This document shows positions 1 through 64,000 of a stretch of DNA of 64,000 bases, one piece after another. Under the pieces are notes generated by a model that worked only from the letters and a program-made list of their open reading frames with translations, did no database searches and was not told where the DNA came from. Position 1 is the first letter of the stretch. Each line of letters starts with the position of its first letter. Both the position numbers and the translations under genes were made by a program. The stretch lies in the IMG/VR virus record IMGVR_UViG_3300023313_000001, positions 124,001 to 188,000 of that record. One strand, given 5' to 3'.

Positions 1-3000
1 GCCCAAAAGAAATAGGTAATGTCAGTATCAATACCATTTGTAGATATACGATTCTGTTGAGCATATCTGTAATCATATTTATATTGCACGTTTATAGTGA
101 GATCATCTTTGACTAACGGATCAAAAGCTAACTCATCTGTGGTAGGGATGTGTGACGGCAATATAATTGTTATAGTGTCAGCTTCCACAAAATCTATTGG
201 AATTATTATAGATCCAACGTTGACCACAGTGTAACTATGGAATAAGCCATTTCGGTAGATAGTGACAGTTTGACCATTTGAAATAGTTGGGGGCATTGTA
301 ATAGTCGTACCAGTAGATGTAGCAATATCTACTGTTAATATTACATCTTCAACTTCAGTCCATGGAGTATCAAACAATCCACTACCTCCTACACTCTGAT
401 CGCGTAATCTGGTGTACAGAGTACGTTTTGGAATGCCAGATATAGTTTTTCCACCTTGTTGTTGAGCTATAGTGTAAGTTTCATATGCAGATGGATGTAC
501 TGGTGATTCCACCCATTCGTACAAATTGATAGTACTCCAATCAGCTAACTTGCCCCAGGTGTTTATTCGGTGATCCACCTCTGGAATAATAGACTGGTCG
601 TAATAGTGGGTGTACCCTAATTTAGATGTATCCCACCAAACTTTCCCAACGTATGGTTGAAGCCATGCAGCGTTTCTGTCTACTTTAAACATGGTGAGGT
701 TATCCGTATAAAATGCTGGGTCATCCCCTTGATGAGTTACTATGGACTCAGCCGTGTGGTAATGATGACCTCGTGCAGGATCCCATACTGGAATATTTTT
801 CACATTGGTGTCAGATTTATAATCTATTAACTTGACTGGATTCAGCTTTGTTTTCGCTGGATTTAAACAATATGCAGTGTACGCTATCGACCCAGATATA
901 GGATTATCACTGAAGTGTATTATAGTTGAATTAACTCGTCTGTAATGAATTCCTTCTCGTAGAGTAGCGTTGCGAATACTAACATTAACAATATCCCCTA
1001 CCTGGGTATTGTTTAGAGTTATAGATAATCCGTCTAGTGACTCTTCGAAGTCGGTAGACGGTGTTCCGTTTACGTTAACTAACACACTATTTGCCCGTGT
1101 GATGATTGGTAGATTAAAGAATACAGTAAATGAACTAGATCCATTTGAAATATACTGAAGGGTATGGTTAGGTTGACTTGCAACAATGGTTGTAGCATCA
1201 CAAATCGTTGGAAGCTTTATATATCCTCCTCCAACTTCAACGTCAGTGAAGCTTATTGTGTCTGTTACTTCTGCATCAAAGAACAAGTTTGGTTCGTTAG
1301 TAAATATTTCACTAAGTTGGCCTGGTTGATTATACCATCTAGTATCGTCGGTCAGTTCAATCCGAATAAAGTTTGGTGGTGTTGGATCATCTGTTCCAAA
1401 ATGTAACATTAACTTGTCAGTCTGGGTGTCTGTGGATTGGAGCTTGATTTCTGGATACACTTGCGGTCTCGAATCACCATACTCAGCTAATTTGTATGCC
1501 CAAAATTCATCTACATTTGCATCAATGAATTGTCTAGAATTTATGAAAGCTTTTACCGCATTGGTAGATCCTTTTTGCTGGATTGCTCCTCTATAGAACA
1601 ATAGCTGGGATTTAGACGTGATTCCCATATTATCAAGGTAGTCCTTATGCTCAAATCCGATCAGTTTGCGTGCAGCAGATATCGCAGCAGAATCTTCATT
1701 TGCTACGTTAGTGTCAAAAAACATTTGAAGCTCATTCACTGCAGCCTCCATATTCTGATACATGTTATCACCTAACAAATAGTGGCCTCCTATGTTTGGT
1801 CGAAATGTTTGAGCAGACTGGCGTCTGAAATTGACACTAAGTCTATTAATGGATGATCCTAAAAATTCGTCAAATAATAGATTCCCTTCCACCGTGCGGG
1901 TGGATAACAGTATCGCATGCTCATACCCGTCTACGAATACATGCATGCCACCAATGTGGAGATTGTCTCTAGTAGATGTGGAAACAATAACATCGTTTGG
2001 TATTGTGGAATCCATTATAACTCTGCTAGAGGTATCCCCACGAAACACCTTAACGTGGTGTGGACTTACTGGTCTACCATATTGATCGTAGATTCCTTGT
2101 TGGTTACGGATATCAATGAACGGCCCCGTATGTAAGTCTGCTATAACTCCTATAGTGTGGTCATAATTAACCAAATTACGAAACGGGTTAACTTCGTGGA
2201 ATGTGGCTGGAGTTGGTACGTCAACTCTATACCCACCAATACTGTGGGTGCCTTGCCCTGAAGTTAGTATTTGTATTGGTGTTCCACCCACAGTAGATGC
2301 CAGTTGCAACGTAGATCCAACTACATTAACAACATAGTATACCCCATCTGCAGTAAATGGAGCTGGGAGTGTTCCAGTTGTAGATAGTTGAACTTCTGAT
2401 CCTAAGCTTAATGCCAATGGTTTTGTTCCAGTGATCATAAAGTTATCATTAATAGTATCGGCAAAAACATAATTCCATAATCCTAGAAATTCTACAGGAA
2501 GTTGATCAGACGCCATGCCTACATATAGTTGATCGATAAGTCTTTCAGTCTCCAACTGCCAGTTAATTGTACGACCATATTCTGTATCGATTTCACTGTA
2601 TTGAATTGTGTTGAAGTTAAACCCATGATCCTCTAAATATGATGTGTACCCATCTATAAGATTAATTACTCCTTGGATTCCGGCATAATCAGATCCTAAC
2701 GATGACACTATACTATTTGGAATAAATTCCAACACGTTAGTTTTATCTATTTCATAATGGTTCCATATATCATTGGTGTTTGATCCATTTAACGCTTTGA
2801 ACGATCCTTTAATTGTGGATGAATTTACTGAATATAATTTGATGGATTCCGTAGATGGATTGGGTGTTGTTATGCGAAAATCCCAATCGTTACCTTGGTT
2901 CACTGGAATTCTAACACCATTGTGTCGAAGGTTTGTTCCTACAGCACTAATTACCACGTTAAGTGCGTCAATGTAGCTGTCTTGTAGTCCAGGGGTACGT

Positions 3001-6000
3001 TTAGTTAGTACTGTGATATCCGACTCGTCTAATATGGACGAGTCTGTGGATATACTAATTACATTAGTATCAATGAATGCCCCAGATTGATATGCTAGTC
3101 TAGGTGTCCAGCTTTTCCACAATGTCTTAAAATCAGATGTGTTGGAGTCTAATGAGTTGAATCGTAAGTGTTCAATGTACCATTGATTAATACCATTAAC
3201 TTGTACTGGCTGACCATTTACTATGTCTCCGTGGAAAATAGTATCTCGGTGAGATGGTATTTTATTGGTGTCTGTATCAACAATCAGACCATCAATAGTT
3301 AATAAATTATTTCCCATTGCATAAAAAACAAAACGCATTGGTTGAGTTATGTATGCAATCTCAGCTAAATTATATCGATACAATATCGATCTACGCCAAG
3401 CATCTTCGGTTGGTCCATTGTCTCCAAACAAATATGGATCGTCTGCTGTGCTAGCTAGTGGAGCGTTGATCAACATAATTCCAGATTGTGCTGCAATAGC
3501 ATCATCTGCAACGATGGACGAGTTGTAATATGGAGGAAATAGATCGTCTGGACCGTATCCACCTTCGACTGTGGTATTATCAGTTACATTTACAGATAAT
3601 GCATTATATGTAGTTGCTTCTCCAGCAACTCCAGTGCTAATTAATCCATTAGGTAATTGTTTTCCTACGGGAACAATACCACTGGCGATAGTATTCCACA
3701 TCAACAATGACCAACGTCGGGTGGTTCCAGCGTATGTCAGACTCCACCAGGATGGTTCCACAGTATACCCCTGCAATACCCATGGTTCGAGATGTGGAAT
3801 TCTTGTGTTGTAAACGCCTTCGTATATGTCATACCATCGTGATGGAGGATTACTAATCCATTCTGTAGGAGTGTTTCCTGCGGCAATGTCATAGTCTACA
3901 ATATCCACTGATTTATAATTCCACGTGAAGGCATTGGTTGGGTCATAGTCTGATGCTAATGGGTTTACTATATGATATCGTTTTGCAAATTTTACAAATT
4001 GTTTAGTTTCATTTATAGCGAATTCACTATCAGAAGTTACCTGAGCGATATCATAGTTTAGTCCGGAAGGTACATTAGAATACAATCTGTTTTCCACTTC
4101 CAATAGTACATTTGCGTGGATTGTAGATAAGTCAATTAACATCCAAGCAGCTTCCTGGTCGACTGATACAACATATGTTCCAGCTATTTGTTCAAATAGC
4201 TGGTTTGTTGTTGTATTGTACCAAAAAACCCCGTCTGATGGATTAGTTGGAGCAGAACTACCTACACTAATCACATTGTATTTAAATAGCTCATTAGTAT
4301 CTGAAGAATAGTACATCCATCCTTTGGTAGCAGTTAACGGACGGGATGCTCTTGTGCCAGATGATGTGTTGGGTTGTTTGAGTATGGCTCCAATCATCTG
4401 ACGTTCAATAGTGTTTTCAAATTGTGGATTGGAAACATGTCCATCGTGGTGCCGAAGCTCAATTAACCCAATGCTTGAATCCACAACTAGTTTCGGTTCG
4501 ACTGCGTTTGTCAATTTAACATATGGTAACGTAGGAACCCAGTTACGTATACCCTTCCCAGTTAGTTCGTTATATGTTGTGCTGTCTCCAAATACATTGT
4601 CTCTAGCTCCATTAATCTCAAATCTACTAATAATGTGGTCGTTGATTGTGGATTGTAAATTCACTACAGAGCTGTCTGAAGTACTAGTGACTAATGTGAC
4701 CACATCCTCTTCAAAATAATCTCGCAGTATGTTCAATTGGTTGTCATACCTAATCATAGCAAATTCTAGTAACGTAGCTATAGTGACATTATCTACAAAC
4801 GTTGATGATATTAATGTATCAAATCCGTCATTATATTCCTTGATAAATCCACCCAACCCGTAATTCGGATTTAGTAATAATCGCCACCTGGTCTGTTCAT
4901 CATCGTTGAACCCTGGAGGACTAACTTGAGCTGATATTACCGATTTGAAGTGCTGATATAAGTCAACGCTGGTTAGTACACGGCGATTATCATGTTCGAG
5001 ATTATGGAACATTTGATCAGGAACTTCCCAGTCACCTGTGGGGTCACCCTGGGGAACCGTGTTACGATTTTTGTCTACATATTGTGGAACGTACTCTTCA
5101 TTATTGTTGCCATGGCGCCATATAGTATGCAATGTTGGAGTAGCATCTGTAGATTCGTCAAATTCACTATACGCAAACATCCCGTTAGTTGAAGAGTCTA
5201 ATAGTAGCTGCTCATAACTGAATACTGTACCAGACGATACTATTCGTTTATTAACTACAGAGTTCACTGGATAGGATGATGATTCCAAGAACTTCCACAA
5301 CGGAGTTGCTAGGTAACTTGTAGTTCCATCTAGGTTGTACATATTGAACAGTGGATATTGATTTGTAGTAGTTTTTTGTTGCTCCACTAATCTATAATTC
5401 ACTAAAGACTGGTATGTTGGAACGTATCCATCCACCGTCGAAGTTCGCAATTGGACTGATGCACGTCGTGCATCGGATTGTGCTGCTGGTCCCACTTCCA
5501 CTACAATTGTACCATATCCTATTCCTTCATAGAACACTATTGCATTCCCAGATACAACTTCATGATAAGTACCGTATTGACGCACACCATTTACATATAC
5601 CCTCAGCTCATTTGTGCCAACACTATAGGTTAAAGTTGATAAATTATATGTTAATGTTGTAGGACCTGTAGCTTCAAACGTTTCAGTTTCTGAAAGATAT
5701 AGCGGGTTGCCAGGTACTAGTGTATTATTAAGAGGTTGGTCGTTTACTGGAACGGCAGGATTGTTCCCATTGTATACCCAATGGTGGAAGAATCCTTTCC
5801 AGTCGTCCCCTCGAGAAGTATATCGTATTCCATGAATTCTTGTGTGATTGAATAATGCATCGCTCGGTAATGGAGCATCTAAAGTTGCAGTAATAACATT
5901 TCCGGATTGGGATATATTAACGATGGTGTAATATTGGAATGTTAACGTATTAACAAACTCAATGCTAATAGCTGCACCTATAACGAGATCCACAGACGCT

Positions 6001-7355
6001 GAAGGATATACACTAACGTCCACATCGAATGTATTATTCACCAAATCCAGTGCAGTGGTTGGGAACGTTTGATCCTCCGCTGCGAAAATCTCTTGGTCTG
6101 TGGGAGCATAGTCTACCACATTAAAAATATTGTCGTTCCCTTGATATATCCAATTATGTTGAGTATATGACCATTCGTTTAATTCAATAAATGGGCGGTA
6201 TTCCAGAATGGGTTGTTCTGCTTGTTTGATTAAACTTAGATTAACACCAGAAGGTATATCTGATATATGAGTCCAATGGTTCGATTTGGACCAAGGATCC
6301 TTCTGTAGTTGGAAGTTATACGGGTTTGGTATAGTTACTGAAGCAGTACCATCGTTCATATCCCAATTGCCGGTTACTTGAGGATCAATCCCAGTTAAGT
6401 CATATAAACTCACTGCAATTAACCCATCAGGGGAGTTGGGGTTAAGTCCACCCCCCATGACAAATACCTCTGTTTGATTTAAGACAGCATCGTACGTGGC
6501 TATTGCTACTTGATACAATCCGTTGTTATTTGTAGATTGAACTGCCTGAAAGGTGAATAGTGGAGTGATGTTGAACAACGCTACATAATTACCACTCAGT
6601 ATAAACGAGGATGACGTCATCGAAGATATTAATATTCCATCTAATGGACTGTCCCAGTCACCTTGAAATGTCGGATCCCACTGAAGTGCATCCCAACCGT
6701 CTGTATTGGTTTGATTTAAGGGATCACTTAACTGAATGTACTCTTTTTCCTCCACAATCAACACCAGTCCAGGATAGATTAACTCAATTTGTTGAGCTAA
6801 AGCGTCTTTGGACAGTCCAACTGGTTCTGCCATATATTGTAATACAAGGTCAGATAATCCTACGTTGTCGACGTATGCCTGATCGATTACCGTGCACAAT
6901 TGGTGCAACCGGTTACATATTGTGATATATTGTGGGGTGGTTTCACTCAACCAGTAATAATCTCGGTAGTTTACTGATTTATCAATATCTATAGGTGGAA
7001 TGAAATTAAATTCCAGAGCGTTGGCCCATTCGTTTACACGATCTCCGTTGACACCAAGTCTAACAGACTCTCTGATGATATCTTTAAATGATGATAGGTG
7101 ATCTACTGTTGCAATTTTATTATAAATTAACGGTTGCAGTTGGAACGCCTGACGGTGAGGATCGATTTCAGGTATTTGAGTTCCAGACCCCCCACTACCC
7201 ACAACCCCTACAATGTTGTCAATTTCGGGTTTAGTGAGGTATTTGTTAAACACATTATCAGCAAGTGCACGATTCACATCTGTTTGATAAACAGATGGTA
7301 ACATATCGAATATGTCTGTGAAAGGTTTAGAAAAGTCTGAATCTCTATTTGCCAT
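1..7355 (-). CDS. Giant baseplate wedge/structural protein (gp7-like position), >2450 aa, 3' end beyond the left edge
   Basis: ATG at 7355 (MANRDSDFSKPFTDIFDMLPSVYQT...FNFIPPIDIDKSVNYRDYYW). The same frame still reads as protein at the edge (...DTDITYFFW). It is absent from the ORF track, consistent with no in-frame stop in the window. Late promoter CATAAATA upstream; directly follows gp6. Confidence 0.8.
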   Translation of the reverse strand, partial: MANRDSDFSKPFTDIFDMLPSVYQTDVNRALADNVFNKYLTKPEIDNIVGVVGSGGSGTQIPEIDPHRQAFQLQPLIYNKIATVDHLSSFKDIIRESVRLGVNGDRVNEWANALEFNFIPPIDIDKSVNYRDYYWLSETTPQYITICNRLHQLCTVIDQAYVDNVGLSDLVLQYMAEPVGLSKDALAQQIELIYPGLVLIVEEKEYIQLSDPLNQTNTDGWDALQWDPTFQGDWDSPLDGILISSMTSSSFILSGNYVALFNITPLFTFQAVQSTNNNGLYQVAIATYDAVLNQTEVFVMGGGLNPNSPDGLIAVSLYDLTGIDPQVTGNWDMNDGTASVTIPNPYNFQLQKDPWSKSNHWTHISDIPSGVNLSLIKQAEQPILEYRPFIELNEWSYTQHNWIYQGNDNIFNVVDYAPTDQEIFAAEDQTFPTTALDLVNNTFDVDVSVYPSASVDLVIGAAISIEFVNTLTFQYYTIVNISQSGNVITATLDAPLPSDALFNHTRIHGIRYTSRGDDWKGFFHHWVYNGNNPAVPVNDQPLNNTLVPGNPLYLSETETFEATGPTTLTYNLSTLTYSVGTNELRVYVNGVRQYGTYHEVVSGNAIVFYEGIGYGTIVVEVGPAAQSDARRASVQLRTSTVDGYVPTYQSLVNYRLVEQQKTTTNQYPLFNMYNLDGTTSYLATPLWKFLESSSYPVNSVVNKRIVSSGTVFSYEQLLLDSSTNGMFAYSEFDESTDATPTLHTIWRHGNNNEEYVPQYVDKNRNTVPQGDPTGDWEVPDQMFHNLEHDNRRVLTSVDLYQHFKSVISAQVSPPGFNDDEQTRWRLLLNPNYGLGGFIKEYNDGFDTLISSTFVDNVTIATLLEFAMIRYDNQLNILRDYFEEDVVTLVTSTSDSSVVNLQSTINDHIISRFEINGARDNVFGDSTTYNELTGKGIRNWVPTLPYVKLTNAVEPKLVVDSSIGLIELRHHDGHVSNPQFENTIERQMIGAILKQPNTSSGTRASRPLTATKGWMYYSSDTNELFKYNVISVGSSAPTNPSDGVFWYNTTTNQLFEQIAGTYVVSVDQEAAWMLIDLSTIHANVLLEVENRLYSNVPSGLNYDIAQVTSDSEFAINETKQFVKFAKRYHIVNPLASDYDPTNAFTWNYKSVDIVDYDIAAGNTPTEWISNPPSRWYDIYEGVYNTRIPHLEPWVLQGYTVEPSWWSLTYAGTTRRWSLLMWNTIASGIVPVGKQLPNGLISTGVAGEATTYNALSVNVTDNTTVEGGYGPDDLFPPYYNSSIVADDAIAAQSGIMLINAPLASTADDPYLFGDNGPTEDAWRRSILYRYNLAEIAYITQPMRFVFYAMGNNLLTIDGLIVDTDTNKIPSHRDTIFHGDIVNGQPVQVNGINQWYIEHLRFNSLDSNTSDFKTLWKSWTPRLAYQSGAFIDTNVISISTDSSILDESDITVLTKRTPGLQDSYIDALNVVISAVGTNLRHNGVRIPVNQGNDWDFRITTPNPSTESIKLYSVNSSTIKGSFKALNGSNTNDIWNHYEIDKTNVLEFIPNSIVSSLGSDYAGIQGVINLIDGYTSYLEDHGFNFNTIQYSEIDTEYGRTINWQLETERLIDQLYVGMASDQLPVEFLGLWNYVFADTINDNFMITGTKPLALSLGSEVQLSTTGTLPAPFTADGVYYVVNVVGSTLQLASTVGGTPIQILTSGQGTHSIGGYRVDVPTPATFHEVNPFRNLVNYDHTIGVIADLHTGPFIDIRNQQGIYDQYGRPVSPHHVKVFRGDTSSRVIMDSTIPNDVIVSTSTRDNLHIGGMHVFVDGYEHAILLSTRTVEGNLLFDEFLGSSINRLSVNFRRQSAQTFRPNIGGHYLLGDNMYQNMEAAVNELQMFFDTNVANEDSAAISAARKLIGFEHKDYLDNMGITSKSQLLFYRGAIQQKGSTNAVKAFINSRQFIDANVDEFWAYKLAEYGDSRPQVYPEIKLQSTDTQTDKLMLHFGTDDPTPPNFIRIELTDDTRWYNQPGQLSEIFTNEPNLFFDAEVTDTISFTDVEVGGGYIKLPTICDATTIVASQPNHTLQYISNGSSSFTVFFNLPIITRANSVLVNVNGTPSTDFEESLDGLSITLNNTQVGDIVNVSIRNATLREGIHYRRVNSTIIHFSDNPISGSIAYTAYCLNPAKTKLNPVKLIDYKSDTNVKNIPVWDPARGHHYHTAESIVTHQGDDPAFYTDNLTMFKVDRNAAWLQPYVGKVWWDTSKLGYTHYYDQSIIPEVDHRINTWGKLADWSTINLYEWVESPVHPSAYETYTIAQQQGGKTISGIPKRTLYTRLRDQSVGGSGLFDTPWTEVEDVILTVDIATSTGTTITMPPTISNGQTVTIYRNGLFHSYTVVNVGSIIIPIDFVEADTITIILPSHIPTTDELAFDPLVKDDLTINVQYKYDYRYAQQNRISTNGIDTDITYFFW

Positions 7356-7382
7356 GAAGTTAGTCCCTATACGTATAAAGTA

Positions 7383-7390
7383 TATTTATG
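7383..7390 (-). promoter_or_regulatory. gp55-type late promoter (CATAAATA)
   Basis: Near match to the T4 late consensus TATAAATA, ~28 nt upstream of ATG 7355. Confidence 0.7.
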
Positions 7391-7425
7391 AGAGGGAAAC
7401 TCTAAGAAATTACTGCAGAATTGCT

Positions 7426-7453
7426 AAGGTTGAGGGGTGCACCCCTCAACCTT
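7426..7453. repeat. Perfect 28-bp palindrome/hairpin directly after the gp6 stop
   Basis: AAGGTTGAGGGGTGCACCCCTCAACCTT is its own reverse complement; no U-tract follows on the minus strand. Confidence 0.8.
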
Positions 7454-10400
7454 TCATGCTTGTCTAATATTGATCGCGTTGAGAGCGTCGACAATCTCTA
7501 TATCACTAACAGAGATGTCCACCTGCATTATCTCATCCTCTTTGGCAAAAACTTGGTATAAGTCTCCAAAATTATGTTGAGCATGTAATGGAACTAATAC
7601 AGTTGAGGATATTTCAGACGGCAGTTTGGATTGAATTTTAGTGTCTAATTCAGTGTAGAAAAAGGTTTCTCCAAACTCCCATTGAGACACCTCGAAGAAT
7701 TTTCTCACAATATTCACTATTCGAATTTTCAGCTGGTTATCTGTTAAAATTCTATTTTCTGACCTGACTACCTTAATTTTAGCTCGTAGTTCGGGATTAG
7801 ATTTCTCACCAATCAATATTTTAAATAACCCAGGATGCATTATCACTGTATCTGATATCATTTTATTATCTAATAATGACGAGTATGCACTTCGTAATTC
7901 AAATGGTGTAGGAGCTGCAGGTTCATCAGTAATCTCTCCAGATAGCCATCTAGCATACTCTGAGTAATAACTTCGCGTAATAACAAACATGTCGTTTATA
8001 TTAGTCGGAGATGGGTCTACCAGATTATATTGATCGGTGTGATGTAGCCATAGAAAGTTCAAATCTGTGCGACCATGTTCTCTACGGTATAGAGTTTGAG
8101 TGGGATCTCCGTACCATAGTGATAATATTTCTGGGGTGGTACTGACAATTTTAAATTTGTCTATAATAGTGTCTCTATTAAAATACACGTACTGACGTAT
8201 AGATATTGTAACTTCGGTGCTTGGCCCAACTCCACCATTTACTACAGTAATGCTATTAGCAATTCTACCCTTAACGATAATGAGTCCAGAGGATTGTCCA
8301 GTTGGTGCAACTATGGATGTTTTAATATTAGATAATGTTCCTGTAGGATCAGCTACGCTAATATCAGTTTCGATAAAGATATGTGTTTGGCCGGTGGCAA
8401 AAGTGATGTTGTTGACACGATACAGTCCTCTGTGACCGAGTTCTGGAGTTAAGATTGCTTCGACTAAATCTCCTACAGAGATTTCGCTCAGATAATTACC
8501 TGTCACTATAATTTCATTAGTAACATTGTTGAAACTTGCTATAGATATGCCATCTTCGTGCCACAACACATCTCCTTGATTTCCGACAACCACAATATCC
8601 CCAAGTCCAGTGATATACTCGCTAGGTAGTGGTATTACTTGGGTATTAGTGGAGAAGTCTACGGTTAGGACAACACTGATTGTAGTATCTAGTATTGTGG
8701 GCAACGTGATATCATCTGGAATAGTGTCATTATTCACATCTTGAGTTATAGTGATCACCTTATTTAGATCAGGAAGTCCTGCATCAGGAAGACCAGATTC
8801 AACACGACCTATATCTACGATGTTTAAGTGGATGTGATCAGTCAATAATTTAGATGGATCGTTGCTAGCATTAGCTTTCAATATAACAATCTCATCTCCA
8901 TTAGTGTTTAAACTATCAAACGTTAATACTGGTTTAACATTATTCTCATTGTAGAACCGTGTTGTATCACTCTCGGCAATCATATTGGTGCCACGGTAGG
9001 TTACTGTAAAACTAGTACCATCTGTTGCACGGTCTATTAGAAATAACCAAGGAGTAGTACTAGATGCATTTTGTACTGGAATCCACTCATATGGGTTAAT
9101 CCCAGTAGATGGGGTGTATGTTAATCCTACTGGCCACGGATATACAGTAAAATTGAATACATCTATTATAGCTTGTGATTCTACAGCAGTAAACTCACGT
9201 CTGTACTGAATAGTTGGGTAATCAATTAAGTGTTTTATATAGAAATCTACTGTTGATAATAGTGGCTCAACATAATTTTGTAGCAGCACATCACTAGTGA
9301 TGGTGCCAGGAGTTGATATTAGAGCTTCAGTATCTTTAAAATAGACAGCCAGATCATCGCCAAATAGTTTAACATCCTGATATGTGCTACTAGAGTCTGT
9401 AATATTTTCATAATTAGACTCACCAGCAAATGTACGATTTACCGTTCGTAGTTTTAAAATAGACGGATCTTGAAGCGGGAAGGTGTTGTAATCTCTCCCA
9501 TTAACCATGCGATCTTGAGTGTAGTATACTGAAGATGCTATTCGTCGTATTTGTTCAATATCTTCAGACGGAGAGTTATTTTGCAAGGAAGACACTAATG
9601 AAAAAGTGAAATTGAATGTTTGAGTACGATTATTACGATCTAAATACGTAAATGACCCAGGCTTATCCACAACACCATTTTTAGGTATATAGATTTCAGC
9701 ATCAACCGACGTTCTGTACCATATGTCAAATGTGCCAGATGGAATGTTTGAAAACTCTCCATCACCAAATACTAACCGAATGTTATCATTCTCTAAGGTT
9801 TCTATTTCATACTTCCCACGGATAGGATTAGTATTAAATATGATGTTTTGTGCGTTGGATAAATCTACTTCTATCCATTCCCCAGATCGTCCTTTAGCAC
9901 TAGACCCGTCATCTAATGTATCTCCTGTATCTGGATCAATATTATTAATCCAAACATCTGTTTCATTGATATTATCAATGTTGATATCAAATGTTTGATT
10001 TGGAATAACTCCATCAAACGATGTTGTAGTTTTTTGTAGGGTTCCTTGTTTGGTGTATAAAAAGAATCCTGTGGTAGATGATCCATCACCCAATCCATCT
10101 GAGCCATATAATATATTAAAAGCACCATTATTCTGTGGTCTAACTTCCTGAGGACCAAACTCTGTTAACGTGGATGATACTAATTCCATATTATAGTTAG
10201 TGTCAGAAATAGCTGTTTGGTATGATATAGTATTTTGTGCTATCGGTTGATTTATTAACGGATACAATTCGAACAAGATATCATTGACTTGTACTCGCTC
10301 ATTTGAGGATACAGTTCCAAAATCTTGCTCCAGTACTCTATTCATTATGAGAAAGAATTGATCCTTCCAATCAGAATTTGAAGTATCATTCCATTTGATA

Positions 10401-10807
10401 GTGCGATTACTTAGATTAACACCTTTAGAGTCAAAAATAGTCTCTGATGTAGTAATAGTGTCTAATCGTACTAGCCCTCTGGCTGGAACATTACGAGATG
10501 CTTTATATGATATAAATTTAGCTAAACGGAGCACTGATTGTTTACGTTCAGCAAAGTCCATGATGTTTTCATGAGCATTGATGTCATACCTATATGCAAG
10601 CAATTCACCTAGATATGCAAATAACTCAATAAGCGCAATAAATTCAGAACTCTCGATAAAATCATTGAAAGACTCAGGAAAATATACCTTAATATATTCA
10701 ATCATACTCTGTTTGATTGAGTAAAAATCAAATGCGTTGAAGTTTATATTTTGAAACGCCTCATACGTAACTTCAAATCCTTCTGCTTTAGATATCAATC
10801 TTGACAT
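7454..10807 (-). CDS. gp6: Baseplate wedge subunit, gp6-like (1117 aa)
   Basis: DFYSIKQSMIEYIK...FNDFIESSEFIALIELFAY...AERKQSVLRLAKFISY; LVFGDGEFSNIP; EDIEQIRRIASSVYYTQDRMVNGRDY. Confidence 0.85.
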   Translation of the reverse strand: MSRLISKAEGFEVTYEAFQNINFNAFDFYSIKQSMIEYIKVYFPESFNDFIESSEFIALIELFAYLGELLAYRYDINAHENIMDFAERKQSVLRLAKFISYKASRNVPARGLVRLDTITTSETIFDSKGVNLSNRTIKWNDTSNSDWKDQFFLIMNRVLEQDFGTVSSNERVQVNDILFELYPLINQPIAQNTISYQTAISDTNYNMELVSSTLTEFGPQEVRPQNNGAFNILYGSDGLGDGSSTTGFFLYTKQGTLQKTTTSFDGVIPNQTFDINIDNINETDVWINNIDPDTGDTLDDGSSAKGRSGEWIEVDLSNAQNIIFNTNPIRGKYEIETLENDNIRLVFGDGEFSNIPSGTFDIWYRTSVDAEIYIPKNGVVDKPGSFTYLDRNNRTQTFNFTFSLVSSLQNNSPSEDIEQIRRIASSVYYTQDRMVNGRDYNTFPLQDPSILKLRTVNRTFAGESNYENITDSSSTYQDVKLFGDDLAVYFKDTEALISTPGTITSDVLLQNYVEPLLSTVDFYIKHLIDYPTIQYRREFTAVESQAIIDVFNFTVYPWPVGLTYTPSTGINPYEWIPVQNASSTTPWLFLIDRATDGTSFTVTYRGTNMIAESDTTRFYNENNVKPVLTFDSLNTNGDEIVILKANASNDPSKLLTDHIHLNIVDIGRVESGLPDAGLPDLNKVITITQDVNNDTIPDDITLPTILDTTISVVLTVDFSTNTQVIPLPSEYITGLGDIVVVGNQGDVLWHEDGISIASFNNVTNEIIVTGNYLSEISVGDLVEAILTPELGHRGLYRVNNITFATGQTHIFIETDISVADPTGTLSNIKTSIVAPTGQSSGLIIVKGRIANSITVVNGGVGPSTEVTISIRQYVYFNRDTIIDKFKIVSTTPEILSLWYGDPTQTLYRREHGRTDLNFLWLHHTDQYNLVDPSPTNINDMFVITRSYYSEYARWLSGEITDEPAAPTPFELRSAYSSLLDNKMISDTVIMHPGLFKILIGEKSNPELRAKIKVVRSENRILTDNQLKIRIVNIVRKFFEVSQWEFGETFFYTELDTKIQSKLPSEISSTVLVPLHAQHNFGDLYQVFAKEDEIMQVDISVSDIEIVDALNAINIRQA

Positions 10808-10919
10808 GTTGTGTTGTCCTCGTAATACATTGTAAGTTTATTTGACCCTTAATCCCACAGGTGCACAATACACATGTATTATTGAATCATGGTTTAAGTA
10901 TTCAATCTGTCGATTGATA

Positions 10920-10927
10920 TATTTATG
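10920..10927 (-). promoter_or_regulatory. Late promoter (CATAAATA) upstream of gp6
   Basis: Motif in the gp25-gp6 intergenic gap. Confidence 0.55.
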
Positions 10928-10978
10928 TCCAGTGTGGATCTTATGTATTCACCCATTTCACCGGAACATAGTGTGGTG

Positions 10979-11362
10979 CTATCCGTTTCCCGTCTCTAAA
11001 TTGATCACAAAGCTTAAATCATTTACTATGTTTAATTCAATATATCTTAGCGTTACTGTTGCAATAATAGAGTTTTGATCATATGCAGGTACCACACTTA
11101 TTTTAATTTTTTCAACTCTAGGATCGTAGTCAATTACACGATCTAATTCGTCATGAATGTCTTCTACAAGTTCTACTGTGAGTGGCTCAAACGCCTTATT
11201 TGGAATATCTGTTCCCCATCCAGGCATCATTACGCGTTCATCTGTTTCAGTGTATATGTGGCTTAGTATATCTAGGTTAACTAAATCTTGGTTCGTAACA
11301 CTAAATGTCCCACCAAGAGTATTATAGTTGTGGGTGGAATACCCTTTATAGATTATGTCCAT
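10979..11362 (-). CDS. gp25: Baseplate wedge/sheath initiator, gp25-like
   Basis: YKGYST...DLVNLDILSHIYT..DERVMMPGWGT.I...FEPL...VIDYDPRV. Confidence 0.88.
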   Translation of the reverse strand: MDIIYKGYSTHNYNTLGGTFSVTNQDLVNLDILSHIYTETDERVMMPGWGTDIPNKAFEPLTVELVEDIHDELDRVIDYDPRVEKIKISVVPAYDQNSIIATVTLRYIELNIVNDLSFVINLETGNG

Positions 11363-11392
11363 TGGTTGGTGCCTCCAGTTGGTTATTTACAA

Positions 11393-13081
11393 TTAACGAT
11401 GCCATAGTGGGCCTCTAGTTCGATCTAGATCAACAACCCTCTTCATATTTCGTCCTACATCAGGATCATCATATTCTAGTTCAGCTGAATGAGTTAGGTT
11501 GGTATCTGGATCTTTAATGAACGTGCGTGCCCAGGGTTCATGTTTTGGAGTAATATTGGTCCAGAAAGCTAGTTCAGGATCTAATCCACCCCACAAAACT
11601 GGACTAGTGGATGTTGTTACAGATCCACCAGAATGAGATAATGTAACTTTAGGAACTTCTCCAATGCCAGATACGTGTTGTGTATAATTGTGTTCGTGTC
11701 CGTCTAATGAGTTGGAGCTGGTAGCGATATCTCCACCAGATTCGATATCACCACTAGCTTTAAGTGTTGCATTAAATTTAACATTGCCTCCACTATCCAA
11801 CACCATATTAGATCCTTTAATGGTGAAATCTGCAATACTCTCAATGTGGTATGCAGATGCTGCTTTTGTGTGAATTGTCCCACTGCTTTGAAGATGCATG
11901 TCCTGCTCACTTAGCGTAAACAGTTGTTGCTCTGTGCGAATGTGTAAATCTTTTGTTGCATGTAATCTGATTTCATCTTGAGATTCAACATGAATGCCCG
12001 TGGCAGCCGTCATACGAATAGACTTACCTGCGGTGAAATTAAGGTCTCCCTCAGCTCGCAAGGATATGGATTCCTGTGAGTACACATATATGTGTCCATC
12101 TGCATCCATCTCAATCCAATTTCTACCTTCGCTCGTGCTAACATATATTCTTTCGTTAGTATCGTCCATTATGATTTGGTGCCCAGTGGAAGATCTGAGG
12201 CGAATTCTATTGTTTTCAGGACGATCGTCTAGTGATATGGCATTAAACCCTGGAGTAGTGAAGCTGAGCACAGAAGACTCTAGATTATTGTCTGTATCCA
12301 TATATCGATCAACGTGGAATTTGTCGTCTGTTGTTTTTGTGGGGTCTGATCTACTGAGTGAATATCCTTGTCTGTATTTTAGATCCTGTCCTAGCGTGTT
12401 GTTGTTGTCCTCTATCAGTGTTTGTTGCTCTGTGTCGTGGATCTCTGACTCGGTCCCCGTGACCTTTCCGTTGTCTTGTTGGCGTTCTGCTGATATGCCA
12501 GATACCTGATAGTCTGCACCACGTGTTCTCCACTCATAATCCTTACTACCACGAAATGCCTTGTGAAGATTGGTGTATAGTGGTTCAATCGGTTGTTCTG
12601 CAGACGTTAGTGGACCATCCGGTCCGGTGTCTCCTGTCGGGGTTCTAGTGGAGTATCTCCCGTGAGGCATTGTGTGAGGAGTTGAGTCTGGATAAATACA
12701 TGCAAACCAAAATAAGTTGTTCGGGTCGTTATTGATTGAACACACTAGTACGTGAGCTCCTACTTTAGGGATTCCCCACATACCATACGCTACTCCTCCA
12801 GTCGATGCATCCCCGTAAGGTGTGTTTTTGGATTGTCCTATGCTTCCTGGACCAGATGTCCCCGTTTTATCCATTCCACCAAATGGAGATGCGTAGGACG
12901 CCCAAGCAAAGAAATTGAATTCATTCTTGAGGTTTTTGTCACTATATGATGATACGATGTGTACCTGTATCCGCCCCATTTGATCAGGATCATTGGTATT
13001 AACCACTTCTGCGCGCATTATAGTAGGAAGAGTGACATCTACCTCTTTGTTAGTAAAAAATTTATCTATAATTCCGTACAC
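11393..13081 (-). CDS. gp5: Baseplate central spike, gp5/VgrG-like (OB-fold + beta-helix, no lysozyme domain seen)
   Basis: AEVVNTNDPDQMGRIQV; WASYASPFGG; YGMWGIPKVGAHVLV; RIRLRSSTGHQIIMDDTNERIYV...WIEMDADGHI; C-terminal HEH and PKHEPW. Confidence 0.82.
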   Translation of the reverse strand: MYGIIDKFFTNKEVDVTLPTIMRAEVVNTNDPDQMGRIQVHIVSSYSDKNLKNEFNFFAWASYASPFGGMDKTGTSGPGSIGQSKNTPYGDASTGGVAYGMWGIPKVGAHVLVCSINNDPNNLFWFACIYPDSTPHTMPHGRYSTRTPTGDTGPDGPLTSAEQPIEPLYTNLHKAFRGSKDYEWRTRGADYQVSGISAERQQDNGKVTGTESEIHDTEQQTLIEDNNNTLGQDLKYRQGYSLSRSDPTKTTDDKFHVDRYMDTDNNLESSVLSFTTPGFNAISLDDRPENNRIRLRSSTGHQIIMDDTNERIYVSTSEGRNWIEMDADGHIYVYSQESISLRAEGDLNFTAGKSIRMTAATGIHVESQDEIRLHATKDLHIRTEQQLFTLSEQDMHLQSSGTIHTKAASAYHIESIADFTIKGSNMVLDSGGNVKFNATLKASGDIESGGDIATSSNSLDGHEHNYTQHVSGIGEVPKVTLSHSGGSVTTSTSPVLWGGLDPELAFWTNITPKHEPWARTFIKDPDTNLTHSAELEYDDPDVGRNMKRVVDLDRTRGPLWHR

Positions 13082-14859
13082 TATTTTTCCCCTTGAGTGG
13101 TTTGAGGAACACTTAATAGATCTAATTCTTGAGTGAATACTCCATGTTTAAATATTTGTTCCACAGCCAGTATAGTGTAATATCCAGTGTACCAAAACGG
13201 TTCAGTATAGGTCGATCCAACATCTACTGTTAAAGCAGAAGATTTTGGCATGCGAATGTTAATTTTACAAAACATTGGCACGTGTAGCCAGTTGCGCATT
13301 AATGTAGTGTTAGATATTGGGTCTGCTTTAGCTGTGATTTCAGACGGTAATACATTAAGGTCACTCATTAAATTGGGGTTACCAATAATAGTAATCTTTG
13401 ATTCAAGTGTTTCTAGCTCTGCATGTTGAGACATTGCCGATTGAAAATCTACCGCAGTTAATCCAGACTTTGCAGTCTTCTGTAGAATACGCTTATACCG
13501 TTCACTTGGAAATATAATACGGAGATTTTGATCTTTTTGATCTGTGTTTGTTACTCCCGAGTATATGGTGGATGCATTATCAATGTTGCTATCTGTAGTG
13601 CCTGTGTTTTGTGAAACACGCTCTTGATCATGAGACCCTGACGCTAGTTGTGCTTTTTGGTAATCTTGAAGTGATTTAGTTACCTCTAATAATTGAAAAA
13701 ATGCTAGTCCCATTTGCATTTTGATGTCAAATTCCACAATATCTATATTATTGCCAGTGTAAATATAATCGTATGTGAGGGTGTTATCTTTAGTGGTAAC
13801 ATTAATATTGTTATCTCCCAGTACTAGAGTCTCTGGCTGAGCATATCGACGAACAGTGTATACAACTTTTGCTGTGGTGTCGTTAGTGTTTAGCGTTGAG
13901 TGAATCTTAAAAATATATTTTGGATTGGCAGCTGCATCAGCTTTCACCTTTGTACACTTGTTCATTAGGTGAGTAATGGCTTGTTCAATATTCATTGATC
14001 TACCAAACACATATGTGCGTCTATTAGGCAAAAGTAAGTCATCAACCACATATTCTGGGGAATCATAGACGCCTTCCTCTAACACAATATCATATTCTAG
14101 TTTCCTAGCATCAGTATCCGCTTGATTTGTTTCTTTCAAGTAGTCATCGTATTCATTTTGTATTGCTGTAATTAGAGATTGAAATACGTATTTGAGAGTG
14201 TTCTTTTTAGGGATTGCAATCCCAGGAATTTTAAGATCCGAGAATTGTGGGATCTTAGCAGCACCATTAGATTGTCCAATAAATTCGAAAGTGTATTCAG
14301 CTCCACCAACATCAAAACTTCCCATCAGATTTGCCATGAAGAACATAATAGGTTTAAAGTTCGTTAAAAATCTAGGGGAGCCTTGATCTGTTTGTCCTAT
14401 GAAAATGGTCTTCAGCACCCAGGTAATTCCTGTTGGACCAGTACGTAAAGCGTTCCCAACATCATTGATTTTATTCATGAAGTTGATTCCTTTAGGCTCA
14501 AGAATATCGAACGATCCTTCAGTCGCCATAGTAGTTGCCTGTATGGTTTCATTGTTTACACTCTTCACCGATGGTATCACTAAAGTAGACCATTTAGCAT
14601 CTGATATGATAAACTCAGAATCTCTAGCACCATTAATCACAACTACATATTCACCATTATCTAATGGGCGAGTAATTACACCGCGTTCAACTCCATGATG
14701 TTGAAATACTTGGGAGTTGAAATCCCCGACATTATTAGTGGTGGTGGAGTTGTTGATAGTGCTTACCGACTCTGCGACTGCAGTAGAGCTACATGCAATC
14801 AAAATGTGATGGTATGAATAGCTTCTAAACTGATGAAGAGGATTATCTGTGTTGCTCAT
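13081..14859 (-). CDS. Baseplate hub protein (gp27-like)
   Basis: NPLHQFRSYSYH N-terminus, YDYIYTGNNIDIVEFDIK, ITIIGNP, YTGYYTILAVEQIFKHGVFTQELDL; lies between the gp53-like gene and gp5. Confidence 0.65.
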   Translation of the reverse strand: MSNTDNPLHQFRSYSYHHILIACSSTAVAESVSTINNSTTTNNVGDFNSQVFQHHGVERGVITRPLDNGEYVVVINGARDSEFIISDAKWSTLVIPSVKSVNNETIQATTMATEGSFDILEPKGINFMNKINDVGNALRTGPTGITWVLKTIFIGQTDQGSPRFLTNFKPIMFFMANLMGSFDVGGAEYTFEFIGQSNGAAKIPQFSDLKIPGIAIPKKNTLKYVFQSLITAIQNEYDDYLKETNQADTDARKLEYDIVLEEGVYDSPEYVVDDLLLPNRRTYVFGRSMNIEQAITHLMNKCTKVKADAAANPKYIFKIHSTLNTNDTTAKVVYTVRRYAQPETLVLGDNNINVTTKDNTLTYDYIYTGNNIDIVEFDIKMQMGLAFFQLLEVTKSLQDYQKAQLASGSHDQERVSQNTGTTDSNIDNASTIYSGVTNTDQKDQNLRIIFPSERYKRILQKTAKSGLTAVDFQSAMSQHAELETLESKITIIGNPNLMSDLNVLPSEITAKADPISNTTLMRNWLHVPMFCKINIRMPKSSALTVDVGSTYTEPFWYTGYYTILAVEQIFKHGVFTQELDLLSVPQTTQGEK

Positions 14860-14868
14860 TAATATAAC

Positions 14869-15192
14869 CTACCCATTAGTCACAGTGTTGGATAATAAAT
14901 CCATAAACAGTCTGGATGGTGTTGGAAGTAAAATAGTTTTACCAGCAACGAATTCTGTAGTTACGTCCAATATAGTGTTGTATTGAAGTACAAACCACAT
15001 AAGTTCTACATCACCATATTTGTCGTGTGCCACTAGCCAAGGCTTTTTATCACATCTAGCATCTATAGTGTAGGCCACATCGGTTTGGTGTTTAGGTAGT
15101 GCTCGACGTTGCCAGAACCCCAACCTCTCTTTAAAGACATCAGTAGATCCACCTTGGACATACCTAGAGTTTCGTCTATTTGTAGATTTCAT
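14869..15192 (-). CDS. Baseplate wedge protein, gp53/LysM-like
   Basis: YTIDARCDKKPWLVAHDKYGDVELMWFVLQYN...FVAGKTILLP. Confidence 0.75.
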   Translation of the reverse strand: MKSTNRRNSRYVQGGSTDVFKERLGFWQRRALPKHQTDVAYTIDARCDKKPWLVAHDKYGDVELMWFVLQYNTILDVTTEFVAGKTILLPTPSRLFMDLLSNTVTNG

Positions 15193-15194
15193 AG

Positions 15195-16031
15195 TTAGAA
15201 TCCTAGTAGTGTTCCTTGACGGAAATCAATTAAGTCAAATTGACTAAATTCACGTGGTGAGTGTGTTTCCATTAGCAGTATATCGATACTCATCACTGAT
15301 GGGAATGGTTGGTTGGTTTCTACAGTTTGAATATAATCCACATCAGTTGGATATGGTATACTTAAACTTGTCATCACCACTGGGATGTTTCTAATGTTAG
15401 TTTTTGTTTTATCTGTTAAATTGCTATATGCAGAAAATTGTAGTACTTCAGGAGGAGAGCCTAAAAGGTCGGCTGAGTATCCTCCTCTACCATTTGTAGT
15501 ATCAGTTTCCCCAAAAAACGGAACCATCCACGAACGTAATTGGTTTACCGTAGCTAGATTTTCTTCAGCTTCATACCCGTTACGAGATACCAATTTTATG
15601 CCAGACATGCTCCATGTTCTCGGGCCAGTATTGGTGTATATTTGGATAGATCCAGGTAGGTGGATTGGATCAAGAGCTTTGTATGATGCGGTTCTAGTTT
15701 CGCTGATATCAGGAGACACTCGAAATGCTACAACATCTTTGTTTAAAAAGGATTTCAATCTAACGGCAAATGGGTTAGATTCAAGAAATGCGTTGTGTCT
15801 GTCATTCCTATCTGTCATTGGTGCTGTGGCCGAATTTTGCGTAGAAGGAGCTGTGTTGGTCGATAACTGTAGTTGATCAACTGCAGTTACTTGAGATCCT
15901 GCTGTAGTGGGGTTGGCTGAGTCTACTACACTATTTATTGTGGCAATGGACGCTGCCGTAGTTAAAGATAGTTTGGTTGTGTTAGATTCAGTCGGCGTTC
16001 TTACCGATGATGCTATAATTGGATTTCCCAT
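15195..16031 (-). CDS. Baseplate tail-tube initiator/cap (gp48/gp54-like)
   Basis: Tube-fold-like motifs SPDISETRTASY..DPIH, LRSWMVPFFG, GSPPEVLQFSAY, NIPVVMTSLSIPYPTDVDY; heads the baseplate operon. Confidence 0.6.
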   Translation of the reverse strand: MGNPIIASSVRTPTESNTTKLSLTTAASIATINSVVDSANPTTAGSQVTAVDQLQLSTNTAPSTQNSATAPMTDRNDRHNAFLESNPFAVRLKSFLNKDVVAFRVSPDISETRTASYKALDPIHLPGSIQIYTNTGPRTWSMSGIKLVSRNGYEAEENLATVNQLRSWMVPFFGETDTTNGRGGYSADLLGSPPEVLQFSAYSNLTDKTKTNIRNIPVVMTSLSIPYPTDVDYIQTVETNQPFPSVMSIDILLMETHSPREFSQFDLIDFRQGTLLGF

Positions 16032-16054
16032 ATTGCGTCCTTGGTTGTGTATTA

Positions 16055-16062
16055 TATTTATT
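16055..16062 (-). promoter_or_regulatory. Late promoter (AATAAATA) of the baseplate operon
   Basis: Motif 24 nt upstream of ATG 16031. Confidence 0.55.
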
Positions 16063-16110
16063 GAAAGAGAGCTTAAAGGATCCCCCGCGTAAATACTGAC
16101 TCACCCATAG

Positions 16111-16139
16111 TTGTCCTTCGGCTCTGGATGTGGTATACT
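16111..16139 (+). promoter_or_regulatory. Sigma70-type promoter of the gp55-gp47-gp46 operon
   Basis: TTGTCC-N17-TATACT with extended -10 TG. Confidence 0.65.
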
Positions 16140-16166
16140 CAATAAAACCCAAAATAAGAGGATTGT

Positions 16167-16700
16167 ATGACCGATAAACCTACAAAAGCTGTGAAAACAG
16201 TTACCCCACGGAAGAAGCGGAAGAAAAAATATCTAAACAACGCAGACTTGTTGATTCAACTAGAATTGAGTAATGAGAAGGGTCGCATGACAGAGCTATT
16301 AGCTCACATGTTATTAACGTTAACCACTAGATATGCAAGTCAGGGGAATTTTGCTGGGTACTCGTACGTAGACGACATGAAAGCATATGCCATGTATATG
16401 ATATGTAGAACGTGGCATCGTTTCGATAAGAATAAAAGCAACAATCCCTTCGCATTTTTCACCCAGTGTATTAAACATTCATTTTATCAATTCCTAAATA
16501 AAGAGAAGCGACAACGTGTTATTCGTGATGAGTTGCTTGTATATTCAGGAATGAATCCGTCAAACACATACATCTCTGATTATGAAGATACTCTAAAAGA
16601 GGCTAAACAACAAGAAAACGTAGACTTGATGGATACTGTAGATATGGTGTCCTCTGTAGTAACAGACATTAATATCCAGTATGATGGAGCCTCAATTTAA
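16167..16700 (+). CDS. gp55: Late-transcription sigma factor, gp55-like
   Basis: YLNNADLL...NFAGYSYVDDMK...FDKNKSNNPFAFFTQCIKHSFYQFLNKEKRQ. Confidence 0.9.
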   Translation: MTDKPTKAVKTVTPRKKRKKKYLNNADLLIQLELSNEKGRMTELLAHMLLTLTTRYASQGNFAGYSYVDDMKAYAMYMICRTWHRFDKNKSNNPFAFFTQCIKHSFYQFLNKEKRQRVIRDELLVYSGMNPSNTYISDYEDTLKEAKQQENVDLMDTVDMVSSVVTDINIQYDGASI

Positions 16701-17775
16701 TATATTGGAGTTACCAGGAGCCATGAAAACAGGATATTTACTAACAGATATTCATTTCGGAAAGAAATCTAACTCAGCTATTCACAACCAGGATTGTATT
16801 GATTACTTATCCTGGTTTTGTGAGCAATTTAGAAATGATCCTAATGCTGATTATGTGGCATTCTTGGGGGATTGGCACGAAAACAGAACAGCTATAGATG
16901 TATCAACGCTAGACTATTCCTACCGCGGAGCTAAGATGCTGAATGATTTAGGGGTTCCAGTGTTTTTCCTCATAGGCAATCACGATTTAGGTACACGTGA
17001 TTCTAGGTCATTATACTCAACAATCCCATTTCACGAATTTAAAAATTTCACATTGGTACATAAGGAGCCTATGGTGGTAGACACCATAGATGGTGGATGT
17101 TTATTTGTACCATTTCTGATGGAAGATGAATATCCATCATTGCACCAATACACAGATGTTCCTGTGTGGATGGGGCATTTCGAGTTCAAAGGATTTGTAT
17201 TGACTGGGTACAATATCACATTAGATTATGGACCTGATATTAAAATGTTTAATAAACAGAAAGATATTTTGTCTGGTCATTTTCACCGACGACAGCAACA
17301 AAAAAACGTGACATATATTGGAAACACGTTCCCTATGGATTTTGGTGATGCTAATTTATTTGAACGAGGATTGACGGTCTACAACCATACTGATAATACT
17401 ATAAAGTTCGTTAATTGGACAGCTTGTCCCAAATATATTAAATGTACATTAAGTGATTTGTTAGATGGTAACCAACTATTGATGAATAATAGTTATGTGT
17501 TTGTGGATGTGGATATTCCAGTTAGTTATGAAGAACTAACTGCTATCGAAACCGTATACAATACGAAATACCAGTTGCGTGAGTTAAAATTAGACGAGTC
17601 ATCTAAATTTGTGGAAAGTTTGTTAGGTGATTCTGCTGAAGATGAAGACGATGATACTGAAGGTAAATCTACTGATGAATTAATTGTAGATATGTTAGGA
17701 CAGGTTGATGATACTAAGTTCGATTCGAATCTATTGATAACCATGTACAACAATGCGAGGATCAAAAATGAGTGA
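16681..17775 (+). CDS. gp47: Recombination endonuclease subunit (Mre11/SbcD-like)
   Basis: Metallophosphoesterase motifs TDIHFG, LGDWHENR, IGNHD, GHFE, SGHFH. Confidence 0.92.
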   Translation: MMEPQFNILELPGAMKTGYLLTDIHFGKKSNSAIHNQDCIDYLSWFCEQFRNDPNADYVAFLGDWHENRTAIDVSTLDYSYRGAKMLNDLGVPVFFLIGNHDLGTRDSRSLYSTIPFHEFKNFTLVHKEPMVVDTIDGGCLFVPFLMEDEYPSLHQYTDVPVWMGHFEFKGFVLTGYNITLDYGPDIKMFNKQKDILSGHFHRRQQQKNVTYIGNTFPMDFGDANLFERGLTVYNHTDNTIKFVNWTACPKYIKCTLSDLLDGNQLLMNNSYVFVDVDIPVSYEELTAIETVYNTKYQLRELKLDESSKFVESLLGDSAEDEDDDTEGKSTDELIVDMLGQVDDTKFDSNLLITMYNNARIKNE

Positions 17776-19708
17776 TGATTTAAAAATCCATAGTTTGTGG
17801 ATGCAGAATTTTATGTCATATGGCAATAAAGTAACGCATGTTCCATTAGATACTAAGGGAATGACCTTAATACGTGGAGTGAATTTAGACGATACAGTTA
17901 ATGGAATTGGTGCAAATGGTACCGGCAAATCGACCATTATTAACGCATTAGTGTATGCATTCTATGGAGAGGCTTTGGGTGATAGTAAGGTTGATGAGTT
18001 GATTAATGATGTCAATAAAAAGAGATGTATAGTTGGAGTTCGGTTTTCAATTGGTAAAACTGAATATTCCATAACCAGATATCGTAAAATGAAATCTGGT
18101 GCAGAGGGGACTTACACTAATATATTCATGAACGAAGATGTGGGGAAGGATGATAATGATAAATCTCGTAAAAATTTAGCTAAAGCTACCTTACTCGAAA
18201 CTAACAAGTTGACTAGAGATTTAGTTGGAATGCCCAAAGAGTTGTTCATTAGATTGGTAGTGTTCGATGCGGATGAGTTGCCTTTCTTGAAAATGAAAGC
18301 AGGTGACCAACGAGAGGTGATGGAACATCTATTCCAATTAACTATACTCTCAGAGAAAGCGGACGTCTTTCGTGAAGATCAACGTGGGACAAAGAAAGAG
18401 ATAGATATTCAAGAAAGTACTATATCAGTTTTAGAGAAACAAGTAGAGAATTATGAAATTCAAATATTAACAGCAAAGAAACGTATGGTTCAGTGGGAAC
18501 AAACTAGGGAGTCTACCTTAAACAATTATGACCTGGATTTGAAGGATTTAGATGATGTAGATATTGACCACGAACGTAAATTATTTGACGCTGTAGAACA
18601 AGCTGAAAAAGCTATTGTGGAGTTAAACACTAAAATCGCTGCTATCAAATTGAAAGCATCTGATTCCAAACATGCAATAGATCAAGCTGATAATGATGTA
18701 ACATTATTAAAATCTAAACACAACACTAAAGAATCGAAAATCAGTAGACTTAAAAGAAATATCACTAGATTGCAAGCAGAAATTGACACCCTAGCAAGTA
18801 ACAAATGTCCTGAGTGTTTACAGCCACTCCCAGATGTTGATGTTAAAATTGCTGAACGACAGTCACTTTTGGTTGATGATCAATCGATGATAGATGCCCT
18901 TATCGTAAAAAATGAAGACATTAATGAAAATATTACACAGTGTATATCCCATAGAGACCAAGCACAAACAACATATGATAATATCATTGCTGGTGTGAGT
19001 AGTTTACTCGATGAAATTAAAACGATAGAATGTGATAAGGTGACTCCTTCTGTTAGATCCAGAGATATATTAAATAAGATTGAATCTAAGAAAGATGCAG
19101 CTAAACTTAAAATATCTGAATTACAAAATGCTGAAAACCCTCACATTGAGGCATTCAATGAATTGAATGAGAAGGATATCGATGTGGTAGATTATGATGA
19201 AATTAACCATCTTAAAAAATTATTAGATCATCAAAAATTTTTATTAAAGTTACTAACTGATAAAAAATCATATATTAGACAGAGATTGGTGAATAAGAGG
19301 CTCCCATATCTTAACGAGAGATTGACAACCTACCTTAACCAACTTGGACTACCATACCAGGTAGAATTCCAAAGCGATTTAACAGCTAAAATCCTACGAA
19401 GGGGTCGAACTAAGAGTTTCAGTAACTTATCCCACGGACAACGAGCAAGAGTAAATTTTGCACTGTCTTTTGCATTCAGAGATGTTATGGAACGTGTACA
19501 TAGGAAGATTAACATATGTATTTTAGATGAGGTGTTAGATAAGGCCTTGTGTGCAGTTGGGGCTAATGCTGCAGTTAATATGATTAGTGAAAAGTGTAAG
19601 AGAGATAACCTCAATATTTTTACAATCACTCATAAAACAGAAATAGCTAATCGATTTGACCAAGTAATGACAGTCACCATGAAGCAAGGATTTTCAGAAA
19701 TATCATGA
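17768..19708 (+). CDS. gp46: Recombination ATPase subunit (Rad50/SbcC-like)
   Basis: QNFMSYGN, Walker A GANGTGKST, coiled coil with CPEC zinc hook, signature LSHGQ, Walker B ILDEVLD; start set to MSDDLK. Confidence 0.92.
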   Translation: MSDDLKIHSLWMQNFMSYGNKVTHVPLDTKGMTLIRGVNLDDTVNGIGANGTGKSTIINALVYAFYGEALGDSKVDELINDVNKKRCIVGVRFSIGKTEYSITRYRKMKSGAEGTYTNIFMNEDVGKDDNDKSRKNLAKATLLETNKLTRDLVGMPKELFIRLVVFDADELPFLKMKAGDQREVMEHLFQLTILSEKADVFREDQRGTKKEIDIQESTISVLEKQVENYEIQILTAKKRMVQWEQTRESTLNNYDLDLKDLDDVDIDHERKLFDAVEQAEKAIVELNTKIAAIKLKASDSKHAIDQADNDVTLLKSKHNTKESKISRLKRNITRLQAEIDTLASNKCPECLQPLPDVDVKIAERQSLLVDDQSMIDALIVKNEDINENITQCISHRDQAQTTYDNIIAGVSSLLDEIKTIECDKVTPSVRSRDILNKIESKKDAAKLKISELQNAENPHIEAFNELNEKDIDVVDYDEINHLKKLLDHQKFLLKLLTDKKSYIRQRLVNKRLPYLNERLTTYLNQLGLPYQVEFQSDLTAKILRRGRTKSFSNLSHGQRARVNFALSFAFRDVMERVHRKINICILDEVLDKALCAVGANAAVNMISEKCKRDNLNIFTITHKTEIANRFDQVMTVTMKQGFSEIS

Positions 19709-20001
19709 TACCAATTTATTTCAGTCCAGAAGAACAAGATGTCATACTAGACGTTATTGAATATACTTGCAATGATACTCATATGCAGAAGCCCATGTGG
19801 CAGAGTGTTATTGTTAGTATGGATGTCATAACTGATGTTATACTAGCCTCACATCACAAATTTGCTAATAATAGGTTTGTCGTAGATAATATAGATGCTA
19901 CAAATTTATATTGTGCAGTGCATAGGTTTTTAGATGTAAAGGTATTGGAACATCGATCTATGCTGCTTACCATTATAAGTAAGTTACAACATGCTTTGTA
20001 A
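19705..20001 (+). CDS. Hypothetical protein (98 aa)
   Basis: ATGA overlap with the gp46 stop. Confidence 0.55.
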   Translation: MIPIYFSPEEQDVILDVIEYTCNDTHMQKPMWQSVIVSMDVITDVILASHHKFANNRFVVDNIDATNLYCAVHRFLDVKVLEHRSMLLTIISKLQHAL

Positions 20002-20379
20002 GTTGACATAATGAGCTATTCCATTCAAATCGACAAACACCTTACCGCCGTTATTTTCAATCATTGCAGCAACCTGGCCTAATGATTTAGTCTGACCATC
20101 ATCGAATGCATTATCCTCACTATCCATGAAACAGAATAATGTTTTATCTGGCCTTTTATTGCTATCATCCACCACTTCAGCAATTGAATATACTCCAGTC
20201 ATCTCTGGGGTAATTACATATAAACAATAATCACAAAGTTCACGTTGTTTCATTTCTTCTACCATACATTCTGGTGTCCAATCTTCTACCACAGGGTTAA
20301 AGTAGTCAATCTCTAATAATGGTATCAATTGATCTCTCCATACCGAATTGTTGCATGTTCCACCTAAAAAAATCTGCAT
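19984..20379 (-). CDS. Nucleoside 2-deoxyribosyltransferase-like protein
   Basis: IFLGGTCN.SVWRDQLIP...YFNPVVEDW...LYVITPEMTGVYSIAEVVD; RBS GAGGAG. Confidence 0.8.
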   Translation of the reverse strand: MQIFLGGTCNNSVWRDQLIPLLEIDYFNPVVEDWTPECMVEEMKQRELCDYCLYVITPEMTGVYSIAEVVDDSNKRPDKTLFCFMDSEDNAFDDGQTKSLGQVAAMIENNGGKVFVDLNGIAHYVNLQSML

Positions 20380-20419
20380 AACATAAGCTCCTCTATTGTA
20401 ATATATATAATGGTTTTAC

Positions 20420-20448
20420 TTGATCTAGGCGTGTAATTTGGGTATAGT
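20420..20448 (+). promoter_or_regulatory. Sigma70-type promoter
   Basis: TTGATC-N17-TATAGT. Confidence 0.55.
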
Positions 20449-20476
20449 GCTATTTTAAGTGATAGGATTCATTTCA

Positions 20477-20887
20477 ATGTATTTAGCATACGAATTACCA
20501 CAAAGATTGCGTAATGCTCTAATAGAGCATTACCCACCACAATTTCCTAACATGATAGGGCATCATGTCACATTATCTGTAGGAATCTCTTCCACAATAT
20601 GTTTACCTAAGGATGGTGAGATTGTTGTTATTGGTCATCTCACCGATAATGATTCAATTGAATGTTTCTTAGTGACAGTTGATGGGAACGATAAGCATAG
20701 TAGCGATAGATATTATCATATTACATGGTCTATCAATCGTGCTAAAGGGCGAAAGCCAGTAGACTCGAATAGTATCATCACCAAATATAAGAATAAACTA
20801 TCTGGCGCTAATTTAACATTTACGAGTATAGATCTCAACCACCGTGAATTATTTTCACAAAAAGCATCTGCGAGGATATATAAATGA
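20477..20887 (+). CDS. 2H phosphoesterase-family protein
   Basis: Two HxT motifs (HHVTL, YHITW) followed by KPVDSN; start moved to the ATG after AGGA. Confidence 0.7.
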   Translation: MYLAYELPQRLRNALIEHYPPQFPNMIGHHVTLSVGISSTICLPKDGEIVVIGHLTDNDSIECFLVTVDGNDKHSSDRYYHITWSINRAKGRKPVDSNSIITKYKNKLSGANLTFTSIDLNHRELFSQKASARIYK

Positions 20888-21408
20888 TTTTTATTGATAT
20901 GGATGGAGTGATATGTGACTTCGATAACAAAGCTAAAGAGTTGATACACCAGTATAAAGGGCTGGCGGTACAATCATTAAGTGATGTTAAGAAAGGAACC
21001 ACGTGGGATGTAGTTAGACAGTACCAATCATCTGGGGGTCTATTTTGGTTAGACTTAGATGTTATGGACGGAACATATGATCTATTTAATCATTTAATCC
21101 AACACAATCAGCCATTTGAAATTTTATCTGCTGTGGGTAACAAAGGATTTAATGCAGATCCCCAGAAACGTGATTGGATTACTAAACACATCGATATGGT
21201 GTATGATAAGCAGCTCACAGTACATTTAGTGAAGTCTAGCACTGACAAAGCTAAGTATGTTCAGAGTAGTAGAGACATATTAATAGATGATAGATTGAAA
21301 TCTATTGACCCTTGGCGAGCTGCTGGGGGGACTGGAATATTACATGTTGACATGAAAACTACTATCAAGGAACTTACAAACATATTGAAGGCTAATGATG
21401 CAATTTAA
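20884..21408 (+). CDS. HAD-family 5'(3')-deoxyribonucleotidase
   Basis: IFIDMDGVICDF, ILSA, ILIDDR...WRAAGGTGILH. Confidence 0.85.
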   Translation: MIFIDMDGVICDFDNKAKELIHQYKGLAVQSLSDVKKGTTWDVVRQYQSSGGLFWLDLDVMDGTYDLFNHLIQHNQPFEILSAVGNKGFNADPQKRDWITKHIDMVYDKQLTVHLVKSSTDKAKYVQSSRDILIDDRLKSIDPWRAAGGTGILHVDMKTTIKELTNILKANDAI

Positions 21409-21541
21409 AAAACGTTCAGGTTTAGCATTATTATTAGTTATAGTGAATACAGCAGCTCTAACTATCCATCCAAATATAGGATCTCTTATTGGGTTAATCA
21501 CCAGTGGAATATTATGCATGGTCAACATGCATACTGAATAA
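21395..21541 (+). CDS. Small predicted membrane protein (48 aa), below the ORF-track cutoff
   Basis: MMQFKKRSGLALLLVIVNTAALTIHPNIGSLIGLITSGILCMVNMHTE: basic N-terminus, two hydrophobic segments, overlaps the upstream stop. Confidence 0.5.
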   Translation: MMQFKKRSGLALLLVIVNTAALTIHPNIGSLIGLITSGILCMVNMHTE

Positions 21542-21568
21542 CCTACTCATCTACTTTCACCAGTATTT

Positions 21569-21600
21569 TCTCATAATAAATATACATTATTATGAGAGGA
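21569..21600 (+). promoter_or_regulatory. Late promoter (AATAAATA 21575-21582) inside an 11-bp hairpin overlapping the resolvase RBS
   Basis: TCTCATAATAA (21569-21579) / TTATTATGAGA (21587-21597); RBS GAGAGGA 21594-21600. Confidence 0.65.
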
Positions 21601-21607
21601 TACATAT

Positions 21608-22123
21608 ATGGCATCTAAAAGTAAGACAAAAGGTAGTGCATTTGAAAATGTTATTGCCAAAATGCTTAACACTGTATATAACACAAAAGAATTTTCCAGG
21701 TGTCCACTAAGTGGAGCATGGATGGGACGATCTAATGCGGCTAAACGATCTGGAGTTAACGCAGCTGCACAAGAGACTCTCAGAGGAGACTTAATCACCC
21801 CAGATAGTTTTCCATTTGTCATTGAATGTAAGTCATACCACGATTCTCCTTCCTATAACGGAATCATTCAGGGTGCAGACCGTATGCTGGATAAGTGGTT
21901 AAAAGAAGTTGAGTTCGATGCAACTCAAGCTAATAAAATGCCGATGTTATGGTTTAAAACTACCCGAAAAGGGACATTTGTGGCATTTCCGAAATTATCG
22001 ATAACAGGTGACTTTTCCGAAGTGTTTGACTATGTTCTGTTGTACAGAAACTACATCATCATTAGTCAACAATCGTTTTGTAACGAATTCTCGAATATTT
22101 CTGAAGGAAAATACACAATTTAA
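21608..22123 (+). CDS. Holliday junction resolvase, PD-(D/E)XK Hjc-like
   Basis: SKTKGSAFENVIAK...FSRCPLSGA...GDLITP...FVIECKSY. Confidence 0.8.
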   Translation: MASKSKTKGSAFENVIAKMLNTVYNTKEFSRCPLSGAWMGRSNAAKRSGVNAAAQETLRGDLITPDSFPFVIECKSYHDSPSYNGIIQGADRMLDKWLKEVEFDATQANKMPMLWFKTTRKGTFVAFPKLSITGDFSEVFDYVLLYRNYIIISQQSFCNEFSNISEGKYTI

Positions 22124-22134
22124 TATATAGTTAG

Positions 22135-22162
22135 TTGACATTACCAAATTACTAGGTGTAAT
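22135..22162 (+). promoter_or_regulatory. Sigma70-type promoter reading into the non-coding element
   Basis: Perfect -35 TTGACA (22135-22140); imperfect -10 TGTAAT (22157-22162). Confidence 0.5.
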
Positions 22163-22165
22163 GTG

Positions 22166-22738
22166 TCGACTCAGAGGGCAGCTGTGGTGCTGAAATCATC
22201 ATGAATGGCAAAGGCTAGACGAAAATCATCTCATATTGAGAGAGCTCTCCCTTCTTCAACGAAGGTGCCATAATTAATTTAATAGATTAATTATAATTAC
22301 AAAAAAGGATAAGTAGATCTACTAGACACCTGATCTATGCCGATCGTTGGGCAAAGCATATTATAATCAACAGGTATGAGAATACTGAAGGTTGCTGTCC
22401 TCATCGAGGTGTGTTTAACAATACACTAACCAAAACGAGTGTCTATAACTATGTACATCAGAAATGAATATCAGAAATGAATAATGGTCAATGTAATGTT
22501 GATCCGGTATGCCCACCCCCGCATCCCGATAGGGGGATAATTAATAATTTTAAATTACTTTTTACTTTCGAAATTGCTTACTAAGTAATTAATAAAAAGT
22601 GAGACAGACCTAGTGCAGTGAGCTTATATAGCGAATGCAGTGAGCTATATAGGTCGCGCACAGGTCTCAAATTGCGGAGTGAAACGCAGCAATTTGTAAT
22701 AGTTGCAATGATAGACATTACGTTGTATACTGAGTTGA
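22166..22738 (+). ncRNA. Putative ~570-nt structured non-coding element (unknown ncRNA and/or replication origin)
   Basis: No credible ORF; terminal stem 22166-22174/22730-22738, long-range stem 22175-22182/22394-22401 and many local hairpins. Confidence 0.55.
22457..22482 (+). repeat. 13-bp tandem direct repeat x2
   Basis: ATCAGAAATGAAT ATCAGAAATGAAT. Confidence 0.85.
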
Positions 22739-22768
22739 AGAACAGATTAAATCTATAAGGTAACTCAA

Positions 22769-23374
22769 ATGAGCATATATGCATTTAGTATTAAAGAAAA
22801 CTCCGAGCAATTTGGATGGAGAATATTCCCATCATATTTTACCCCTGAAGAATGTAAGCAACTGATAACTGACCATTCTAATGAAACGCCCTGGGATGGT
22901 GGAGTAGTTAATCAACCAAATGCAACCACTGATGAAAGCCAGTCTAATGTGCTCAAATCAATTCGTAATGTCACTATCAAGACTGTTACGGTTGAAACAT
23001 GTCCTTGGATATTCGATAAAATGAACTCATTAGTTTGGGGAGTAAATGAAGCCTACCAATTTGAACTGACTGGATTTATGGAAGACATGCAACTGCTCCA
23101 TTACGGAGATGACATAGGTGGTGGGCATTATAAGTGGCATCAAGACTGGGGACCTGCATACCTATCAACTCGCAAGTTAACTATCATTGTACAACTAACA
23201 GATCCCGCTGAGTATGATGGATGTCAAACAGAAGTCAGTTGCAATGGAATAGCTCCTCAAGGAATAGGGGATGTAGTTGTATTCCCATCATTCATGCCAC
23301 ATCGAGTACTTGAATTAACCAAAGGAAATCGAGATGCCCTAGTCGCATGGGTTAATGGGCCTCCATATAAATAG
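22769..23374 (+). CDS. 2OG-Fe(II) oxygenase (prolyl-hydroxylase/PKHD-like)
   Basis: HYKWHQD, RKLTIIVQL, VVVFPSFMPHRV, GNRDALVAW. Confidence 0.88.
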   Translation: MSIYAFSIKENSEQFGWRIFPSYFTPEECKQLITDHSNETPWDGGVVNQPNATTDESQSNVLKSIRNVTIKTVTVETCPWIFDKMNSLVWGVNEAYQFELTGFMEDMQLLHYGDDIGGGHYKWHQDWGPAYLSTRKLTIIVQLTDPAEYDGCQTEVSCNGIAPQGIGDVVVFPSFMPHRVLELTKGNRDALVAWVNGPPYK

Positions 23375-23431
23375 ACTTCATATATACAATGTATTATAAA
23401 TATAACATTGGTAAAAATGGAGAGTCATGGA

Positions 23432-23740
23432 ATGAACTTACAAGATTTATATGAAGGCAGAGAAGATAAAGTATTACAATTAGTACAAACAGAATTATGG
23501 CCAATTATGGATCCATTAAAAATGACCCTTAAAAATGGCCAAACCGTTATGAAACGAGATAAGGATGGATCTATTCTCAAAAAATCCATCGAAAAAGCAA
23601 TAGAAATCATTAAGCAATATAAAGGTGACCATGCTGAACGTCATATAAGAGCTGTTCAAGCTCTTACAGACTACAGAGATGTACAAACCATGTTGACCAA
23701 CGTACTACTTCACGGTGATGGACATGGAGTAGTACGCTAA
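23432..23740 (+). CDS. Hypothetical late protein, possible internal head protein
   Basis: TATAAATA at 23395, RBS GGAG, start MNLQDLYEG. Confidence 0.6.
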   Translation: MNLQDLYEGREDKVLQLVQTELWPIMDPLKMTLKNGQTVMKRDKDGSILKKSIEKAIEIIKQYKGDHAERHIRAVQALTDYRDVQTMLTNVLLHGDGHGVVR

Positions 23741-23758
23741 GTACTCGCTGAAAAATGC

Positions 23759-23947
23759 TCAGTAGACAGGATTGGATCTCTTACCTTCCACAGTAAGTCT
23801 CTCCTCTACAAAATCTCCTATCATCTGCCGTTCTGCATAGGTTCTATTCAACATATCATTATATTGTATTGAACCTCGCATGAAATACACCAACTGGATT
23901 ACGTCTTTGATAATACCACGTACTTCTCCTTGATATCGCTTAAACAT
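23759..23947 (-). CDS. gp51-like hub/tail assembly chaperone C-part, probably made by -1 frameshift from the upstream gene
   Basis: LVYFMRGSIQYNDMLNRTYAERQMIGDFVEERL; frame is open back to the T7 run at 23989-23995. Confidence 0.65.
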   Translation of the reverse strand: MFKRYQGEVRGIIKDVIQLVYFMRGSIQYNDMLNRTYAERQMIGDFVEERLTVEGKRSNPVY

Positions 23948-23982
23948 ATCACGAACATCATCAGGTGTACCATTCTTCAGCG

Positions 23983-24825
23983 TTATGTAAAAAAACTCAT
24001 TGGATTTAATGGAGTGACAATCGTCAGTCTATCCCCACAATCCTTACAATCCTGTCTAAATGTTGTATCAGCTCCCCATACTGTTATCAAATCAATAGTG
24101 TTATTGATTTGGCGTATCTGGGGCAACGGTAATACCTTCACCCAATCGTGGATGAATTCACGGCTATGAATTACTTGCGCTTCGGTATTGCCGTTAGTTT
24201 GAGCTGGTATGACGACTTTCACAATCAGACCGGCCAATTGGGACACCATCTCATTATTTATTTCTTCAGGGGTTAGCTCTCTATCAGGATCTATTGTAGC
24301 CATCATATCGACTACAGCATCATATCTCATTGGTGATATGAACACATGTTTACCATCATCCATTACGCATTTATATTCATTATTCAACCTAGTGGTGTCT
24401 AAGTTTTTAACCTGAGATATGAAAGTGTTAATAGACACATCATATTTGTGCTCCTTCGCTCCTTCACAATTATGTGTGTGAAGCACTGCAACACTATCAC
24501 CGAATGATACACTACGTAAACATATCAACAAATAATCTACATCCTTAGCTAGTAGCCTCATAGGTTTGATTACATCTGGAATACATCTAGCAAATATCTG
24601 TTTAATAGCCTCGCCTGAAAATAACATATCTGGTGTTTTAATTATAATTTCATCTAAGGCTGTCATTGGATATACATGCAATTCTCCGTTCTGAACACTG
24701 GGTGCTAACTCTCCATCATTATAGAACAATCCACTGGATGGTAACTGAAAAGTCTCTCCAGGAATTCTTCCAGACACCAAAAGTGGGTTAACAACACTAC
24801 TTGGTTGTGTGGTATTATCTATCAT
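23983..24825 (-). CDS. gp26-like baseplate hub/tail assembly chaperone
   Basis: FQLPSSGLFY, VYPMTALDEI, DVDYLLICLRSVSFG, C-terminal CKDC...NPMSFF. Confidence 0.78.
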   Translation of the reverse strand: MIDNTTQPSSVVNPLLVSGRIPGETFQLPSSGLFYNDGELAPSVQNGELHVYPMTALDEIIIKTPDMLFSGEAIKQIFARCIPDVIKPMRLLAKDVDYLLICLRSVSFGDSVAVLHTHNCEGAKEHKYDVSINTFISQVKNLDTTRLNNEYKCVMDDGKHVFISPMRYDAVVDMMATIDPDRELTPEEINNEMVSQLAGLIVKVVIPAQTNGNTEAQVIHSREFIHDWVKVLPLPQIRQINNTIDLITVWGADTTFRQDCKDCGDRLTIVTPLNPMSFFT

Positions 24826-24855
24826 TAATATTCTCCATTGTGTGTATTAGTCTAC

Positions 24856-24895
24856 TATTTATGAGGGATTAAACAAAGGACGTCCCTCATAAATA
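24856..24895. promoter_or_regulatory. Back-to-back late promoters forming a perfect 13-bp inverted repeat
   Basis: TATTTATGAGGGA-N14-TCCCTCATAAATA. Confidence 0.75.
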
Positions 24896-24923
24896 CCGAA
24901 TAACTACTCATGGGAATCGTTGG

Positions 24924-27854
24924 ATGACATCACTTACCAAACAAGAAGCTGCATTAATCGCGGATGAAATTAAGAAAGCAATGACTAAATTGCTGGTGAG
25001 TCACCAAACGTTCCTTTCAGATATGTCTAATGAGAGAGGTTCTCGTCGTCCATCCAAAGGTAAGAATGGGGAGTCCTCATCATCTAGTATGAACATCAAT
25101 CGTAGATTGACTGGGTCTATTAAAAATTTAAACTCTGCTGTTGGAAAATCGTCTGATCTGTTTGCATCTCTGAACACGCAGCTCAAACAATCCACAAAGA
25201 ATAGTAAACAGGATAATGTTGTCGGTGGTGCACAACAGCGTAGAGTACAAAAAAACCAACTTAGGTATCTCAAGTTTATGGCTCGTAGTGCCAATGATAC
25301 TAAACACTTATCAGACTCATATTCCAAATCTGCATCATCGGTTGAAAAAAGTGGTAAAAAAGTTAAAGGTGAGCTAACTACTTTTGGACAAGCCCTAGAG
25401 AAGTATGGAACTCAGTTACTATCTAAAGTTGGTGTAGGTAAGGGAGTTGCTACCATATTCTCAGACCTCCAACAGGCTATGTCTACTAGTAACATGTATG
25501 ATGTTGAAGCTACCAATGTAGCAGCGTTGCAAATGGGGATAACTGTAAAAGATTTGATATCACTACAATCATCCTATAGAACTGATGCGTTACGTTCAGC
25601 AGATGGTATTACTGCTTGGACAGAAAATCTTCGTAAATCACAATATGACCTACTAACCTTCACTGGAAATACCAAAGACGCCGCCAAAGCCGCTGCTGCA
25701 ATACGATCTACCGTAATGGATGCAGGTATATCCTTTAAAGAGGCAACTAAAGTAATAGGGTCTGGTAAAGATGGATTAGTTGGACAGTTAAAGAAATTAT
25801 CTAGTGCAACAGGGATGACTATAATGGGCCTCAATGATGGAATGAAATCTATCATATCAGGAGACGAAACTCGTTACATGCTTCAAAAAATGGATAAGAG
25901 TCAACGCGGAAAGTTTTTATCCGACCAGGCTAAATCAGCTCAACAATACACGTTACTTACCGGAAGTTGGGAGAAGGCTAGAGAGTTGGTTATAGCCCAA
26001 CAAAATGAAGGTAAAAAGACGTTCAAAGAACGTTATATTGCAGCAGCAAAACTACAAGCAGCTGCTGTTCGAACTGGGATGGGTGTTGAAGACGCTCAAC
26101 GCATGAGTACGCTCTTTATAAAAAATCCATCACAACGTAATGCTGACGAACAATTGGAGTTGACCAAGCTTCAGAGTAGATTGCACAACAACGTAAGCTT
26201 AATGACGGGAAGTGGGGATGCTCACACAGAGATGATGGGTAACGTTATTATGGACCAATTAGGTGTTAGTGACGTTGGTAACAAAAATTTAACCACATAC
26301 ACTGAGCTTAACCAACAATCTACAGAAAGACACTCTCGTCAAAATATATCAGCTATTATGGATGGTAACTCGTTAGCAAAGTCTACACTCACCATCCAAC
26401 AACAGATTTGGAACACATTAGACAATGGGTTCGTGCAGATGGTTGCTGGATTTGCTGTGCTAGCCCTAAAGGATAAAATAAACCCTCTGGAGCTATTCAG
26501 AAAGAGTGTTGATGGTACCAAAGGCGGATTTATGCGCAATGCTAAAGCAGCTAAACTACGTATGGGTAAGAGACTCGGACGAGTTGGCAAGCTTGCTGGA
26601 CTAGCAGCAGAGGGCGGCACTATTGGTAAAGCACTATTAAAAGGAATTGGTAAAGGAGGAATTGCAGGATTGGCGTCTATGGGGGTCAATGCAGCAGTAG
26701 ATTATGGAATAGACCCACACACCTCTAACCAGGCCACAGCAAAAAATGGGTTAACAGGAGCTATATCTGGAGCAGGATATGGTGCAATGATAGGTTCTGT
26801 AATTCCAGTAATAGGAACTGCTGTGGGAGCTGCTGTAGGAGGAGTTATTGGGGGTATAGTCGGATTATTAGAAGATACTAAAACAGACCGTCAATTTACT
26901 GCTGAAGCTCAACAAGCTGAACTTCATAATAAACTAGCAATATATGATGCTGAGATGACAAACGTTAAAAAACGCCAACAAGCTGAACTAGAGGGAATGT
27001 CTGACATTTTTACTCGTCGTCAAGAAGCAATGGATAATCATGACTACAAAGAAGCAGCCAGACAGCAACTCGAAATTGATAATGTAAGAGAAAGACACTC
27101 AGCTGAAATGGAGTTAATCACCAAACAACGTGCAGCTGCACAAGAATTAAGCTCTATCTATAGTGAAATGTCTAAATCAGAAGGGGACTATAGCAAATTC
27201 CAGGCTGCGTTTGCTGATGCTGACGAAATGAATTGGATTCCGTGGCAGCATCAAATAGACACAGGTGAGTTGAAAGATCAAACTGGAATGGGTGCACAAG
27301 AGCTCCTATCTAAGGTACTCCAACACGGATCCCAACTCAACATAACTGATAAGGAAAAAATGGAAATCAGTGATGCACTATTCTCAGGAGCTGAACTAGA
27401 GGGGGACAGATTCCATGATATATTCACTGCACTCAGAGAAGGTATGAAAAAAGAATATCAGCAATCGAAAACTAAACTAGACGATCGATTACAACAATCT
27501 AGTTCTGCACTTAAGGATGCTAAATCAGCCAAATCCAACTATGACAGAACCCATATTGCCCCATCAACTCCATCCAGGCTTAAGCCAGTGTTAGAAGAAT
27601 TGACGCGCCCTAACAATGCAGAGAACACAAAAAAAATGATCGACGGGTTGACATTAACCCCAGCAGAACGAACTAATGCAGACACCAACAAAGATGGAAA
27701 GTTAGGAGCAGATGAAAAACTGGCTTACATTGCTGATCTATTAGAACGCACACTTAGTGCAAACGAACGAAACTTCACTATTACCCAAGACCAAGCTGAA
27801 AAAGCGTTGGCGATAAGTCGTAAAAATAAAAAACGCGGAATGGTTGCAGAATAA
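24924..27854 (+). CDS. Tape measure protein (976 aa)
   Basis: Long Ala/Gln/Lys-rich helical protein with Gly-rich hydrophobic segment GAGYGAMIGSVIPVIGTAVGAAVGGVIGG; lies between chaperone and portal genes. Confidence 0.7.
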   Translation: MTSLTKQEAALIADEIKKAMTKLLVSHQTFLSDMSNERGSRRPSKGKNGESSSSSMNINRRLTGSIKNLNSAVGKSSDLFASLNTQLKQSTKNSKQDNVVGGAQQRRVQKNQLRYLKFMARSANDTKHLSDSYSKSASSVEKSGKKVKGELTTFGQALEKYGTQLLSKVGVGKGVATIFSDLQQAMSTSNMYDVEATNVAALQMGITVKDLISLQSSYRTDALRSADGITAWTENLRKSQYDLLTFTGNTKDAAKAAAAIRSTVMDAGISFKEATKVIGSGKDGLVGQLKKLSSATGMTIMGLNDGMKSIISGDETRYMLQKMDKSQRGKFLSDQAKSAQQYTLLTGSWEKARELVIAQQNEGKKTFKERYIAAAKLQAAAVRTGMGVEDAQRMSTLFIKNPSQRNADEQLELTKLQSRLHNNVSLMTGSGDAHTEMMGNVIMDQLGVSDVGNKNLTTYTELNQQSTERHSRQNISAIMDGNSLAKSTLTIQQQIWNTLDNGFVQMVAGFAVLALKDKINPLELFRKSVDGTKGGFMRNAKAAKLRMGKRLGRVGKLAGLAAEGGTIGKALLKGIGKGGIAGLASMGVNAAVDYGIDPHTSNQATAKNGLTGAISGAGYGAMIGSVIPVIGTAVGAAVGGVIGGIVGLLEDTKTDRQFTAEAQQAELHNKLAIYDAEMTNVKKRQQAELEGMSDIFTRRQEAMDNHDYKEAARQQLEIDNVRERHSAEMELITKQRAAAQELSSIYSEMSKSEGDYSKFQAAFADADEMNWIPWQHQIDTGELKDQTGMGAQELLSKVLQHGSQLNITDKEKMEISDALFSGAELEGDRFHDIFTALREGMKKEYQQSKTKLDDRLQQSSSALKDAKSAKSNYDRTHIAPSTPSRLKPVLEELTRPNNAENTKKMIDGLTLTPAERTNADTNKDGKLGADEKLAYIADLLERTLSANERNFTITQDQAEKALAISRKNKKRGMVAE

Positions 27855-27879
27855 TGCAAGTAACACCCTACAATGCAAC

Positions 27880-27887
27880 TATAAATA
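27880..27887 (+). promoter_or_regulatory. Late promoter TATAAATA (portal)
   Basis: Exact T4 late consensus upstream of ATG 27921. Confidence 0.75.
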
Positions 27888-27920
27888 CATACACATATAT
27901 TAATTCAATGAGACAAACCT

Positions 27921-29594
27921 ATGCAACCTAAGTGGACAGGATATTTTAAAGTTGTAGAGCCCCAGAGTGACACTGTAAAAGTAACAGATAACATGTCCAC
28001 TGATGCTTCTGCATACAATAACTACAGTTGGTACCAACGATTAGTCCACGGATCATCGTCACGTATATCTAGGTATCAAGAATATGATGTAATGGACCAG
28101 GATGTTGACGTATCTCGTGCACTAGACTTGATATCGGAAGAGATGACCAACCGCAACGCTAAAACTGGACTAGCATTGGATGTTAATTTAACGCTTGAAG
28201 ATGGTCGTCAAGTATCTGACAGCCTAGTTGCCACAATTCGTGTTGCACTCAAACACTGGTGTATTATGCATAAAATGAATATTAAATTATTCGACATTGC
28301 TCGTCACACTATCAAATATGGTGACCTATTTTTTAGAAAAATTGAAGGACAACAAAAATGGGAATATATTAACAGTAAACACGTTATTGCAGCAGTAGTT
28401 GACTCTGAAGATGTTACTAAAATTGTAGCCTATCAGATCCGTAAGGATGTAAAAAAGCCTAGACAGAATGCAGGCGGAAGTGTACCTGTCCACCAAGAAT
28501 ATGAAACTGAAATCGTCCCAGCCCCTGAAGTTGTCAGATTCACCCTAAACGATGATATGTCAGATATGGCTCCATTTGGGGAGTCTGTACTCTCACAAGT
28601 GTATCGTGTACAAAAACAAAAAGAACTACTAGAAGATGCGATTGTAATTTACAGAGTCCAACGAGCCCCAGAGAGACGGGTATTTTACATTGATGTTGGG
28701 AAAATGCCACCACAACGAACTAAACAATATTTAGAAACTATCAAAAACGAAATCCGTCAAAAGAAGGTTCCATCAATTAATGGAGGAACTGCTAACATTG
28801 ACTCCACCTATAATCCTCAAAGTATGTCTGAAGACTTTTACTTCGCTCAACGCCCCAATGGTGCAGGTTCTAGAGTGGAAACACTTCCAGGTGGCCAAAA
28901 TTTGGGAGAGTTATCTGACTTAGAATATTTTAGATCCAAAGTAATGGAAGGTCTTCGAATTCCTCCATCCTATATCCCAAATTTCGAAACCCAAGATTCT
29001 GCTGGGGCATTCAATGATGGTAATGTTGGAACAGCATATATGCAAGAGATCCAATTTTTGAAGTATGTCGATAGATTGCAACAGCATATCAACGAGGTAC
29101 TGGATATAGAGTTCAAACGATTCATGAAGGATTTAGATATCCACATTGATGAAACTATGTATCAAATTAAACTCCCTCAACCTACAAACTTTGAAAAATA
29201 TAAAGAAGCTGCTGTCGATGGTGAGTTACTTACACAATTTGGTAATGCGGATGGTGTAGAATACATGTCCAAACGATTTGTGATGTCGCGATATTTAAAA
29301 CTATCTCCAGATGAGATTGCTACCAACGAAATGTTGTTACGACAGGAGCGTGGAATGGATCCCCAAGACGGAAAAGCCTTGGTTAAATTATATAATCCTG
29401 ATCTCATGGATATGGAGGCTCCTGAGGAACCTGACTCCCCTGGGGGTGGCTTTGGTGGGGGTGGTGGCTTTGGTGACGGTGGGCTGGATGATGATATGGA
29501 TGACGATGAACCCGCTGACGATACTAGTGCAATAACAGATAAAGCATCTGAGGATACTACACCAACAGATACAAAAGACGCCAATACACCATAA
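27921..29594 (+). CDS. gp20: Portal protein
   Basis: LLEDAIVIYRVQRAPERRVFYIDVGKMP; EDFYFAQR...VETLPGGQNLGELSDLEYF. Confidence 0.95.
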   Translation: MQPKWTGYFKVVEPQSDTVKVTDNMSTDASAYNNYSWYQRLVHGSSSRISRYQEYDVMDQDVDVSRALDLISEEMTNRNAKTGLALDVNLTLEDGRQVSDSLVATIRVALKHWCIMHKMNIKLFDIARHTIKYGDLFFRKIEGQQKWEYINSKHVIAAVVDSEDVTKIVAYQIRKDVKKPRQNAGGSVPVHQEYETEIVPAPEVVRFTLNDDMSDMAPFGESVLSQVYRVQKQKELLEDAIVIYRVQRAPERRVFYIDVGKMPPQRTKQYLETIKNEIRQKKVPSINGGTANIDSTYNPQSMSEDFYFAQRPNGAGSRVETLPGGQNLGELSDLEYFRSKVMEGLRIPPSYIPNFETQDSAGAFNDGNVGTAYMQEIQFLKYVDRLQQHINEVLDIEFKRFMKDLDIHIDETMYQIKLPQPTNFEKYKEAAVDGELLTQFGNADGVEYMSKRFVMSRYLKLSPDEIATNEMLLRQERGMDPQDGKALVKLYNPDLMDMEAPEEPDSPGGGFGGGGGFGDGGLDDDMDDDEPADDTSAITDKASEDTTPTDTKDANTP

Positions 29595-29622
29595 ATAAAT
29601 GACATAACACAGGATTTTTACA

Positions 29623-30258
29623 ATGAAATCAGAAATTTTAATAGAAACACTAATGCCGTCTGAAAGCAACATGATAGTTGAAACTACTCAAACAGCAGAT
29701 AAATCATTATGGTTGAGTGGAATATTTATGCAAAGTGACATGCAGAATCGTAATGGTCGCACCTACCCGATGAGTGAGATCACTAAAGCAGTGAATGAAG
29801 CTAATGAGCGTATCAAAGAATCTAATGGAATCTTTGGCGAGCTCGATCACCCACAATCATTAACTATCAACTTAGATCGCATTTCGCATGTAATTACTGA
29901 GATGAAAATGGTTGGTGCAAACGCTGTAGGAAAAGCTAAAATAATTGCCGACACACCAATGGGTGGAATAGCTAAAGCATTAATCGAATCGGGTGCTAAA
30001 GTTGGGGTAAGCTCACGCGGTGCAGGTCAAGTTAATGAAAGTATAGTCACAGATTTCGCGTTCGTCACAGTAGATCTAGTGGCACAACCCTCAGCCCCTG
30101 GCGCTGTACCGAACAGCATATATGAATCACTGGATACGTCTAAAAACGGCAAAGAGATTCTCACGCTATCTGAACAAATTCAACAAGACCCACGAGCTCA
30201 AGAATTCATGAAAAAAGAAATCTTGGGATTTCTCGCTGAAATGAATTGGCGAAAATGA
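29623..30258 (+). CDS. gp21: Prohead protease
   Basis: GIFMQSDMQNRNGRTYP, GELDHP, GVSSRGAG, DLVAQPSAPGA. Confidence 0.95.
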   Translation: MKSEILIETLMPSESNMIVETTQTADKSLWLSGIFMQSDMQNRNGRTYPMSEITKAVNEANERIKESNGIFGELDHPQSLTINLDRISHVITEMKMVGANAVGKAKIIADTPMGGIAKALIESGAKVGVSSRGAGQVNESIVTDFAFVTVDLVAQPSAPGAVPNSIYESLDTSKNGKEILTLSEQIQQDPRAQEFMKKEILGFLAEMNWRK

Positions 30259-30641
30259 TATTGTCTGGTATAATCTACCAAGCATGTCTGGCACTAACAA
30301 TACAAGCACCACAGCAAAACAAAAAGTTTGGATGACCACCACACCATCCAAACTTGACGCTGTCTGAATTGGCTCATTAGATGAAATTGCTAAGAAAATA
30401 TACAGAACAAGATTATCCAACTATAGGATAACTGATCCCCAAGTAACATCCTCAATTATACCTAGACCTATTGAGTCTAATATGATACTATCCATTTAGG
30501 CACCCAGTATGTGGGCAGCTATATATGTTAAAACTATAAAAACATGAATATTCTATTAGGGGTATACTTCACCTAACTAATTGATTCTACACGATTAGTT
30601 GTGGGTATAATATACATATCTCACCATTAAAATCAATGAGT

Positions 30642-30649
30642 TATAAATA
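30642..30649 (+). promoter_or_regulatory. Late promoter TATAAATA (scaffold-capsid operon)
   Basis: Exact consensus upstream of RBS AGGAG and ATG 30686. Confidence 0.75.
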
Positions 30650-30685
30650 TTCGGACATACTAGTTATAATCCACAGGAGAACACG

Positions 30686-31624
30686 ATGGACGAATTATTA
30701 AAAAAATTGCTAGAGGCTGAAATTCTTACTAATGAAACAAAGGAAGAATTGTCTGAAGCATTTACCAAACACATTACAAAAGCTTTAGCTGAAGCTAAAG
30801 ACGAAACCGAAGCACAAGTACGTGCTGATCTAACTGAACAATGGATTAAAGAACGAGAAGTTCTCATTGAAGCAATTGATGGTAAAGTTGGTCAGTTCTT
30901 AACCACAGAACTAGATGACCTAAAGGAAGACGTAAGTCGTTTCCGTGATCTAGAAGCAGAATACGCTGAAAAGATTGTGGAGTCACGTGCATCTATGGGT
31001 GAAGAGCTTAAAGATGACATGGCTAAATTGGTAGAATCCATTGATGGATTCCTACAAGCGCAATTGGTTATTGAATTTAAAGAGTTGCATGAAGACATTG
31101 AAGAGGTTAAGAAAAACCAATTCGGTCGTAAAATTTTTGAATCATTCATGTCAGAATTCAACACCAACTTTGTGGATGAAGAATCTGTACAAGCAAAATT
31201 ACATGAGGCTACAACTAAATTAGATGAAGCCAACACCAAAATTAAAGCAGCTGCAATTAACAACGCAGCACTAATACGCGAAGCTAAAATGACAGAGTTA
31301 TTGGCACCTCTTAATGGGTATCAACGTGAAGTGATGGGAACAATTCTTGAGCCCACAGCCACTGCCAAACTTGATGAAACATACAAAAAATTCATCGGCC
31401 GCATATTAACTGAATCTGTAACACCATCCTCAGGGAAGGAAAAAATAGTACTTGCTGAGAGTGATACAAGAAAACGACCAAAAAAATCCAGAACTCAGGT
31501 GAAGGAATCACGGGTCTCTATAAAAAGTGGAAACCGCGCAGAATCTGCAGTGGAAACGATTACTGAAGGGTCATTATCGGCCAAAGACGTTGCCGCACTT
31601 CGCCGTATGTCCGGTATCCGCTAA
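30686..31624 (+). CDS. gp22: Prohead core scaffold protein
   Basis: Acidic coiled coil with FGRKIFESF; between protease and capsid genes. Confidence 0.85.
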   Translation: MDELLKKLLEAEILTNETKEELSEAFTKHITKALAEAKDETEAQVRADLTEQWIKEREVLIEAIDGKVGQFLTTELDDLKEDVSRFRDLEAEYAEKIVESRASMGEELKDDMAKLVESIDGFLQAQLVIEFKELHEDIEEVKKNQFGRKIFESFMSEFNTNFVDEESVQAKLHEATTKLDEANTKIKAAAINNAALIREAKMTELLAPLNGYQREVMGTILEPTATAKLDETYKKFIGRILTESVTPSSGKEKIVLAESDTRKRPKKSRTQVKESRVSIKSGNRAESAVETITEGSLSAKDVAALRRMSGIR

Positions 31625-31661
31625 TAAATAAAAGTACTATTAACATTCTTAGGAGTTAAAC

Positions 31662-33041
31662 ATGAACATTTTTGAAAATTGGGAAGAAACTAAAACAGTG
31701 ATTATGGATGGACTGTCTGCAAAGCAGCAAGACATCATTAGTCCTCTGTTAGAGAATCAAAAGAACTACTTACTTAATGAAACAGCTGCGGCTGGTTCAG
31801 TAGATGCACATAGCATTGCTGGATTTCGTAAAGTATTAATACCAATGATACGTCGTATCATTCCTGGTACAATCGCAAGTGAATTAGTTGGTGTTCAACC
31901 AATGTCTGGTCCTGTTGGATTAGTTTATTCACTTCGTTTTAAATATAATGACGCTGTTGCACGTGCAGGCGATCCAAATGGAAACATCGCTGCTGGTGAT
32001 GAAATCTTTGGTAACTCTTCACCAATCGGTCGTTTCTACTCAGGTGGAACTGATACAGCTGCTCCAGCTGGTGCCGGTGGTTTTGACGCACAACGTGATG
32101 TATCTGACCTACAAGATGGATCAGTATTAGCTGGAACTGCAGCTGTTGCTGGTATCCCTTCTGGAGATGCTTGGGGATCAAGCCTTGACATTAACGCAAC
32201 TACTGCTCATCGTTCATTTGGTGGATCTGGTAGCTTCATGGAAGGATCTGGCGGTCGTCAAATCAGTCTTGAAATCATCAGCCAAGCAGTTGAAGCTGGA
32301 TCTCGTAAATTGCAAAGTGGTTGGACCATCGAAGCAATGCAAGATCTTAACGCTCAACACGGTCTGGACATTGAATCAGAAATGACTCAAGCAATGTCTG
32401 CAGAAATCGTACAAGAGATTGACAACGAAATCATTGGTGACCTTACAGCTCTTGCTGGTACTGTTACTACTTTTGATGGATCTGTTCCTGCTGGACCAGC
32501 TTTCTACCAACCAGCTTTTGTTGGTGATAGATTTGCTAATCTTGGCGTACAAATCAACTGGGTGGCTAACGAGATTGCTCGTAAGACTCGTCGTGGTGCT
32601 GGTAACTTCATCGTTGTATCTCCAATGATCGTAAGCTTACTACAATCTGCTGCTAAGTCTGTATTTGCTCCTGCAATTGACGGTTCATTCAAAGGTCCTA
32701 ATAACACTATGTTAGTTGGTACTTTAAATGGAACAATCAAAGTATACTCTTATTTGTGGAATCAATCACAACCTACAAGTGCCACTCCTGCTGGAACTGG
32801 TAATGATACAATTCTTGTTGGTTATAAAGGTGGAAATGGAGAGACTGATTCTGGTTATTTCTATTGCCCTTACATTCCATTAATGAGTTCTGGTGTTGTA
32901 ATGAATCCTGTAACTTTCCAACCTGCCATCTCTTTGATGACTCGTTATGGTAAGACTACATTCACTAACAGTACTACATCATTAGGGAATTCTGCTGACT
33001 ACTACGGCAAGATTAATGTTACCACATTAAGCTTCGCTTAA
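31662..33041 (+). CDS. gp23: Major capsid protein (459 aa)
   Basis: LIPMIRRIIPGTIASELVGVQPMSGPVG, SRKLQSGWTIEAMQDL, TRRGAGNFIV, YFYCPYIPL, MTRYG. Confidence 0.96.
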   Translation: MNIFENWEETKTVIMDGLSAKQQDIISPLLENQKNYLLNETAAAGSVDAHSIAGFRKVLIPMIRRIIPGTIASELVGVQPMSGPVGLVYSLRFKYNDAVARAGDPNGNIAAGDEIFGNSSPIGRFYSGGTDTAAPAGAGGFDAQRDVSDLQDGSVLAGTAAVAGIPSGDAWGSSLDINATTAHRSFGGSGSFMEGSGGRQISLEIISQAVEAGSRKLQSGWTIEAMQDLNAQHGLDIESEMTQAMSAEIVQEIDNEIIGDLTALAGTVTTFDGSVPAGPAFYQPAFVGDRFANLGVQINWVANEIARKTRRGAGNFIVVSPMIVSLLQSAAKSVFAPAIDGSFKGPNNTMLVGTLNGTIKVYSYLWNQSQPTSATPAGTGNDTILVGYKGGNGETDSGYFYCPYIPLMSSGVVMNPVTFQPAISLMTRYGKTTFTNSTTSLGNSADYYGKINVTTLSFA

Positions 33042-33049
33042 TTAGTTGT

Positions 33050-33079
33050 AAAAGCCCGCATATAATGCGGGCTTTTTTT
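33050..33079 (+). terminator. Rho-independent terminator after the capsid gene
   Basis: AAAAGCCCGCAT-ATA-ATGCGGGCTTTTTTT. Confidence 0.9.
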
Positions 33080-33181
33080 AATCAACAAGGTAATAGTGGG
33101 GGCAAACACGGCAATACCGTAGAATGTTATATCAATGGCACATATAATAACATAGATACATTAATTGGAATTATAATAAGT

Positions 33182-34807
33182 ATGAGCTACCCACTAAGAT
33201 TGAAAAACATTGGTATAACGTTAATTGATCAATACACAACCGCAAAAGCTCACCACAGAATGAGATGTGACTCATGTAACCACGTATGGTCTGCCACTCC
33301 CATATCCAAACTACAAAACTACAAAAAATACAAAACCAACGGGTGTCCTGCATGTCATACTCACCGAAAGCGAACATTAGCTGATAAGATAAATCGTAAA
33401 AATATATCCAAAATGGAATCGTTGGGTTTCTCCATACAAAGTGAATACACTACATATAAGTCACCGATAGTGGTACGTAATAATAACTGTAATCATACTT
33501 GGACTACTACTCCAGAACGTATAATAGGATCTAATGTAAAATGTAAAATATGCAACGATTTAATCAAACAAACGAGGTTTACCATCCAAAATGCCAAACG
33601 CAAACAAACTTTCAACGATACAGCATCTGATTGGGAGCGCTACAAATCAGATGTACGCAAAAAAACAGAGCAACAGTTCATCCAACACCAATCCACACTT
33701 AATCCGAACAACCATCCTCGAGGTTTGGCTGGGTTGGAAGGGGTGTATCAACTAGATCACATTATCTCTGTGAAATGGTGTTTTGAGAATGATGTACCCT
33801 ATGATAAATGTAGTGATGTATCTAATTTACAATTCATACCGTGGCAACAAAACCTGCATAAAAAGCACCGAATGATAACAGACTATATACCCAAATCAAT
33901 CCAACCATTCTTCATAGATAATCACAGTTCAGCAAATTGTTTATTTGGCATACGTAAACTATTAACAGATAATGATATTATATTTCAGAAAGATGTACGT
34001 GTGTTGAACCCCTATAAGGTAGATATATTCATACCATCTACCGACACAGCTATACGTGTGTATGATATCAACACTGAATGTGAACAAAACATAATGTCCA
34101 CCAACATTCAACGCAACATCATTAAGATAGCAGAAAAACGGAATATTAGATTGATACAATTATTCAGTGATGAATGGATATCCAACCCAGAATTAATCGC
34201 AAGTAAAATACTACACATATGTAAAATGGGTACTACTCAGACTAGAATTCATGCTAGAAAATGTACCATACGCGAAATTAACTCATCTATCAAAAATGAA
34301 TTTCTAAATATGTATCATATACAAGGAACCGATAGATCACAAATATCAATCGGAGCTTATTATGGTGATAAATTAGTGTCTGTCATGACCTTCTCCAAAC
34401 CCAGAAAGATGATGGGACGAAGCCCAGTAGCAGGAGTATGGGAATTGAGTAGGTTGACTACTGATACCCATTTTAGAATACCAGGCATTGCATCCAAACT
34501 GTTAACTTATTTTAAACGCAACCATCGTTGGTCGAAAATTTATAGTTATGCTGACGCTAGGTGGAGCATTGGTAATGTGTATGAACAATTGAAATTTGTT
34601 AAAACACATCACAACAAACCATCTTACTGGTATGTTGTGGATGGTGTACGAAAACATAGATGGGGGTACCGTAAGGATTCTATACGAGAAAGATTTCCAC
34701 ATGTGTACCATAAATCTAAAACTGAGTATGAAATGATGTTAGAATTAGACATAGATCGTATATGGGATGCGGGTACAATCTTGTATCAAATAAATCGTAA
34801 ACAATGA
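33182..34807 (+). CDS. Free-standing endonuclease: Zn-ribbons + HNH + degenerate Vsr-like + Mom/GNAT-like domain
   Basis: CDSCNHVW/CPAC ribbons; LDHIIS...NLQFIPWQQNLHK; IHARKC...HIQG...WELSRL...SYADARWS...RIWDAG. The ORF-track start lies inside the terminator, so the start was moved. Confidence 0.72.
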   Translation: MSYPLRLKNIGITLIDQYTTAKAHHRMRCDSCNHVWSATPISKLQNYKKYKTNGCPACHTHRKRTLADKINRKNISKMESLGFSIQSEYTTYKSPIVVRNNNCNHTWTTTPERIIGSNVKCKICNDLIKQTRFTIQNAKRKQTFNDTASDWERYKSDVRKKTEQQFIQHQSTLNPNNHPRGLAGLEGVYQLDHIISVKWCFENDVPYDKCSDVSNLQFIPWQQNLHKKHRMITDYIPKSIQPFFIDNHSSANCLFGIRKLLTDNDIIFQKDVRVLNPYKVDIFIPSTDTAIRVYDINTECEQNIMSTNIQRNIIKIAEKRNIRLIQLFSDEWISNPELIASKILHICKMGTTQTRIHARKCTIREINSSIKNEFLNMYHIQGTDRSQISIGAYYGDKLVSVMTFSKPRKMMGRSPVAGVWELSRLTTDTHFRIPGIASKLLTYFKRNHRWSKIYSYADARWSIGNVYEQLKFVKTHHNKPSYWYVVDGVRKHRWGYRKDSIRERFPHVYHKSKTEYEMMLELDIDRIWDAGTILYQINRKQ

Positions 34808-34847
34808 ACTGGGGATAAATACTTCAACAGGAAAATAGGAGGCTAAT

Positions 34848-35132
34848 ATGAGTTTATCATATGACCTATCAGCATATGTGGGATCTGTAATATCTGTGAT
34901 GATAGGATATAATGTAGAAATCATTGGGGAGATTGTAACTACAGATCTTCAAAGTGGATGTCTTGTAATGAAAAACATTAGAAGGTTTGATTCAGCTACT
35001 GGTAACCTAACAAAGTGGGTACACTCAATTGATGATATCACTCCAGTTGATATTGGGTTATCCCAAGATAAATTTTTTATGATACCTTCGACATCAATAT
35101 TAGCAGCATACCATGCTATAACATTTGTTTAA
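34848..35132 (+). CDS. Sm/LSm-like small protein
   Basis: YVGSVISVMIGYNVEIIGEIVTTDLQSGCLVMKNIRR fits an Sm1 pattern; GATAAATA and AGGAGG upstream. Confidence 0.55.
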   Translation: MSLSYDLSAYVGSVISVMIGYNVEIIGEIVTTDLQSGCLVMKNIRRFDSATGNLTKWVHSIDDITPVDIGLSQDKFFMIPSTSILAAYHAITFV

Positions 35133-35193
35133 CAGTTGAATTGGTAATATTGATCGCTGATAATAAATCCCTAACAGCACTACGGAGAATCAT

Positions 35194-35475
35194 ATGAATG
35201 GCATATTAGATGGAAAGTTAACAGCAGTAGAATTTGCACGGTTTTTGGAAGAGACTGTACCAGAGTTTTACGCTTATGGATTGCATCACAAGCTGACATT
35301 GATGGAAACCTTAAAAATATTACATATAGAGACCTTTTGTAATGAAAAGGATGTCTTCCAACAATCCACATCACTAAACGATGAGGAATTGCATAGGTAC
35401 CTTCACTCAATGAAGCTTGCAGTGACGTTAAATGTTAGTAGATTAGAGATTTTATACGGCGGCCTATCTAAGTAA
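35194..35475 (+). CDS. Hypothetical protein (93 aa)
   Basis: RBS GGAG; fills the intergenic gap. Confidence 0.6.
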   Translation: MNGILDGKLTAVEFARFLEETVPEFYAYGLHHKLTLMETLKILHIETFCNEKDVFQQSTSLNDEELHRYLHSMKLAVTLNVSRLEILYGGLSK

Positions 35476-35505
35476 CCACTCACACTATGTAAGAAAAGGG
35501 TTTAA

Positions 35506-35844
35506 ATGAAGACATTATCGTTCAAAGAATATATAGAATCTAAATCTCAACTACACACAGCTATCCAACAAGATCCTATCCATGTTGGTGTATATGAGGT
35601 TTATAAGTACTGTCGTATAGCTACAGGGCAAACGAAGCAACTTAGAGAGTATTATAACCTAAAACCCAAGCAACTAATCCGAGTGAAATGGAAGTACCAT
35701 GACATTGACCAGCTACCCGATCCTATGGGAGTGACAATACCCCATCTGAACGAATCGGAGGATCGTGATGTTCTGATTCCTGTGTTCCATACTGGTGAGC
35801 GACTGATCAAGTGGTTACAAACAAACACTAAAGAACTAAGCTAG
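35506..35844 (+). CDS. Hypothetical protein (112 aa)
   Basis: MKTLSFKEYIES N-terminus; RBS AAGGG. Confidence 0.65.
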   Translation: MKTLSFKEYIESKSQLHTAIQQDPIHVGVYEVYKYCRIATGQTKQLREYYNLKPKQLIRVKWKYHDIDQLPDPMGVTIPHLNESEDRDVLIPVFHTGERLIKWLQTNTKELS

Positions 35845-35908
35845 CACAACCCCAGAACAAACTCACTGATAACGTCATAAATACTCCAAAACTATTGGAG
35901 CAATTTAC

Positions 35909-38797
35909 ATGTCAGTTTTCGATCAATATGCAGACACCCCTTACCAAATATTAAACGAAGGGGAACAGATCACTATTAAGTTGGACAGAACTAGTCCAAC
36001 TACTGGTAAAATCACCTGGAATATTCCTGACAATAGTGCTGGCTGTGCAGCAAACGTTCCTCCAGTATACAATGGTATAGTAATAACGCTAGATACCACT
36101 CAAACGTCCGTAAAAAAGCGTCCTGTAGATGGAACCAAATACATCGCAGACCCAACTGGAGACCTCAATCTTCACGTTGGCGACAGAATTGATACAGCAC
36201 TAGTGGTAGGAGCAGTATATGGGGATACCACAACAACATCCATCAACGTTACCAACCTAGACCCAACTATTGCATATTTTGTATCTGGCCACGCAGTCGA
36301 CAGTACAAATAGATACCACCTATCTGGAGTACATTCATACTCTGTAAGTTTTGGCAACCCAGAAGATGTTAGCACAGCTGCTCACCAACAAATCATAGTT
36401 GGACCAGCTGGAATTGGTGTACTTCCAACTGATCCAATAGGATTAGATCCACTAACAACATACACAGTAGATGCTATACTAGATAACGACGCTAAACATA
36501 CGTTCACCTTTGACGGATCCACAATACTATCATATCAAGACCTTATAGATAGTCTATCCTTACAGTCCAAATTGCTAGACAATCCACTACAATCTCCAGC
36601 CATTCCAAACATAGGAATGTACTATTTCAATGCCACCACCAATGAACTATCTTCATGGAATGGTGTAACACATGATTCACAAATTGTACTAATTGAAGAG
36701 ACTGCACCCAACGCACAAAGTATTGGGGATGTATGGTATGACACAGTCAACTCATCGTTGCTTGAGTGGGATGGAACCAACTGGATCCCCCAATCATATA
36801 TTACATACAGCAAGGATCCACGTATTGTGGAATGTGACGATTTATGGTATGACCCGATTAATCAAGTGGTCCACATCTGGACTGGGACTGTATGGGTTCC
36901 AACTACATTTTATACCCAACTAGTAGATCCAGCATTAGCAACACCACTAACTTGTGCAGCACATTGGTTTAATGACCTAACAAATACATTATATGTATAT
37001 GATGACACCTGCTCAAAATGGAATCAGACCCTAGCACTGCTTTGGGATACTGATCCCACAATGTTGACAATCGGCAACAAGTGGTTTGATGAATTAAACA
37101 ACACATTGAATGAGTGGACTGGTGCCAGTTGGGCTATCATTCCTGTGACTATCAGCGAACCTCAACCCACCACTGTCCCTCCTGGTGGATATTGGTACAA
37201 ACCATCCACCATGGAGTTGTTTACAGAGAGTTTGGGGACGTTTACTCTAACTCCTGTATTAGTATGGAACACCGATCCAACCCAACCAACTGCAGGCCAG
37301 CTATGGTGGAATGAATTGACTGACGTGCTATCCCAATGGGACTCATTGTCCTCAATGTGGGACCCAGTAACTTCATTTTTTATCCAAGATTTAGACCCTA
37401 CATTACCTCCAAATATCTCCATAGGAAGCATCTGGGATGATTCGTCTGTGTTCAAAAAGTGGGACGGCTCAGAGTGGGTAGTAGTTGAAATAATTGAACT
37501 ACCTATTCAACCAAATAATATATCTCCAGGTAGGTACTGGTACAATACTAGTACATCTCAATACTTAGAGTGGGATGGAACCACTTGGATAGTAAAAGAG
37601 ACCACTATGTCTGCAGCAGATCCGTACACACCAATCGTTGGAAATTTCTGGTACCAACCATCTACTAACACATTAAATGTATTTGATGGCACTCAGTACA
37701 ATCCTATAACATTCTCGTCTGTTCCACTAACTCCTGCCATAGGATATGTATACTTTGACACATCATTAAATGAACTCAGAACCTGGAATGGATACGGATG
37801 GCAAAATGCTGAACCAAAGTTCACAGTAGCCTGGATTAACAATAATCAATGTATTCAACTGACCACGACACTCTTAGGAAGTTTTGCAAGAATCGACTTT
37901 GGGAACAGCTCTAACCCTCCAGCTTTCTTTAATGCGTTTCAACCAGCTGCTGTTCTTAAAAATGCGATCAGAGGTGGGGATGGACAGTCAACAACATCTT
38001 CATACTACGAAATTGGGGTAGGAGATGATGGCACTCAGGATGAACGCCGTGAACTGATCGACTCAATTCGCCACCAATTTGGATACCCTACAATCGAAGT
38101 GGAACTTACTAAGCAACAAATGAGTTATGCCATAGATGGGGCGTTAGAGTCTATACGTAAACGTTCTGGAATGGCTTATAAACGTGGCTTCTACTTCCTA
38201 GATCTAAAACCACACCAACAACAATACAAATTAACAGATAAACGCAGCGGATTCAATAGAATTGTAGAAGTACTAGACATTCACAGAATAACATCTGCCT
38301 TTTTATCTAATGCAGAGGGACAGGGGGTATATGGTCAATTAGCCCTACAGCATTTATATCAAATGGGGACGTTCGATTTAATCAGTTATCACTTAGTCTC
38401 ACAATATATTGATACAATGGAGCAATTATTTGCATCTAAAGTATTATTCGACTGGAATGAGGACAACAGAACTCTATCAACATTCAAAGATTTTTATAAA
38501 GAAGAACGTGTATTGATTGAAGTTGTTGTAGAGCGTACTGAGCAAAATCTAATGAAAGATAGATACTTAAAAAGTTGGATTGAAAAATACGCTATGGTTC
38601 AATGTCGTATCAACCTAGCAGAGATAAGAGGCAAATACGCTGGTTTACCTGGATCCGGAGGAGGAGTGTCCCTTAATGCAGCTGAATTGTCAGCACGTGC
38701 TGATGCCGATTTAATTGACCTGTATGAACAAATCGATGACTATGTAGCTAACAATCCTGAAGAGTATGGGATGGGTTCCACCTTCGTTCTGGGGTAA
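35909..38797 (+). CDS. gp13: Neck/adaptor protein gp13-like with long Trp-rich repeat insertion (962 aa)
   Basis: C-terminal FGYPTIEVELTKQQMSYAIDGALE...WIEKYA...AEIRGKYAGLPGSGGGVSLNA; late promoter CATAAATA 35876. Confidence 0.78.
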   Translation: MSVFDQYADTPYQILNEGEQITIKLDRTSPTTGKITWNIPDNSAGCAANVPPVYNGIVITLDTTQTSVKKRPVDGTKYIADPTGDLNLHVGDRIDTALVVGAVYGDTTTTSINVTNLDPTIAYFVSGHAVDSTNRYHLSGVHSYSVSFGNPEDVSTAAHQQIIVGPAGIGVLPTDPIGLDPLTTYTVDAILDNDAKHTFTFDGSTILSYQDLIDSLSLQSKLLDNPLQSPAIPNIGMYYFNATTNELSSWNGVTHDSQIVLIEETAPNAQSIGDVWYDTVNSSLLEWDGTNWIPQSYITYSKDPRIVECDDLWYDPINQVVHIWTGTVWVPTTFYTQLVDPALATPLTCAAHWFNDLTNTLYVYDDTCSKWNQTLALLWDTDPTMLTIGNKWFDELNNTLNEWTGASWAIIPVTISEPQPTTVPPGGYWYKPSTMELFTESLGTFTLTPVLVWNTDPTQPTAGQLWWNELTDVLSQWDSLSSMWDPVTSFFIQDLDPTLPPNISIGSIWDDSSVFKKWDGSEWVVVEIIELPIQPNNISPGRYWYNTSTSQYLEWDGTTWIVKETTMSAADPYTPIVGNFWYQPSTNTLNVFDGTQYNPITFSSVPLTPAIGYVYFDTSLNELRTWNGYGWQNAEPKFTVAWINNNQCIQLTTTLLGSFARIDFGNSSNPPAFFNAFQPAAVLKNAIRGGDGQSTTSSYYEIGVGDDGTQDERRELIDSIRHQFGYPTIEVELTKQQMSYAIDGALESIRKRSGMAYKRGFYFLDLKPHQQQYKLTDKRSGFNRIVEVLDIHRITSAFLSNAEGQGVYGQLALQHLYQMGTFDLISYHLVSQYIDTMEQLFASKVLFDWNEDNRTLSTFKDFYKEERVLIEVVVERTEQNLMKDRYLKSWIEKYAMVQCRINLAEIRGKYAGLPGSGGGVSLNAAELSARADADLIDLYEQIDDYVANNPEEYGMGSTFVLG

Positions 38798-38856
38798 TAT
38801 TGTAGTCCACTCAGTCTACTTTTAGTATAATTGATTATCTAAATTAGGAGAGCAAT

Positions 38857-39936
38857 ATTAAAAAAATCACACACCAGGAATATGTTAATTGGATTCGCGT
38901 TAATAGACCTGAATATGAGGTAGTTGACCAGTACATCAACACCTCTACGAAAATAACCCACAGACATATTCCAACTAACCATACTTGGATGTGTTCTCCT
39001 GATAAATTCAAACGTGGAGTGTCTCATCCATATATCTCCAGAAAAACTCCAATGAGGGTAAGTCAGGATGATTATTGTGAATGGGTGAAAACAAATCGTC
39101 CAGAGTTTAAAGTATTGGGAACATATGTAAATATTAAAACAAAAATTCTTCACGTTCACACACTAACATCTACCTTATGGAATTGCACTCCAAATAAGTT
39201 CAAGAACTACCACAACCCTCCATCATTCACCAACAACGATCGTATAACTAATGAATCATACGATAAATTTTTAATAGACAATAACATTGAATTAGAACGA
39301 GTTGGGAATGTAACACGTAAGATGAACATACTAGAACATAAATCTACAAGCACAGGCGTTCGTGTTAATGTACGCCCAAGCACCATCTACCTAAACAGAC
39401 GTTATGATATAAGCAAAATACGCAATAAATCAGATTATGTAATGTGGTTAAAGACTCACAGACCAGAGTATGAACTGATTGGGGAATATACTACATCTCA
39501 TACTAAAACTATCCACAAGCACATCCCTACAGGAGTAGAATGGAATGTCAAACCCAATAATATTCAACAAGGTCAATGTAGTCCGCATCTATCAACTAAT
39601 GGATATTCAAAACGATCCATACAGTGGATGAATTTCATCAGCCAACAAGAAGGAATTGATATACAGCATGCTGAAAATGGTGGAGAGTACACTATACCAA
39701 ATGTAGGTAAGGTTGATGGATATAATGCTGACCATAACATAGTATTTGAGTACCACGGTGACTTCTGGCATGGTAACCCTGCAATTTACAACCCAACAGA
39801 TACGAATCCGATAAGTCATAAAACGTATGGTCAATTGTATGAGCACACTAAGATCCGTGATAACAATATTGTGGAACAAGGCTACACGCTAATTACGATT
39901 TGGGATAGCCAACTGGATTATATTCTGCAACCATAA
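38857..39936 (+). CDS. Free-standing Vsr/PD-(D/E)XK-like endonuclease with N-terminal repeats; probable ATT start
   Basis: W...NRPE(Y/F) repeats; KVDGYN...VFEYHGDFWHGNP...GYTLITIWDS; frame open from 38848, AGGAG 6 nt before ATT 38857. Confidence 0.7.
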   Translation: MKKITHQEYVNWIRVNRPEYEVVDQYINTSTKITHRHIPTNHTWMCSPDKFKRGVSHPYISRKTPMRVSQDDYCEWVKTNRPEFKVLGTYVNIKTKILHVHTLTSTLWNCTPNKFKNYHNPPSFTNNDRITNESYDKFLIDNNIELERVGNVTRKMNILEHKSTSTGVRVNVRPSTIYLNRRYDISKIRNKSDYVMWLKTHRPEYELIGEYTTSHTKTIHKHIPTGVEWNVKPNNIQQGQCSPHLSTNGYSKRSIQWMNFISQQEGIDIQHAENGGEYTIPNVGKVDGYNADHNIVFEYHGDFWHGNPAIYNPTDTNPISHKTYGQLYEHTKIRDNNIVEQGYTLITIWDSQLDYILQP

Positions 39937-39969
39937 ATAGTATAACAATTACAATTCGAGAAAATAGCA

Positions 39970-41517
39970 ATGGCCAAAAATAGATTCAATATTAACCAAA
40001 CCGACTTTGCATGTAAGTCATGGCAGTTAACAAAAGCTAACGATATTGGTATCATTGATCAATATGGTGGTGAAGCCTTAGCTATTGGTGGTGCAGATTT
40101 AAATATATTTAAGTTACTCGGCGTGCATGAACAAGGTAAACTAGTTGATCTGACTGGAAATGGGGTTCCCATATCTGGTGGCACCGCTGGGGGATACACT
40201 GCATCGAACGCATTTATATCATCCACCTGTAACAATATATGGCGCTCATCCCAACAAGGACTCAATGATATAATAACAAATGCATACATTGGATATAATT
40301 TTGGAACTCCAAAATTGGACAATGGTAGAACTAGATATGGTGTGGATGTAGATATAAAAGAACACATTACCACTATCAAAATCCAACAAAGCTCCAACCC
40401 AGCGCGTCGTGTAACCTCTGCTAGAGTTGAACGGTCTGATGATGGCATAACTTGGCTTGGTGTTGCAATTGTATCTATTCCCGATGATGAACATCTAAAC
40501 CAAATCAGTTTCAAACAATCTGCAGCAACTAGGTATTGGAGACTTCGACCACTATCCTTTACTGGGACAGACGCAGATTTCTGGGAAATTATCACTCTGG
40601 AGTTAATCGATTGGGATGAAACAAACCTATTTCAGGTACAAGACGACTACGGATGGATAGAAAATAGAGATCGTGACTACGCAGATAAATCCATAACCAT
40701 TAAGGGGTTTTATGACCTGTATGAAAAGGAATCAGATCTGACACAATGGGGATTTGGAGCAACTGGCAGTTTGTATTACATGACTGTCAATTTTAATGAT
40801 GTGGTGAACAGAATTGGACGCCCTTTAGTTATAGGGGATATAATGGAAGTGCCCAGTGAGGCAATGTTTGACCCAAATATGACATCTATACAAAAATATC
40901 TCGAGGTCACTGATGTAAGTTGGTCGGCAGAAGGGTATGCGCCAGGGTGGCAACCAACTTTGCTACGAGTAATTGCTGAACCTATGTTAGCTAAACAAGA
41001 AACTCAGGATATAATAGGACACATGGCAGGAGCGATCGACCAAAGTGGACTATTGGAAATCGACCAGTCTAAATATTCCGAATTAGCAACTAACCAAAGT
41101 GAGCGAGCTAGAGAAAAGGCTGAACAAGAGGTACCACTACGTGGTGGAGATTCATCTGGACTAACATCATTTGAACAAGATGAAATAGCTCATTACCAAG
41201 ACTCCAATATAAACATTTCTAAAATAAGTGTTAACCAAAAAGGGCTATACGTTGAAGATGGCATCCCTAAAAACGGCGACTCCTATACTGAAGGGAACGA
41301 CTTCCCCCCAACTCCCAGTGACGGAGATTATCATAGACTAACATACAATGGGTTAGCGGAAGGAATGCCACCACGATTACATAGATTCTCTATTAAAAAA
41401 GGACGTTGGATATTCCTAGAAGCAGATAGGCGTGTCGAGTATGACCCCCAAAAACCTTCTTTACAAACTCTAAAAAATAGTAGAGATGCGATTTCAATGA
41501 AAAATTTGGGTAAATAA
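39970..41517 (+). CDS. gp14: Head-closure neck protein gp14-like with inserted discoidin-like domain
   Basis: GGADLNIFKLLGVHEQG, ENRDRDY, DLTQWG, RIGRPLVIGDIME, VSWSAEGY.PGW.PTL; late promoter CATAAATA 39932. Confidence 0.72.
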   Translation: MAKNRFNINQTDFACKSWQLTKANDIGIIDQYGGEALAIGGADLNIFKLLGVHEQGKLVDLTGNGVPISGGTAGGYTASNAFISSTCNNIWRSSQQGLNDIITNAYIGYNFGTPKLDNGRTRYGVDVDIKEHITTIKIQQSSNPARRVTSARVERSDDGITWLGVAIVSIPDDEHLNQISFKQSAATRYWRLRPLSFTGTDADFWEIITLELIDWDETNLFQVQDDYGWIENRDRDYADKSITIKGFYDLYEKESDLTQWGFGATGSLYYMTVNFNDVVNRIGRPLVIGDIMEVPSEAMFDPNMTSIQKYLEVTDVSWSAEGYAPGWQPTLLRVIAEPMLAKQETQDIIGHMAGAIDQSGLLEIDQSKYSELATNQSERAREKAEQEVPLRGGDSSGLTSFEQDEIAHYQDSNINISKISVNQKGLYVEDGIPKNGDSYTEGNDFPPTPSDGDYHRLTYNGLAEGMPPRLHRFSIKKGRWIFLEADRRVEYDPQKPSLQTLKNSRDAISMKNLGK

Positions 41518-41518
41518 T

Positions 41519-42649
41519 ATGGTACATCGTAATAGGTTTATTACTAAATCTACAAAGGTGCACAATCACAAATATGATTATTCATTTGTTGAGTACAAAA
41601 ACACCCACACTCACGTAACCATCGTGTGTCCAAAACACGGAAAATTTTCCCAACTACCCATGTGTCATGTGAGAGGTGAAGGGTGTGCCCAATGTTTTGG
41701 TAACACTAGAAAAACCACAGAAGAGTTTATACATACAGCCTCTCAAATTCACAAGGGAAGGTATGACTATTCGTTGGTAGAGTATATAAATGTTAAAACT
41801 AAAGTTGACATTATTTGCAAACACCATGGGGTATTTAAACAGTCGCCAGACCACCATATTAATAAAAAAGGTGGGTGTGCTAAATGTGCGGGTAATGTTG
41901 TTAAAACTACCCCCGAATTTATATCAAAAGCCTTAAAAATCCACGGAGCTGCATACGATTATTCTGAAGTTACATACATCAATAGTAAAACACCTGTGCG
42001 GTTGAAATGCTCTAAGCATGGGATATTTACAATCACACCAGAGCAACATATACTCAAACATGGTGGATGTGGCAAATGTTCACCCACATTTCCCAGCAAT
42101 ACTACTAACTTTATTCAACGTGCCACAAACGTACATAATCACAAATATGATTATTCATTAGTTGAGTATAAAAATATCGACACTCCAATAACTATAATCT
42201 GTCCAAAACACGGAAAATTTACAACATCTCCCAAAATACATTTAAGAGGATCTCAATGTAAACAATGTTATTTAGATCAGAAAGTAGGATCATATACTGT
42301 AGATAGATTTAGATGCGATCCTGCGTTAGCTCAATCATCAGGATATGTATATGCAGTGGAGTTAACAGATTTGTCGTCCACTAAATTTATCAAGATTGGT
42401 ATATCCACCAACTATAAAAAACGCATCAATCAATACGTTAAAATGAACCCAAATGTATTACATTTACATAAATCCACTTTAAAAGATGTTTTTGGTACTG
42501 AACAACAACTATTGCAATTGTTGGCAAATGAAAAATATGATCCCCAAAACAGTTTTGGTGGACATACTGAGTGTGTCCAGTACAATGATTATACTATAAA
42601 TACTATAAACTCAACATTTAACAACCTGGTGGAACGATGTCAAACATAG
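41519..42649 (+). CDS. Free-standing GIY-YIG (T5orf172-like) endonuclease with four Cys/His repeats
   Basis: 4x H..(K/R/A)YDYS.V.Y.N..T.V...C.(K/H)HG.F...P..H....C..C; GYVYAVEL...FIKIGISTNYKKR. Confidence 0.78.
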   Translation: MVHRNRFITKSTKVHNHKYDYSFVEYKNTHTHVTIVCPKHGKFSQLPMCHVRGEGCAQCFGNTRKTTEEFIHTASQIHKGRYDYSLVEYINVKTKVDIICKHHGVFKQSPDHHINKKGGCAKCAGNVVKTTPEFISKALKIHGAAYDYSEVTYINSKTPVRLKCSKHGIFTITPEQHILKHGGCGKCSPTFPSNTTNFIQRATNVHNHKYDYSLVEYKNIDTPITIICPKHGKFTTSPKIHLRGSQCKQCYLDQKVGSYTVDRFRCDPALAQSSGYVYAVELTDLSSTKFIKIGISTNYKKRINQYVKMNPNVLHLHKSTLKDVFGTEQQLLQLLANEKYDPQNSFGGHTECVQYNDYTINTINSTFNNLVERCQT

Positions 42650-43419
42650 AAACGTACTTTTATGATGAACAGTTTAAACGATATGCTCTACAGTTTAACG
42701 CAATCTTCAGTGGATTGCAAGTAATGGTTGGCAAATCAGCAACTTCAGATGAAAAATTAATTTCAGTACCGATCATCTATGGGTCGCAAGATCGAGTAGC
42801 ATCGGCCGCAGCCCATGGACACACTCAAAACAAACACCTGAGAGTTCCCATGATGTCGTCTAACTTGGTTAATTTTGATATAGCTAATGATAGAATGAAA
42901 GGCACTGGTGCTACAAAACGTGAAGTATTTGTTCCATTGGGTGGAGTTCTTCCAAATGATGCCAAAGTAGTTCGTACCCGTATGGCAGTTCCGTACGATT
43001 TAACGTTCGATTTAAGCATATACACCAGCAATAAAGATCAGCAATTTCAGATACTGGAACAGATACTAGTGTTGTTTGATCCTATTCTCCAAATTCAAAC
43101 ATCAGAAGCACACTTAGATCCCACTAAAATATCAACTGTTGAAATTATCAGTATTAACCCAGAAGAATCATTTCCACCTGGAACTGAATCACGTGTAATT
43201 GTTACTACAATACAGTTTAAAATAGACGCATACATCACCATCCCAGCCACAGTTAAAACTGACGTTGTACAACAGATATACGCCCGCATATCCACTATAT
43301 CAGATGCTCACGTAGGCATAGTCCAATCAGATGGTACTGCAAACGCGGATATCCCTGCGTTGTATGATGAGTTAGGAATTGAACCAACCATAATTGCCAC
43401 TGCATTTATTGATAACTAA
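42637..43419 (+). CDS. gp15: Tail terminator/sheath stabiliser
   Basis: YFYDEQFKRY, VPIIYG, VPYDLTFDLSIYTSNKDQQFQILEQILVLFDP. Confidence 0.88.
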   Translation: MSNIETYFYDEQFKRYALQFNAIFSGLQVMVGKSATSDEKLISVPIIYGSQDRVASAAAHGHTQNKHLRVPMMSSNLVNFDIANDRMKGTGATKREVFVPLGGVLPNDAKVVRTRMAVPYDLTFDLSIYTSNKDQQFQILEQILVLFDPILQIQTSEAHLDPTKISTVEIISINPEESFPPGTESRVIVTTIQFKIDAYITIPATVKTDVVQQIYARISTISDAHVGIVQSDGTANADIPALYDELGIEPTIIATAFIDN

Positions 43420-45173
43420 GTTTGCTCCCAGCCCCAAACATCATTCCCGCAGTCCCATATTCGGTCATAGTTATTGACTTGCATATTTTCCCACTCAGTC
43501 ATGGTAGAATCAAACGTCGCTAGCTTGTCTTTAAGTTTATGTTTCTGAAAAACGTTCCTAGACATCAATATATTGGTATCACCTTGAATGTTAAAGTAAA
43601 AATAATTAGGTTTTGATGTGTGGGAATAAGTAAATCCAAGCTGTCCATATAATCCACCTGTATTCCAGCGCTTATCAGAATACGTTATAATTGATTTGGG
43701 GTGCTGTGATTTTAAGAAATGTTTAAATAATCTACTGGCTCCTCCCACCACTCCACAACCCATTCGGTTACTATACCGAAGTAACTCATACTCATAATTT
43801 TTGGAAAACCGACTCTTCCCGAAAGTCATACATGCAACAATTTCACCATTGTGGGATAATCCATAATTATATCTTGATCCACACGACCCCTGAATATGAT
43901 TGGCTGATAGAAAGTCTCCTTTCTCCTTAACGGTTAACTCCACTATATTACACTGTCTCGCATAAATGCGACTTGATAAACCTAATAGATTACGTATACG
44001 TGATTTACATATATCATTATTGTACACCCATTCTGATGAAAATATTTGAACTAATCTCACACCAAGCTTGTTACACATATCAGTTTTATTAATGTGGTAT
44101 CTACTGTTTTTACCAGCCAGCTCACTATGCCAACAGACTCCATTATACTCAATAGCGATGTTTAAATCGGGTATGTATATGTCTAATTCCTGTGGAGCAA
44201 TAACGTTTCTAGTGTTAGATATAACTGTTTCCGAGTAAATGACTTTAATAAACGCCAATATTTCAGACTCTGCTACAGATGTAGCAGATTTGTTGAAACT
44301 AATATTAGATCCTTCTGTTATAGTATGGATGTAAGGAAGCGTAGTGTGTAATATGTGTGCTAGTTCAGATTTTGATAAATTATACTCCTTTACAATATCC
44401 TCCACCCAAGACCTGTTAGTTAATATAGTAGATGGATCAACATCCGCATACTGTTTTCGGAGGTCATCTAACACTTCACTGAACCGCTGTGACTTGGTGA
44501 TATTGTGTTTCTGTAGATTTGCTCTTACAAAATACGTGCTAGTATTGTGGCTATCTACCAGTTGATCAATAGTTTTATTGTTAATGATGTATTCGTTATA
44601 TAAGTAATCATAGCTATCAAATAGTTTACGTAGGTGTGGATCCACCATACTCCCAGCGAAAGTGGTTGCACCATATCGTCTTAGGTTGGTGATAGCAGAC
44701 TTTGCTGCTGCTACATCATCTGTGCCATTTTTAACTTTAGTAGCTCTAATTTTAGCTGCTATCGTTGGGTCTTTAGCTGGAATTTCAACTCCATATCTAG
44801 CCATATTGGTGATGGATGCTTGGGTTCTGTTGTTGAAATTTTCGTCACCGTATCTGAGTTTTTTCGTCTCTTTTACACGTTTCACATTATTAGGATCCTT
44901 CCAAGCACAATTATGACTGCAATACTGTTTGAATACACTATTTCGATAATCATAATTAGTAACATTATCACACATACCACATGCAGGCCTGGCAGTATGA
45001 CCATCCATCAGCACTCTGATTTTTAGCTTCATATCGTCACCTTCAATAAAATCTGTTGCATCATGTATTAATGAACAGACCCCAGGATTTTTATCTAATA
45101 TACTTTGGAACTTAGGATTTAACTTATGTTTGGATGTTATTATGTTTATATTACGAAGAATGTCCAAGTTCAT
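43416..45173 (-). CDS. Free-standing endonuclease, Vsr-like + Mom/GNAT-like fusion
   Basis: CGMC/YCSHNC, RYG repeats, ELDIYIPDLNIAIEYNGVCWHS, IYARQC...YELLRY...GGASRL...TYSDKRWN...RIWDCG. Confidence 0.78.
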   Translation of the reverse strand: MNLDILRNINIITSKHKLNPKFQSILDKNPGVCSLIHDATDFIEGDDMKLKIRVLMDGHTARPACGMCDNVTNYDYRNSVFKQYCSHNCAWKDPNNVKRVKETKKLRYGDENFNNRTQASITNMARYGVEIPAKDPTIAAKIRATKVKNGTDDVAAAKSAITNLRRYGATTFAGSMVDPHLRKLFDSYDYLYNEYIINNKTIDQLVDSHNTSTYFVRANLQKHNITKSQRFSEVLDDLRKQYADVDPSTILTNRSWVEDIVKEYNLSKSELAHILHTTLPYIHTITEGSNISFNKSATSVAESEILAFIKVIYSETVISNTRNVIAPQELDIYIPDLNIAIEYNGVCWHSELAGKNSRYHINKTDMCNKLGVRLVQIFSSEWVYNNDICKSRIRNLLGLSSRIYARQCNIVELTVKEKGDFLSANHIQGSCGSRYNYGLSHNGEIVACMTFGKSRFSKNYEYELLRYSNRMGCGVVGGASRLFKHFLKSQHPKSIITYSDKRWNTGGLYGQLGFTYSHTSKPNYFYFNIQGDTNILMSRNVFQKHKLKDKLATFDSTMTEWENMQVNNYDRIWDCGNDVWGWEQT

Positions 45174-45324
45174 TTTAGATATGTTCCAGTTACCGTGTCA
45201 GATGAGTATTTATACATACAATTATATATTACTTTTTGAATACCAACAACATAAATATATTTCTACAGGTAACACCGTTTTTGTTGGTCGAACTAACTAT
45301 CAGCATACACAAAGGAGAAAAATA

Positions 45325-47082
45325 ATGCCTACACTTATATCACCAGGAGTATCCGTCACAGTAACTGATGAGTCATTCTACGTCCCGGCATCAGCCCCTA
45401 CAGTTCCTATGATAATCATAGCTACTGCAGAGAATAAATTACAACCTAATGGAATTAGTGCTGCAATAGGAACTCAAGAACATGATGTTATTCGAACTGT
45501 AACTTCACTAACTCAAAGTTCACAACTTTATGGGATTCCGAAATTCTTACAGACTGTAAGTGGTGAAGCTCAGCATGGAGACGCACGCAACGAGTATGGA
45601 TTGCTAGCATTAAACCAATTCTTAGGAATAGGTAATCGTGCGTATGTAGTCCGAGCAAACGTGAATTTAAACGATGACAGAAACGACATCATCAACATGT
45701 GGCTAGCCAGAACTAATGCAGCTGCTATCAATATTGAAGTACTATCCCAAGAATTCATTAACGAATTTAATGCTGCTAATGGGTATGTTACAGGCAATCC
45801 CCTATTCAAAGAGACTATTACTCGAGTAGAACTAGTTACACTAATGAACCAGGTAATGGTTGCTGTGTATGACAGTTATAACTTTAATAGCACTATTTTT
45901 GAAACAGATTTCGAGTCTAACCACAACCCACTGCTAGGTGGCACGGCTGCCCTCAACGTGTATGATGCAACATACACTACTGTAGTAGCATCGTTCCTAG
46001 GGTTTGAGGGAGCTGCTCTTGACTGGGAAACTAACAGCTTGGGATCGTTTGTTGGTCATACTACCGAATGGCTACCATCAGAAGCAAATACATTCTTGTC
46101 GGGCTTAGCTGATGACTTCGCATTCACTGTTGAATTTCTTAATTCAACAAGTCTAGGTGCAAATGATCCAGCTCGTCGATCAGCCATCGTTACCGCATTA
46201 CAAGCAACTGTAAATTCCCCAGATATTAGATCTGAAGCATACGAATTCAACTTAGTCTTATGTCCAGGATACCACGAACTCGTTGATGAAATGGCTACCT
46301 TAGTAACCGATATTTCGAATGAAGCTGTGGTAATAGCAGATTCTCCAATGAACATGGATCCTGATGCTGTTGTAGTATGGATGGATGATCCAGTCAGTGG
46401 TCGAGTATACAACGCAAATGTTGCATACTACTACAGTCATGGGTATGGCTCTAATTTAGATGGCACCAACGTTCTCGGAGCAGCATCTGGAGTTGCATTG
46501 CGTACCATTGCATTTAGTGACGATACTACTAGTGCAGTTTGGTTTGCACCTGCTGGTGCCCAACGTGGCGTAGTCACTGGCGTATCTCAAATGGGTTATT
46601 ACACTGGAATTGCTGGATCAGCGACCCAGTTCAATGAAGCGGTACTTAACGTAGGTCAACGCGACAATATGTATAAGGACCCTACCAAACTAAACCCAAT
46701 AACATTTTTACCAGGTCGTGGTATTGTAGTGATGGGTCAAAAAACGTCTCCAGCAACCGCTAGCGCACTAGATCGTATAAATGTTGTTAGATTGATGGCT
46801 CACATCAAACGTCAATTACGCAAAAATACATTTGCGTTTGTTTTCGAACCTAACGATCAGTTAACCAGAGATAATCTCAAAGCGATGGTGGACAACTTCC
46901 TAGGAGATTTGGTTGTTCGTAGAGGCTTATATGATTTCGCCTCGGTATGCGATGAGTCAAATAATACTCCAGACAGAGTAGATCGAAATGAAATGTACAT
47001 AGACATAGCACTCAAACCTGTTAAGGCAGCCGAGTTCATATATGTGCCAATCCGCGTTCTATCAACTGGTGCTAGTTTGTAA
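45325..47082 (+). CDS. gp18: Contractile tail sheath protein (585 aa)
   Basis: MPTLISPGVSVTVTDES, WFAPAGAQRG, MGQKT...SALDRINVVRL, FVFEPND, CDESNNTP, KPVKAAEFIY; RBS AAGGAG and CATAAATA 45250 fix the start. Confidence 0.95.
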   Translation: MPTLISPGVSVTVTDESFYVPASAPTVPMIIIATAENKLQPNGISAAIGTQEHDVIRTVTSLTQSSQLYGIPKFLQTVSGEAQHGDARNEYGLLALNQFLGIGNRAYVVRANVNLNDDRNDIINMWLARTNAAAINIEVLSQEFINEFNAANGYVTGNPLFKETITRVELVTLMNQVMVAVYDSYNFNSTIFETDFESNHNPLLGGTAALNVYDATYTTVVASFLGFEGAALDWETNSLGSFVGHTTEWLPSEANTFLSGLADDFAFTVEFLNSTSLGANDPARRSAIVTALQATVNSPDIRSEAYEFNLVLCPGYHELVDEMATLVTDISNEAVVIADSPMNMDPDAVVVWMDDPVSGRVYNANVAYYYSHGYGSNLDGTNVLGAASGVALRTIAFSDDTTSAVWFAPAGAQRGVVTGVSQMGYYTGIAGSATQFNEAVLNVGQRDNMYKDPTKLNPITFLPGRGIVVMGQKTSPATASALDRINVVRLMAHIKRQLRKNTFAFVFEPNDQLTRDNLKAMVDNFLGDLVVRRGLYDFASVCDESNNTPDRVDRNEMYIDIALKPVKAAEFIYVPIRVLSTGASL

Positions 47083-47112
47083 TATAAGCTTGACCACAAT
47101 ATCAATATAGAG

Positions 47113-47151
47113 TATAAATACCTCAATAAAGTGATTTATTGAGGTATTTTT
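47113..47151 (+). promoter_or_regulatory. Late promoter overlapping a 15-bp hairpin that covers the downstream RBS (may also terminate sheath mRNA)
   Basis: TATAAATA 47113-47120; AAATACCTCAATAAA-GTGA-TTTATTGAGGTATTT 47116-47149. Confidence 0.75.
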
Positions 47152-47153
47152 AT

Positions 47154-48752
47154 ATGCAGGAAACGATACCATGCCAGATATGTGGAAAACACATGAAATG
47201 TATTGGGTGGAGACATTTACAACAACACAACACCACAGTTGACATATACAAACAACAATTTCCACAATCTCCTTTAAGGTCAGAAGCATCTACAGCTAGA
47301 AAATCGAAGTCTGCAAAACTTGCAAACGCCTCACGCAAGGGAGTAGCTAGATCTGATGTTGTGAAAACAAAAATATCACAAGCAAATAAAGGGAAGGATG
47401 CTTGGAATAAAGGCATAGGTATGTCTGACACTCAAAAACAAACACTTTCACAAACCAAGAAAGACCAATACGCAAATGGATCTACTATCCACTGGAATAC
47501 AGGCAATATAACTCCAAACGACGTCAAGAAAAAAATATCAGAAACAGCACTATCCCAATGTCGTACATACAGTGAACCTAGTAAACAAAAAAGACAATCT
47601 ACTATGCAGCAAAAATACGACGATGGATGGGTTCATCCTAGTCATCGTCCAGAGGTGCTTCAGCAACGCAAAAAAACAATGTTCGAACGATACGGCGTAG
47701 ATAATTTTATGCAACAACACATCAACCATTCGGTATTGTTAAAACTTAACGACCGTACCTGGTTAGAAGACCAACACATCACCCAACATAAACCAATCAC
47801 TCAAATTTGTAAGGATTTAGGATTACATTGGAAAAACAGCAATGCTATGGTTAAATCCCGGTTGCTTAAATTTGATATACCACAACAATATGACTTCTCA
47901 TGCTCTTATCCTGAACGTGAACTTAGAGACCTATTAACGGAATGGAATATACCCTTCATAGGGAATGATAGGACTCAGATTAAACCCAAAGAATTGGATA
48001 TATACATTCCATCCAAGTCAATAGCTATTGAATATTGTGGATTGATATGGCACTCGGATGCGTTTGTAGATAAGAACTACCACAAATTAAAAATGGAGCT
48101 ATGTGCTGCAGTAGGAATTAAGTTAATTACTATTTTTGAAGACGAGTGGTTGCATTGTCGTGATATAGTGATAAGTAAACTTCAACAGATACTTGGAATA
48201 TCAAACGATCAACGTATTTTTGCTCGCAACTGTAGTGTTATAGAAATTGAACACCAAACTGCTAAAGAGTTTCTGAACACTAATCACATTCAAGGATATG
48301 GACCATCTAGTATCAACTTAGGGTTGCATTATAATTCGGAATTAGTGGCAGTGGCAGCATATAAACGTGACGGATCCAGTGACTTTATACTAAACAGATT
48401 TGCAACATCGTGTAGTGTGATTGGCGGATTTACTAAGCTTGAACGGTACTTTGATCGTAATTACCATCCTACAATGGTGTCAACATTTGCTGACATGAGA
48501 TGGAGTATTGGAGACTTATACAAAAATACTGGATACACCTTAGTTAACCTGTTGCGTCCAGATTATGCATACATCGACAAATCTTCATTCACTAGAATAC
48601 ATAAATTCAACTTTCGACACCACAATTTACATAATATGTTGGACGTATACGACCCATTACTTAGCGAAACCGAGAATACCAGAGCTAATGGGATACACCG
48701 AATTTATAACTGTGGTTTAATGAAGTTTCAACGTACTAATATGTCCGAATAG
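47154..48752 (+). CDS. Free-standing endonuclease: C2H2 finger + NUMOD3-like + Vsr-like + Mom/GNAT-like
   Basis: CQICGK...HLQQH; KISQANKGKDAWNKG; ELDIYIPSKSIAIEYCGLIWHS; IFARNC...TFADMRWS...RIYNCG. Confidence 0.78.
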   Translation: MQETIPCQICGKHMKCIGWRHLQQHNTTVDIYKQQFPQSPLRSEASTARKSKSAKLANASRKGVARSDVVKTKISQANKGKDAWNKGIGMSDTQKQTLSQTKKDQYANGSTIHWNTGNITPNDVKKKISETALSQCRTYSEPSKQKRQSTMQQKYDDGWVHPSHRPEVLQQRKKTMFERYGVDNFMQQHINHSVLLKLNDRTWLEDQHITQHKPITQICKDLGLHWKNSNAMVKSRLLKFDIPQQYDFSCSYPERELRDLLTEWNIPFIGNDRTQIKPKELDIYIPSKSIAIEYCGLIWHSDAFVDKNYHKLKMELCAAVGIKLITIFEDEWLHCRDIVISKLQQILGISNDQRIFARNCSVIEIEHQTAKEFLNTNHIQGYGPSSINLGLHYNSELVAVAAYKRDGSSDFILNRFATSCSVIGGFTKLERYFDRNYHPTMVSTFADMRWSIGDLYKNTGYTLVNLLRPDYAYIDKSSFTRIHKFNFRHHNLHNMLDVYDPLLSETENTRANGIHRIYNCGLMKFQRTNMSE

Positions 48753-48828
48753 TTAAATCAATAGATCTTTCAACTCAACGCTAGTATAGTATAATATCAA
48801 ATGTGTGAAATATTTAGGAGATATTGCT

Positions 48829-49143
48829 ATGGACATTAACATCCAACTACAAGAACTACATAATAAAAACGATACTATAGGGAATAGTATCAATGAAGGC
48901 ATAATGCAAGCATTCAACAATCTGGATGATTCTGATAGAGAATACATTCAAAATGAGATCCAAGAAGGAGTGATGATTGCATTGGTAGATCACTTCATGG
49001 CAAACGAGATTACAGACTTCCGAGCAACATGTGACTCGACTAACAATCAAGATGTCGCAAATACCATCAATGTAGATGTGTGGTTTACTATGGCTGGAGA
49101 GACATCCGAAACCCATATATCACGGACATGTACCATCTGTTGA
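48829..49143 (+). CDS. Stand-alone protein resembling the tail-sheath C-terminal domain
   Basis: EITDFRATCDSTNNQDVANTINVDVWF vs sheath GLYDFASVCDESNNTPDRVDRNEMYIDIAL; RBS AGGAG. Confidence 0.55.
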   Translation: MDINIQLQELHNKNDTIGNSINEGIMQAFNNLDDSDREYIQNEIQEGVMIALVDHFMANEITDFRATCDSTNNQDVANTINVDVWFTMAGETSETHISRTCTIC

Positions 49144-49168
49144 CATAATCGGTTGATTTGAGTAGACT
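49140..49168 (+). promoter_or_regulatory. Sigma70-type promoter
   Basis: TTGACA-N17-TAGACT. Confidence 0.65.
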
Positions 49169-49231
49169 TATGTTCTCCCAAATTGTTCAACGTAACAATT
49201 TGGATTAACTCACTAACCGAAGGTAATACTC

Positions 49232-49468
49232 ATGACATCAAGTAATAACTCTAATAGTAAATCCAACAAGACCACTGTAATTAACCGAATCACTGCGTAT
49301 CTGGGCGGTCGAAAAACCAATGCAACCACTGTACAAATTATAAAAGCTGTTGGTGGTAATGTAGGAACGGTTAAAGCTCGATTATCCGACCTAACTCGCT
49401 CAGGAACTATCACTCGTGTGCTCAAGCAAAATAATGGCAAAAATGTGCCTACGTTCACTTTAAACTAA
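49232..49468 (+). CDS. Small basic winged-helix DNA-binding protein
   Basis: RITAYL...ATTVQIIKAVGGNVGTVKARLSDLTRSGTITRV...TFTL. Confidence 0.65.
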   Translation: MTSSNNSNSKSNKTTVINRITAYLGGRKTNATTVQIIKAVGGNVGTVKARLSDLTRSGTITRVLKQNNGKNVPTFTLN

Positions 49469-49504
49469 TCCAACTCCACAAGTAACCGCTGTATAAAAAG
49501 ACAA

Positions 49505-51181
49505 CTACATGTTGTCTTTTTTATTCCACACCCATACTGAATTACCACAATCCCAGATCCTGTCATAGCCATTGTTTACCATATTATCCCATTCCGTCAA
49601 TTCTACATCAAACATCTGTAGTCTATCTTTCAACTTATGTTTTTGGAATTGCATTCTACTGAACAAAACCAACCGATCTGAATTGTGGAAATACATATAA
49701 TTCGGTGGACTATAATGACTGAAACTGAAACTCAATTGCCCATACATAGCTCCAGTGTTCCACGATCTATCAGCGTATGACACTACAGACGATGGGTGGA
49801 TTTGTCTAATAAAATGTTTGAATAATTTAGATGCCCCACCAACCACTGTGGAGTCAATTTTTGAACAATACCTCAATAACTCGTACTCGTATTTGTTAGA
49901 GAATCTACTTTTACCAAACGTCATACATGCCACCAACTCACTACCATACATTAACCCGTATCGCACATGAGACTTACATGCCCGCTGTAGGTGGTTAACA
50001 TCTACAAAAATATTAGCAGCCTTAGAGCTAAGTTCTACAATAGTAGTTGACCGTCCATAGATTCTACTACCTGATACTCCCAATTTAGCTCGGATCCTTG
50101 ATTTTACCACAGACTGGTGCAGCACCCACTGGTCCTGGCGTAAATGTATCAACTGTATTCCTTGAGTATTACACATTTTGGTCTTCATCAAATGGTAATC
50201 TTTCGTCTTTCCTTTTGAGTCAGAATGCCAATATATTCCATTAAACTCTATTGCGATACCATGGTCTGGCAACACTATATCTAACTCATATGGTTTAATA
50301 ATACTCCGAACATGTCTATTTACTGTTACATTTAATGACTCCAAAAAAGAACAAACTTCGTTTTCTCCAGTAGAGTTGGATGATGACACCGGTAAATCGA
50401 AATATTTGAATCTGGACGTTAATAATGGTTGTGACACGTTTAATGTTTTCGCAATTTCTGTCAACGATCGTCCCTGCATATGTTGATCCAATAACCATTT
50501 CGGGTCATGCAGTTTTTCATATACATCTATCCAGTCATCTCCATTAAATCCCGTATATCTTGCCCAGGTAGCAGCACGTTCATATAACTCTCCCGAATGT
50601 AGGTGGTGTACACGAGTATGAGAGATCTGTTCTCGAACAGAATCCGTCATGGCATGTGTGGTACCGTAACGTTCCATACATGTTTGTTGTTTTTTATCTT
50701 GAGATTGAGTAGACGACACATTCCATTCGGTACCATACTTACGTAAATTAGTTTGCTTTAACTTAGCTTGCACTTGGGTAGACTGTAAAGCATGCTTTAC
50801 TCCCAACACGTTAAATCTATCTTCAGCCACCCTATGGGTCATTTTAAAATAATTGTCTACACCATAATGGTTCATAGTCGTCTGTTTACGCTTAGTTAAT
50901 AAATCACCACCCTCATGTACACATTTATTTGAGCAAAATTTGCGATATTCGTGTGTTGAATCATTCCAAGTAACTGTGCCAACCTTACAATGGGAACACA
51001 CTACCAACTCAGATTCCTTATGTATAATATGCCACATTCGCTGTCTCAGCCCAGATTTTATTGGTAGAAACAAGGTAGCCTTTTTAATAACATCATATTT
51101 TACGGTATTTAACTTGATCCAAGACCTAAAATTTGACAATGCTGATAGTTCTATAATTATTTCTTGTAATTTGTGGTCCAT
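49505..51181 (-). CDS. Free-standing endonuclease, Vsr-like + Mom/GNAT-like fusion
   Basis: CSHC/FCSNKC, (K/R)YG repeats, ELDIVLPDHGIAIEFNGIYWHS, ACMTFGKSRFS.KYEYELLRY, SYADRSWN, RIWDCG. Confidence 0.78.
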   Translation of the reverse strand: MDHKLQEIIIELSALSNFRSWIKLNTVKYDVIKKATLFLPIKSGLRQRMWHIIHKESELVVCSHCKVGTVTWNDSTHEYRKFCSNKCVHEGGDLLTKRKQTTMNHYGVDNYFKMTHRVAEDRFNVLGVKHALQSTQVQAKLKQTNLRKYGTEWNVSSTQSQDKKQQTCMERYGTTHAMTDSVREQISHTRVHHLHSGELYERAATWARYTGFNGDDWIDVYEKLHDPKWLLDQHMQGRSLTEIAKTLNVSQPLLTSRFKYFDLPVSSSNSTGENEVCSFLESLNVTVNRHVRSIIKPYELDIVLPDHGIAIEFNGIYWHSDSKGKTKDYHLMKTKMCNTQGIQLIHLRQDQWVLHQSVVKSRIRAKLGVSGSRIYGRSTTIVELSSKAANIFVDVNHLQRACKSHVRYGLMYGSELVACMTFGKSRFSNKYEYELLRYCSKIDSTVVGGASKLFKHFIRQIHPSSVVSYADRSWNTGAMYGQLSFSFSHYSPPNYMYFHNSDRLVLFSRMQFQKHKLKDRLQMFDVELTEWDNMVNNGYDRIWDCGNSVWVWNKKDNM

Positions 51182-51239
51182 AGCATAAATACCTCATATA
51201 ACCAAACAGTGCTACATATTATATAGGAGCAGTTAACCA

Positions 51240-51827
51240 ATGGCTACAATCAACAACATGGGTATTCCTGGAGTTGGAACAGGGATCCTTCAACCAAAAC
51301 TTAAAAACAGATGGCGTGTGACGTTCATCGGTATAGGTGCCGAAGGAGCTAGTTCTCAACCGTTATCTATGCAAGCTGTAACTATCACTAGACCTAGCTT
51401 AACATTTCAGGAAGTCGAATTACATCGATACAACTCTCGAGCGTATGTTGCTGGAAAGCATGAGTGGGAAATGTGCCAAGTTACATTGGAAGACGATGTT
51501 ACAGGATCTGCATCAAAGGTGATTAGTGACCAGATCTCGAAGCAACAATTCTTAATTGGCGCCGAAGGTCCATTCCTCGGAGCTGCTGAAGAAGGTTCCA
51601 TTTACAAATTTGCCACAAAAATAGAGATGCTGGATGGACAAGAACAATCAATCGAACGATGGGTGCTACAAGGTTGTTTTATTCAACAAGCAGACTACAC
51701 TGATCTAGATTTTGGTACAAGTGAAGCAGTAATGATCAACTTATCTCTTCGATTTGACCATGCGTTCCAAGAAATTGCTGGATACTCTGCAGGAGAAGGT
51801 GTGGCCCTTGGTGGTGCTGGCGCATAA
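51240..51827 (+). CDS. gp19: Tail tube protein
   Basis: ILQPKLKNRWRVTF, ITRPSLTF...YNSRAYVAGKHEW, ERWVLQGCFI, LSLRFDHA; late promoter CATAAATA 51184. Confidence 0.85.
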   Translation: MATINNMGIPGVGTGILQPKLKNRWRVTFIGIGAEGASSQPLSMQAVTITRPSLTFQEVELHRYNSRAYVAGKHEWEMCQVTLEDDVTGSASKVISDQISKQQFLIGAEGPFLGAAEEGSIYKFATKIEMLDGQEQSIERWVLQGCFIQQADYTDLDFGTSEAVMINLSLRFDHAFQEIAGYSAGEGVALGGAGA

Positions 51828-51848
51828 CCCTGTTAACTACATCGTAGT

Positions 51849-51875
51849 AAAAAAAGCCCCATTGGGGCTTTTTTT
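51849..51875 (+). terminator. Rho-independent, potentially bidirectional terminator
   Basis: AAAAAAAGCCCC-ATT-GGGGCTTTTTTT. Confidence 0.9.
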
Positions 51876-51914
51876 ATACCTGCATAAATACCATAAATAA
51901 CTGGAGAAGTGTAC

Positions 51915-53390
51915 ATGTCATCTAACCCTGCATGTGATACATTAGAAGCTGCTAAAACTCAAGCATTCAACGATGCGATAAATTATAAAGACGCCTTTGG
52001 AAGTCCATCAACATGGACTGATGCTGTTTGGACAGAATATAATAGACTGATATCTATATACAACGATCGTAGCGCAGAATATGTGGATTGTTTGTTGGGT
52101 AAAAGTAAGAGCCCCGAGACACTTGCAGCTGAAGCTCGTGGGGACGATGGATCTCAACAAACACGAATATCCGCTGCCGGAAATGCGAGTGGACAACAGA
52201 CCCCTTGTGACCCAGCCAAATCTAGCGGAAATAACCCAGCATCACTAACTATCGTAGATCGTGCAAAAAATGCCTTTGGTAAATCTATAGGTCAACAAGC
52301 ATTCAATATGATACAAGATAAAGTGCCTGCATTCGCTGTAGGTGCTAATGTTAACTCAAACGTACGCGCGTTGGCAGATGCTGTGAATTCTGGGGTATCT
52401 AGTTATGCCACTTCAGGTGTTAACGCAGCTTTGGGAGACGTATACTCAGCAGCAGGAATCAATCCAAATGTGCTCCCAGCTAATCCAAATCAAGCGTCCA
52501 TCTTTGATAGTGGTAATACTGCTGCAAATTTTTTAGCAGACAGAATGATAGCAGGTACCATTGAAGCTGCTGATCTACCTGCTCCCATCAGTGCATTATC
52601 TAATATGGCTAATGTACAGCAAGCATCATCTGAAGTATCCACAGATATCACTTCACCTGGATGTGGAGTTAGTGCGTATGCACGTGACCTAATTGAATAC
52701 GCTCCAAAACACAATTTTATGTTTTTTGTGGAATTCACGTTTAACTCAGATTACACAGATATGGGAATTAAACGCCATCACAATACAGCATCAGATATCA
52801 AATTTCACATGTTAAGTCGCCAATTTACCAGACCTAACGTTAGTGTGGAGTATGAAGATGTTAATATGTACAACTTTCATACTAAGGTAGCTAAACGTGT
52901 GGTGTACGATCCCCTAAACATTAAGCTGTTTGATGATATTAAAAATGAATCCATTGTATTTTTAGAAAAATATCTCAAAGCTCGTAGTCCAGTGGCCAGG
53001 TATGACACCAATGGTTTATACGAAACAGCTGGAATGGATTATCAGTCTGCTAATGATGGCAACTTAACTGGATTAAACAACACTCAAGGATCATCGGCTT
53101 CTATGGGAGGGTATGTGAATGATAATAGATCTATACTCAAGCAAATCAGTGTGTATCATATATTTGGCGGTGGAAATAAAGTGAATAGATACACCTTCAT
53201 TAATCCAAAAATAATGCAATTTGATATGAGTGACTTTGATATGGAAAATGGCACAGAACCTGCGTCAATCGATATCCAAGTGGCATATGATTCAATGTTT
53301 ATTGAATCAGGACTCGACGTGTCCCTCAGTCAATTGGATCACGATTCTAGATTGGGTAAACGATTCCTAGGTAAATTTGGAAAACAGTAA
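51915..53390 (+). CDS. Tail-tube-like baseplate protein with N-terminal extension
   Basis: C-half PKHNFMFFVEF, RPNVSVEYEDVNMYN, YDPLNIKLFDD, FINPKI, IQVAYD; tandem CATAAATA at 51883 and 51892. Confidence 0.65.
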   Translation: MSSNPACDTLEAAKTQAFNDAINYKDAFGSPSTWTDAVWTEYNRLISIYNDRSAEYVDCLLGKSKSPETLAAEARGDDGSQQTRISAAGNASGQQTPCDPAKSSGNNPASLTIVDRAKNAFGKSIGQQAFNMIQDKVPAFAVGANVNSNVRALADAVNSGVSSYATSGVNAALGDVYSAAGINPNVLPANPNQASIFDSGNTAANFLADRMIAGTIEAADLPAPISALSNMANVQQASSEVSTDITSPGCGVSAYARDLIEYAPKHNFMFFVEFTFNSDYTDMGIKRHHNTASDIKFHMLSRQFTRPNVSVEYEDVNMYNFHTKVAKRVVYDPLNIKLFDDIKNESIVFLEKYLKARSPVARYDTNGLYETAGMDYQSANDGNLTGLNNTQGSSASMGGYVNDNRSILKQISVYHIFGGGNKVNRYTFINPKIMQFDMSDFDMENGTEPASIDIQVAYDSMFIESGLDVSLSQLDHDSRLGKRFLGKFGKQ

Positions 53391-53392
53391 CT

Positions 53393-53836
53393 ATGGCGAA
53401 ATCTAAAACTGGATGGATGCAAGGACTATACACTCCAAACCACCCTGAAAAATATAAAGGTGATTTATCCAAAATCGTTTTTAGATCCTCGTGGGAGCTA
53501 ACCTTTGCTAAATTCCTGGATGGCAATCCAAATGTACTAGAGTGGGCCTCTGAAGAATTCCATATCCCGTATTTTAATCCAATCAAACAAAAAAATTCTC
53601 GATATTACCCTGATTTCTGGGTTAAATATAAAAACAAACATGGTGATATAATCCAAGAAGTGGTAGAAATAAAACCAAGCAACCAAGTCCAACGCCCGAA
53701 ACGAAATAATAAATACGAACAAGCCACGTGGTATACCAACATGGCTAAGTGGGAAGCAGCAATTCAATTCTGTAAGGGAAGAGGTTTAAAATTCCGAGTG
53801 CTTACAGAAAAAAGCATATTCAAAAATGGGAAATAA
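53393..53836 (+). CDS. gp4: Head completion nuclease (TnsA-N-like)
   Basis: PEKYKGD...FRSSWEL...WASEE..IPY...YYPDF...EIKP. Confidence 0.9.
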   Translation: MAKSKTGWMQGLYTPNHPEKYKGDLSKIVFRSSWELTFAKFLDGNPNVLEWASEEFHIPYFNPIKQKNSRYYPDFWVKYKNKHGDIIQEVVEIKPSNQVQRPKRNNKYEQATWYTNMAKWEAAIQFCKGRGLKFRVLTEKSIFKNGK

Positions 53837-53842
53837 CACTAA

Positions 53843-54382
53843 ATGACTGATAATTTCGATAATTTTCAAAAGCAACAACTAGTTGAGAAACAAATACCTC
53901 ACCCGTGTGAGACTGTATTTGATATTGAAGATGGTTCAACAACTATTGTATCAGCCCCCCCAAGAACTACCAACTTAGTACAGCCAGACCACTACGATAC
54001 TAAAGATCAGGAAATTGAAGAACAATTCCAAGAAATATATGATAAGTCTATGGACACATTCGATGACATGCAGCGAGACATGGAGGGTATTGAAGGTAAG
54101 TACAAAGCTAGGAATGGTGAAGTTAGCGTGGCATTTTTAAACACTGCACTTAATGCTGCTAAAGAAAAAGCTCGTGTAAAAGAGCACAAAGATAAACTAT
54201 CACCACTACCAAATGATGGTAAGGTTGTGAATAACACTCAAATTAACGTATCCACTTCAGACATCATTAAAATGTTAGCTGATCGCAGAGATCCTGCGAA
54301 CAACTATGTCCCAGATGAGGAAGATCTTGTCACCCCACAAAGGACCACCATAAAAAGAAAGAAGAAAGATGATCCATCATAA
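53843..54382 (+). CDS. Probable terminase small subunit
   Basis: Helical core (EVSVAFLNTALNAAKEK) and VVNNTQINVSTSDIIKML tail; between gp4 and the large terminase. Confidence 0.6.
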   Translation: MTDNFDNFQKQQLVEKQIPHPCETVFDIEDGSTTIVSAPPRTTNLVQPDHYDTKDQEIEEQFQEIYDKSMDTFDDMQRDMEGIEGKYKARNGEVSVAFLNTALNAAKEKARVKEHKDKLSPLPNDGKVVNNTQINVSTSDIIKMLADRRDPANNYVPDEEDLVTPQRTTIKRKKKDDPS

Positions 54383-54441
54383 ATACTTTTGAACACACGC
54401 AAATAAGTGCGCAAACATTACCTTTCTAGGAGATACACTAA

Positions 54442-54876
54442 ATGAACACCAATACTGAAAATCGTCAACACTTACGCAAAATGCTAGATGCCATCATCAA
54501 TGAAGATATGGATACAGCCAAAACAGCCTTCCATGACTATGTAGTCAACCGATCTAAAACTATCCTAGAAATGGACTGTTGTGATCCAGTAGGCGGTACT
54601 GGAACAGCTGACCCAAAATCAGCTAAAGGCTCTAGCGATGTAAAAGCTTCCATGAGTAAAACTGCAAAAGATGAAATCGCTAAAAAAGGTGAAGCAAAAG
54701 CTGATCCAAAGGCTGCTAAAGGCTCCAAGGATGTGAAAAGTACTATGAAACGTGGTAAGGCTATTCCTAAAAAAGGTGAAGCAAAATCTGATCCAAAGGC
54801 TGCTAAAGGCTCAAAGGATGTTGAAGGTACCATGAAAAAAGCTGATGATAAAAACATCACTGGTAAGAAAAACTAA
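54442..54876 (+). CDS. Prohead core-like (gp67-like N-terminus) protein with Lys/Ala-rich repeats
   Basis: LRKMLDAIINEDMDTAKTAFHDYVVNRSKTILE then 3x DPK(S/A)AKGS.DV; late promoter CATAAATA 54378. Confidence 0.6.
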   Translation: MNTNTENRQHLRKMLDAIINEDMDTAKTAFHDYVVNRSKTILEMDCCDPVGGTGTADPKSAKGSSDVKASMSKTAKDEIAKKGEAKADPKAAKGSKDVKSTMKRGKAIPKKGEAKSDPKAAKGSKDVEGTMKKADDKNITGKKN

Positions 54877-54902
54877 AAGAATTCCCTGCTACCTTAGGGT
54901 AT

Positions 54903-54940
54903 AAACCATATCAGTTTCACGATTGATATGGTTTTTCTTT
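54903..54940 (+). terminator. Probable terminator hairpin
   Basis: AAACCATATCAG...TTGATATGGTTTTTCTTT. Confidence 0.6.
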
Positions 54941-55005
54941 ATGTGGAAGGTCAGCAACACCCGTCAGTACGGTAAATACTACAACATCGATAGGTATAGT
55001 TCACA

Positions 55006-55755
55006 ATGAATAAAACTCTCAACACGTTATTAGCTCACTTCACTTCGGAACAAAACTGGTGGGACCAGTTCCATCTAGCATACCTGATGAATCCCACAGC
55101 ATTCATAGAAGACTGTATCACACTAAATACAGCCCCTATACAATTACTTCAGCATCAACGTGACCTCGTTGAAATATATGAATATCATGACCATGTGTAT
55201 GTTGCATCTGCTAGACAAGTGGGGTTATCTACAATAAACAATGCATTTATGCTTTGGCAATGTGTATTCCAACACGACACATCTATTCAAATTTTTGCAC
55301 AAGACGATACTGGAGCATGTGATCTGAGAACAATACGGCAAATGTATGACTCTCTACCTAACCAAGTACGAGCTAGAGTGAAAATTCAACTTCATAAAAC
55401 TACTCATGGAATACTATCGTTCGACAATGGGTCCTCTATCACTGTACTGTCAACCAGTTTCAATGCTCTGCATGGCATCCCACCAGCAGATGTACTACAC
55501 ATAGTACGTCCATCTATGTTTTCTACCAAAAACTTACAAGAAGTAGAACAAGCGTTGATACACCCAACTGTTCATGCTGGTGGATCAATACAAGTCACCG
55601 ATTGCATCAATGCTAACCTAGAGTTAATAAACACGCATGCTATGTTTGCTTGTAAAATTCCATGGAACGTGGTGCCTGGACGAGATCAACAATTCAAAGA
55701 CGACACTATTCGCAGAATAGGACAGCAAGCCTGGAATGACGACTATGGGGATTAA
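55006..55755 (+). CDS. Degenerate paralog of the terminase large-subunit ATPase domain
   Basis: SARQVGLST (Walker A K->L), FDNGSSI, VLHIVRP at the Walker B position, IPWNVVPGRDQQFK. Confidence 0.75.
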   Translation: MNKTLNTLLAHFTSEQNWWDQFHLAYLMNPTAFIEDCITLNTAPIQLLQHQRDLVEIYEYHDHVYVASARQVGLSTINNAFMLWQCVFQHDTSIQIFAQDDTGACDLRTIRQMYDSLPNQVRARVKIQLHKTTHGILSFDNGSSITVLSTSFNALHGIPPADVLHIVRPSMFSTKNLQEVEQALIHPTVHAGGSIQVTDCINANLELINTHAMFACKIPWNVVPGRDQQFKDDTIRRIGQQAWNDDYGD

Positions 55756-55757
55756 AT

Positions 55758-57443
55758 GTGGCTAAAAATATAAATATAAAAAAAGCATACACTACCCAAG
55801 ACCTCTCAACTGAACAGATTACAGAAATCGACAGATGTATGTACGGGTGCATTAACCAGACCACTGGCATCCAGGAATGTGGGCCTATATACTTTGCCAA
55901 AAATTATGTTAGAATCCAACACCCCAAACGTGGAGATGTACCATTTCTATTATATCCATACCAAGAAAAAATGATGGACACATATCTCAACAACAATAAA
56001 GTGGTGGTGTTATCTGCTCGCCAAACAGGAAAGGAACAGCCACATACTGCACGTATAGCCACTCCTACCGGTTGGGTCACTATGGGGGACATTCAGCCTG
56101 GGGATACCGTATTGACTCCTGATGGTAGCACGTCAACAGTCATCCAAAAACATCCTCAAGGAACTAAGCAAGTCTATCGTATTACGTTTGACGATGGGTC
56201 GTTTGCTGAATGTGGAATTGATCATTTATGGAGTTGTAATATTCATGATAGATTATCTTCCGACACTAGCACCAGTACAGTGCCAACATCTGAATTAATT
56301 ACAATGATGGATAACGATCACGTATACCAATATCGCATAGACATACCTCTAGTGGATGTAGTCAATTTTAATGAGCAACAATTGACAATGGACCCGTTTG
56401 AGCTTGGTGTGCAATTGCGAACAAATACATCTTCACAATCTCACATACCAGAAGTATACTTACGTAGTTCACCAAACCAACGTACAGCATTATTGAACGG
56501 ATTGATATCCAATAAATCCATCAGCAAGAAATTTACTGTTTCTCATATAACCTCAAAACAACTACGGTCAGACATCCAACAACTAGTATGGAGTCTAGGT
56601 GGTACCTGTTCATATAATACAACAAGTGAACAAGACGATACTGTGTACGAACTGTATATAGAACCACCATCACTATCAGGTACACTTAAACGAACAATTA
56701 TATCTATCAATGCTGTGAGACACGAACAATCATCGTGTATATCAATCGATCACCCAAAACAGTTGTATATCACAGACAATTTCACTGTCACACATAACAG
56801 CATAACATCCGCCATATTTTTATTGTGGTTTGCTATGTTTAATCCTGATAAGACATTATTAATCGCAGCCAACAAAAACGATCTAGCCATTGAGATGATT
56901 CAACGTATCCAGTACGCATATGAGTTCTTACCCATGTGGTTGAAACCTGGGGTTACTGACGACGGTTGGAATAAACATAGTATAAAATTTGATAACAAAT
57001 CTCGCATTGTTTCTACTGCAACATCTGCTAACTCTGGTCGTGGTATGTCTATATCGCTTTTGTATTTGGATGAATTTGCGTTTGTAGCACCAAACATTCA
57101 AGAAGAATTTTGGACCTCAATTCTACCAACATTATCTACTGGTGGTGCTTGTATAATGTCGTCCACACCAAACGGAGCAGTGGATAAGTTTGCTAGCATT
57201 TGGCGTGCAGCCAATATGGAAAATAATACTGATGGTCTGTTGTTTAAGGCTATTGAAGTCAAATGGGACGAACCACCAGGACGAGGCGAACAATTTAAGC
57301 GTGATCATATTGTAATGTTGGGTGAACTTAAATGGGCTCAGGAATATGAGTGTTGCTCAGGTGATACTGTAGTAACATTACAGGATGCTGTTGGTAATAT
57401 ATTGCAAAAAACGCTAAAGGAACTATACAGTGAGTTGGGTTGA
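55758..57443 (+). CDS. gp17: Terminase large subunit, N-terminal ATPase part, with cis intein and split-intein IntN
   Basis: LYPYQ, SARQTGK|intein|SITSA, GRGMSISLLYLDEFAFV, SSTPNG, WAQEYE|CCSGDT... Confidence 0.93.
   Translation: MAKNINIKKAYTTQDLSTEQITEIDRCMYGCINQTTGIQECGPIYFAKNYVRIQHPKRGDVPFLLYPYQEKMMDTYLNNNKVVVLSARQTGKEQPHTARIATPTGWVTMGDIQPGDTVLTPDGSTSTVIQKHPQGTKQVYRITFDDGSFAECGIDHLWSCNIHDRLSSDTSTSTVPTSELITMMDNDHVYQYRIDIPLVDVVNFNEQQLTMDPFELGVQLRTNTSSQSHIPEVYLRSSPNQRTALLNGLISNKSISKKFTVSHITSKQLRSDIQQLVWSLGGTCSYNTTSEQDDTVYELYIEPPSLSGTLKRTIISINAVRHEQSSCISIDHPKQLYITDNFTVTHNSITSAIFLLWFAMFNPDKTLLIAANKNDLAIEMIQRIQYAYEFLPMWLKPGVTDDGWNKHSIKFDNKSRIVSTATSANSGRGMSISLLYLDEFAFVAPNIQEEFWTSILPTLSTGGACIMSSTPNGAVDKFASIWRAANMENNTDGLLFKAIEVKWDEPPGRGEQFKRDHIVMLGELKWAQEYECCSGDTVVTLQDAVGNILQKTLKELYSELG
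56034..56798 (+). mobile_element. Class-3 cis intein (255 aa) with decayed LAGLIDADG domain, inserted in Walker A
   Basis: EQPHTARIATPTGW...CGIDHLW...SSCISID...FTVTHN|S. Confidence 0.88.
57351..57440 (+). mobile_element. Split intein N-fragment (30 aa)
   Basis: CCSGDTVVTLQDAVGNILQKTLKELYSELG-stop after extein QEYE. Confidence 0.85.
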
Positions 57444-59061
57444 TGTTTATAAGTCATTAACATACTTAGTTGATGAGTTTAAACACAAACCTCCATCAAG
57501 TAACTTTAGTAGGTGGCGAACTGAGGAATTCCACTTATTGAAAGAAGCTACATCATTTTTATCAGATGCTGCATCTGCCAGTGAGCGGTTGTGGTACATT
57601 GATCATAGACAACACCATGCAACTTTGTGCAGAATATGTAATAAAAACTTATTATCGTGGATTAATAAAGAACGAGATTACAGAGCCACATGCGGTAAAT
57701 GTAATGGTAAACTACCTGCAACTGCAGCTAAACGCAAAGCAACTATGCTGGAAAGATATGGTGTTGAAAGTTATACTCAGCATGACCAATTCAATGACAA
57801 ACGTATATCTACCAATCAACAACAGTATGGAACTGATTGGGGACTTCAATGTCCACACATTCAAGATAAACGCAAAAGTACCATGATGGAACGATATGGT
57901 GCTGAAAACACTTTACAGTCGCCTGTACTAAAACAAAAAGTCATTAATACTCTTCAACAAAAATATAATGTCAAACATAATTCACAAACAACACATTGGC
58001 GTGAGTCTGTAAGGCAAACTTTTCTTGAAAACCTGGGTGTTGAACATAATACCCAACTTCAAATAGACCCAGTATCGTTAATTAAGTTAAATGATCGGAA
58101 TTATCTAAAATCAAAACATATCACTGAACAAATTCCACTACATGTTATAGCCAAGGAATTACAAGTTAACCAAACCACAGTAGCCAATTATTTTAGAAAA
58201 CACGATATAACTATTCAACGATTTCCGAAATCATATGGTGAGCGAACACTAAGCGAATTTATCCAACAACTAGGAATAATTGTAATAAATGGAGATAGAT
58301 CAATAATCCAACCATACGAATTAGATATTGTATTACCTGAACATAAAATAGCCATAGAATACTGTGGTTTATTCTGGCACTCTGAAACTTGTGGAAAAGA
58401 CAAACGATACCATGAAATGAAAATGAAGTTAGCTAATGCAGCAGGGTACAGACTGTTAACAATATATGAAGATGAGTGGGTTAAACGAACCAACCAAGTC
58501 AAGAATAAAATTAAACATATGTTAGGAATGTCTGTGGATAAAGTATATGCTAGAAAATGTACTGTCGAACTAGTAGACAACAAGCAGGAATTTTTCGATA
58601 AACACCACATCCAAGGATCAGGTCCAGGCAGCATAACATTCCAGTTAGTGGTGAATGAACGACCTTGTGCCATGATGACATTTATTCAATGTAAAAACCA
58701 ATCTTTCTATTTGAACAGATATGCAACATCAATGAGTGTCGTCGGTGGTTTTAGTAAATTGTTGAAACACTTCGAAAAAAATATTAAATGGTCTAAAATA
58801 ATATCATTTGCAGACCTGAGGTGGAGTGATGGTAATTTATATCGTCAGTGTGGTTTTGAACTGGATGGAATAATCCCACCTGATTATTATTACTCACCCA
58901 ATGGCGTAGATCGATACCATAAATCTAATTATAGACATGCACAATTACCTAAGCGATTAGCTAACTACGATCCAACCAAAACTGAATGGGAAAATTGTGA
59001 TGTCAATGGAATTCATCGTATTTGGGATTGTGGTAAAATGAGGTTTGTGAGATATGCCTGA
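57430..59061 (+). CDS. Endonuclease (Vsr-like + Mom/GNAT-like) between the two split-intein halves
   Basis: CRIC/CGKC, ERYG repeats, ELDIVLPEHKIAIEYCGLFWHS, VYARKC...SFADLRWS...RIWDCG; overlaps both flanking ORFs. Confidence 0.8.
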   Translation: MSWVDVYKSLTYLVDEFKHKPPSSNFSRWRTEEFHLLKEATSFLSDAASASERLWYIDHRQHHATLCRICNKNLLSWINKERDYRATCGKCNGKLPATAAKRKATMLERYGVESYTQHDQFNDKRISTNQQQYGTDWGLQCPHIQDKRKSTMMERYGAENTLQSPVLKQKVINTLQQKYNVKHNSQTTHWRESVRQTFLENLGVEHNTQLQIDPVSLIKLNDRNYLKSKHITEQIPLHVIAKELQVNQTTVANYFRKHDITIQRFPKSYGERTLSEFIQQLGIIVINGDRSIIQPYELDIVLPEHKIAIEYCGLFWHSETCGKDKRYHEMKMKLANAAGYRLLTIYEDEWVKRTNQVKNKIKHMLGMSVDKVYARKCTVELVDNKQEFFDKHHIQGSGPGSITFQLVVNERPCAMMTFIQCKNQSFYLNRYATSMSVVGGFSKLLKHFEKNIKWSKIISFADLRWSDGNLYRQCGFELDGIIPPDYYYSPNGVDRYHKSNYRHAQLPKRLANYDPTKTEWENCDVNGIHRIWDCGKMRFVRYA

Positions 59062-59413
59062 TAAGATGAAATATAATACAACTGGTTATCAAATACTAAC
59101 AGATAGTGGGTTCAGACCGTTTGTGGGCATATCAATGATGGGAAAACAGATGCTCCTAAAGTTTGAGTTCAACGATGGAACATCAATTGAAGTTACTCCA
59201 GGCCATAAATTTATCTATAACACCAAACTGATTGACGGTGAGATTGTAGGTGTACCTATTCATGCAAACGTGTTGTCAGTGGGTGATCAAATATCCACGA
59301 TGGATGGCGAAGTTGAGATCGTAAGTATATGTGAAAGCACTGACCAGCAAACGTACGATTTAATTGAGGTTGGTGATCACAAGTATAAAACTAACTCAGT
59401 AATATCCCACAAC
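59054..59413 (+). mobile_element. Split intein C-fragment (~120 aa)
   Basis: YQILTDSGFRPF...VTPGHKF (block B TxxH)...TYDLIEV...NSVISHN|C. Confidence 0.88.
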
Positions 59414-60175
59414 TGTGAATTTTTATCATCAGATCCATTGTTAATAGATTCCATGGTGATTGGACAACTGGAAAGTAATGTCAGCTTACCTATCCGCGAA
59501 GATATGGGATTTAAATTTTGGAAACAACTACTCCCAAATAAAACATATTTAATTGGAGTCGATCCGGCAACTGGATCTGGTGAGGATTTTTCTACAATAC
59601 TAGTATATGATTTTCAAGATCTATCCATGGTTGCAGAATGGCGGTCAAACACCATGTCGTCCCCTCAATTGTATGCTGCACTCAAATTGGTACTCAAACA
59701 AATCGAATCGCACCAAAGTATGGCATATTTCTCAATAGAAAACAATGGTGTGGGAGAGGGGGTGATTGCGTTATATGAAAATGACGAAAAATTACCGGAA
59801 AATTGTGAGTTTGTATCTGAAGAAGGCGGAAACCGATTGGGCATGCGGACTGAAAGTCGTGTCAAACTACGAACATGTATGGTGATGAAACAATTAGTTG
59901 AATCTGGAAAAATAGAGATTAAATCTGAAATGATGCTGCGTGAATTGAAAAGTTACGTGTCCACTAGAGGATCGTACGCTGCTCAAATAGGTGCAACAGA
60001 TGATCTTATATCTGCATTGCTAATTGTACTCAGACTATTATCAGAGATGGCAACGTATGAACAACGAGCTCATGAATTGATGAACCAATATGATGATATT
60101 GGTTCATTTAGTGCTGAAGATACAGAGGGAGTATATGATGATGATAAATTTATTCCGGACAGCTTTGTTTTTTAA
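59054..60175 (+). CDS. gp17: Split-intein IntC fused to the terminase large-subunit nuclease domain
   Basis: SHN|CEFLSSD, YLIGVDPATGSGEDFS, IENNGVGEG, GATDDLISAL. Confidence 0.92.
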   Translation: MPDKMKYNTTGYQILTDSGFRPFVGISMMGKQMLLKFEFNDGTSIEVTPGHKFIYNTKLIDGEIVGVPIHANVLSVGDQISTMDGEVEIVSICESTDQQTYDLIEVGDHKYKTNSVISHNCEFLSSDPLLIDSMVIGQLESNVSLPIREDMGFKFWKQLLPNKTYLIGVDPATGSGEDFSTILVYDFQDLSMVAEWRSNTMSSPQLYAALKLVLKQIESHQSMAYFSIENNGVGEGVIALYENDEKLPENCEFVSEEGGNRLGMRTESRVKLRTCMVMKQLVESGKIEIKSEMMLRELKSYVSTRGSYAAQIGATDDLISALLIVLRLLSEMATYEQRAHELMNQYDDIGSFSAEDTEGVYDDDKFIPDSFVF

Positions 60176-60224
60176 TATAACCCAAGTATAGTCACAATAT
60201 CATTTACTAACACAGAACATTCCA

Positions 60225-61337
60225 ATGTCTACTACTTACAAATACCAGTTTGAAGAATTCTATACCAATTTCCAACAGATGTATCTATTCCAACGTATGG
60301 TGAACACCACTGAAAATACCCATTGGCATCGGGAAGATAATGTTGGAGTTCATACCAACATGGTAGTACAAGAGTACATTCAACGATCACCTAAACGATG
60401 GTCACGAGCAGACTACCTAGGTGCAATTGCCTGTGCATTCCACGATGTTGGAAAACCCAACGCAGAACAGTACATCCAAGATAGTAGTGGAGGCCATAAC
60501 ACTTACAAAGGCCATGAACAGATATCAGCTAGAAAATTTGAACTATTTACATCAGATAATCCAGATTGGCTCTTGCTAGATCCGATGGACATTGCAGCAG
60601 TTTGTTGGATGATACAACACCATCTACCATACAGAACTACTAAAACACATAAATTAAATGCCCTCAAGACTACGGCAACATTCTTTAATGTTTTCGACCA
60701 ATTCCTTCGTTTGGTAATGTCTGATCAATATGGTCGTGTATCAGATGACCACGACTTAAATAAGTTATCATTGATGGAGTGGATCATGCAGTTCATATTT
60801 AAATCCACTAATAAAGAATGTTGGTTGAATATTCATAGTAAACCAATAGTATACATGTTAGTGGGGGCATCTAGTTCTGGTAAGTCTACCTTAACAAAAC
60901 AATTACTACAAGAACACGGAGCATATAATGTGTCTGTGTTCAACATGGATAAATGTAGATTAGATTGGTATTCATTAGATGACTCTAATAATTCTGAGTT
61001 GGATAGATACCAGTACGCTTTCAAACAATCATGTGATGATCCAGATTTTACCAAACGGACAAATTCTGTATTCACAGACATGCTGCAAACTCAGAAAACT
61101 GTGATAGTTGACAACATGAATCTCACATCTAAATCCAGAAAGCGCATCTTTACGGAAGCTGCTAACAATGGATACCACGTTATCAGTATTGTCATGCAGA
61201 CTCCTTTATCTACTTTATGTGACCGTAACGAACTACGTGGAGATAGATCCCTCCCGAACGACCTTCTCATAAATATGTATTCCAGACTATCGTATCCAAC
61301 CATAGCTACAGAATGTCATGAAATTAGGGTGAATTAA
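60225..61337 (+). CDS. HD-domain phosphohydrolase fused to a P-loop polynucleotide-kinase-like domain
   Basis: WHREDNVGVHT, AFHDVGKP, GHEQISA, QHH; GASSSGKST, VIVDNMNL, RNELR. Confidence 0.8.
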   Translation: MSTTYKYQFEEFYTNFQQMYLFQRMVNTTENTHWHREDNVGVHTNMVVQEYIQRSPKRWSRADYLGAIACAFHDVGKPNAEQYIQDSSGGHNTYKGHEQISARKFELFTSDNPDWLLLDPMDIAAVCWMIQHHLPYRTTKTHKLNALKTTATFFNVFDQFLRLVMSDQYGRVSDDHDLNKLSLMEWIMQFIFKSTNKECWLNIHSKPIVYMLVGASSSGKSTLTKQLLQEHGAYNVSVFNMDKCRLDWYSLDDSNNSELDRYQYAFKQSCDDPDFTKRTNSVFTDMLQTQKTVIVDNMNLTSKSRKRIFTEAANNGYHVISIVMQTPLSTLCDRNELRGDRSLPNDLLINMYSRLSYPTIATECHEIRVN

Positions 61338-61338
61338 T

Positions 61339-61842
61339 ATGACTGTGAGGTTACCAATAGAAATGATGCTAGAAAGTTCCATGGATGATCTAATCTCATC
61401 CACAACTCAAGCATTTCCTGACCGATCGGAAAAAGTAAACAATGTTAGAATAACAAACAAAACCTATCAGAAATTAGATGGAGATAAGTTACTGGTGAAG
61501 GCCAAGTGTGCTGGAGAAACAAATGATTACGATACACAGGTGTTATATAATTCAGTACAATATGTAGAGGGAGGAAATCCCGAATCTATCACACTAAATG
61601 GTGGATTCAATATTCTACCGATTTCATCCGACTCCGACGTCAAAGTTGGCTGTACTTGTTTAGATTTCCATTGGACATTTGCTTGGCAAAATTCTAGTGA
61701 TGGTAGCTTAATGGGAGATCCACCGTCCCCATACCAACGAAAGACTGATAGAGCACCCCGTAACCCAACCAACGCGATTGGATTATGTAAACATCTACTC
61801 AAGCTACATGCAGATATGACGGCTGAGGGGCTACTTGGATAA
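61339..61842 (+). CDS. SWIM-like zinc-finger protein
   Basis: VKVGCTCLDF...NP....GLCKHL. Confidence 0.65.
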   Translation: MTVRLPIEMMLESSMDDLISSTTQAFPDRSEKVNNVRITNKTYQKLDGDKLLVKAKCAGETNDYDTQVLYNSVQYVEGGNPESITLNGGFNILPISSDSDVKVGCTCLDFHWTFAWQNSSDGSLMGDPPSPYQRKTDRAPRNPTNAIGLCKHLLKLHADMTAEGLLG

Positions 61843-61843
61843 G

Positions 61844-62467
61844 TTACTTATCCAATTCTTTTAATAATAGCTTAACCTTTCTATCCTTTTTGCCTTTATC
61901 ACTGAGTTGTTCATACGGATGGTCAGTCTTGAAAAACTGGTATCCGTTTGGTAACACTTGGTTTACTGGAACCTCATCCAGACCCTCAGTCACACTAGCT
62001 TTCTTCGTATCAGACTTTTTGGGTGCGGAAGTAGACTTTTTCTTCTCAGCAGACTTTTTCTTTTCAGCAGACTTCTTCTTCCCAGTAGAATCTTTGATCT
62101 TTATGGTATCTTTCCCACCCTTAATTGGTTTTGGTGTTTTGATCGGTGGAACTTCCACTGAAGGAGCTATCTCAATACTATTTTTCCCAACAACCAGAAG
62201 GTTTCCCTTAACTGGTTCAAAATAAAAATCATCTACTATAACACATAATACATATTTGTACTTACCTTCGTCTAATAATTCCTTAGGGATAGTTGTTTTC
62301 CAACGTACACCAGACACATGACTACACTGGATGGTGTAATGCAACGTCGTAGATACAGCAACGTCTAATATTACTCTACCAGTTTTAATGTCCAACCCTT
62401 GGGCTGTTGCATCAAACTCAAACTTATTGTCTATATTGCGACCTACAGTAATATCTTCCATTGTCAT
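61844..62467 (-). CDS. Hypothetical protein with Lys-rich repeat
   Basis: Beta-rich N-half; KKKSAEKKKSAEKKKS. Confidence 0.7.
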   Translation of the reverse strand: MTMEDITVGRNIDNKFEFDATAQGLDIKTGRVILDVAVSTTLHYTIQCSHVSGVRWKTTIPKELLDEGKYKYVLCVIVDDFYFEPVKGNLLVVGKNSIEIAPSVEVPPIKTPKPIKGGKDTIKIKDSTGKKKSAEKKKSAEKKKSTSAPKKSDTKKASVTEGLDEVPVNQVLPNGYQFFKTDHPYEQLSDKGKKDRKVKLLLKELDK

Positions 62468-62901
62468 CTCTTCATTTTGATTATTATATTAGCTATCTTT
62501 CGACTAAATGTCGATACTGATGTTGATATTGATTGTAATGTCTTATTCACTACGTTTATAGCATTCACAATATGGTCAGCTCTCTTTTTATCAACAACAT
62601 ATTCCCGTTGTATTGTTTTCTTGTTAATTCCGACAACTATAGTTACTAGGCGCTTCTCTCGAATTGCTGCATCTCGCTTTTCCTTTTCATCATCCTCAAC
62701 ATCGTTCCTTTGATATGGATATGATTGTATTATACCAGCTACAGCAGATCCAGGCCTTACATGAGACCCTCCCCCGCCAGCAGAGGTTGGTGGAGACTGT
62801 ACTGGAGTTACAATGCATTTTAAATGGAACGGTCCATATATCAACGTGTTACAAGCAGGTCCACCTAAACCATTGGTTAACATTCCACCCATAGAATCCA
62901 T
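62464..62901 (-). CDS. Hypothetical protein (145 aa)
   Basis: Start and stop overlap both neighbours. Confidence 0.65.
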   Translation of the reverse strand: MDSMGGMLTNGLGGPACNTLIYGPFHLKCIVTPVQSPPTSAGGGGSHVRPGSAVAGIIQSYPYQRNDVEDDEKEKRDAAIREKRLVTIVVGINKKTIQREYVVDKKRADHIVNAINVVNKTLQSISTSVSTFSRKIANIIIKMKR

Positions 62902-63476
62902 TATACTGGCACGCGCTCACAGACTTCAGCAACGCTAGGTGCTCCCGTTCCATCAAATAGGTTAAACACCTGCAGTGGAGTTACACCGTCATTATCATAT
63001 ACAGTCAATGTTTTAGCTACCTTATCTATCATGGTTCTATTACTCTCGTACTTTACCAGTAGAGTCACTAGTGACATCATACTCACTACATCTAATCTTA
63101 ACTGATCCACATTCGCATCAATGGCATTAACAGCCTCACCAAACGTACCAACTGTGATGTGGTCCACTTTAGGAGCATCCCATAACGAAACTGCAATATC
63201 CTCACTAAAACTTTCATTTGCAGCTATTTGATACCGCTCACTAGCTGGCAATGAAATACCTCCGTCAGATCTAAACACATAATTGTTGATCTGATCATAT
63301 GTAGCGAAGTCGTATTTGTAAAAACCATCCCCAACTTCAACCATTGGATCATCTGCGATTACCAAGGTTTGAGTCCCAGGAGTAACGATCCATCCGCGAA
63401 TAGTTGGAGACAACCCTAATGCCGGGGCACCATTCGATGAAAAAAAAGATGTAATCAATTTTGGTTGCATAAACAT
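62901..63476 (-). CDS. Hypothetical, probably virion protein (191 aa)
   Basis: MVEVGDGFYKYDF, TLTVYDNDGVTPL; late motif CATAAATA on the minus strand at 63495-63502. Confidence 0.7.
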   Translation of the reverse strand: MFMQPKLITSFFSSNGAPALGLSPTIRGWIVTPGTQTLVIADDPMVEVGDGFYKYDFATYDQINNYVFRSDGGISLPASERYQIAANESFSEDIAVSLWDAPKVDHITVGTFGEAVNAIDANVDQLRLDVVSMMSLVTLLVKYESNRTMIDKVAKTLTVYDNDGVTPLQVFNLFDGTGAPSVAEVCERVPV

Positions 63477-63623
63477 GTTCTCATTTATTTGACGTATTTA
63501 TGTAAATACTTTCTTTAGCAACTATAAATACATTAAACATATGAATTGATATTGCACAATACCACCATCACGAGATAGTGCTATTCAATGATAACATAAC
63601 AACTACACTCGGATCAGTATTAT

Positions 63624-63986
63624 ATGTCAATCATACAAACACAACCAGTCGGACAACCAGGCGGTTCAACAGTATTCACAAGAAAACTGTATATTGTTCC
63701 TCCTACAGCGACTCAGGGTGTGGATAGTGTGGACATTACTACTACGATAGCTGCTAAATGGATGGTATCTATTCGAAATGTAGTCACGAATGATACTAAC
63801 GTATTTGAAGTGATGGCAGTACATAATAATGCTGCAGCACTACATAATATATCAAATGAAGTTGGACAGCACATAGCAACATTTGTGAATGTTGATGTGT
63901 TCGGGTCATTCATGGTGCTAGAAATAACTAATAATATAACAGATAACATAGAAGTACGCGTACAAAACATAACAATGCAACTATAA
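63624..63986 (+). CDS. Hypothetical, probably virion protein (120 aa)
   Basis: Beta-rich; TATAAATA at 63523 upstream. Confidence 0.65.
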   Translation: MSIIQTQPVGQPGGSTVFTRKLYIVPPTATQGVDSVDITTTIAAKWMVSIRNVVTNDTNVFEVMAVHNNAAALHNISNEVGQHIATFVNVDVFGSFMVLEITNNITDNIEVRVQNITMQL

Positions 63987-64000
63987 ATATCATGGTAACA

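What the first reader, a model, noticed from the sequence alone, without database searches (positions are those of the whole stretch)
33182..59061. Five paralogous nuclease + Mom/GNAT-like fusion genes beside core virion genes
Seen: ORFs 33182-34807, 43416-45173(-), 47154-48752, 49505-51181(-) and 57430-59061 have different N-terminal DNA-binding modules but share a Vsr/PD-(D/E)XK-like block and a ~190-aa C-terminal block (I.AR.C...H(I/L)Q...L.R...GG.S.L...(S/T)(Y/F)AD.RW..G..Y...GF...RIW.CG). By eye, its EL.R...SYAD...G..Y pattern resembles GNAT-fold Mom-family DNA-modifying enzymes. Inference: selfish elements coupling cutting to a base-modifying or modification-reading domain, for example self-protection of the resident allele like a one-protein restriction-modification unit.
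Basis: inference. Interest (0 to 1): 0.66.

Follow-up and report, generated by a model that had tools for sequence, protein, structure and literature searches.

The report
Hef-type homing endonucleases carrying Mom domains
Five intact copies (nine in the whole record) of a known family of selfish phage nuclease genes, the Hef-like homing endonucleases, lie between and inside essential genes of an uncultured jumbo T4-like phage. Their shared tail domain really is a relative of the phage Mu DNA-modifying enzyme Mom, as others have already noted, but what it does in these proteins has never been tested.

Summary
The five ORFs are intact paralogues that share a Vsr-like (EDxHD) nuclease block and a ~190-aa C-terminal block, and the 229.5-kb virus record holds nine copies. 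The AlphaFold model (pLDDT 96) has phage Mu Mom (8bv8) as its top Foldseek hit. Profile-profile alignment to Mom gives 88% probability (E 3e-6). The equivalents of Mom's H58, R111, S124, D149, R151 and Y159 are conserved. The nuclease domain matches the I-Bth0305I catalytic domain (3r3p).

The genes belong to the known "Hef-like homing endonuclease" family: 417 phage records hold the two-domain unit, and some are annotated "nuclease/acetyltransferase". Iyer et al. 2021 already described Mom-REase fusions in jumbo phages.

Mobility is well supported. Dozens of related contigs have MCP|next gene, gp15|sheath and sheath|tube directly adjacent and TerL unbroken, and a few carry Hef-like genes at the same junctions. 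Copy 5 sits inside a fractured TerL gene, between the halves of an atypical split intein of the GOS/AceL/Cat-TerL type.

Whether the Mom domain modifies DNA, and whether that protects the resident allele, remains inference. These are new members of a known kind, of modest interest.

The parts
33182..34807 (+). Hef-like gene 1 (P0001, 541 aa), between the major head protein gene and ORF 35506. Treble-clef zinc ribbons, an HNH-like motif seen by eye (aa ~190-235), a degenerate Vsr-like block (nt ~33965-34216) and the Mom-like domain (nt 34220-34801).
   Evidence: phrog_559 E 2.6e-75; phrog_1384 'Mom-like' E 4e-7; Pfam Mom 26.4 bits, cut-off 27.1; no Pfam HNH hit
43416..45173 (-). Hef-like gene 2 (P0002, 585 aa), between the gp15-like and sheath genes on the opposite strand. 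Nuclease block at nt ~43986-44276, Mom-like domain at nt 43422-43991.
   Evidence: phrog_3339 E 1.8e-118; E 2.1e-88
47154..48752 (+). Hef-like gene 3 (P0003, 532 aa), downstream of the sheath gene. ROS/MucR-like finger, NUMOD3, nuclease block at nt ~47916-48197, Mom-like domain at nt 48186-48740 (Thr at the Mom S124 position).
   Evidence: (NUMOD3 21.7 bits, cut-off 20.4)
49505..51181 (-). Hef-like gene 4 (P0004, 558 aa), upstream of the tube gene on the opposite strand. DUF7487 repeats, nuclease block at nt ~50081-50365, Mom-like domain at nt 49517-50089 (Ser at the Mom R151 position: ADRSW).
   Evidence: DUF7487 42.3 bits; phrog_3339 E 1.9e-130
57430..59061 (+). Hef-like gene 5 (P0005, 543 aa), between the two halves of TerL. 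DUF7487 repeats, HTH, nuclease block at nt ~58237-58515, Mom-like domain at nt 58513-59052. All Mom key residues are present.
   Evidence: DUF7487 77.1 bits; 3r3p E 4.1e-5
55758..57353 (+). TerL N-extein (ATPase domain), within ORF 55758-57443. Includes an intein-like insert at 56034-56798, listed separately below.
   Evidence: (Terminase_6N, residues 350-536)
57354..57443 (+). N-terminal half of the split intein (29 aa, CSGDTVVTLQ...SELG, then stop) at the end of the TerL-N ORF.
   Evidence: Not aligned in any of 30 relatives.
59054..59413 (+). C-terminal half of the split intein (120 aa, ends ...VISHN|CEF) at the start of the TerL-C ORF.
   Evidence: Intein_splicing E 2e-4, below cut-off; 6dsl_B consensus intein CatC, E 3.1e-9
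59414..60175 (+). TerL C-extein (nuclease domain).
   Evidence: Terminase_6C, residues 167-323
47083..51239 (.). 4.16-kb insert between sheath and tube (gene 3, ORF 48805-49143, gene 4). The same junction is under 400 bp (typically ~30 bp) in 65 of 69 related loci.

Best explanation
These are free-standing Hef-type homing endonuclease genes that have invaded junctions next to or inside highly conserved genes of an uncultured jumbo T4-like phage from a microbial mat.

Each protein is modular. A variable N-terminal DNA-binding array (zinc ribbon or finger, NUMOD3/DUF7487 repeats, HTH) is followed by an EDxHD (Vsr-like) nuclease domain and a Mom-family GNAT domain. The last two are predicted to pack into one rigid unit.

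Supported by comparison: the genes are optional inserts at junctions that are intact in relatives, and copy 5 occupies a fractured TerL gene whose product would have to be rejoined by an atypical split intein.

Inferred from the family (Hef of phage U5, I-Bth0305I): in mixed infection the N-terminal array binds a long site in the conserved neighbouring gene of a relative that lacks the insert. The nuclease cuts, and recombinational repair copies the endonuclease gene across.

Inferred from residue conservation only: the Mom-like domain is catalytically competent and transfers an aminoacyl or acyl group to adenine in DNA at or near the bound site.

My preferred but weakly supported reading is that this mark shields the resident genome from its own nuclease.

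Layered confidence:
- Hef-type mobile endonuclease genes: ~0.9
- Mom-family GNAT domain: ~0.9
- Catalytically active on DNA: ~0.45
- Self-protection role: ~0.25
For: Family:
- phrog_3339 'homing endonuclease' at E 1e-66 to 1e-130.
- tblastn finds 414-417 phage records, annotated Hef, Hef-like, homing endonuclease EDxHD, or nuclease/acetyltransferase.

Nuclease domain:
- phmmer to 3r3p (I-Bth0305I catalytic domain), E 4.1e-5.
- Foldseek to 3r3p_B: E 2.6e-4, TM 0.78, rmsd 2.9 A.
- The ELD / IAIE / WHS residues are kept in 8 of 9 copies.

Mom domain:
- Model pLDDT 95.9.
- Foldseek top hit 8bv8, E 6.2e-7.
- Pfam Mom at 26.4 bits for P0001 (cut-off 27.1), and above cut-off for homologues.
- hhalign against a Mom family profile: 88% probability, E 3.1e-6. 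It pairs H30/H58, R70/R111, S84/S124, D104/D149, R106/R151 and Y113/Y159.
- Over 129 family members: R 129/129, Y 129/129, D 116, R 111, S 103.

Rigid unit: the two-domain model has pLDDT 96.2 and pTM 0.89.

Mobility:
- Junction under 400 bp in 65/69 (sheath|tube), 41/47 (gp15|sheath) and 8/9 (MCP|next gene) related loci.
- TerL parts contiguous in 30/30.
- Hef-like genes at the same junctions in L037, L054, L057 and L058.
- The other four copies lie beside topoisomerase II, nrdB and UvsX and between the halves of the DNA polymerase gene.

Split intein: matching the fractured-gene arrangement of Dassa et al. 2009 (PMC2677866).

Experimental precedent: Hef of U5 cuts nrdB (as cited in PMC2988022). 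I-Bth0305I is a characterised homing enzyme (PMC3239194).
Against: - No cleavage, homing or modification was or could be measured here.
- I could not read the original Hef paper, so the link from U5 Hef to this exact architecture rests on annotations of T-even-size phages.
- A mark made in trans would also protect a co-infecting target genome, so self-protection needs extra assumptions.
- About 10-20% of family members carry substitutions at the S124, D149 or R151 equivalents. These include P0004 (R to S) and P0003 (S to T).
- Mom's W48 (dimer contact) and Y59 are not conserved.
- The co-substrate is unknown.
- The only run that holds the phage shows no insert-free variant.
Confidence: 0.6

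Rival explanations
1. A restriction-modification-like conflict system, as proposed by Iyer et al. 2021. The Mom domains momylate the phage's own DNA genome-wide, giving protection from host restriction and from the fused nuclease. The nuclease degrades unmodified host or superinfecting DNA. The several paralogues broaden sequence coverage. Mobility is incidental.
For: - Published proposal for the same architecture in jumbo phages (PMC7824862).
- Catalytic residues are conserved.
- Nine paralogues with differing DNA-binding arrays.
- Minimal nuclease+Mom proteins of ~280-330 aa without long N-terminal arrays exist.
Against: - The genes are absent from most related phages at the same junctions, and present at the same hot spots in a few.
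- One splits TerL inside an intein and one splits the DNA polymerase gene. That is the signature of homing elements, not of a conserved defence function.
- The family prototype Hef is reported as homing-proficient.
- The two readings are not exclusive.
Confidence: 0.2
2. The Mom-like domain is a non-catalytic structural module, for example a DNA clamp, a base-flipping reader or an oligomerisation surface. It positions the single-active-site nuclease for double-strand cleavage, and no chemical modification occurs.
For: - It is rigidly packed against the nuclease (pTM 0.89).
- I-Bth0305I and Mu Mom both work as dimers.
- Some members have lost S124, D149 or R151 equivalents.
- In P0001 the Vsr catalytic residues are gone but the two-domain scaffold is kept.
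Against: - Six residues needed for Mom catalysis are kept at 80-100% across 129 diverse members. A purely structural role does not predict this.
- Mom's dimer residue W48 is not kept.
- The homodimer prediction gave no answer, so it counts neither way.
Confidence: 0.17
3. The GNAT domain acts on a non-DNA substrate such as aminoacyl-tRNA or a host protein, as TacT-type toxins or RNAP-modifying GNATs do. That would give the element an addiction or host-takeover function.
Against: - The specific sequence kinship is to Mom, by Pfam, PHROG and hhalign.
- The domain is almost always fused to DNA-binding and DNA-cutting modules. Apparent stand-alone copies are fragments of broken Hef-like genes.
Confidence: 0.03

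Closest known systems
Hef (phage U5) and annotated Hef-like homing endonucleases (Campylobacter CP220/CPt10/CP81 groups, Klebsiella RaK2/K64-1, Dickeya LIMEstone F-LimIII/VII/VIII/X, Acinetobacter 133/KARL-1, Bacillus AR9)
   Same: Same protein family over nuclease plus C-terminal domain: 28-42% identity, 395 phage records covering at least 80% of the two-domain unit. Same multi-copy, free-standing habit next to conserved genes, including tail tube, terminase and nrdB.
   Different: New, divergent members (under 60% identity to anything in the phage collection) in an uncultured microbial-mat jumbo phage. One copy lies inside a split intein. One has a degenerate nuclease block.
I-Bth0305I / EDxHD (Vsr-like) homing endonuclease family, including the 'fractured gene' endonucleases of Dassa et al. 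2009
   Same: Homologous nuclease domain by sequence and fold. NUMOD-type N-terminal DNA-binding modules. Same gene arrangement: N-extein+IntN / endonuclease / IntC+C-extein on one strand.
   Different: In I-Bth0305I the nuclease domain is at the C-terminal end. The proteins here continue into a ~190-aa Mom-like GNAT domain.
Phage Mu Mom (PDB 8bv8; Pfam PF25680), the Gly-tRNA(Gly)-dependent adenine N6 modifying enzyme
   Same: GNAT fold, top structural hit, profile-profile homology, and conserved equivalents of H58, E108, R111, S124, D149, R151 and Y159.
   Different: Only ~14-18% identity. Below the Pfam cut-off for the five window copies. W48 and Y59 are not kept. Mom's helix-turn-helix-like insert is not alignable by sequence. 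Here the domain is fused to a nuclease and DNA-binding arrays rather than being a stand-alone, Com-regulated anti-restriction gene. Activity and co-substrate are untested.
Mom-REase fusions of jumbo phages (Iyer, Anantharaman, Krishnan, Burroughs, Aravind 2021, Viruses 13:63)
   Same: The same domain architecture in the same kind of phage, in multiple copies (five reported in PA5oct).
   Different: That paper reads them as a restriction-modification-like pair and, at least in the passages I retrieved, does not discuss homing. Here the comparative data show they behave as mobile inserts.
GOS-TerL / AceL-TerL / Cat-TerL atypical split inteins
   Same: Same host protein (TerL). A short N fragment (29 aa here; 25-37 aa known) and a long C fragment (120 aa here; 104-122 aa known). 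Cys1 and HN|C junctions. E 3.1e-9 to the consensus CatC structure 6dsl_B.
   Different: A complete locus in a long phage contig, with the intervening endonuclease being of the Hef/Mom type. Trans-splicing is untested.
Single-chain restriction-modification enzymes (Type IIG/IIC, e.g. MmeI, BcgI)
   Same: Analogy only: nuclease and base-modifying domain in one polypeptide with a DNA-recognition module.
   Different: Those use SAM-dependent methyltransferase domains and PD-(D/E)XK nucleases and are cellular defence genes. Here the second domain is a GNAT and the gene behaves as a homing element.

Membership tests
EDxHD / Vsr-like (Hef-type) homing endonucleases | Vsr-like nuclease fold homologous to the I-Bth0305I catalytic domain | tested here: met
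   phmmer of P0005:255-372 vs 3r3p, E 4.1e-5. Foldseek of the two-domain model vs 3r3p_B: E 2.6e-4, TM 0.78, rmsd 2.9 A over 100 columns, 24% identity.
EDxHD / Vsr-like (Hef-type) homing endonucleases | Conserved active-site Asp (Vsr D51), invariant Glu and His (Vsr H69) | tested here: met
   ELD, IAIE and WHS are present in P0002-P0005 and in all four copies outside the window. Not met in P0001, which reads KVD...IRVYDINTECE.
EDxHD / Vsr-like (Hef-type) homing endonucleases | Separate modular N-terminal DNA-binding region (NUMOD-type repeats, zinc fingers, HTH) | tested here: met
   NUMOD3 21.7 bits (cut-off 20.4) in P0003. DUF7487 at 77.1 and 42.3 bits in P0005 and P0004. Weak zinc-ribbon and treble-clef hits in P0001.
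EDxHD / Vsr-like (Hef-type) homing endonucleases | Optional insert next to or inside a conserved gene, with insert-free alleles in relatives | tested here: met
   Junction gaps in 9-69 related loci, and Hef-like genes at the same junctions in L037, L054, L057 and L058. The relatives are only ~50-60% identical at protein level, so no exact empty site could be aligned at DNA level.
EDxHD / Vsr-like (Hef-type) homing endonucleases | Site-specific cleavage of the insert-free allele and gene conversion in mixed infection | not testable with these tools
   Needs enzyme assays or phage crosses. The single source run showed no insert-free variant.
Mom family (Pfam PF25680) of the GNAT superfamily | GNAT fold | tested here: met
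Mom family (Pfam PF25680) of the GNAT superfamily | Score above the Pfam Mom gathering cut-off (27.1 bits) | tested here: inconclusive
   P0001 C-terminal domain 26.4 bits, P0003 19.2 bits, no hit for P0002, P0004 and P0005. Family homologues P0075 (36.1), P0013 (30.7) and P0017 (27.1) reach it. phrog_1384 'Mom-like' hits P0001 at E 4e-7.
Mom family (Pfam PF25680) of the GNAT superfamily | Specific homology to Mom rather than to GNATs in general | tested here: met
Mom family (Pfam PF25680) of the GNAT superfamily | Residues required for Mom activity: H58, R111, S124, D149, R151, Y159 | tested here: met
   All six equivalents are present in P0001, P0002 and P0005. P0003 has Thr for S124. P0004 has Ser for R151, with Arg one position earlier. 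Family-wide conservation is 80-100%. Residue roles are from PMC13219725.
Mom family (Pfam PF25680) of the GNAT superfamily | Dimer contact W48, Y59, and the helix-turn-helix-like insert (Mom 175-209) | tested here: not met
   W48 aligns to a variable position and Y59 to Ile/Leu. A helical insert (model residues ~142-169) lies after the aligned core, but the sequence alignment stops at Mom residue 178. Homodimer prediction gave no answer.
Mom family (Pfam PF25680) of the GNAT superfamily | Transfers glycine from Gly-tRNA(Gly) to N6 of adenine in dsDNA | not testable with these tools
   Biochemical property. No tRNA-Gly gene was found among the 19 tRNAs of the record, which is about 65% complete.
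Fractured gene with atypical TerL split intein | N-extein+IntN, endonuclease gene, IntC+C-extein on one strand; Cys1; C-terminal His-Asn followed by Cys+1 | tested here: met
   ...EYEC|CSGDTVV...(29 aa)*; Hef-like gene; M...(120 aa)...VISHN|CEF.
Fractured gene with atypical TerL split intein | Sequence kinship to known TerL atypical split inteins | tested here: met
   IntC vs 6dsl_B 'consensus engineered intein CatC', E 3.1e-9. The Pfam Intein_splicing hit is below cut-off (21.7 vs 35.8 bits).
Fractured gene with atypical TerL split intein | Protein trans-splicing restores TerL | not testable with these tools
   Needs expression of both halves.
Single-chain restriction-modification enzymes (Type IIG/IIC) | SAM-dependent DNA methyltransferase domain fused to the nuclease | tested here: not met
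   No methyltransferase family hit. The second domain is a GNAT.

The most novel reading that the evidence does not exclude
Hef-type homing endonucleases are bifunctional. The Mom-like domain installs an aminoacyl- or acyl-derived mark on an adenine within the enzyme's own long recognition site, making the carrier genome immune to the fused nuclease. This would be a one-polypeptide 'homing restriction-modification' unit whose immunity is chemical rather than based on target-site sequence differences. It would also be only the second biochemical context known for Mom-type DNA aminoacylation.
Probability: 0.2. Interest if true: 0.75.

Novelty: new member of a known kind. Interest (0 to 1): 0.3.

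Why it matters
Two literatures describe the same proteins under different names. Phage genome papers call them Hef-like homing endonucleases. Comparative-genomics work calls them Mom-REase modification/restriction fusions. Neither has tested the GNAT domain.

Mom's chemistry was solved in 2026: glycine is transferred from Gly-tRNA to adenine N6 (structure 8bv8). That makes the role of this conserved domain, present in hundreds of phage genomes, directly testable. The six residues mapped here give ready point mutants.

The locus is also a complete natural example of a TerL gene broken by an atypical split intein with its endonuclease still in place. That is useful for intein engineering and for models of how genes become fractured.

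As a discovery in itself it is modest. The family, the fusion and the fractured-gene arrangement are all already described.

Tried and rejected
- Megablast of gene 2 and of the 7.5-kb neck-to-gp15 stretch against the phage collection found no match, so there is no close cultured relative.
- Rfam on the whole window found nothing. No group I intron explains the split TerL or any of the inserts.
- A Pfam PF25680 search of the phage's own record through the genome search gave 0 hits. That was a sensitivity failure of the first-look filter. The family's own profile finds 9 copies.
- The PDB sequence search with the single domain and with profile A2 did not reach Mom. It gave only weak GNAT hits at E 0.07-0.5.
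- hhalign of A2 against the single Mom sequence gave 3% probability and mis-paired W48 with the family's invariant Phe. I dropped that mapping after the profile-profile run.
- Homodimer prediction of the Mom-like domain gave 'no answer', score 0.04. It is not evidence either way.
- The search for sequencing runs found only the probable source sample, a microbial mat. Laying its contigs on 42400-48300 showed no joints or variants, so there is no population-level insert-free allele.
- Stand-alone Mom-like proteins among the database hits were checked as possible independent enzymes and rejected. L075 is one frame with an in-frame stop. L077 is a Hef-like gene interrupted by another ORF.
- The T4 late-promoter motif TATAAATA is not enriched: 11 found against 8.1 expected.
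- The HNH reading of P0001 residues ~190-235 has no Pfam support and stays a by-eye note.
- The original Hef paper (PMC1275590) is not held.
- The large representative-protein search was not used, because it was not needed.


Full report
OBSERVATION. The five ORFs are open as described. They align over their whole C-terminal ~300 residues. The first shared block reads P.ELDI.IP..(5)..IAIEY.G..WHS...F.DEW. A profile of that second block finds nine intact copies in the record at E 5e-61 to 2e-88. Five are in the window. The other four lie at C1:65493-67301, 72889-74577, 106922-108814 and 197849-199519.

The window is bases 124001-188000 of a 229.5-kb IMG/VR virus record that CheckV puts at about 65% complete. 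This is a jumbo phage from a microbial-mat metagenome.

PHROG scans place the five genes in a T4-type structural module: prohead protease, scaffold, major head protein, neck, gp15-like, sheath, tube, head closure, TerS and TerL.

There are four corrections to the finding.
- The N-terminal modules are only partly different. P0002, P0004 and P0005 share zinc-ribbon plus DUF7487 repeats. P0003 has a ROS/MucR-like finger and NUMOD3. P0001 has treble-clef ribbons.
- P0001 has lost the Glu and His of the nuclease block.
- The record holds nine copies, not five.
- Two endonuclease-like ORFs of another type (38989-39936, and 41519-42649 with T5orf172/DUF723) lie in the same stretch.

WHAT THE DOMAINS ARE.

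Nuclease. Plain phmmer of P0005:255-372 hits the crystal structure of the I-Bth0305I catalytic domain (3r3p) at E 4.1e-5. An AlphaFold model of the nuclease plus C-terminal unit (pLDDT 96.2, pTM 0.89) matches 3r3p_B at TM 0.78 and rmsd 2.9 A. I-Bth0305I is the prototype of the Vsr-like 'EDxHD' homing endonuclease family, and its authors list phage Hef-type enzymes among the members (PMC3239194).

- Pfam's Mom model scores 26.4 bits on P0001 (cut-off 27.1) and passes on family homologues.
- phrog_1384 'Mom-like DNA modification protein' hits P0001 at E 4e-7.
- A profile-profile comparison of the family (A2) with 33 Mom homologues (A4) gives 88% probability and E 3.1e-6 over 121 columns.

That alignment pairs the family's H30, E67, R70, S84, D104, R106 and Y113 with Mom's H58, E108, R111, S124, D149, R151 and Y159. 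Six of these (all but E108) belong to the set shown or proposed to be needed for Mom activity (PMC13219725). Across the nine paralogues and 120 database homologues the counts are: the Arg 129/129, the Tyr 129/129, the Asp 116/129, the second Arg 111/129 and the Ser 103/129.

Within the window, P0001, P0002 and P0005 have the full set. P0003 has Thr for the Ser, and P0004 has Ser for the second Arg. Mom's dimer residue W48 and its Y59 are not conserved.

WHAT THE GENES ARE. PHROGs assigns all five to phrog_3339 'homing endonuclease' (E 1e-66 to 1e-130).

tblastn finds the nuclease plus Mom unit in 417 phage records, 395 of them covering at least 80% of it. These include:
- Campylobacter phages, with up to 12 places per record
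- Klebsiella RaK2/K64-1 ('hef')
- Dickeya LIMEstone-type phages
- Acinetobacter, Vibrio and Pseudomonas phages, T-even-size coliphages, Bacillus AR9, and the Lak megaphages

Annotations read 'Hef-like homing endonuclease', 'homing endonuclease EDxHD' and, for several Acinetobacter phages, 'putative nuclease/acetyltransferase protein'. Hef of phage U5 is cited as an endonuclease that cleaves nrdB (PMC2988022). I could not read the original paper.

Independently, Iyer et al. [quoted passage not shown] They proposed a restriction-modification-like role and noted five such enzymes in PA5oct (PMC7824862). So the fusion itself is known.

EVIDENCE FOR MOBILITY. A scan with the sheath protein retrieved 73 related viral loci at ~50-60% identity. 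Mapping the window's genes onto them shows a conserved order: MCP, small ORF, neck, gp14-like, gp15-like, sheath, tube, tube-like, head closure, TerS, TerL.

| Junction | Related loci with gap under 400 bp | Window |
|---|---|---|
| sheath-tube | 65 of 69 (typically ~30 bp) | 4157 bp, with genes 3 and 4 |
| gp15-sheath | 41 of 47 | 1710 bp, with gene 2 |
| MCP-next ORF | 8 of 9 | 2464 bp, with gene 1 |
| TerL ATPase and nuclease parts | contiguous in 30 of 30 | split, with gene 5 between |

A few relatives (L037, L054, L057/L058) carry Hef-like genes at the same junctions, up to three between sheath and tube.

The four copies outside the window lie beside topoisomerase II, beside nrdB, after UvsX, and between the two halves of the DNA polymerase gene. 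This pattern of optional inserts at hot spots next to the most conserved genes is that of free-standing homing endonuclease genes.

THE TerL LOCUS. The upstream TerL ORF ends ...WAQEYEC|CSGDTVVTLQDAVGNILQKTLKELYSELG*. Gene 5 follows, overlapping it by 14 nt. The downstream ORF, which overlaps gene 5 by 8 nt, begins with 120 residues ending ...NSVISHN|CEF before the Terminase_6C domain.

This is a split intein with a 29-aa N part and a 120-aa C part. The C part matches the solved consensus atypical TerL intein CatC (6dsl_B) at E 3.1e-9. Dassa et al. 2009 described exactly this 'fractured gene' arrangement, including one terminase locus with an unusually long (122-aa) C part, and found Vsr-like endonucleases in half of their loci (PMC2677866). 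GOS-TerL and AceL-TerL are its characterised relatives (PMC11766414). No group I intron is present.

HOW IT MOST LIKELY WORKS.

Supported by comparison: these are optional, modular nuclease genes at conserved-gene junctions.

Inferred from the family: the N-terminal arrays bind a long site in the neighbouring conserved gene of an insert-free relative during mixed infection. The EDxHD nuclease cuts, and recombinational repair copies the gene across.

Inferred from residue conservation: the Mom-like domain is an active transferase acting on adenine in DNA. It is held rigidly against the nuclease (pTM 0.89).

Why a homing enzyme would carry it is open. Genome-wide protective momylation with an offensive nuclease (Iyer et al.) and a non-catalytic clamp or oligomerisation role are live rivals.

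P0001 is informative. Its Vsr catalytic residues are lost but its Mom residues are intact, which suggests the GNAT part is under selection independently of Vsr-type cutting. The HNH-like motif I see upstream in P0001 has no Pfam support.

The apparent stand-alone Mom-like proteins in the databases are fragments of broken Hef-like genes. This Mom subfamily is therefore essentially always tied to the nuclease.

NOVELTY AND VERDICT. The five genes are new, divergent members of a known family in a new phage. The Mom homology, the nuclease homology and the fractured-gene arrangement are each already published.

What is not known is the activity of the GNAT domain. With Mom's mechanism and structure now available, the six mapped residues make that directly testable.

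Interest 0.3. The bifunctional 'homing restriction-modification' reading has a probability of about 0.2 and would be interesting (0.75) if true.

The large representative-protein search was not used.

Noticed in passing
window 56034-56798 (residues 93-347 of ORF 55758-57443): A ~255-aa insert directly after the Walker-A GK of TerL (..ARQTGK|EQPHT ... FTVTHN|SITS..). It is absent from about 25 relatives. It ends in His-Asn followed by Ser, like an intein, but does not begin with Cys or Ser, so it may be a class-3-type intein. The only support is a weak Pfam Hint_2 hit (E 0.003, below cut-off).
   Followed up: partly
window 57354-57443 and 59054-59413: Complete natural atypical split intein in TerL (29-aa N part, 120-aa C part), related to GOS/AceL/Cat-TerL (6dsl_B, E 3.1e-9), with its endonuclease gene still between the halves.
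   Followed up: yes
window 38989-39936 and 41519-42649: Two more endonuclease-like ORFs flank the gp14-like gene and lack the Mom-like domain (phrog_559/681; the second has DUF723 and T5orf172 domains). The junctions they occupy are often short in relatives (neck|gp14-like under 400 bp in 10 of 32 loci; gp14-like|gp15 under 400 bp in 39 of 45). A paralogue of the second separates the two topoisomerase II genes at L078:6645-7772.
   Followed up: partly
window 33182-34807, residues ~190-235 of P0001: By eye there is an HNH-like motif (LDHIISVKW...SNLQFIPWQQNLHKKH) upstream of a Vsr-like block that has lost its catalytic Glu and His. This could be a nuclease swap within a Hef-like scaffold. There is no Pfam HNH hit.
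   Followed up: partly
L079:1421-3019, 3023-4915, 4867-6540 (record C1:105320-110439): The family-B DNA polymerase gene is split in two by a Hef-like copy, with no recognisable split intein at the break. The C-terminal half also carries an intein-like insert in motif C (..AYGD|SVAAKSS...VLVHN|TDSVYF).
   Followed up: partly
L078:10390-12078 (-) next to L078:12081-13175 (-): One Hef-like copy abuts nrdB, the gene reported as the cleavage target of the prototype Hef of phage U5.
   Followed up: no
window 55006-55755: A 249-aa ORF just upstream of TerL matches the same part of a TerL PHROG (phrog_5989) as the true TerL ATPase domain. It is a TerL-like fragment or paralogue. Similar extra hits occur upstream of TerL in L019, L028 and L053.
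   Followed up: no
record C1:640-717 and C1:50682-51024 (outside the window): ARAGORN tRNA genes, including one with anticodon CUA (amber-reading, labelled Pyl), plus a tmRNA-like gene. No tRNA-Gly was found. The window's genes are open under table 11.
   Followed up: no
L056:8627-9681, L062:8606-9357 and others: In many relatives the sheath gene has a 0.3-1 kb stretch that does not align between residues ~220-280 of this phage's sheath. This may be an extra domain or another insert, and it is lacking here.
   Followed up: no
L077:1884-4630 and L075:969-2369: Decaying or nested Hef-like genes in other metagenomic phages. One is interrupted between the nuclease and Mom parts by a 417-aa ORF. 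The other carries an in-frame stop just before the Mom part.
   Followed up: partly
window 45207-45214 (-) and 47113-47120 (+): T4 late-promoter-like TATAAATA lies ~30 nt upstream of genes 2 and 3, and also upstream of the scaffold and gp15-like genes. The motif is not enriched in the window overall (11 found, 8.1 expected).
   Followed up: partly

Follow-up and report, generated by a model that had tools for sequence, protein, structure and literature searches.

A large-terminase gene fractured around a homing endonuclease gene in a T4-like jumbo phage, its halves very probably rejoined by protein trans-splicing

How can a phage obtain an intact packaging motor when the coding sequence of its large terminase (TerL) is divided between two open reading frames with another gene in between? 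The question is raised by a locus in a 64-kb window, the whole stretch of metagenomic DNA that was analyzed. ORF1 (55758-57443) encodes the TerL ATPase half, and its 3' end reads ...KWAQEYE|CCSGDTVV...SELG-stop. ORF3 (59054-60175) starts at ATG 59054 and encodes the C-terminal part of an intein (IntC) followed by the TerL nuclease half. A distance of 1,610 nt separates the ORF1 stop from this ATG, and a homing endonuclease gene of at most 543 aa occupies the interval. ORF1, the endonuclease ORF, and ORF3 all lie on the + strand, the layout expected of fractured genes (Dassa et al. 2009). Judged from its sequence, the locus is a fractured large-terminase gene in a T4-like jumbo phage, composed of the following features.

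55758-56033, + strand: TerL extein piece N1 (92 aa), ending at Walker A, ...SARQTGK; aligns with P0016 and P0019 (intein-free TerLs of 528 aa) at their residues 1-92

56034-56798, + strand: predicted contiguous cis intein (255 aa) of class 3 type, with an apparently decayed LAGLIDADG-like insert mid-way; matches PDB 6bs8, 6rix, and 6riy

56799-57350, + strand: TerL extein piece N2 (184 aa), the remaining ATPase domain to KWAQEYE; residues 93-276 of P0016/P0019

57351-57443, + strand: IntN (30 aa, CCSGDTVV...KELYSELG) and its TGA stop; CatN of 6dsl is the only PDB match

57430-59061, + strand: free-standing homing endonuclease of the Hef/EDxHD (Vsr-like) type, up to 543 aa, with a start possibly at TTG 57538; matches phrog_3339, among others

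59054-59413, + strand: IntC (120 aa) with blocks B (TPGH), F (YDL), and G (SHN), then CEFL; matches CatC (6dsl_B)

59414-60175, + strand: TerL extein piece C (253 aa), the nuclease domain, from CEFLSSDPLLIDS; residues 277-527 of P0016/P0019

Placed on the intein-free TerLs P0016 and P0019, the three extein pieces leave zero gap and zero overlap. Their lengths (92 + 184 + 253) add up to the 529 aa that an earlier note on this DNA had given for the spliced TerL. Piece N2 is 87-93% identical to P0016 and P0019 and matches Pfam Terminase_6N; piece C matches Terminase_6C and shares 48% identity with the TerL of jumbo phage XacN1. Across the trans junction, the intein-free proteins read KW[KR]QEYE-CEFLSSDPLLIDS, that is, QEYE-CEFL. 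Continuity of the DNA is established as well, with independent unitigs of the source metagenome run spanning both ORF junctions and showing neither variants nor joints. By protein, the nearest TerLs belong to the jumbo phages XacN1 and Xoo-sp13. Megablast of positions 55000-61000 against 50,697 phage records returned zero matches, indicating that a close sequenced relative of the genome is absent from this set. None of the four proteins tested matched an NCBIfam family. Directly upstream of ORF1 (55006-55755) lies a terminase-ATPase-like paralogue, which carries neither the Walker A Lys, nor the Walker B acids, nor a nuclease domain.

The earlier note had read the end of ORF1 as QEYE followed by a 30-aa IntN and a stop, and had placed the rest of the intein (TPGH, YDL, and SHN before CEFL) in an ORF about 1.6 kb further on. 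Both statements hold at the measured distance, with IntN at 57351-57440 and IntC in codons 1-120 of ORF3. The note had further assigned the pair to the atypically split TerL inteins of the AceL/GOS type and proposed alignment with AceL-TerL and GOS-TerL, for both of which Cat, a consensus of the two inteins, served as stand-in. CatC is the top PDB match of IntC, at E 2e-7 to 3e-9 with a single sequence and 7e-23 with a 36-sequence family profile. The alignment of IntN with CatN (6dsl) runs from the extein EYE/EFE to the end of the fragment, whose shortness accounts for the weak E value of 0.064. CatC and CatN are the only significant PDB relatives of the split intein. When the IntC-family profile was run against the six-frame translation of the window, ORF3 scored E 7e-43, and the sole other match was a weak one to the ORF1 cis intein. 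Such near-uniqueness puts the intein assignment far from chance. The class 1 catalytic set is complete (C1, T48-P-G-H51, H119-N120, and C+1). Hence, the host protein, the E[FY]E|CEF site, the split point, the CatC/CatN homology, and the catalytic residues all support the proposed AceL/GOS type.

The break point can be mapped on a contiguous 145-aa mini-intein found at the same site in two relatives (L032 and L037). Residues 1-23 of this intein correspond to IntN and residues 38-145 to IntC, and on L032 the break falls within residues 24-37. Another relative (L056) was considered as a candidate contiguous intein of 325 aa in which a second domain is nested. Its in-frame insert proved to be of low complexity, with the HNH ORF in another frame, and it was left out as a clean cis intein.

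ORF1 carries a further predicted intein, of 255 aa, which interrupts Walker A at GK|S and supports the claim of the earlier note that this terminase requires cis-splicing in addition to trans-splicing. The element begins with Glu and carries an H-x-W block B, a Cys in block F (SSCISID), and a T-H-N|S end. In the PDB, it comes closest to three class 3 DnaB inteins (6bs8, 6rix, and 6riy). In alignment with 6bs8 and 6rix, the W, C, and T of those structures fall in IDHLW, SSCISID, and VTHN of the element, and position 1 is not Cys, Ser, or Thr, features by which the element is classed as a predicted class 3 intein. The same intein, beginning EQPH, occupies the identical GK|S site in three relatives (L011, L074, and L166). 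In our reading of an unscored comparison with L166, the LAGLIDADG-like insert appears decayed.

On this anatomy, the two TerL halves are very probably rejoined by protein trans-splicing at a split intein around a Hef/EDxHD endonuclease gene. The endonuclease gene would have inserted inside the intein coding sequence, about 30 residues in and after the first helix, so that the intein would be made as two polypeptides. One product would consist of the TerL ATPase half with the 30-aa IntN, and the other of the 120-aa IntC with the TerL nuclease half. By homology with AceL-TerL, GOS-TerL, and Cat, the short IntN would dock on the nearly complete IntC, a thioester relay would proceed via Cys1 and Cys+1, and cyclization of Asn120 would accompany formation of the QEYE-CEFL peptide bond. 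With the class 3 cis intein also removed from the Walker A loop of the N half, the final product would be a 529-aa TerL. The endonuclease presumably cleaves alleles that lack it, which would spread the endonuclease and intein as a unit.

It is conceivable, though very unlikely, that the halves only associate non-covalently, in which case the intein fragments would serve for interaction and a peptide bond would not form. The literature describes such a case for the split NrdA of phage Aeh1, and phage enzymes in fragments that hold together through interaction domains of mobile-element origin are known. For association alone, however, Cys1, the His of block B, the final His-Asn pair, and Cys+1 would be dispensable, and these residues are invariant or nearly so in diverged relatives. 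Among 36 relatives with 27-69% IntC identity, F23, H51, H119, N120, and Cys+1 are invariant. The IntN tails of relatives measure 27-45 aa, and of 46 short tails, 43 have Cys1 and three have Ser1. Counts based on regular expressions for junction motifs are lower bounds, as the expressions missed many sequences. Moreover, the nearest characterized relatives (AceL-TerL, GOS-TerL, and Cat) have been demonstrated to trans-splice.

The reading as a trans-spliced terminase also has to be weighed against decay, in which the endonuclease insertion disrupted a terminase now decaying and a functional TerL lies elsewhere in the genome. The analysis covered 64 kb of a 229.5-kb contig, and the ATPase-like paralogue upstream of ORF1 indicates that duplication has happened here. 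We give this explanation only a slight chance. None of the three reading frames is broken, and against intact TerLs the extein pieces reach 70-93% identity without an indel at the junctions. The paralogue itself lacks the residues and the domain listed above. Compared with L002, non-synonymous difference amounts to 0.21 in IntC, 0.25 in IntN, and 0.21 in the nuclease extein, against a saturated synonymous difference of about 0.75. Amino-acid change is thus under strong constraint, in the intein pieces as much as in the terminase itself. In addition, many independent contigs have this split layout, and it is the sole TerL seen in them.

These relatives display a range of arrangements. The split is kept in L005 without an endonuclease, with a 47-nt gap between the halves, and in L002 with an HNH endonuclease in place of the Hef/EDxHD type. 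In-frame fusions of the endonuclease occur with IntN in L065-67 and with IntC in L063. In L167, the TerL halves are separated by 5.2 kb and 13 genes, one of which lies on the opposite strand. On the 295-kb contig of L004, no N half was found within 6 kb on either side of the C half; the contig was not among the matches of the metagenome scan with the N half, and it was also not recognizable in the protein search. Metagenomic matches to the two TerL halves numbered 570 and 327. The 120 matches listed per half fall mostly into split-type clusters, of which these listed matches contain well over 100. The split TerL intein is therefore a common family in metagenomes. The rarity claimed in the earlier note applies to characterized examples and does not extend to nature, given hundreds of metagenomic matches per half.

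The gene between the halves matches phrog_3339 ("homing endonuclease") over nearly the whole profile (E 1e-113) and is 30% identical to Hef of phage U5. Its nuclease domain matches PDB 3r3p (I-Bth0305I) at E 4e-4. Pfam reports DUF7487, MTES_1575, and Vsr, the latter two below their curated cut-offs. The catalytic positions E271, D298, E310, H317, and D324 are present, aligned or conserved within GERT, ELD, IAIEY, FWHS, and KDKR. By sequence, two start codons appear equally possible. GTG 57430 has AAGGA 8 nt upstream and would produce a 14-nt overlap with ORF1, and TTG 57538 has GAGGA 10 nt upstream and coincides with the start of the homologue alignments at residue 37. Of the two overlaps claimed earlier, the 8-nt overlap between the endonuclease 3' end (59061) and the ORF3 start, ATGCCTGA, is firm; that of 14 nt holds only with GTG 57430. 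In relatives, the endonuclease/IntC overlap measures 8-17 nt (L002, L009, L011, L014, L041, and L082) or 62 nt (L010), and is missing in L006.

With all genes on one strand, no terminator between them, and the stop/start overlap at ORF3, co-transcription of ORF1, the endonuclease gene, and ORF3 is probable, and coupling of ORF3 translation to that of the endonuclease is possible. A scan of the + strand from 55510 to 60400 found no terminator-like sites, and sigma-70-like promoter sites were fewer than in shuffled sequence. Three small metatranscriptomes from the same study had no match to the locus, which among the runs is contained only in the source DNA run. Upstream RNA hairpins have been reported at some fractured loci (Dassa et al. 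2009). Here, none was found 5' of the endonuclease, with fold z-scores between -0.5 and +0.8. That an intron, recoding, or a frameshift removes or bypasses the middle ORF to give a contiguous precursor for cis-splicing is a negligible prospect: the three ORFs do overlap in successive +1 frames, the relatives named above encode the endonuclease in one frame with IntN or IntC, and the TerL frame of L056 stays open across its insert, but Rfam matches no family at E<=1 in 55000-61000 and hence no group I/II intron, the RNA folds at the ORF junctions are no stabler than shuffled sequence, the overlaps contain by our reading no recognizable slippery site, and the route is closed to relatives in which 5.2 kb lie between the halves or in which the halves have their own start codons and an intergenic gap of 47 nt.

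If trans-splicing operates as proposed, an essential packaging motor would depend on two protein-splicing chemistries. The class 3 cis-splice would restore the Walker A loop, and the Cys-dependent trans-splice would join the ATPase to the nuclease. A bolder interpretation, which we regard as improbable, treats this two-step maturation as a post-translational packaging gate and the TerL clade as a natural series of all gene-breaking stages at one site. The motor would then stay inactive until both halves had accumulated, and its activity might further require a permissive redox state. Conditional splicing by redox state is known for the mycobacterial DnaBi1 intein. The stages of the clade would comprise an empty site, a contiguous intein, an overprinted endonuclease, an endonuclease fused to either half, a free-standing or lost endonuclease, and dispersed halves. 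Across related phages, the intein site does show most states of the 2009 gene-breaking model, which extends current understanding and does not change it.

Split inteins with a short IntN serve protein semisynthesis, but the characterized examples are few (AceL-TerL, GOS-TerL, Cat, VidaL, and PolB16). To these, the microbial-mat phage contributes a natural Cys1/Cys+1 pair whose IntN has 30 aa. Of greater weight than this single locus is the survey of relatives, whose hundreds of matches per half form a large pool for faster, more tolerant, or mutually orthogonal pairs.

Among known systems, the split intein closely resembles AceL-TerL and Cat. Published work places the AceL and GOS TerL splits after helix alpha1, and by the literature definition of this type, IntN has about 25-37 aa with block A alone and IntC exceeds 100 aa with blocks B, F, and G. 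The locus and Cat (6DSL) share the split after the first helix (S2 site), an IntN of 30 aa that holds block A only and ends after a ...(E/D)LY..L helix, and the extein context EFE or EYE | C ... HN | CE. The 6dsl chains read EFE-(C1A)LSGDT... and ...VSH(A)CES, and the locus QEYE|...|CEFL. However, CatC has 104 aa against 120 aa here, where about 14 extra residues follow block B, and identity is moderate. Cat is engineered and AceL cold-adapted. VidaL and PolB16 also have a natural split close to the N terminus and a short IntN, and VidaL is matched by the IntC profile (E 7e-9). Their break, however, lies one element earlier, after strand beta2 (S1 site), with an IntN of 15-16 aa, and they belong to other host proteins or other types.

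The cis intein corresponds to the mycobacterial DnaBi1 intein of class 3 (to which published papers tie structure 6BS8) and to M. chimaera DnaB (6RIX) in lacking an N-terminal nucleophile and in its Trp-Cys-Thr triplet. Unlike those, which lie in DnaB, this predicted intein lies in TerL, with Glu first and an apparently decayed endonuclease insert. The free-standing endonuclease shares with Hef and I-Bth0305I the catalytic E, D, E, H, and D and the match to a Vsr-like nuclease domain. It differs from I-Bth0305I, which has NUMOD repeats, in its DUF7487 repeats, Cys4 motif, and larger size (543 aa).

As a whole, the arrangement matches that of GOS-TerL, which Dassa et al. 2009 described as their "Terminase" locus and Bachmann & Mootz 2015 characterized. 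Both are gp17-like myophage terminases with an N-proximal break, an endonuclease between the halves, and Cys+1, and the C parts (122 aa in GOS-TerL, 120 aa here) carry all splicing motifs but the first. GOS-TerL has Ser1 and a 37-aa IntN, whereas the locus has Cys1 and a 30-aa IntN. Among their fractured genes, Dassa et al. 2009 reported a gp17-like terminase broken at an unusual N-proximal point with a 122-aa C part, together with overlaps of 6-69 bp between the endonuclease 3' end and the C part in 15 loci. The arrangement, including the overlap, was thus already described in 2009, and the present locus adds a member to a known family.

The terminase locus of the window consists of three consecutive ORFs on the plus strand, in successive reading frames, from 55758 to 60175:

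55758-57443, plus strand: ORF1, 561 aa, with a Pfam Terminase_6N match
57430-59061, plus strand: middle ORF, 543 aa, with a DUF7487 match and weak matches to two Vsr/restriction-endonuclease-like families
59054-60175, plus strand: ORF3, 373 aa, with a Pfam Terminase_6C match

ORF1 ends in KWAQEYE, followed by CCSGDTVV...KELYSELG (IntN) and a stop codon, and ORF3 opens with 120 residues (IntC) that contain TPGH, YDL and SHN and lead into CEFLSSDPLLIDS. The coordinates, residue strings, 1.6-kb spacing and 529-aa sum of the earlier note all match these ORFs. ORF1 and ORF3 were cut into the extein pieces N1 (92 aa), N2 (184 aa) and C (253 aa), which align with residues 1-92, 93-276 and 277-527 of two related intein-free proteins, P0016 and P0019 (both 528 aa), without gap or overlap and at 70-93% identity. 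Both references read KW[KR]QEYE-CEFLSSDPLLIDS across the second junction. Hence, the inserts are exactly intein-sized elements at two sites, and their removal restores a normal large terminase (TerL). The source is a 229.5-kb contig from a microbial-mat metagenome, and unitigs of the source DNA run span both ORF junctions and show no other joint; among the sequencing runs, no RNA run contained the locus. Genes for a T4-type portal, major capsid, sheath and baseplate hub are also present in the window. The sequenced phages closest in protein sequence are two Xanthomonas jumbo phages, XacN1 (48%) and Xoo-sp13, whose TerL is contiguous. The anatomy, homology, junctions and constraint of the locus are established.

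Conservation provides signs of function. In an alignment of 36 proteins that carry IntC and the nuclease half, with IntC identity down to 27%, no variation occurs at the block B His, the terminal His-Asn or the +1 Cys. Intein residue 1, scored in 46 short tails of TerL ATPase halves, is Cys in 43 and Ser in three. Non-synonymous difference from the related locus L002 (69% identical) is 0.21 in IntC, 0.25 in IntN and 0.21 in the nuclease extein, with synonymous sites saturated at about 0.75-0.78; at the sequence level, constraint on the intein pieces equals that on the terminase itself. A functional fractured TerL, with protein trans-splicing at QEYE/CEFL and class 3 cis-splicing at GK/S, is very probably what the locus encodes.

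An RNA-level or recoding bypass of the middle ORF is highly improbable. Rfam returned no family match at E<=1 for region 55000-61000, RNA folds of the junction regions in the window are no more stable than those of shuffled sequence, and relatives display layouts that such a bypass could not rescue. TerL halves that associate without ligation, and a decaying TerL gene with a second TerL elsewhere in the genome, are likewise highly improbable. The relatives were surveyed in 80 viral contigs, plus several others obtained by look-up:

States of the QEYE/CEFL site in surveyed loci (L numbers)
Empty site: most loci
Contiguous 145-aa mini-intein: L032, L037 (residues 1-23 covered by window IntN, 38-145 by IntC)
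Split, EDxHD endonuclease between halves: window, L006, L010
Split, unrelated HNH endonuclease between halves: L002 (8-nt overlap), L009, L014-16, L041-42
Endonuclease and IntN fused in frame: L065-67
Endonuclease and IntC fused in frame: L063
Split, no endonuclease: L005 (47-nt gap), L007, L008, L049, L068, L076
Halves 5.2 kb apart, with 13 genes between, one on the opposite strand: L167

The closest relative, P0002, with a 305-aa middle ORF and an 8-nt overlap, probably belongs to the HNH group. The endonuclease-free splits and the dispersed halves of L167 are not rescuable at the RNA level, which argues that the family relies on protein trans-splicing. In L056 (906-3428), the TerL frame runs on without a stop for 325 codons through the intein site, with Arg/Ser-rich low-complexity sequence; within this stretch, a different frame (1765-2373) encodes a 202-aa HNH endonuclease. 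This may be a contiguous intein with the endonuclease overprinted on its loop. In L004, a 295-kb relative, a PIF1-type helicase with its own LAGLIDADG intein (3319-5955) lies upstream of IntC and the nuclease half, and no TerL N half was found within 6 kb on either side.

The second insert, 255 aa at 56034-56798 on the plus strand, splits Walker A between GK and S and begins with Glu. The top PDB hits of this insert are class 3 DnaB inteins (6bs8, 6rix and 6riy), and its Trp behind the block B His, its Cys in block F and its Thr ahead of His-Asn all line up with theirs. TerL maturation would thus call for both a class 3 cis-splice and a class 1 trans-splice, in line with the dual requirement proposed in the earlier note. 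The same EQPH... intein is found at this position in L011, L074 and L166, and L166 shares the whole architecture, including the split intein and a 419-aa middle ORF without a Pfam match; the combination is not unique to this genome. The middle of the cis intein carries an apparent truncated LAGLIDADG domain (LLNGLISNKS versus LLQGIMDTGD in L166). As its acidic residues are missing, the resident endonuclease seems dead.

Further TerL intein sites were observed. Split inteins also occur at GK/S in L005 (3488-5953), L006 (1047-4205) and the related proteins P0077, P0081, P0107, P0115 and P0116. Their N pieces are 35-39 aa with Cys first, and their C pieces, measured as open frame upstream of the extein, reach about 170 aa and begin ...DWCL...GELH. 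They may be another atypically split TerL intein type, so far uncharacterised. In L006, the two pieces flank an endonuclease gene on the opposite strand. A third site, near residue 90 of N2, holds contiguous and split forms (L014-16, L037, L045, L065-67, P0242-P0252) that are 28-33% identical to IntC of the QEYE/CEFL site. Some TerLs carry three such inteins, and TerL is in at least three pieces in L005, L037 and L045.

The middle ORF matches nearly the whole profile of phrog_3339 'homing endonuclease' (E 1e-113). It shares 30% identity with phage U5 Hef and with annotated Campylobacter phage homing endonucleases, and the nuclease domain of I-Bth0305I (PDB 3r3p) matches its residues 270-362. 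The I-Bth0305I paper places Hef-type enzymes in the 'EDxHD' family and names the catalytic residues, whose counterparts are all found here (E271, D298, E310, H317 and D324). The gene looks intact and active. The 8-nt overlap with ORF3 reported earlier stands; the 14-nt overlap with ORF1 holds only if translation starts at GTG 57430, and TTG 57538, which has a good Shine-Dalgarno-like motif and lies at the start of the homologue alignments, competes, leaving the true start uncertain. No terminator-like site was found between 55510 and 60400, and the three ORFs would be co-transcribed, with translational coupling predicted at the 8-nt overlap. The Hef/EDxHD enzyme, probably an active homing endonuclease, probably split the intein and spreads it by homing; the TerL pieces would be joined by trans-splicing and cis-splicing.

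Several neighbouring genes deserve mention. Directly upstream, the product of ORF 55006-55755 (plus strand) is paralogous to the ATPase domain of TerL (29% identical to residues 62-275, E 5e-22), with the Walker A Lys replaced (SARQVGLS) and the Walker B acids gone. It terminates ...AWNDDYGD, exactly at the split-intein position of TerL (after KWxQEYE). Similar paralogues flank TerL in L046, L056, L063, L069, L033 and L082-83, and no equivalent was detected in the upstream ORF of XacN1. The ORF may have arisen by duplication and inactivation of a TerL-N half and may serve a regulatory or small-terminase-like function. Downstream, 60225-61337 (plus strand) encodes an HD-domain and P-loop kinase (AAA_33, KTI12, Zeta_toxin-like and other P-loop families), read as RNA repair or polynucleotide-kinase-like. 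AAA_33 genes occupy the same position in L002, L166 and L167, and lie further downstream in L005. Likely free-standing homing endonucleases are frequent in the structural-gene block, where four ORFs are of this kind:

49505-51181, minus strand: homing-endonuclease-like ORF
47139-48752, plus strand: homing-endonuclease-like ORF
41519-42649, plus strand: homing-endonuclease-like ORF
33065-34807, plus strand: homing-endonuclease-like ORF

They comprise another Hef/EDxHD gene (with 32% identity to the intein-borne endonuclease), a ROS_MUCR+NUMOD3 ORF, a DUF723+T5orf172 ORF, and one zinc-finger ORF that immediately follows the major capsid gene.

Assignment to the AceL/GOS type came from searches against all PDB chain sequences. 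The top match of IntC is 'Consensus engineered intein CatC' (6dsl_B, E 2e-7, or 3e-9 with a few extein residues added), and a profile of 36 natural IntC sequences also places CatC first (E 7e-23), with gp41-1 and VidaL behind. The sole match of IntN is CatN (6dsl_A), aligned over its whole length. The 6dsl chains retain extein residues, EFE before the mutated residue 1 and CES after the mutated terminal Asn; Cat and the window (EYE/CEF) therefore have their insertion site in common. According to a review, Cat is a consensus of GOS-TerL and AceL-TerL with 30 + 104 residues, AceL-TerL has 25 + 104, and GOS-TerL has 37 + 115 with Ser1. A 2026 paper sets the AceL and GOS split point after the first helix, where the window IntN also terminates. 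The IntC profile spans residues 29-128 of gp41-1 (contiguous, 128 residues), and contiguous inteins of known structure are covered after about residue 28. Type, insertion site and break point thus agree with the AceL/GOS-type split TerL intein first proposed.

Such inteins had been called rare, which applies to the characterised ones but not to their occurrence in nature. The ORF3 search gave 570 matches, and most of the 120 listed are about 355-395 aa with an N-terminal IntC; the N-half search gave 327, and most of the 120 listed are about 295-312 aa with a short IntN at the end. An exhaustive profile search recovered 2,023 representatives (50% identity, E<=1e-10), many of them TerLs with one to three copies of the AceL/GOS intein type, contiguous or split, at three sites. 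For short-IntN protein ligation tools, the locus is one further candidate out of the hundreds that can now be seen. As a whole, the initial finding is real and rightly interpreted, and it concerns a member of an already described kind. Dassa et al. 2009 described the arrangement, with Vsr-like endonucleases in half of the loci and, in 15 loci, an endonuclease 3' end overlapping the downstream intein part by 6-69 bp. The window provides a second locus of their terminase type, and a complete one.
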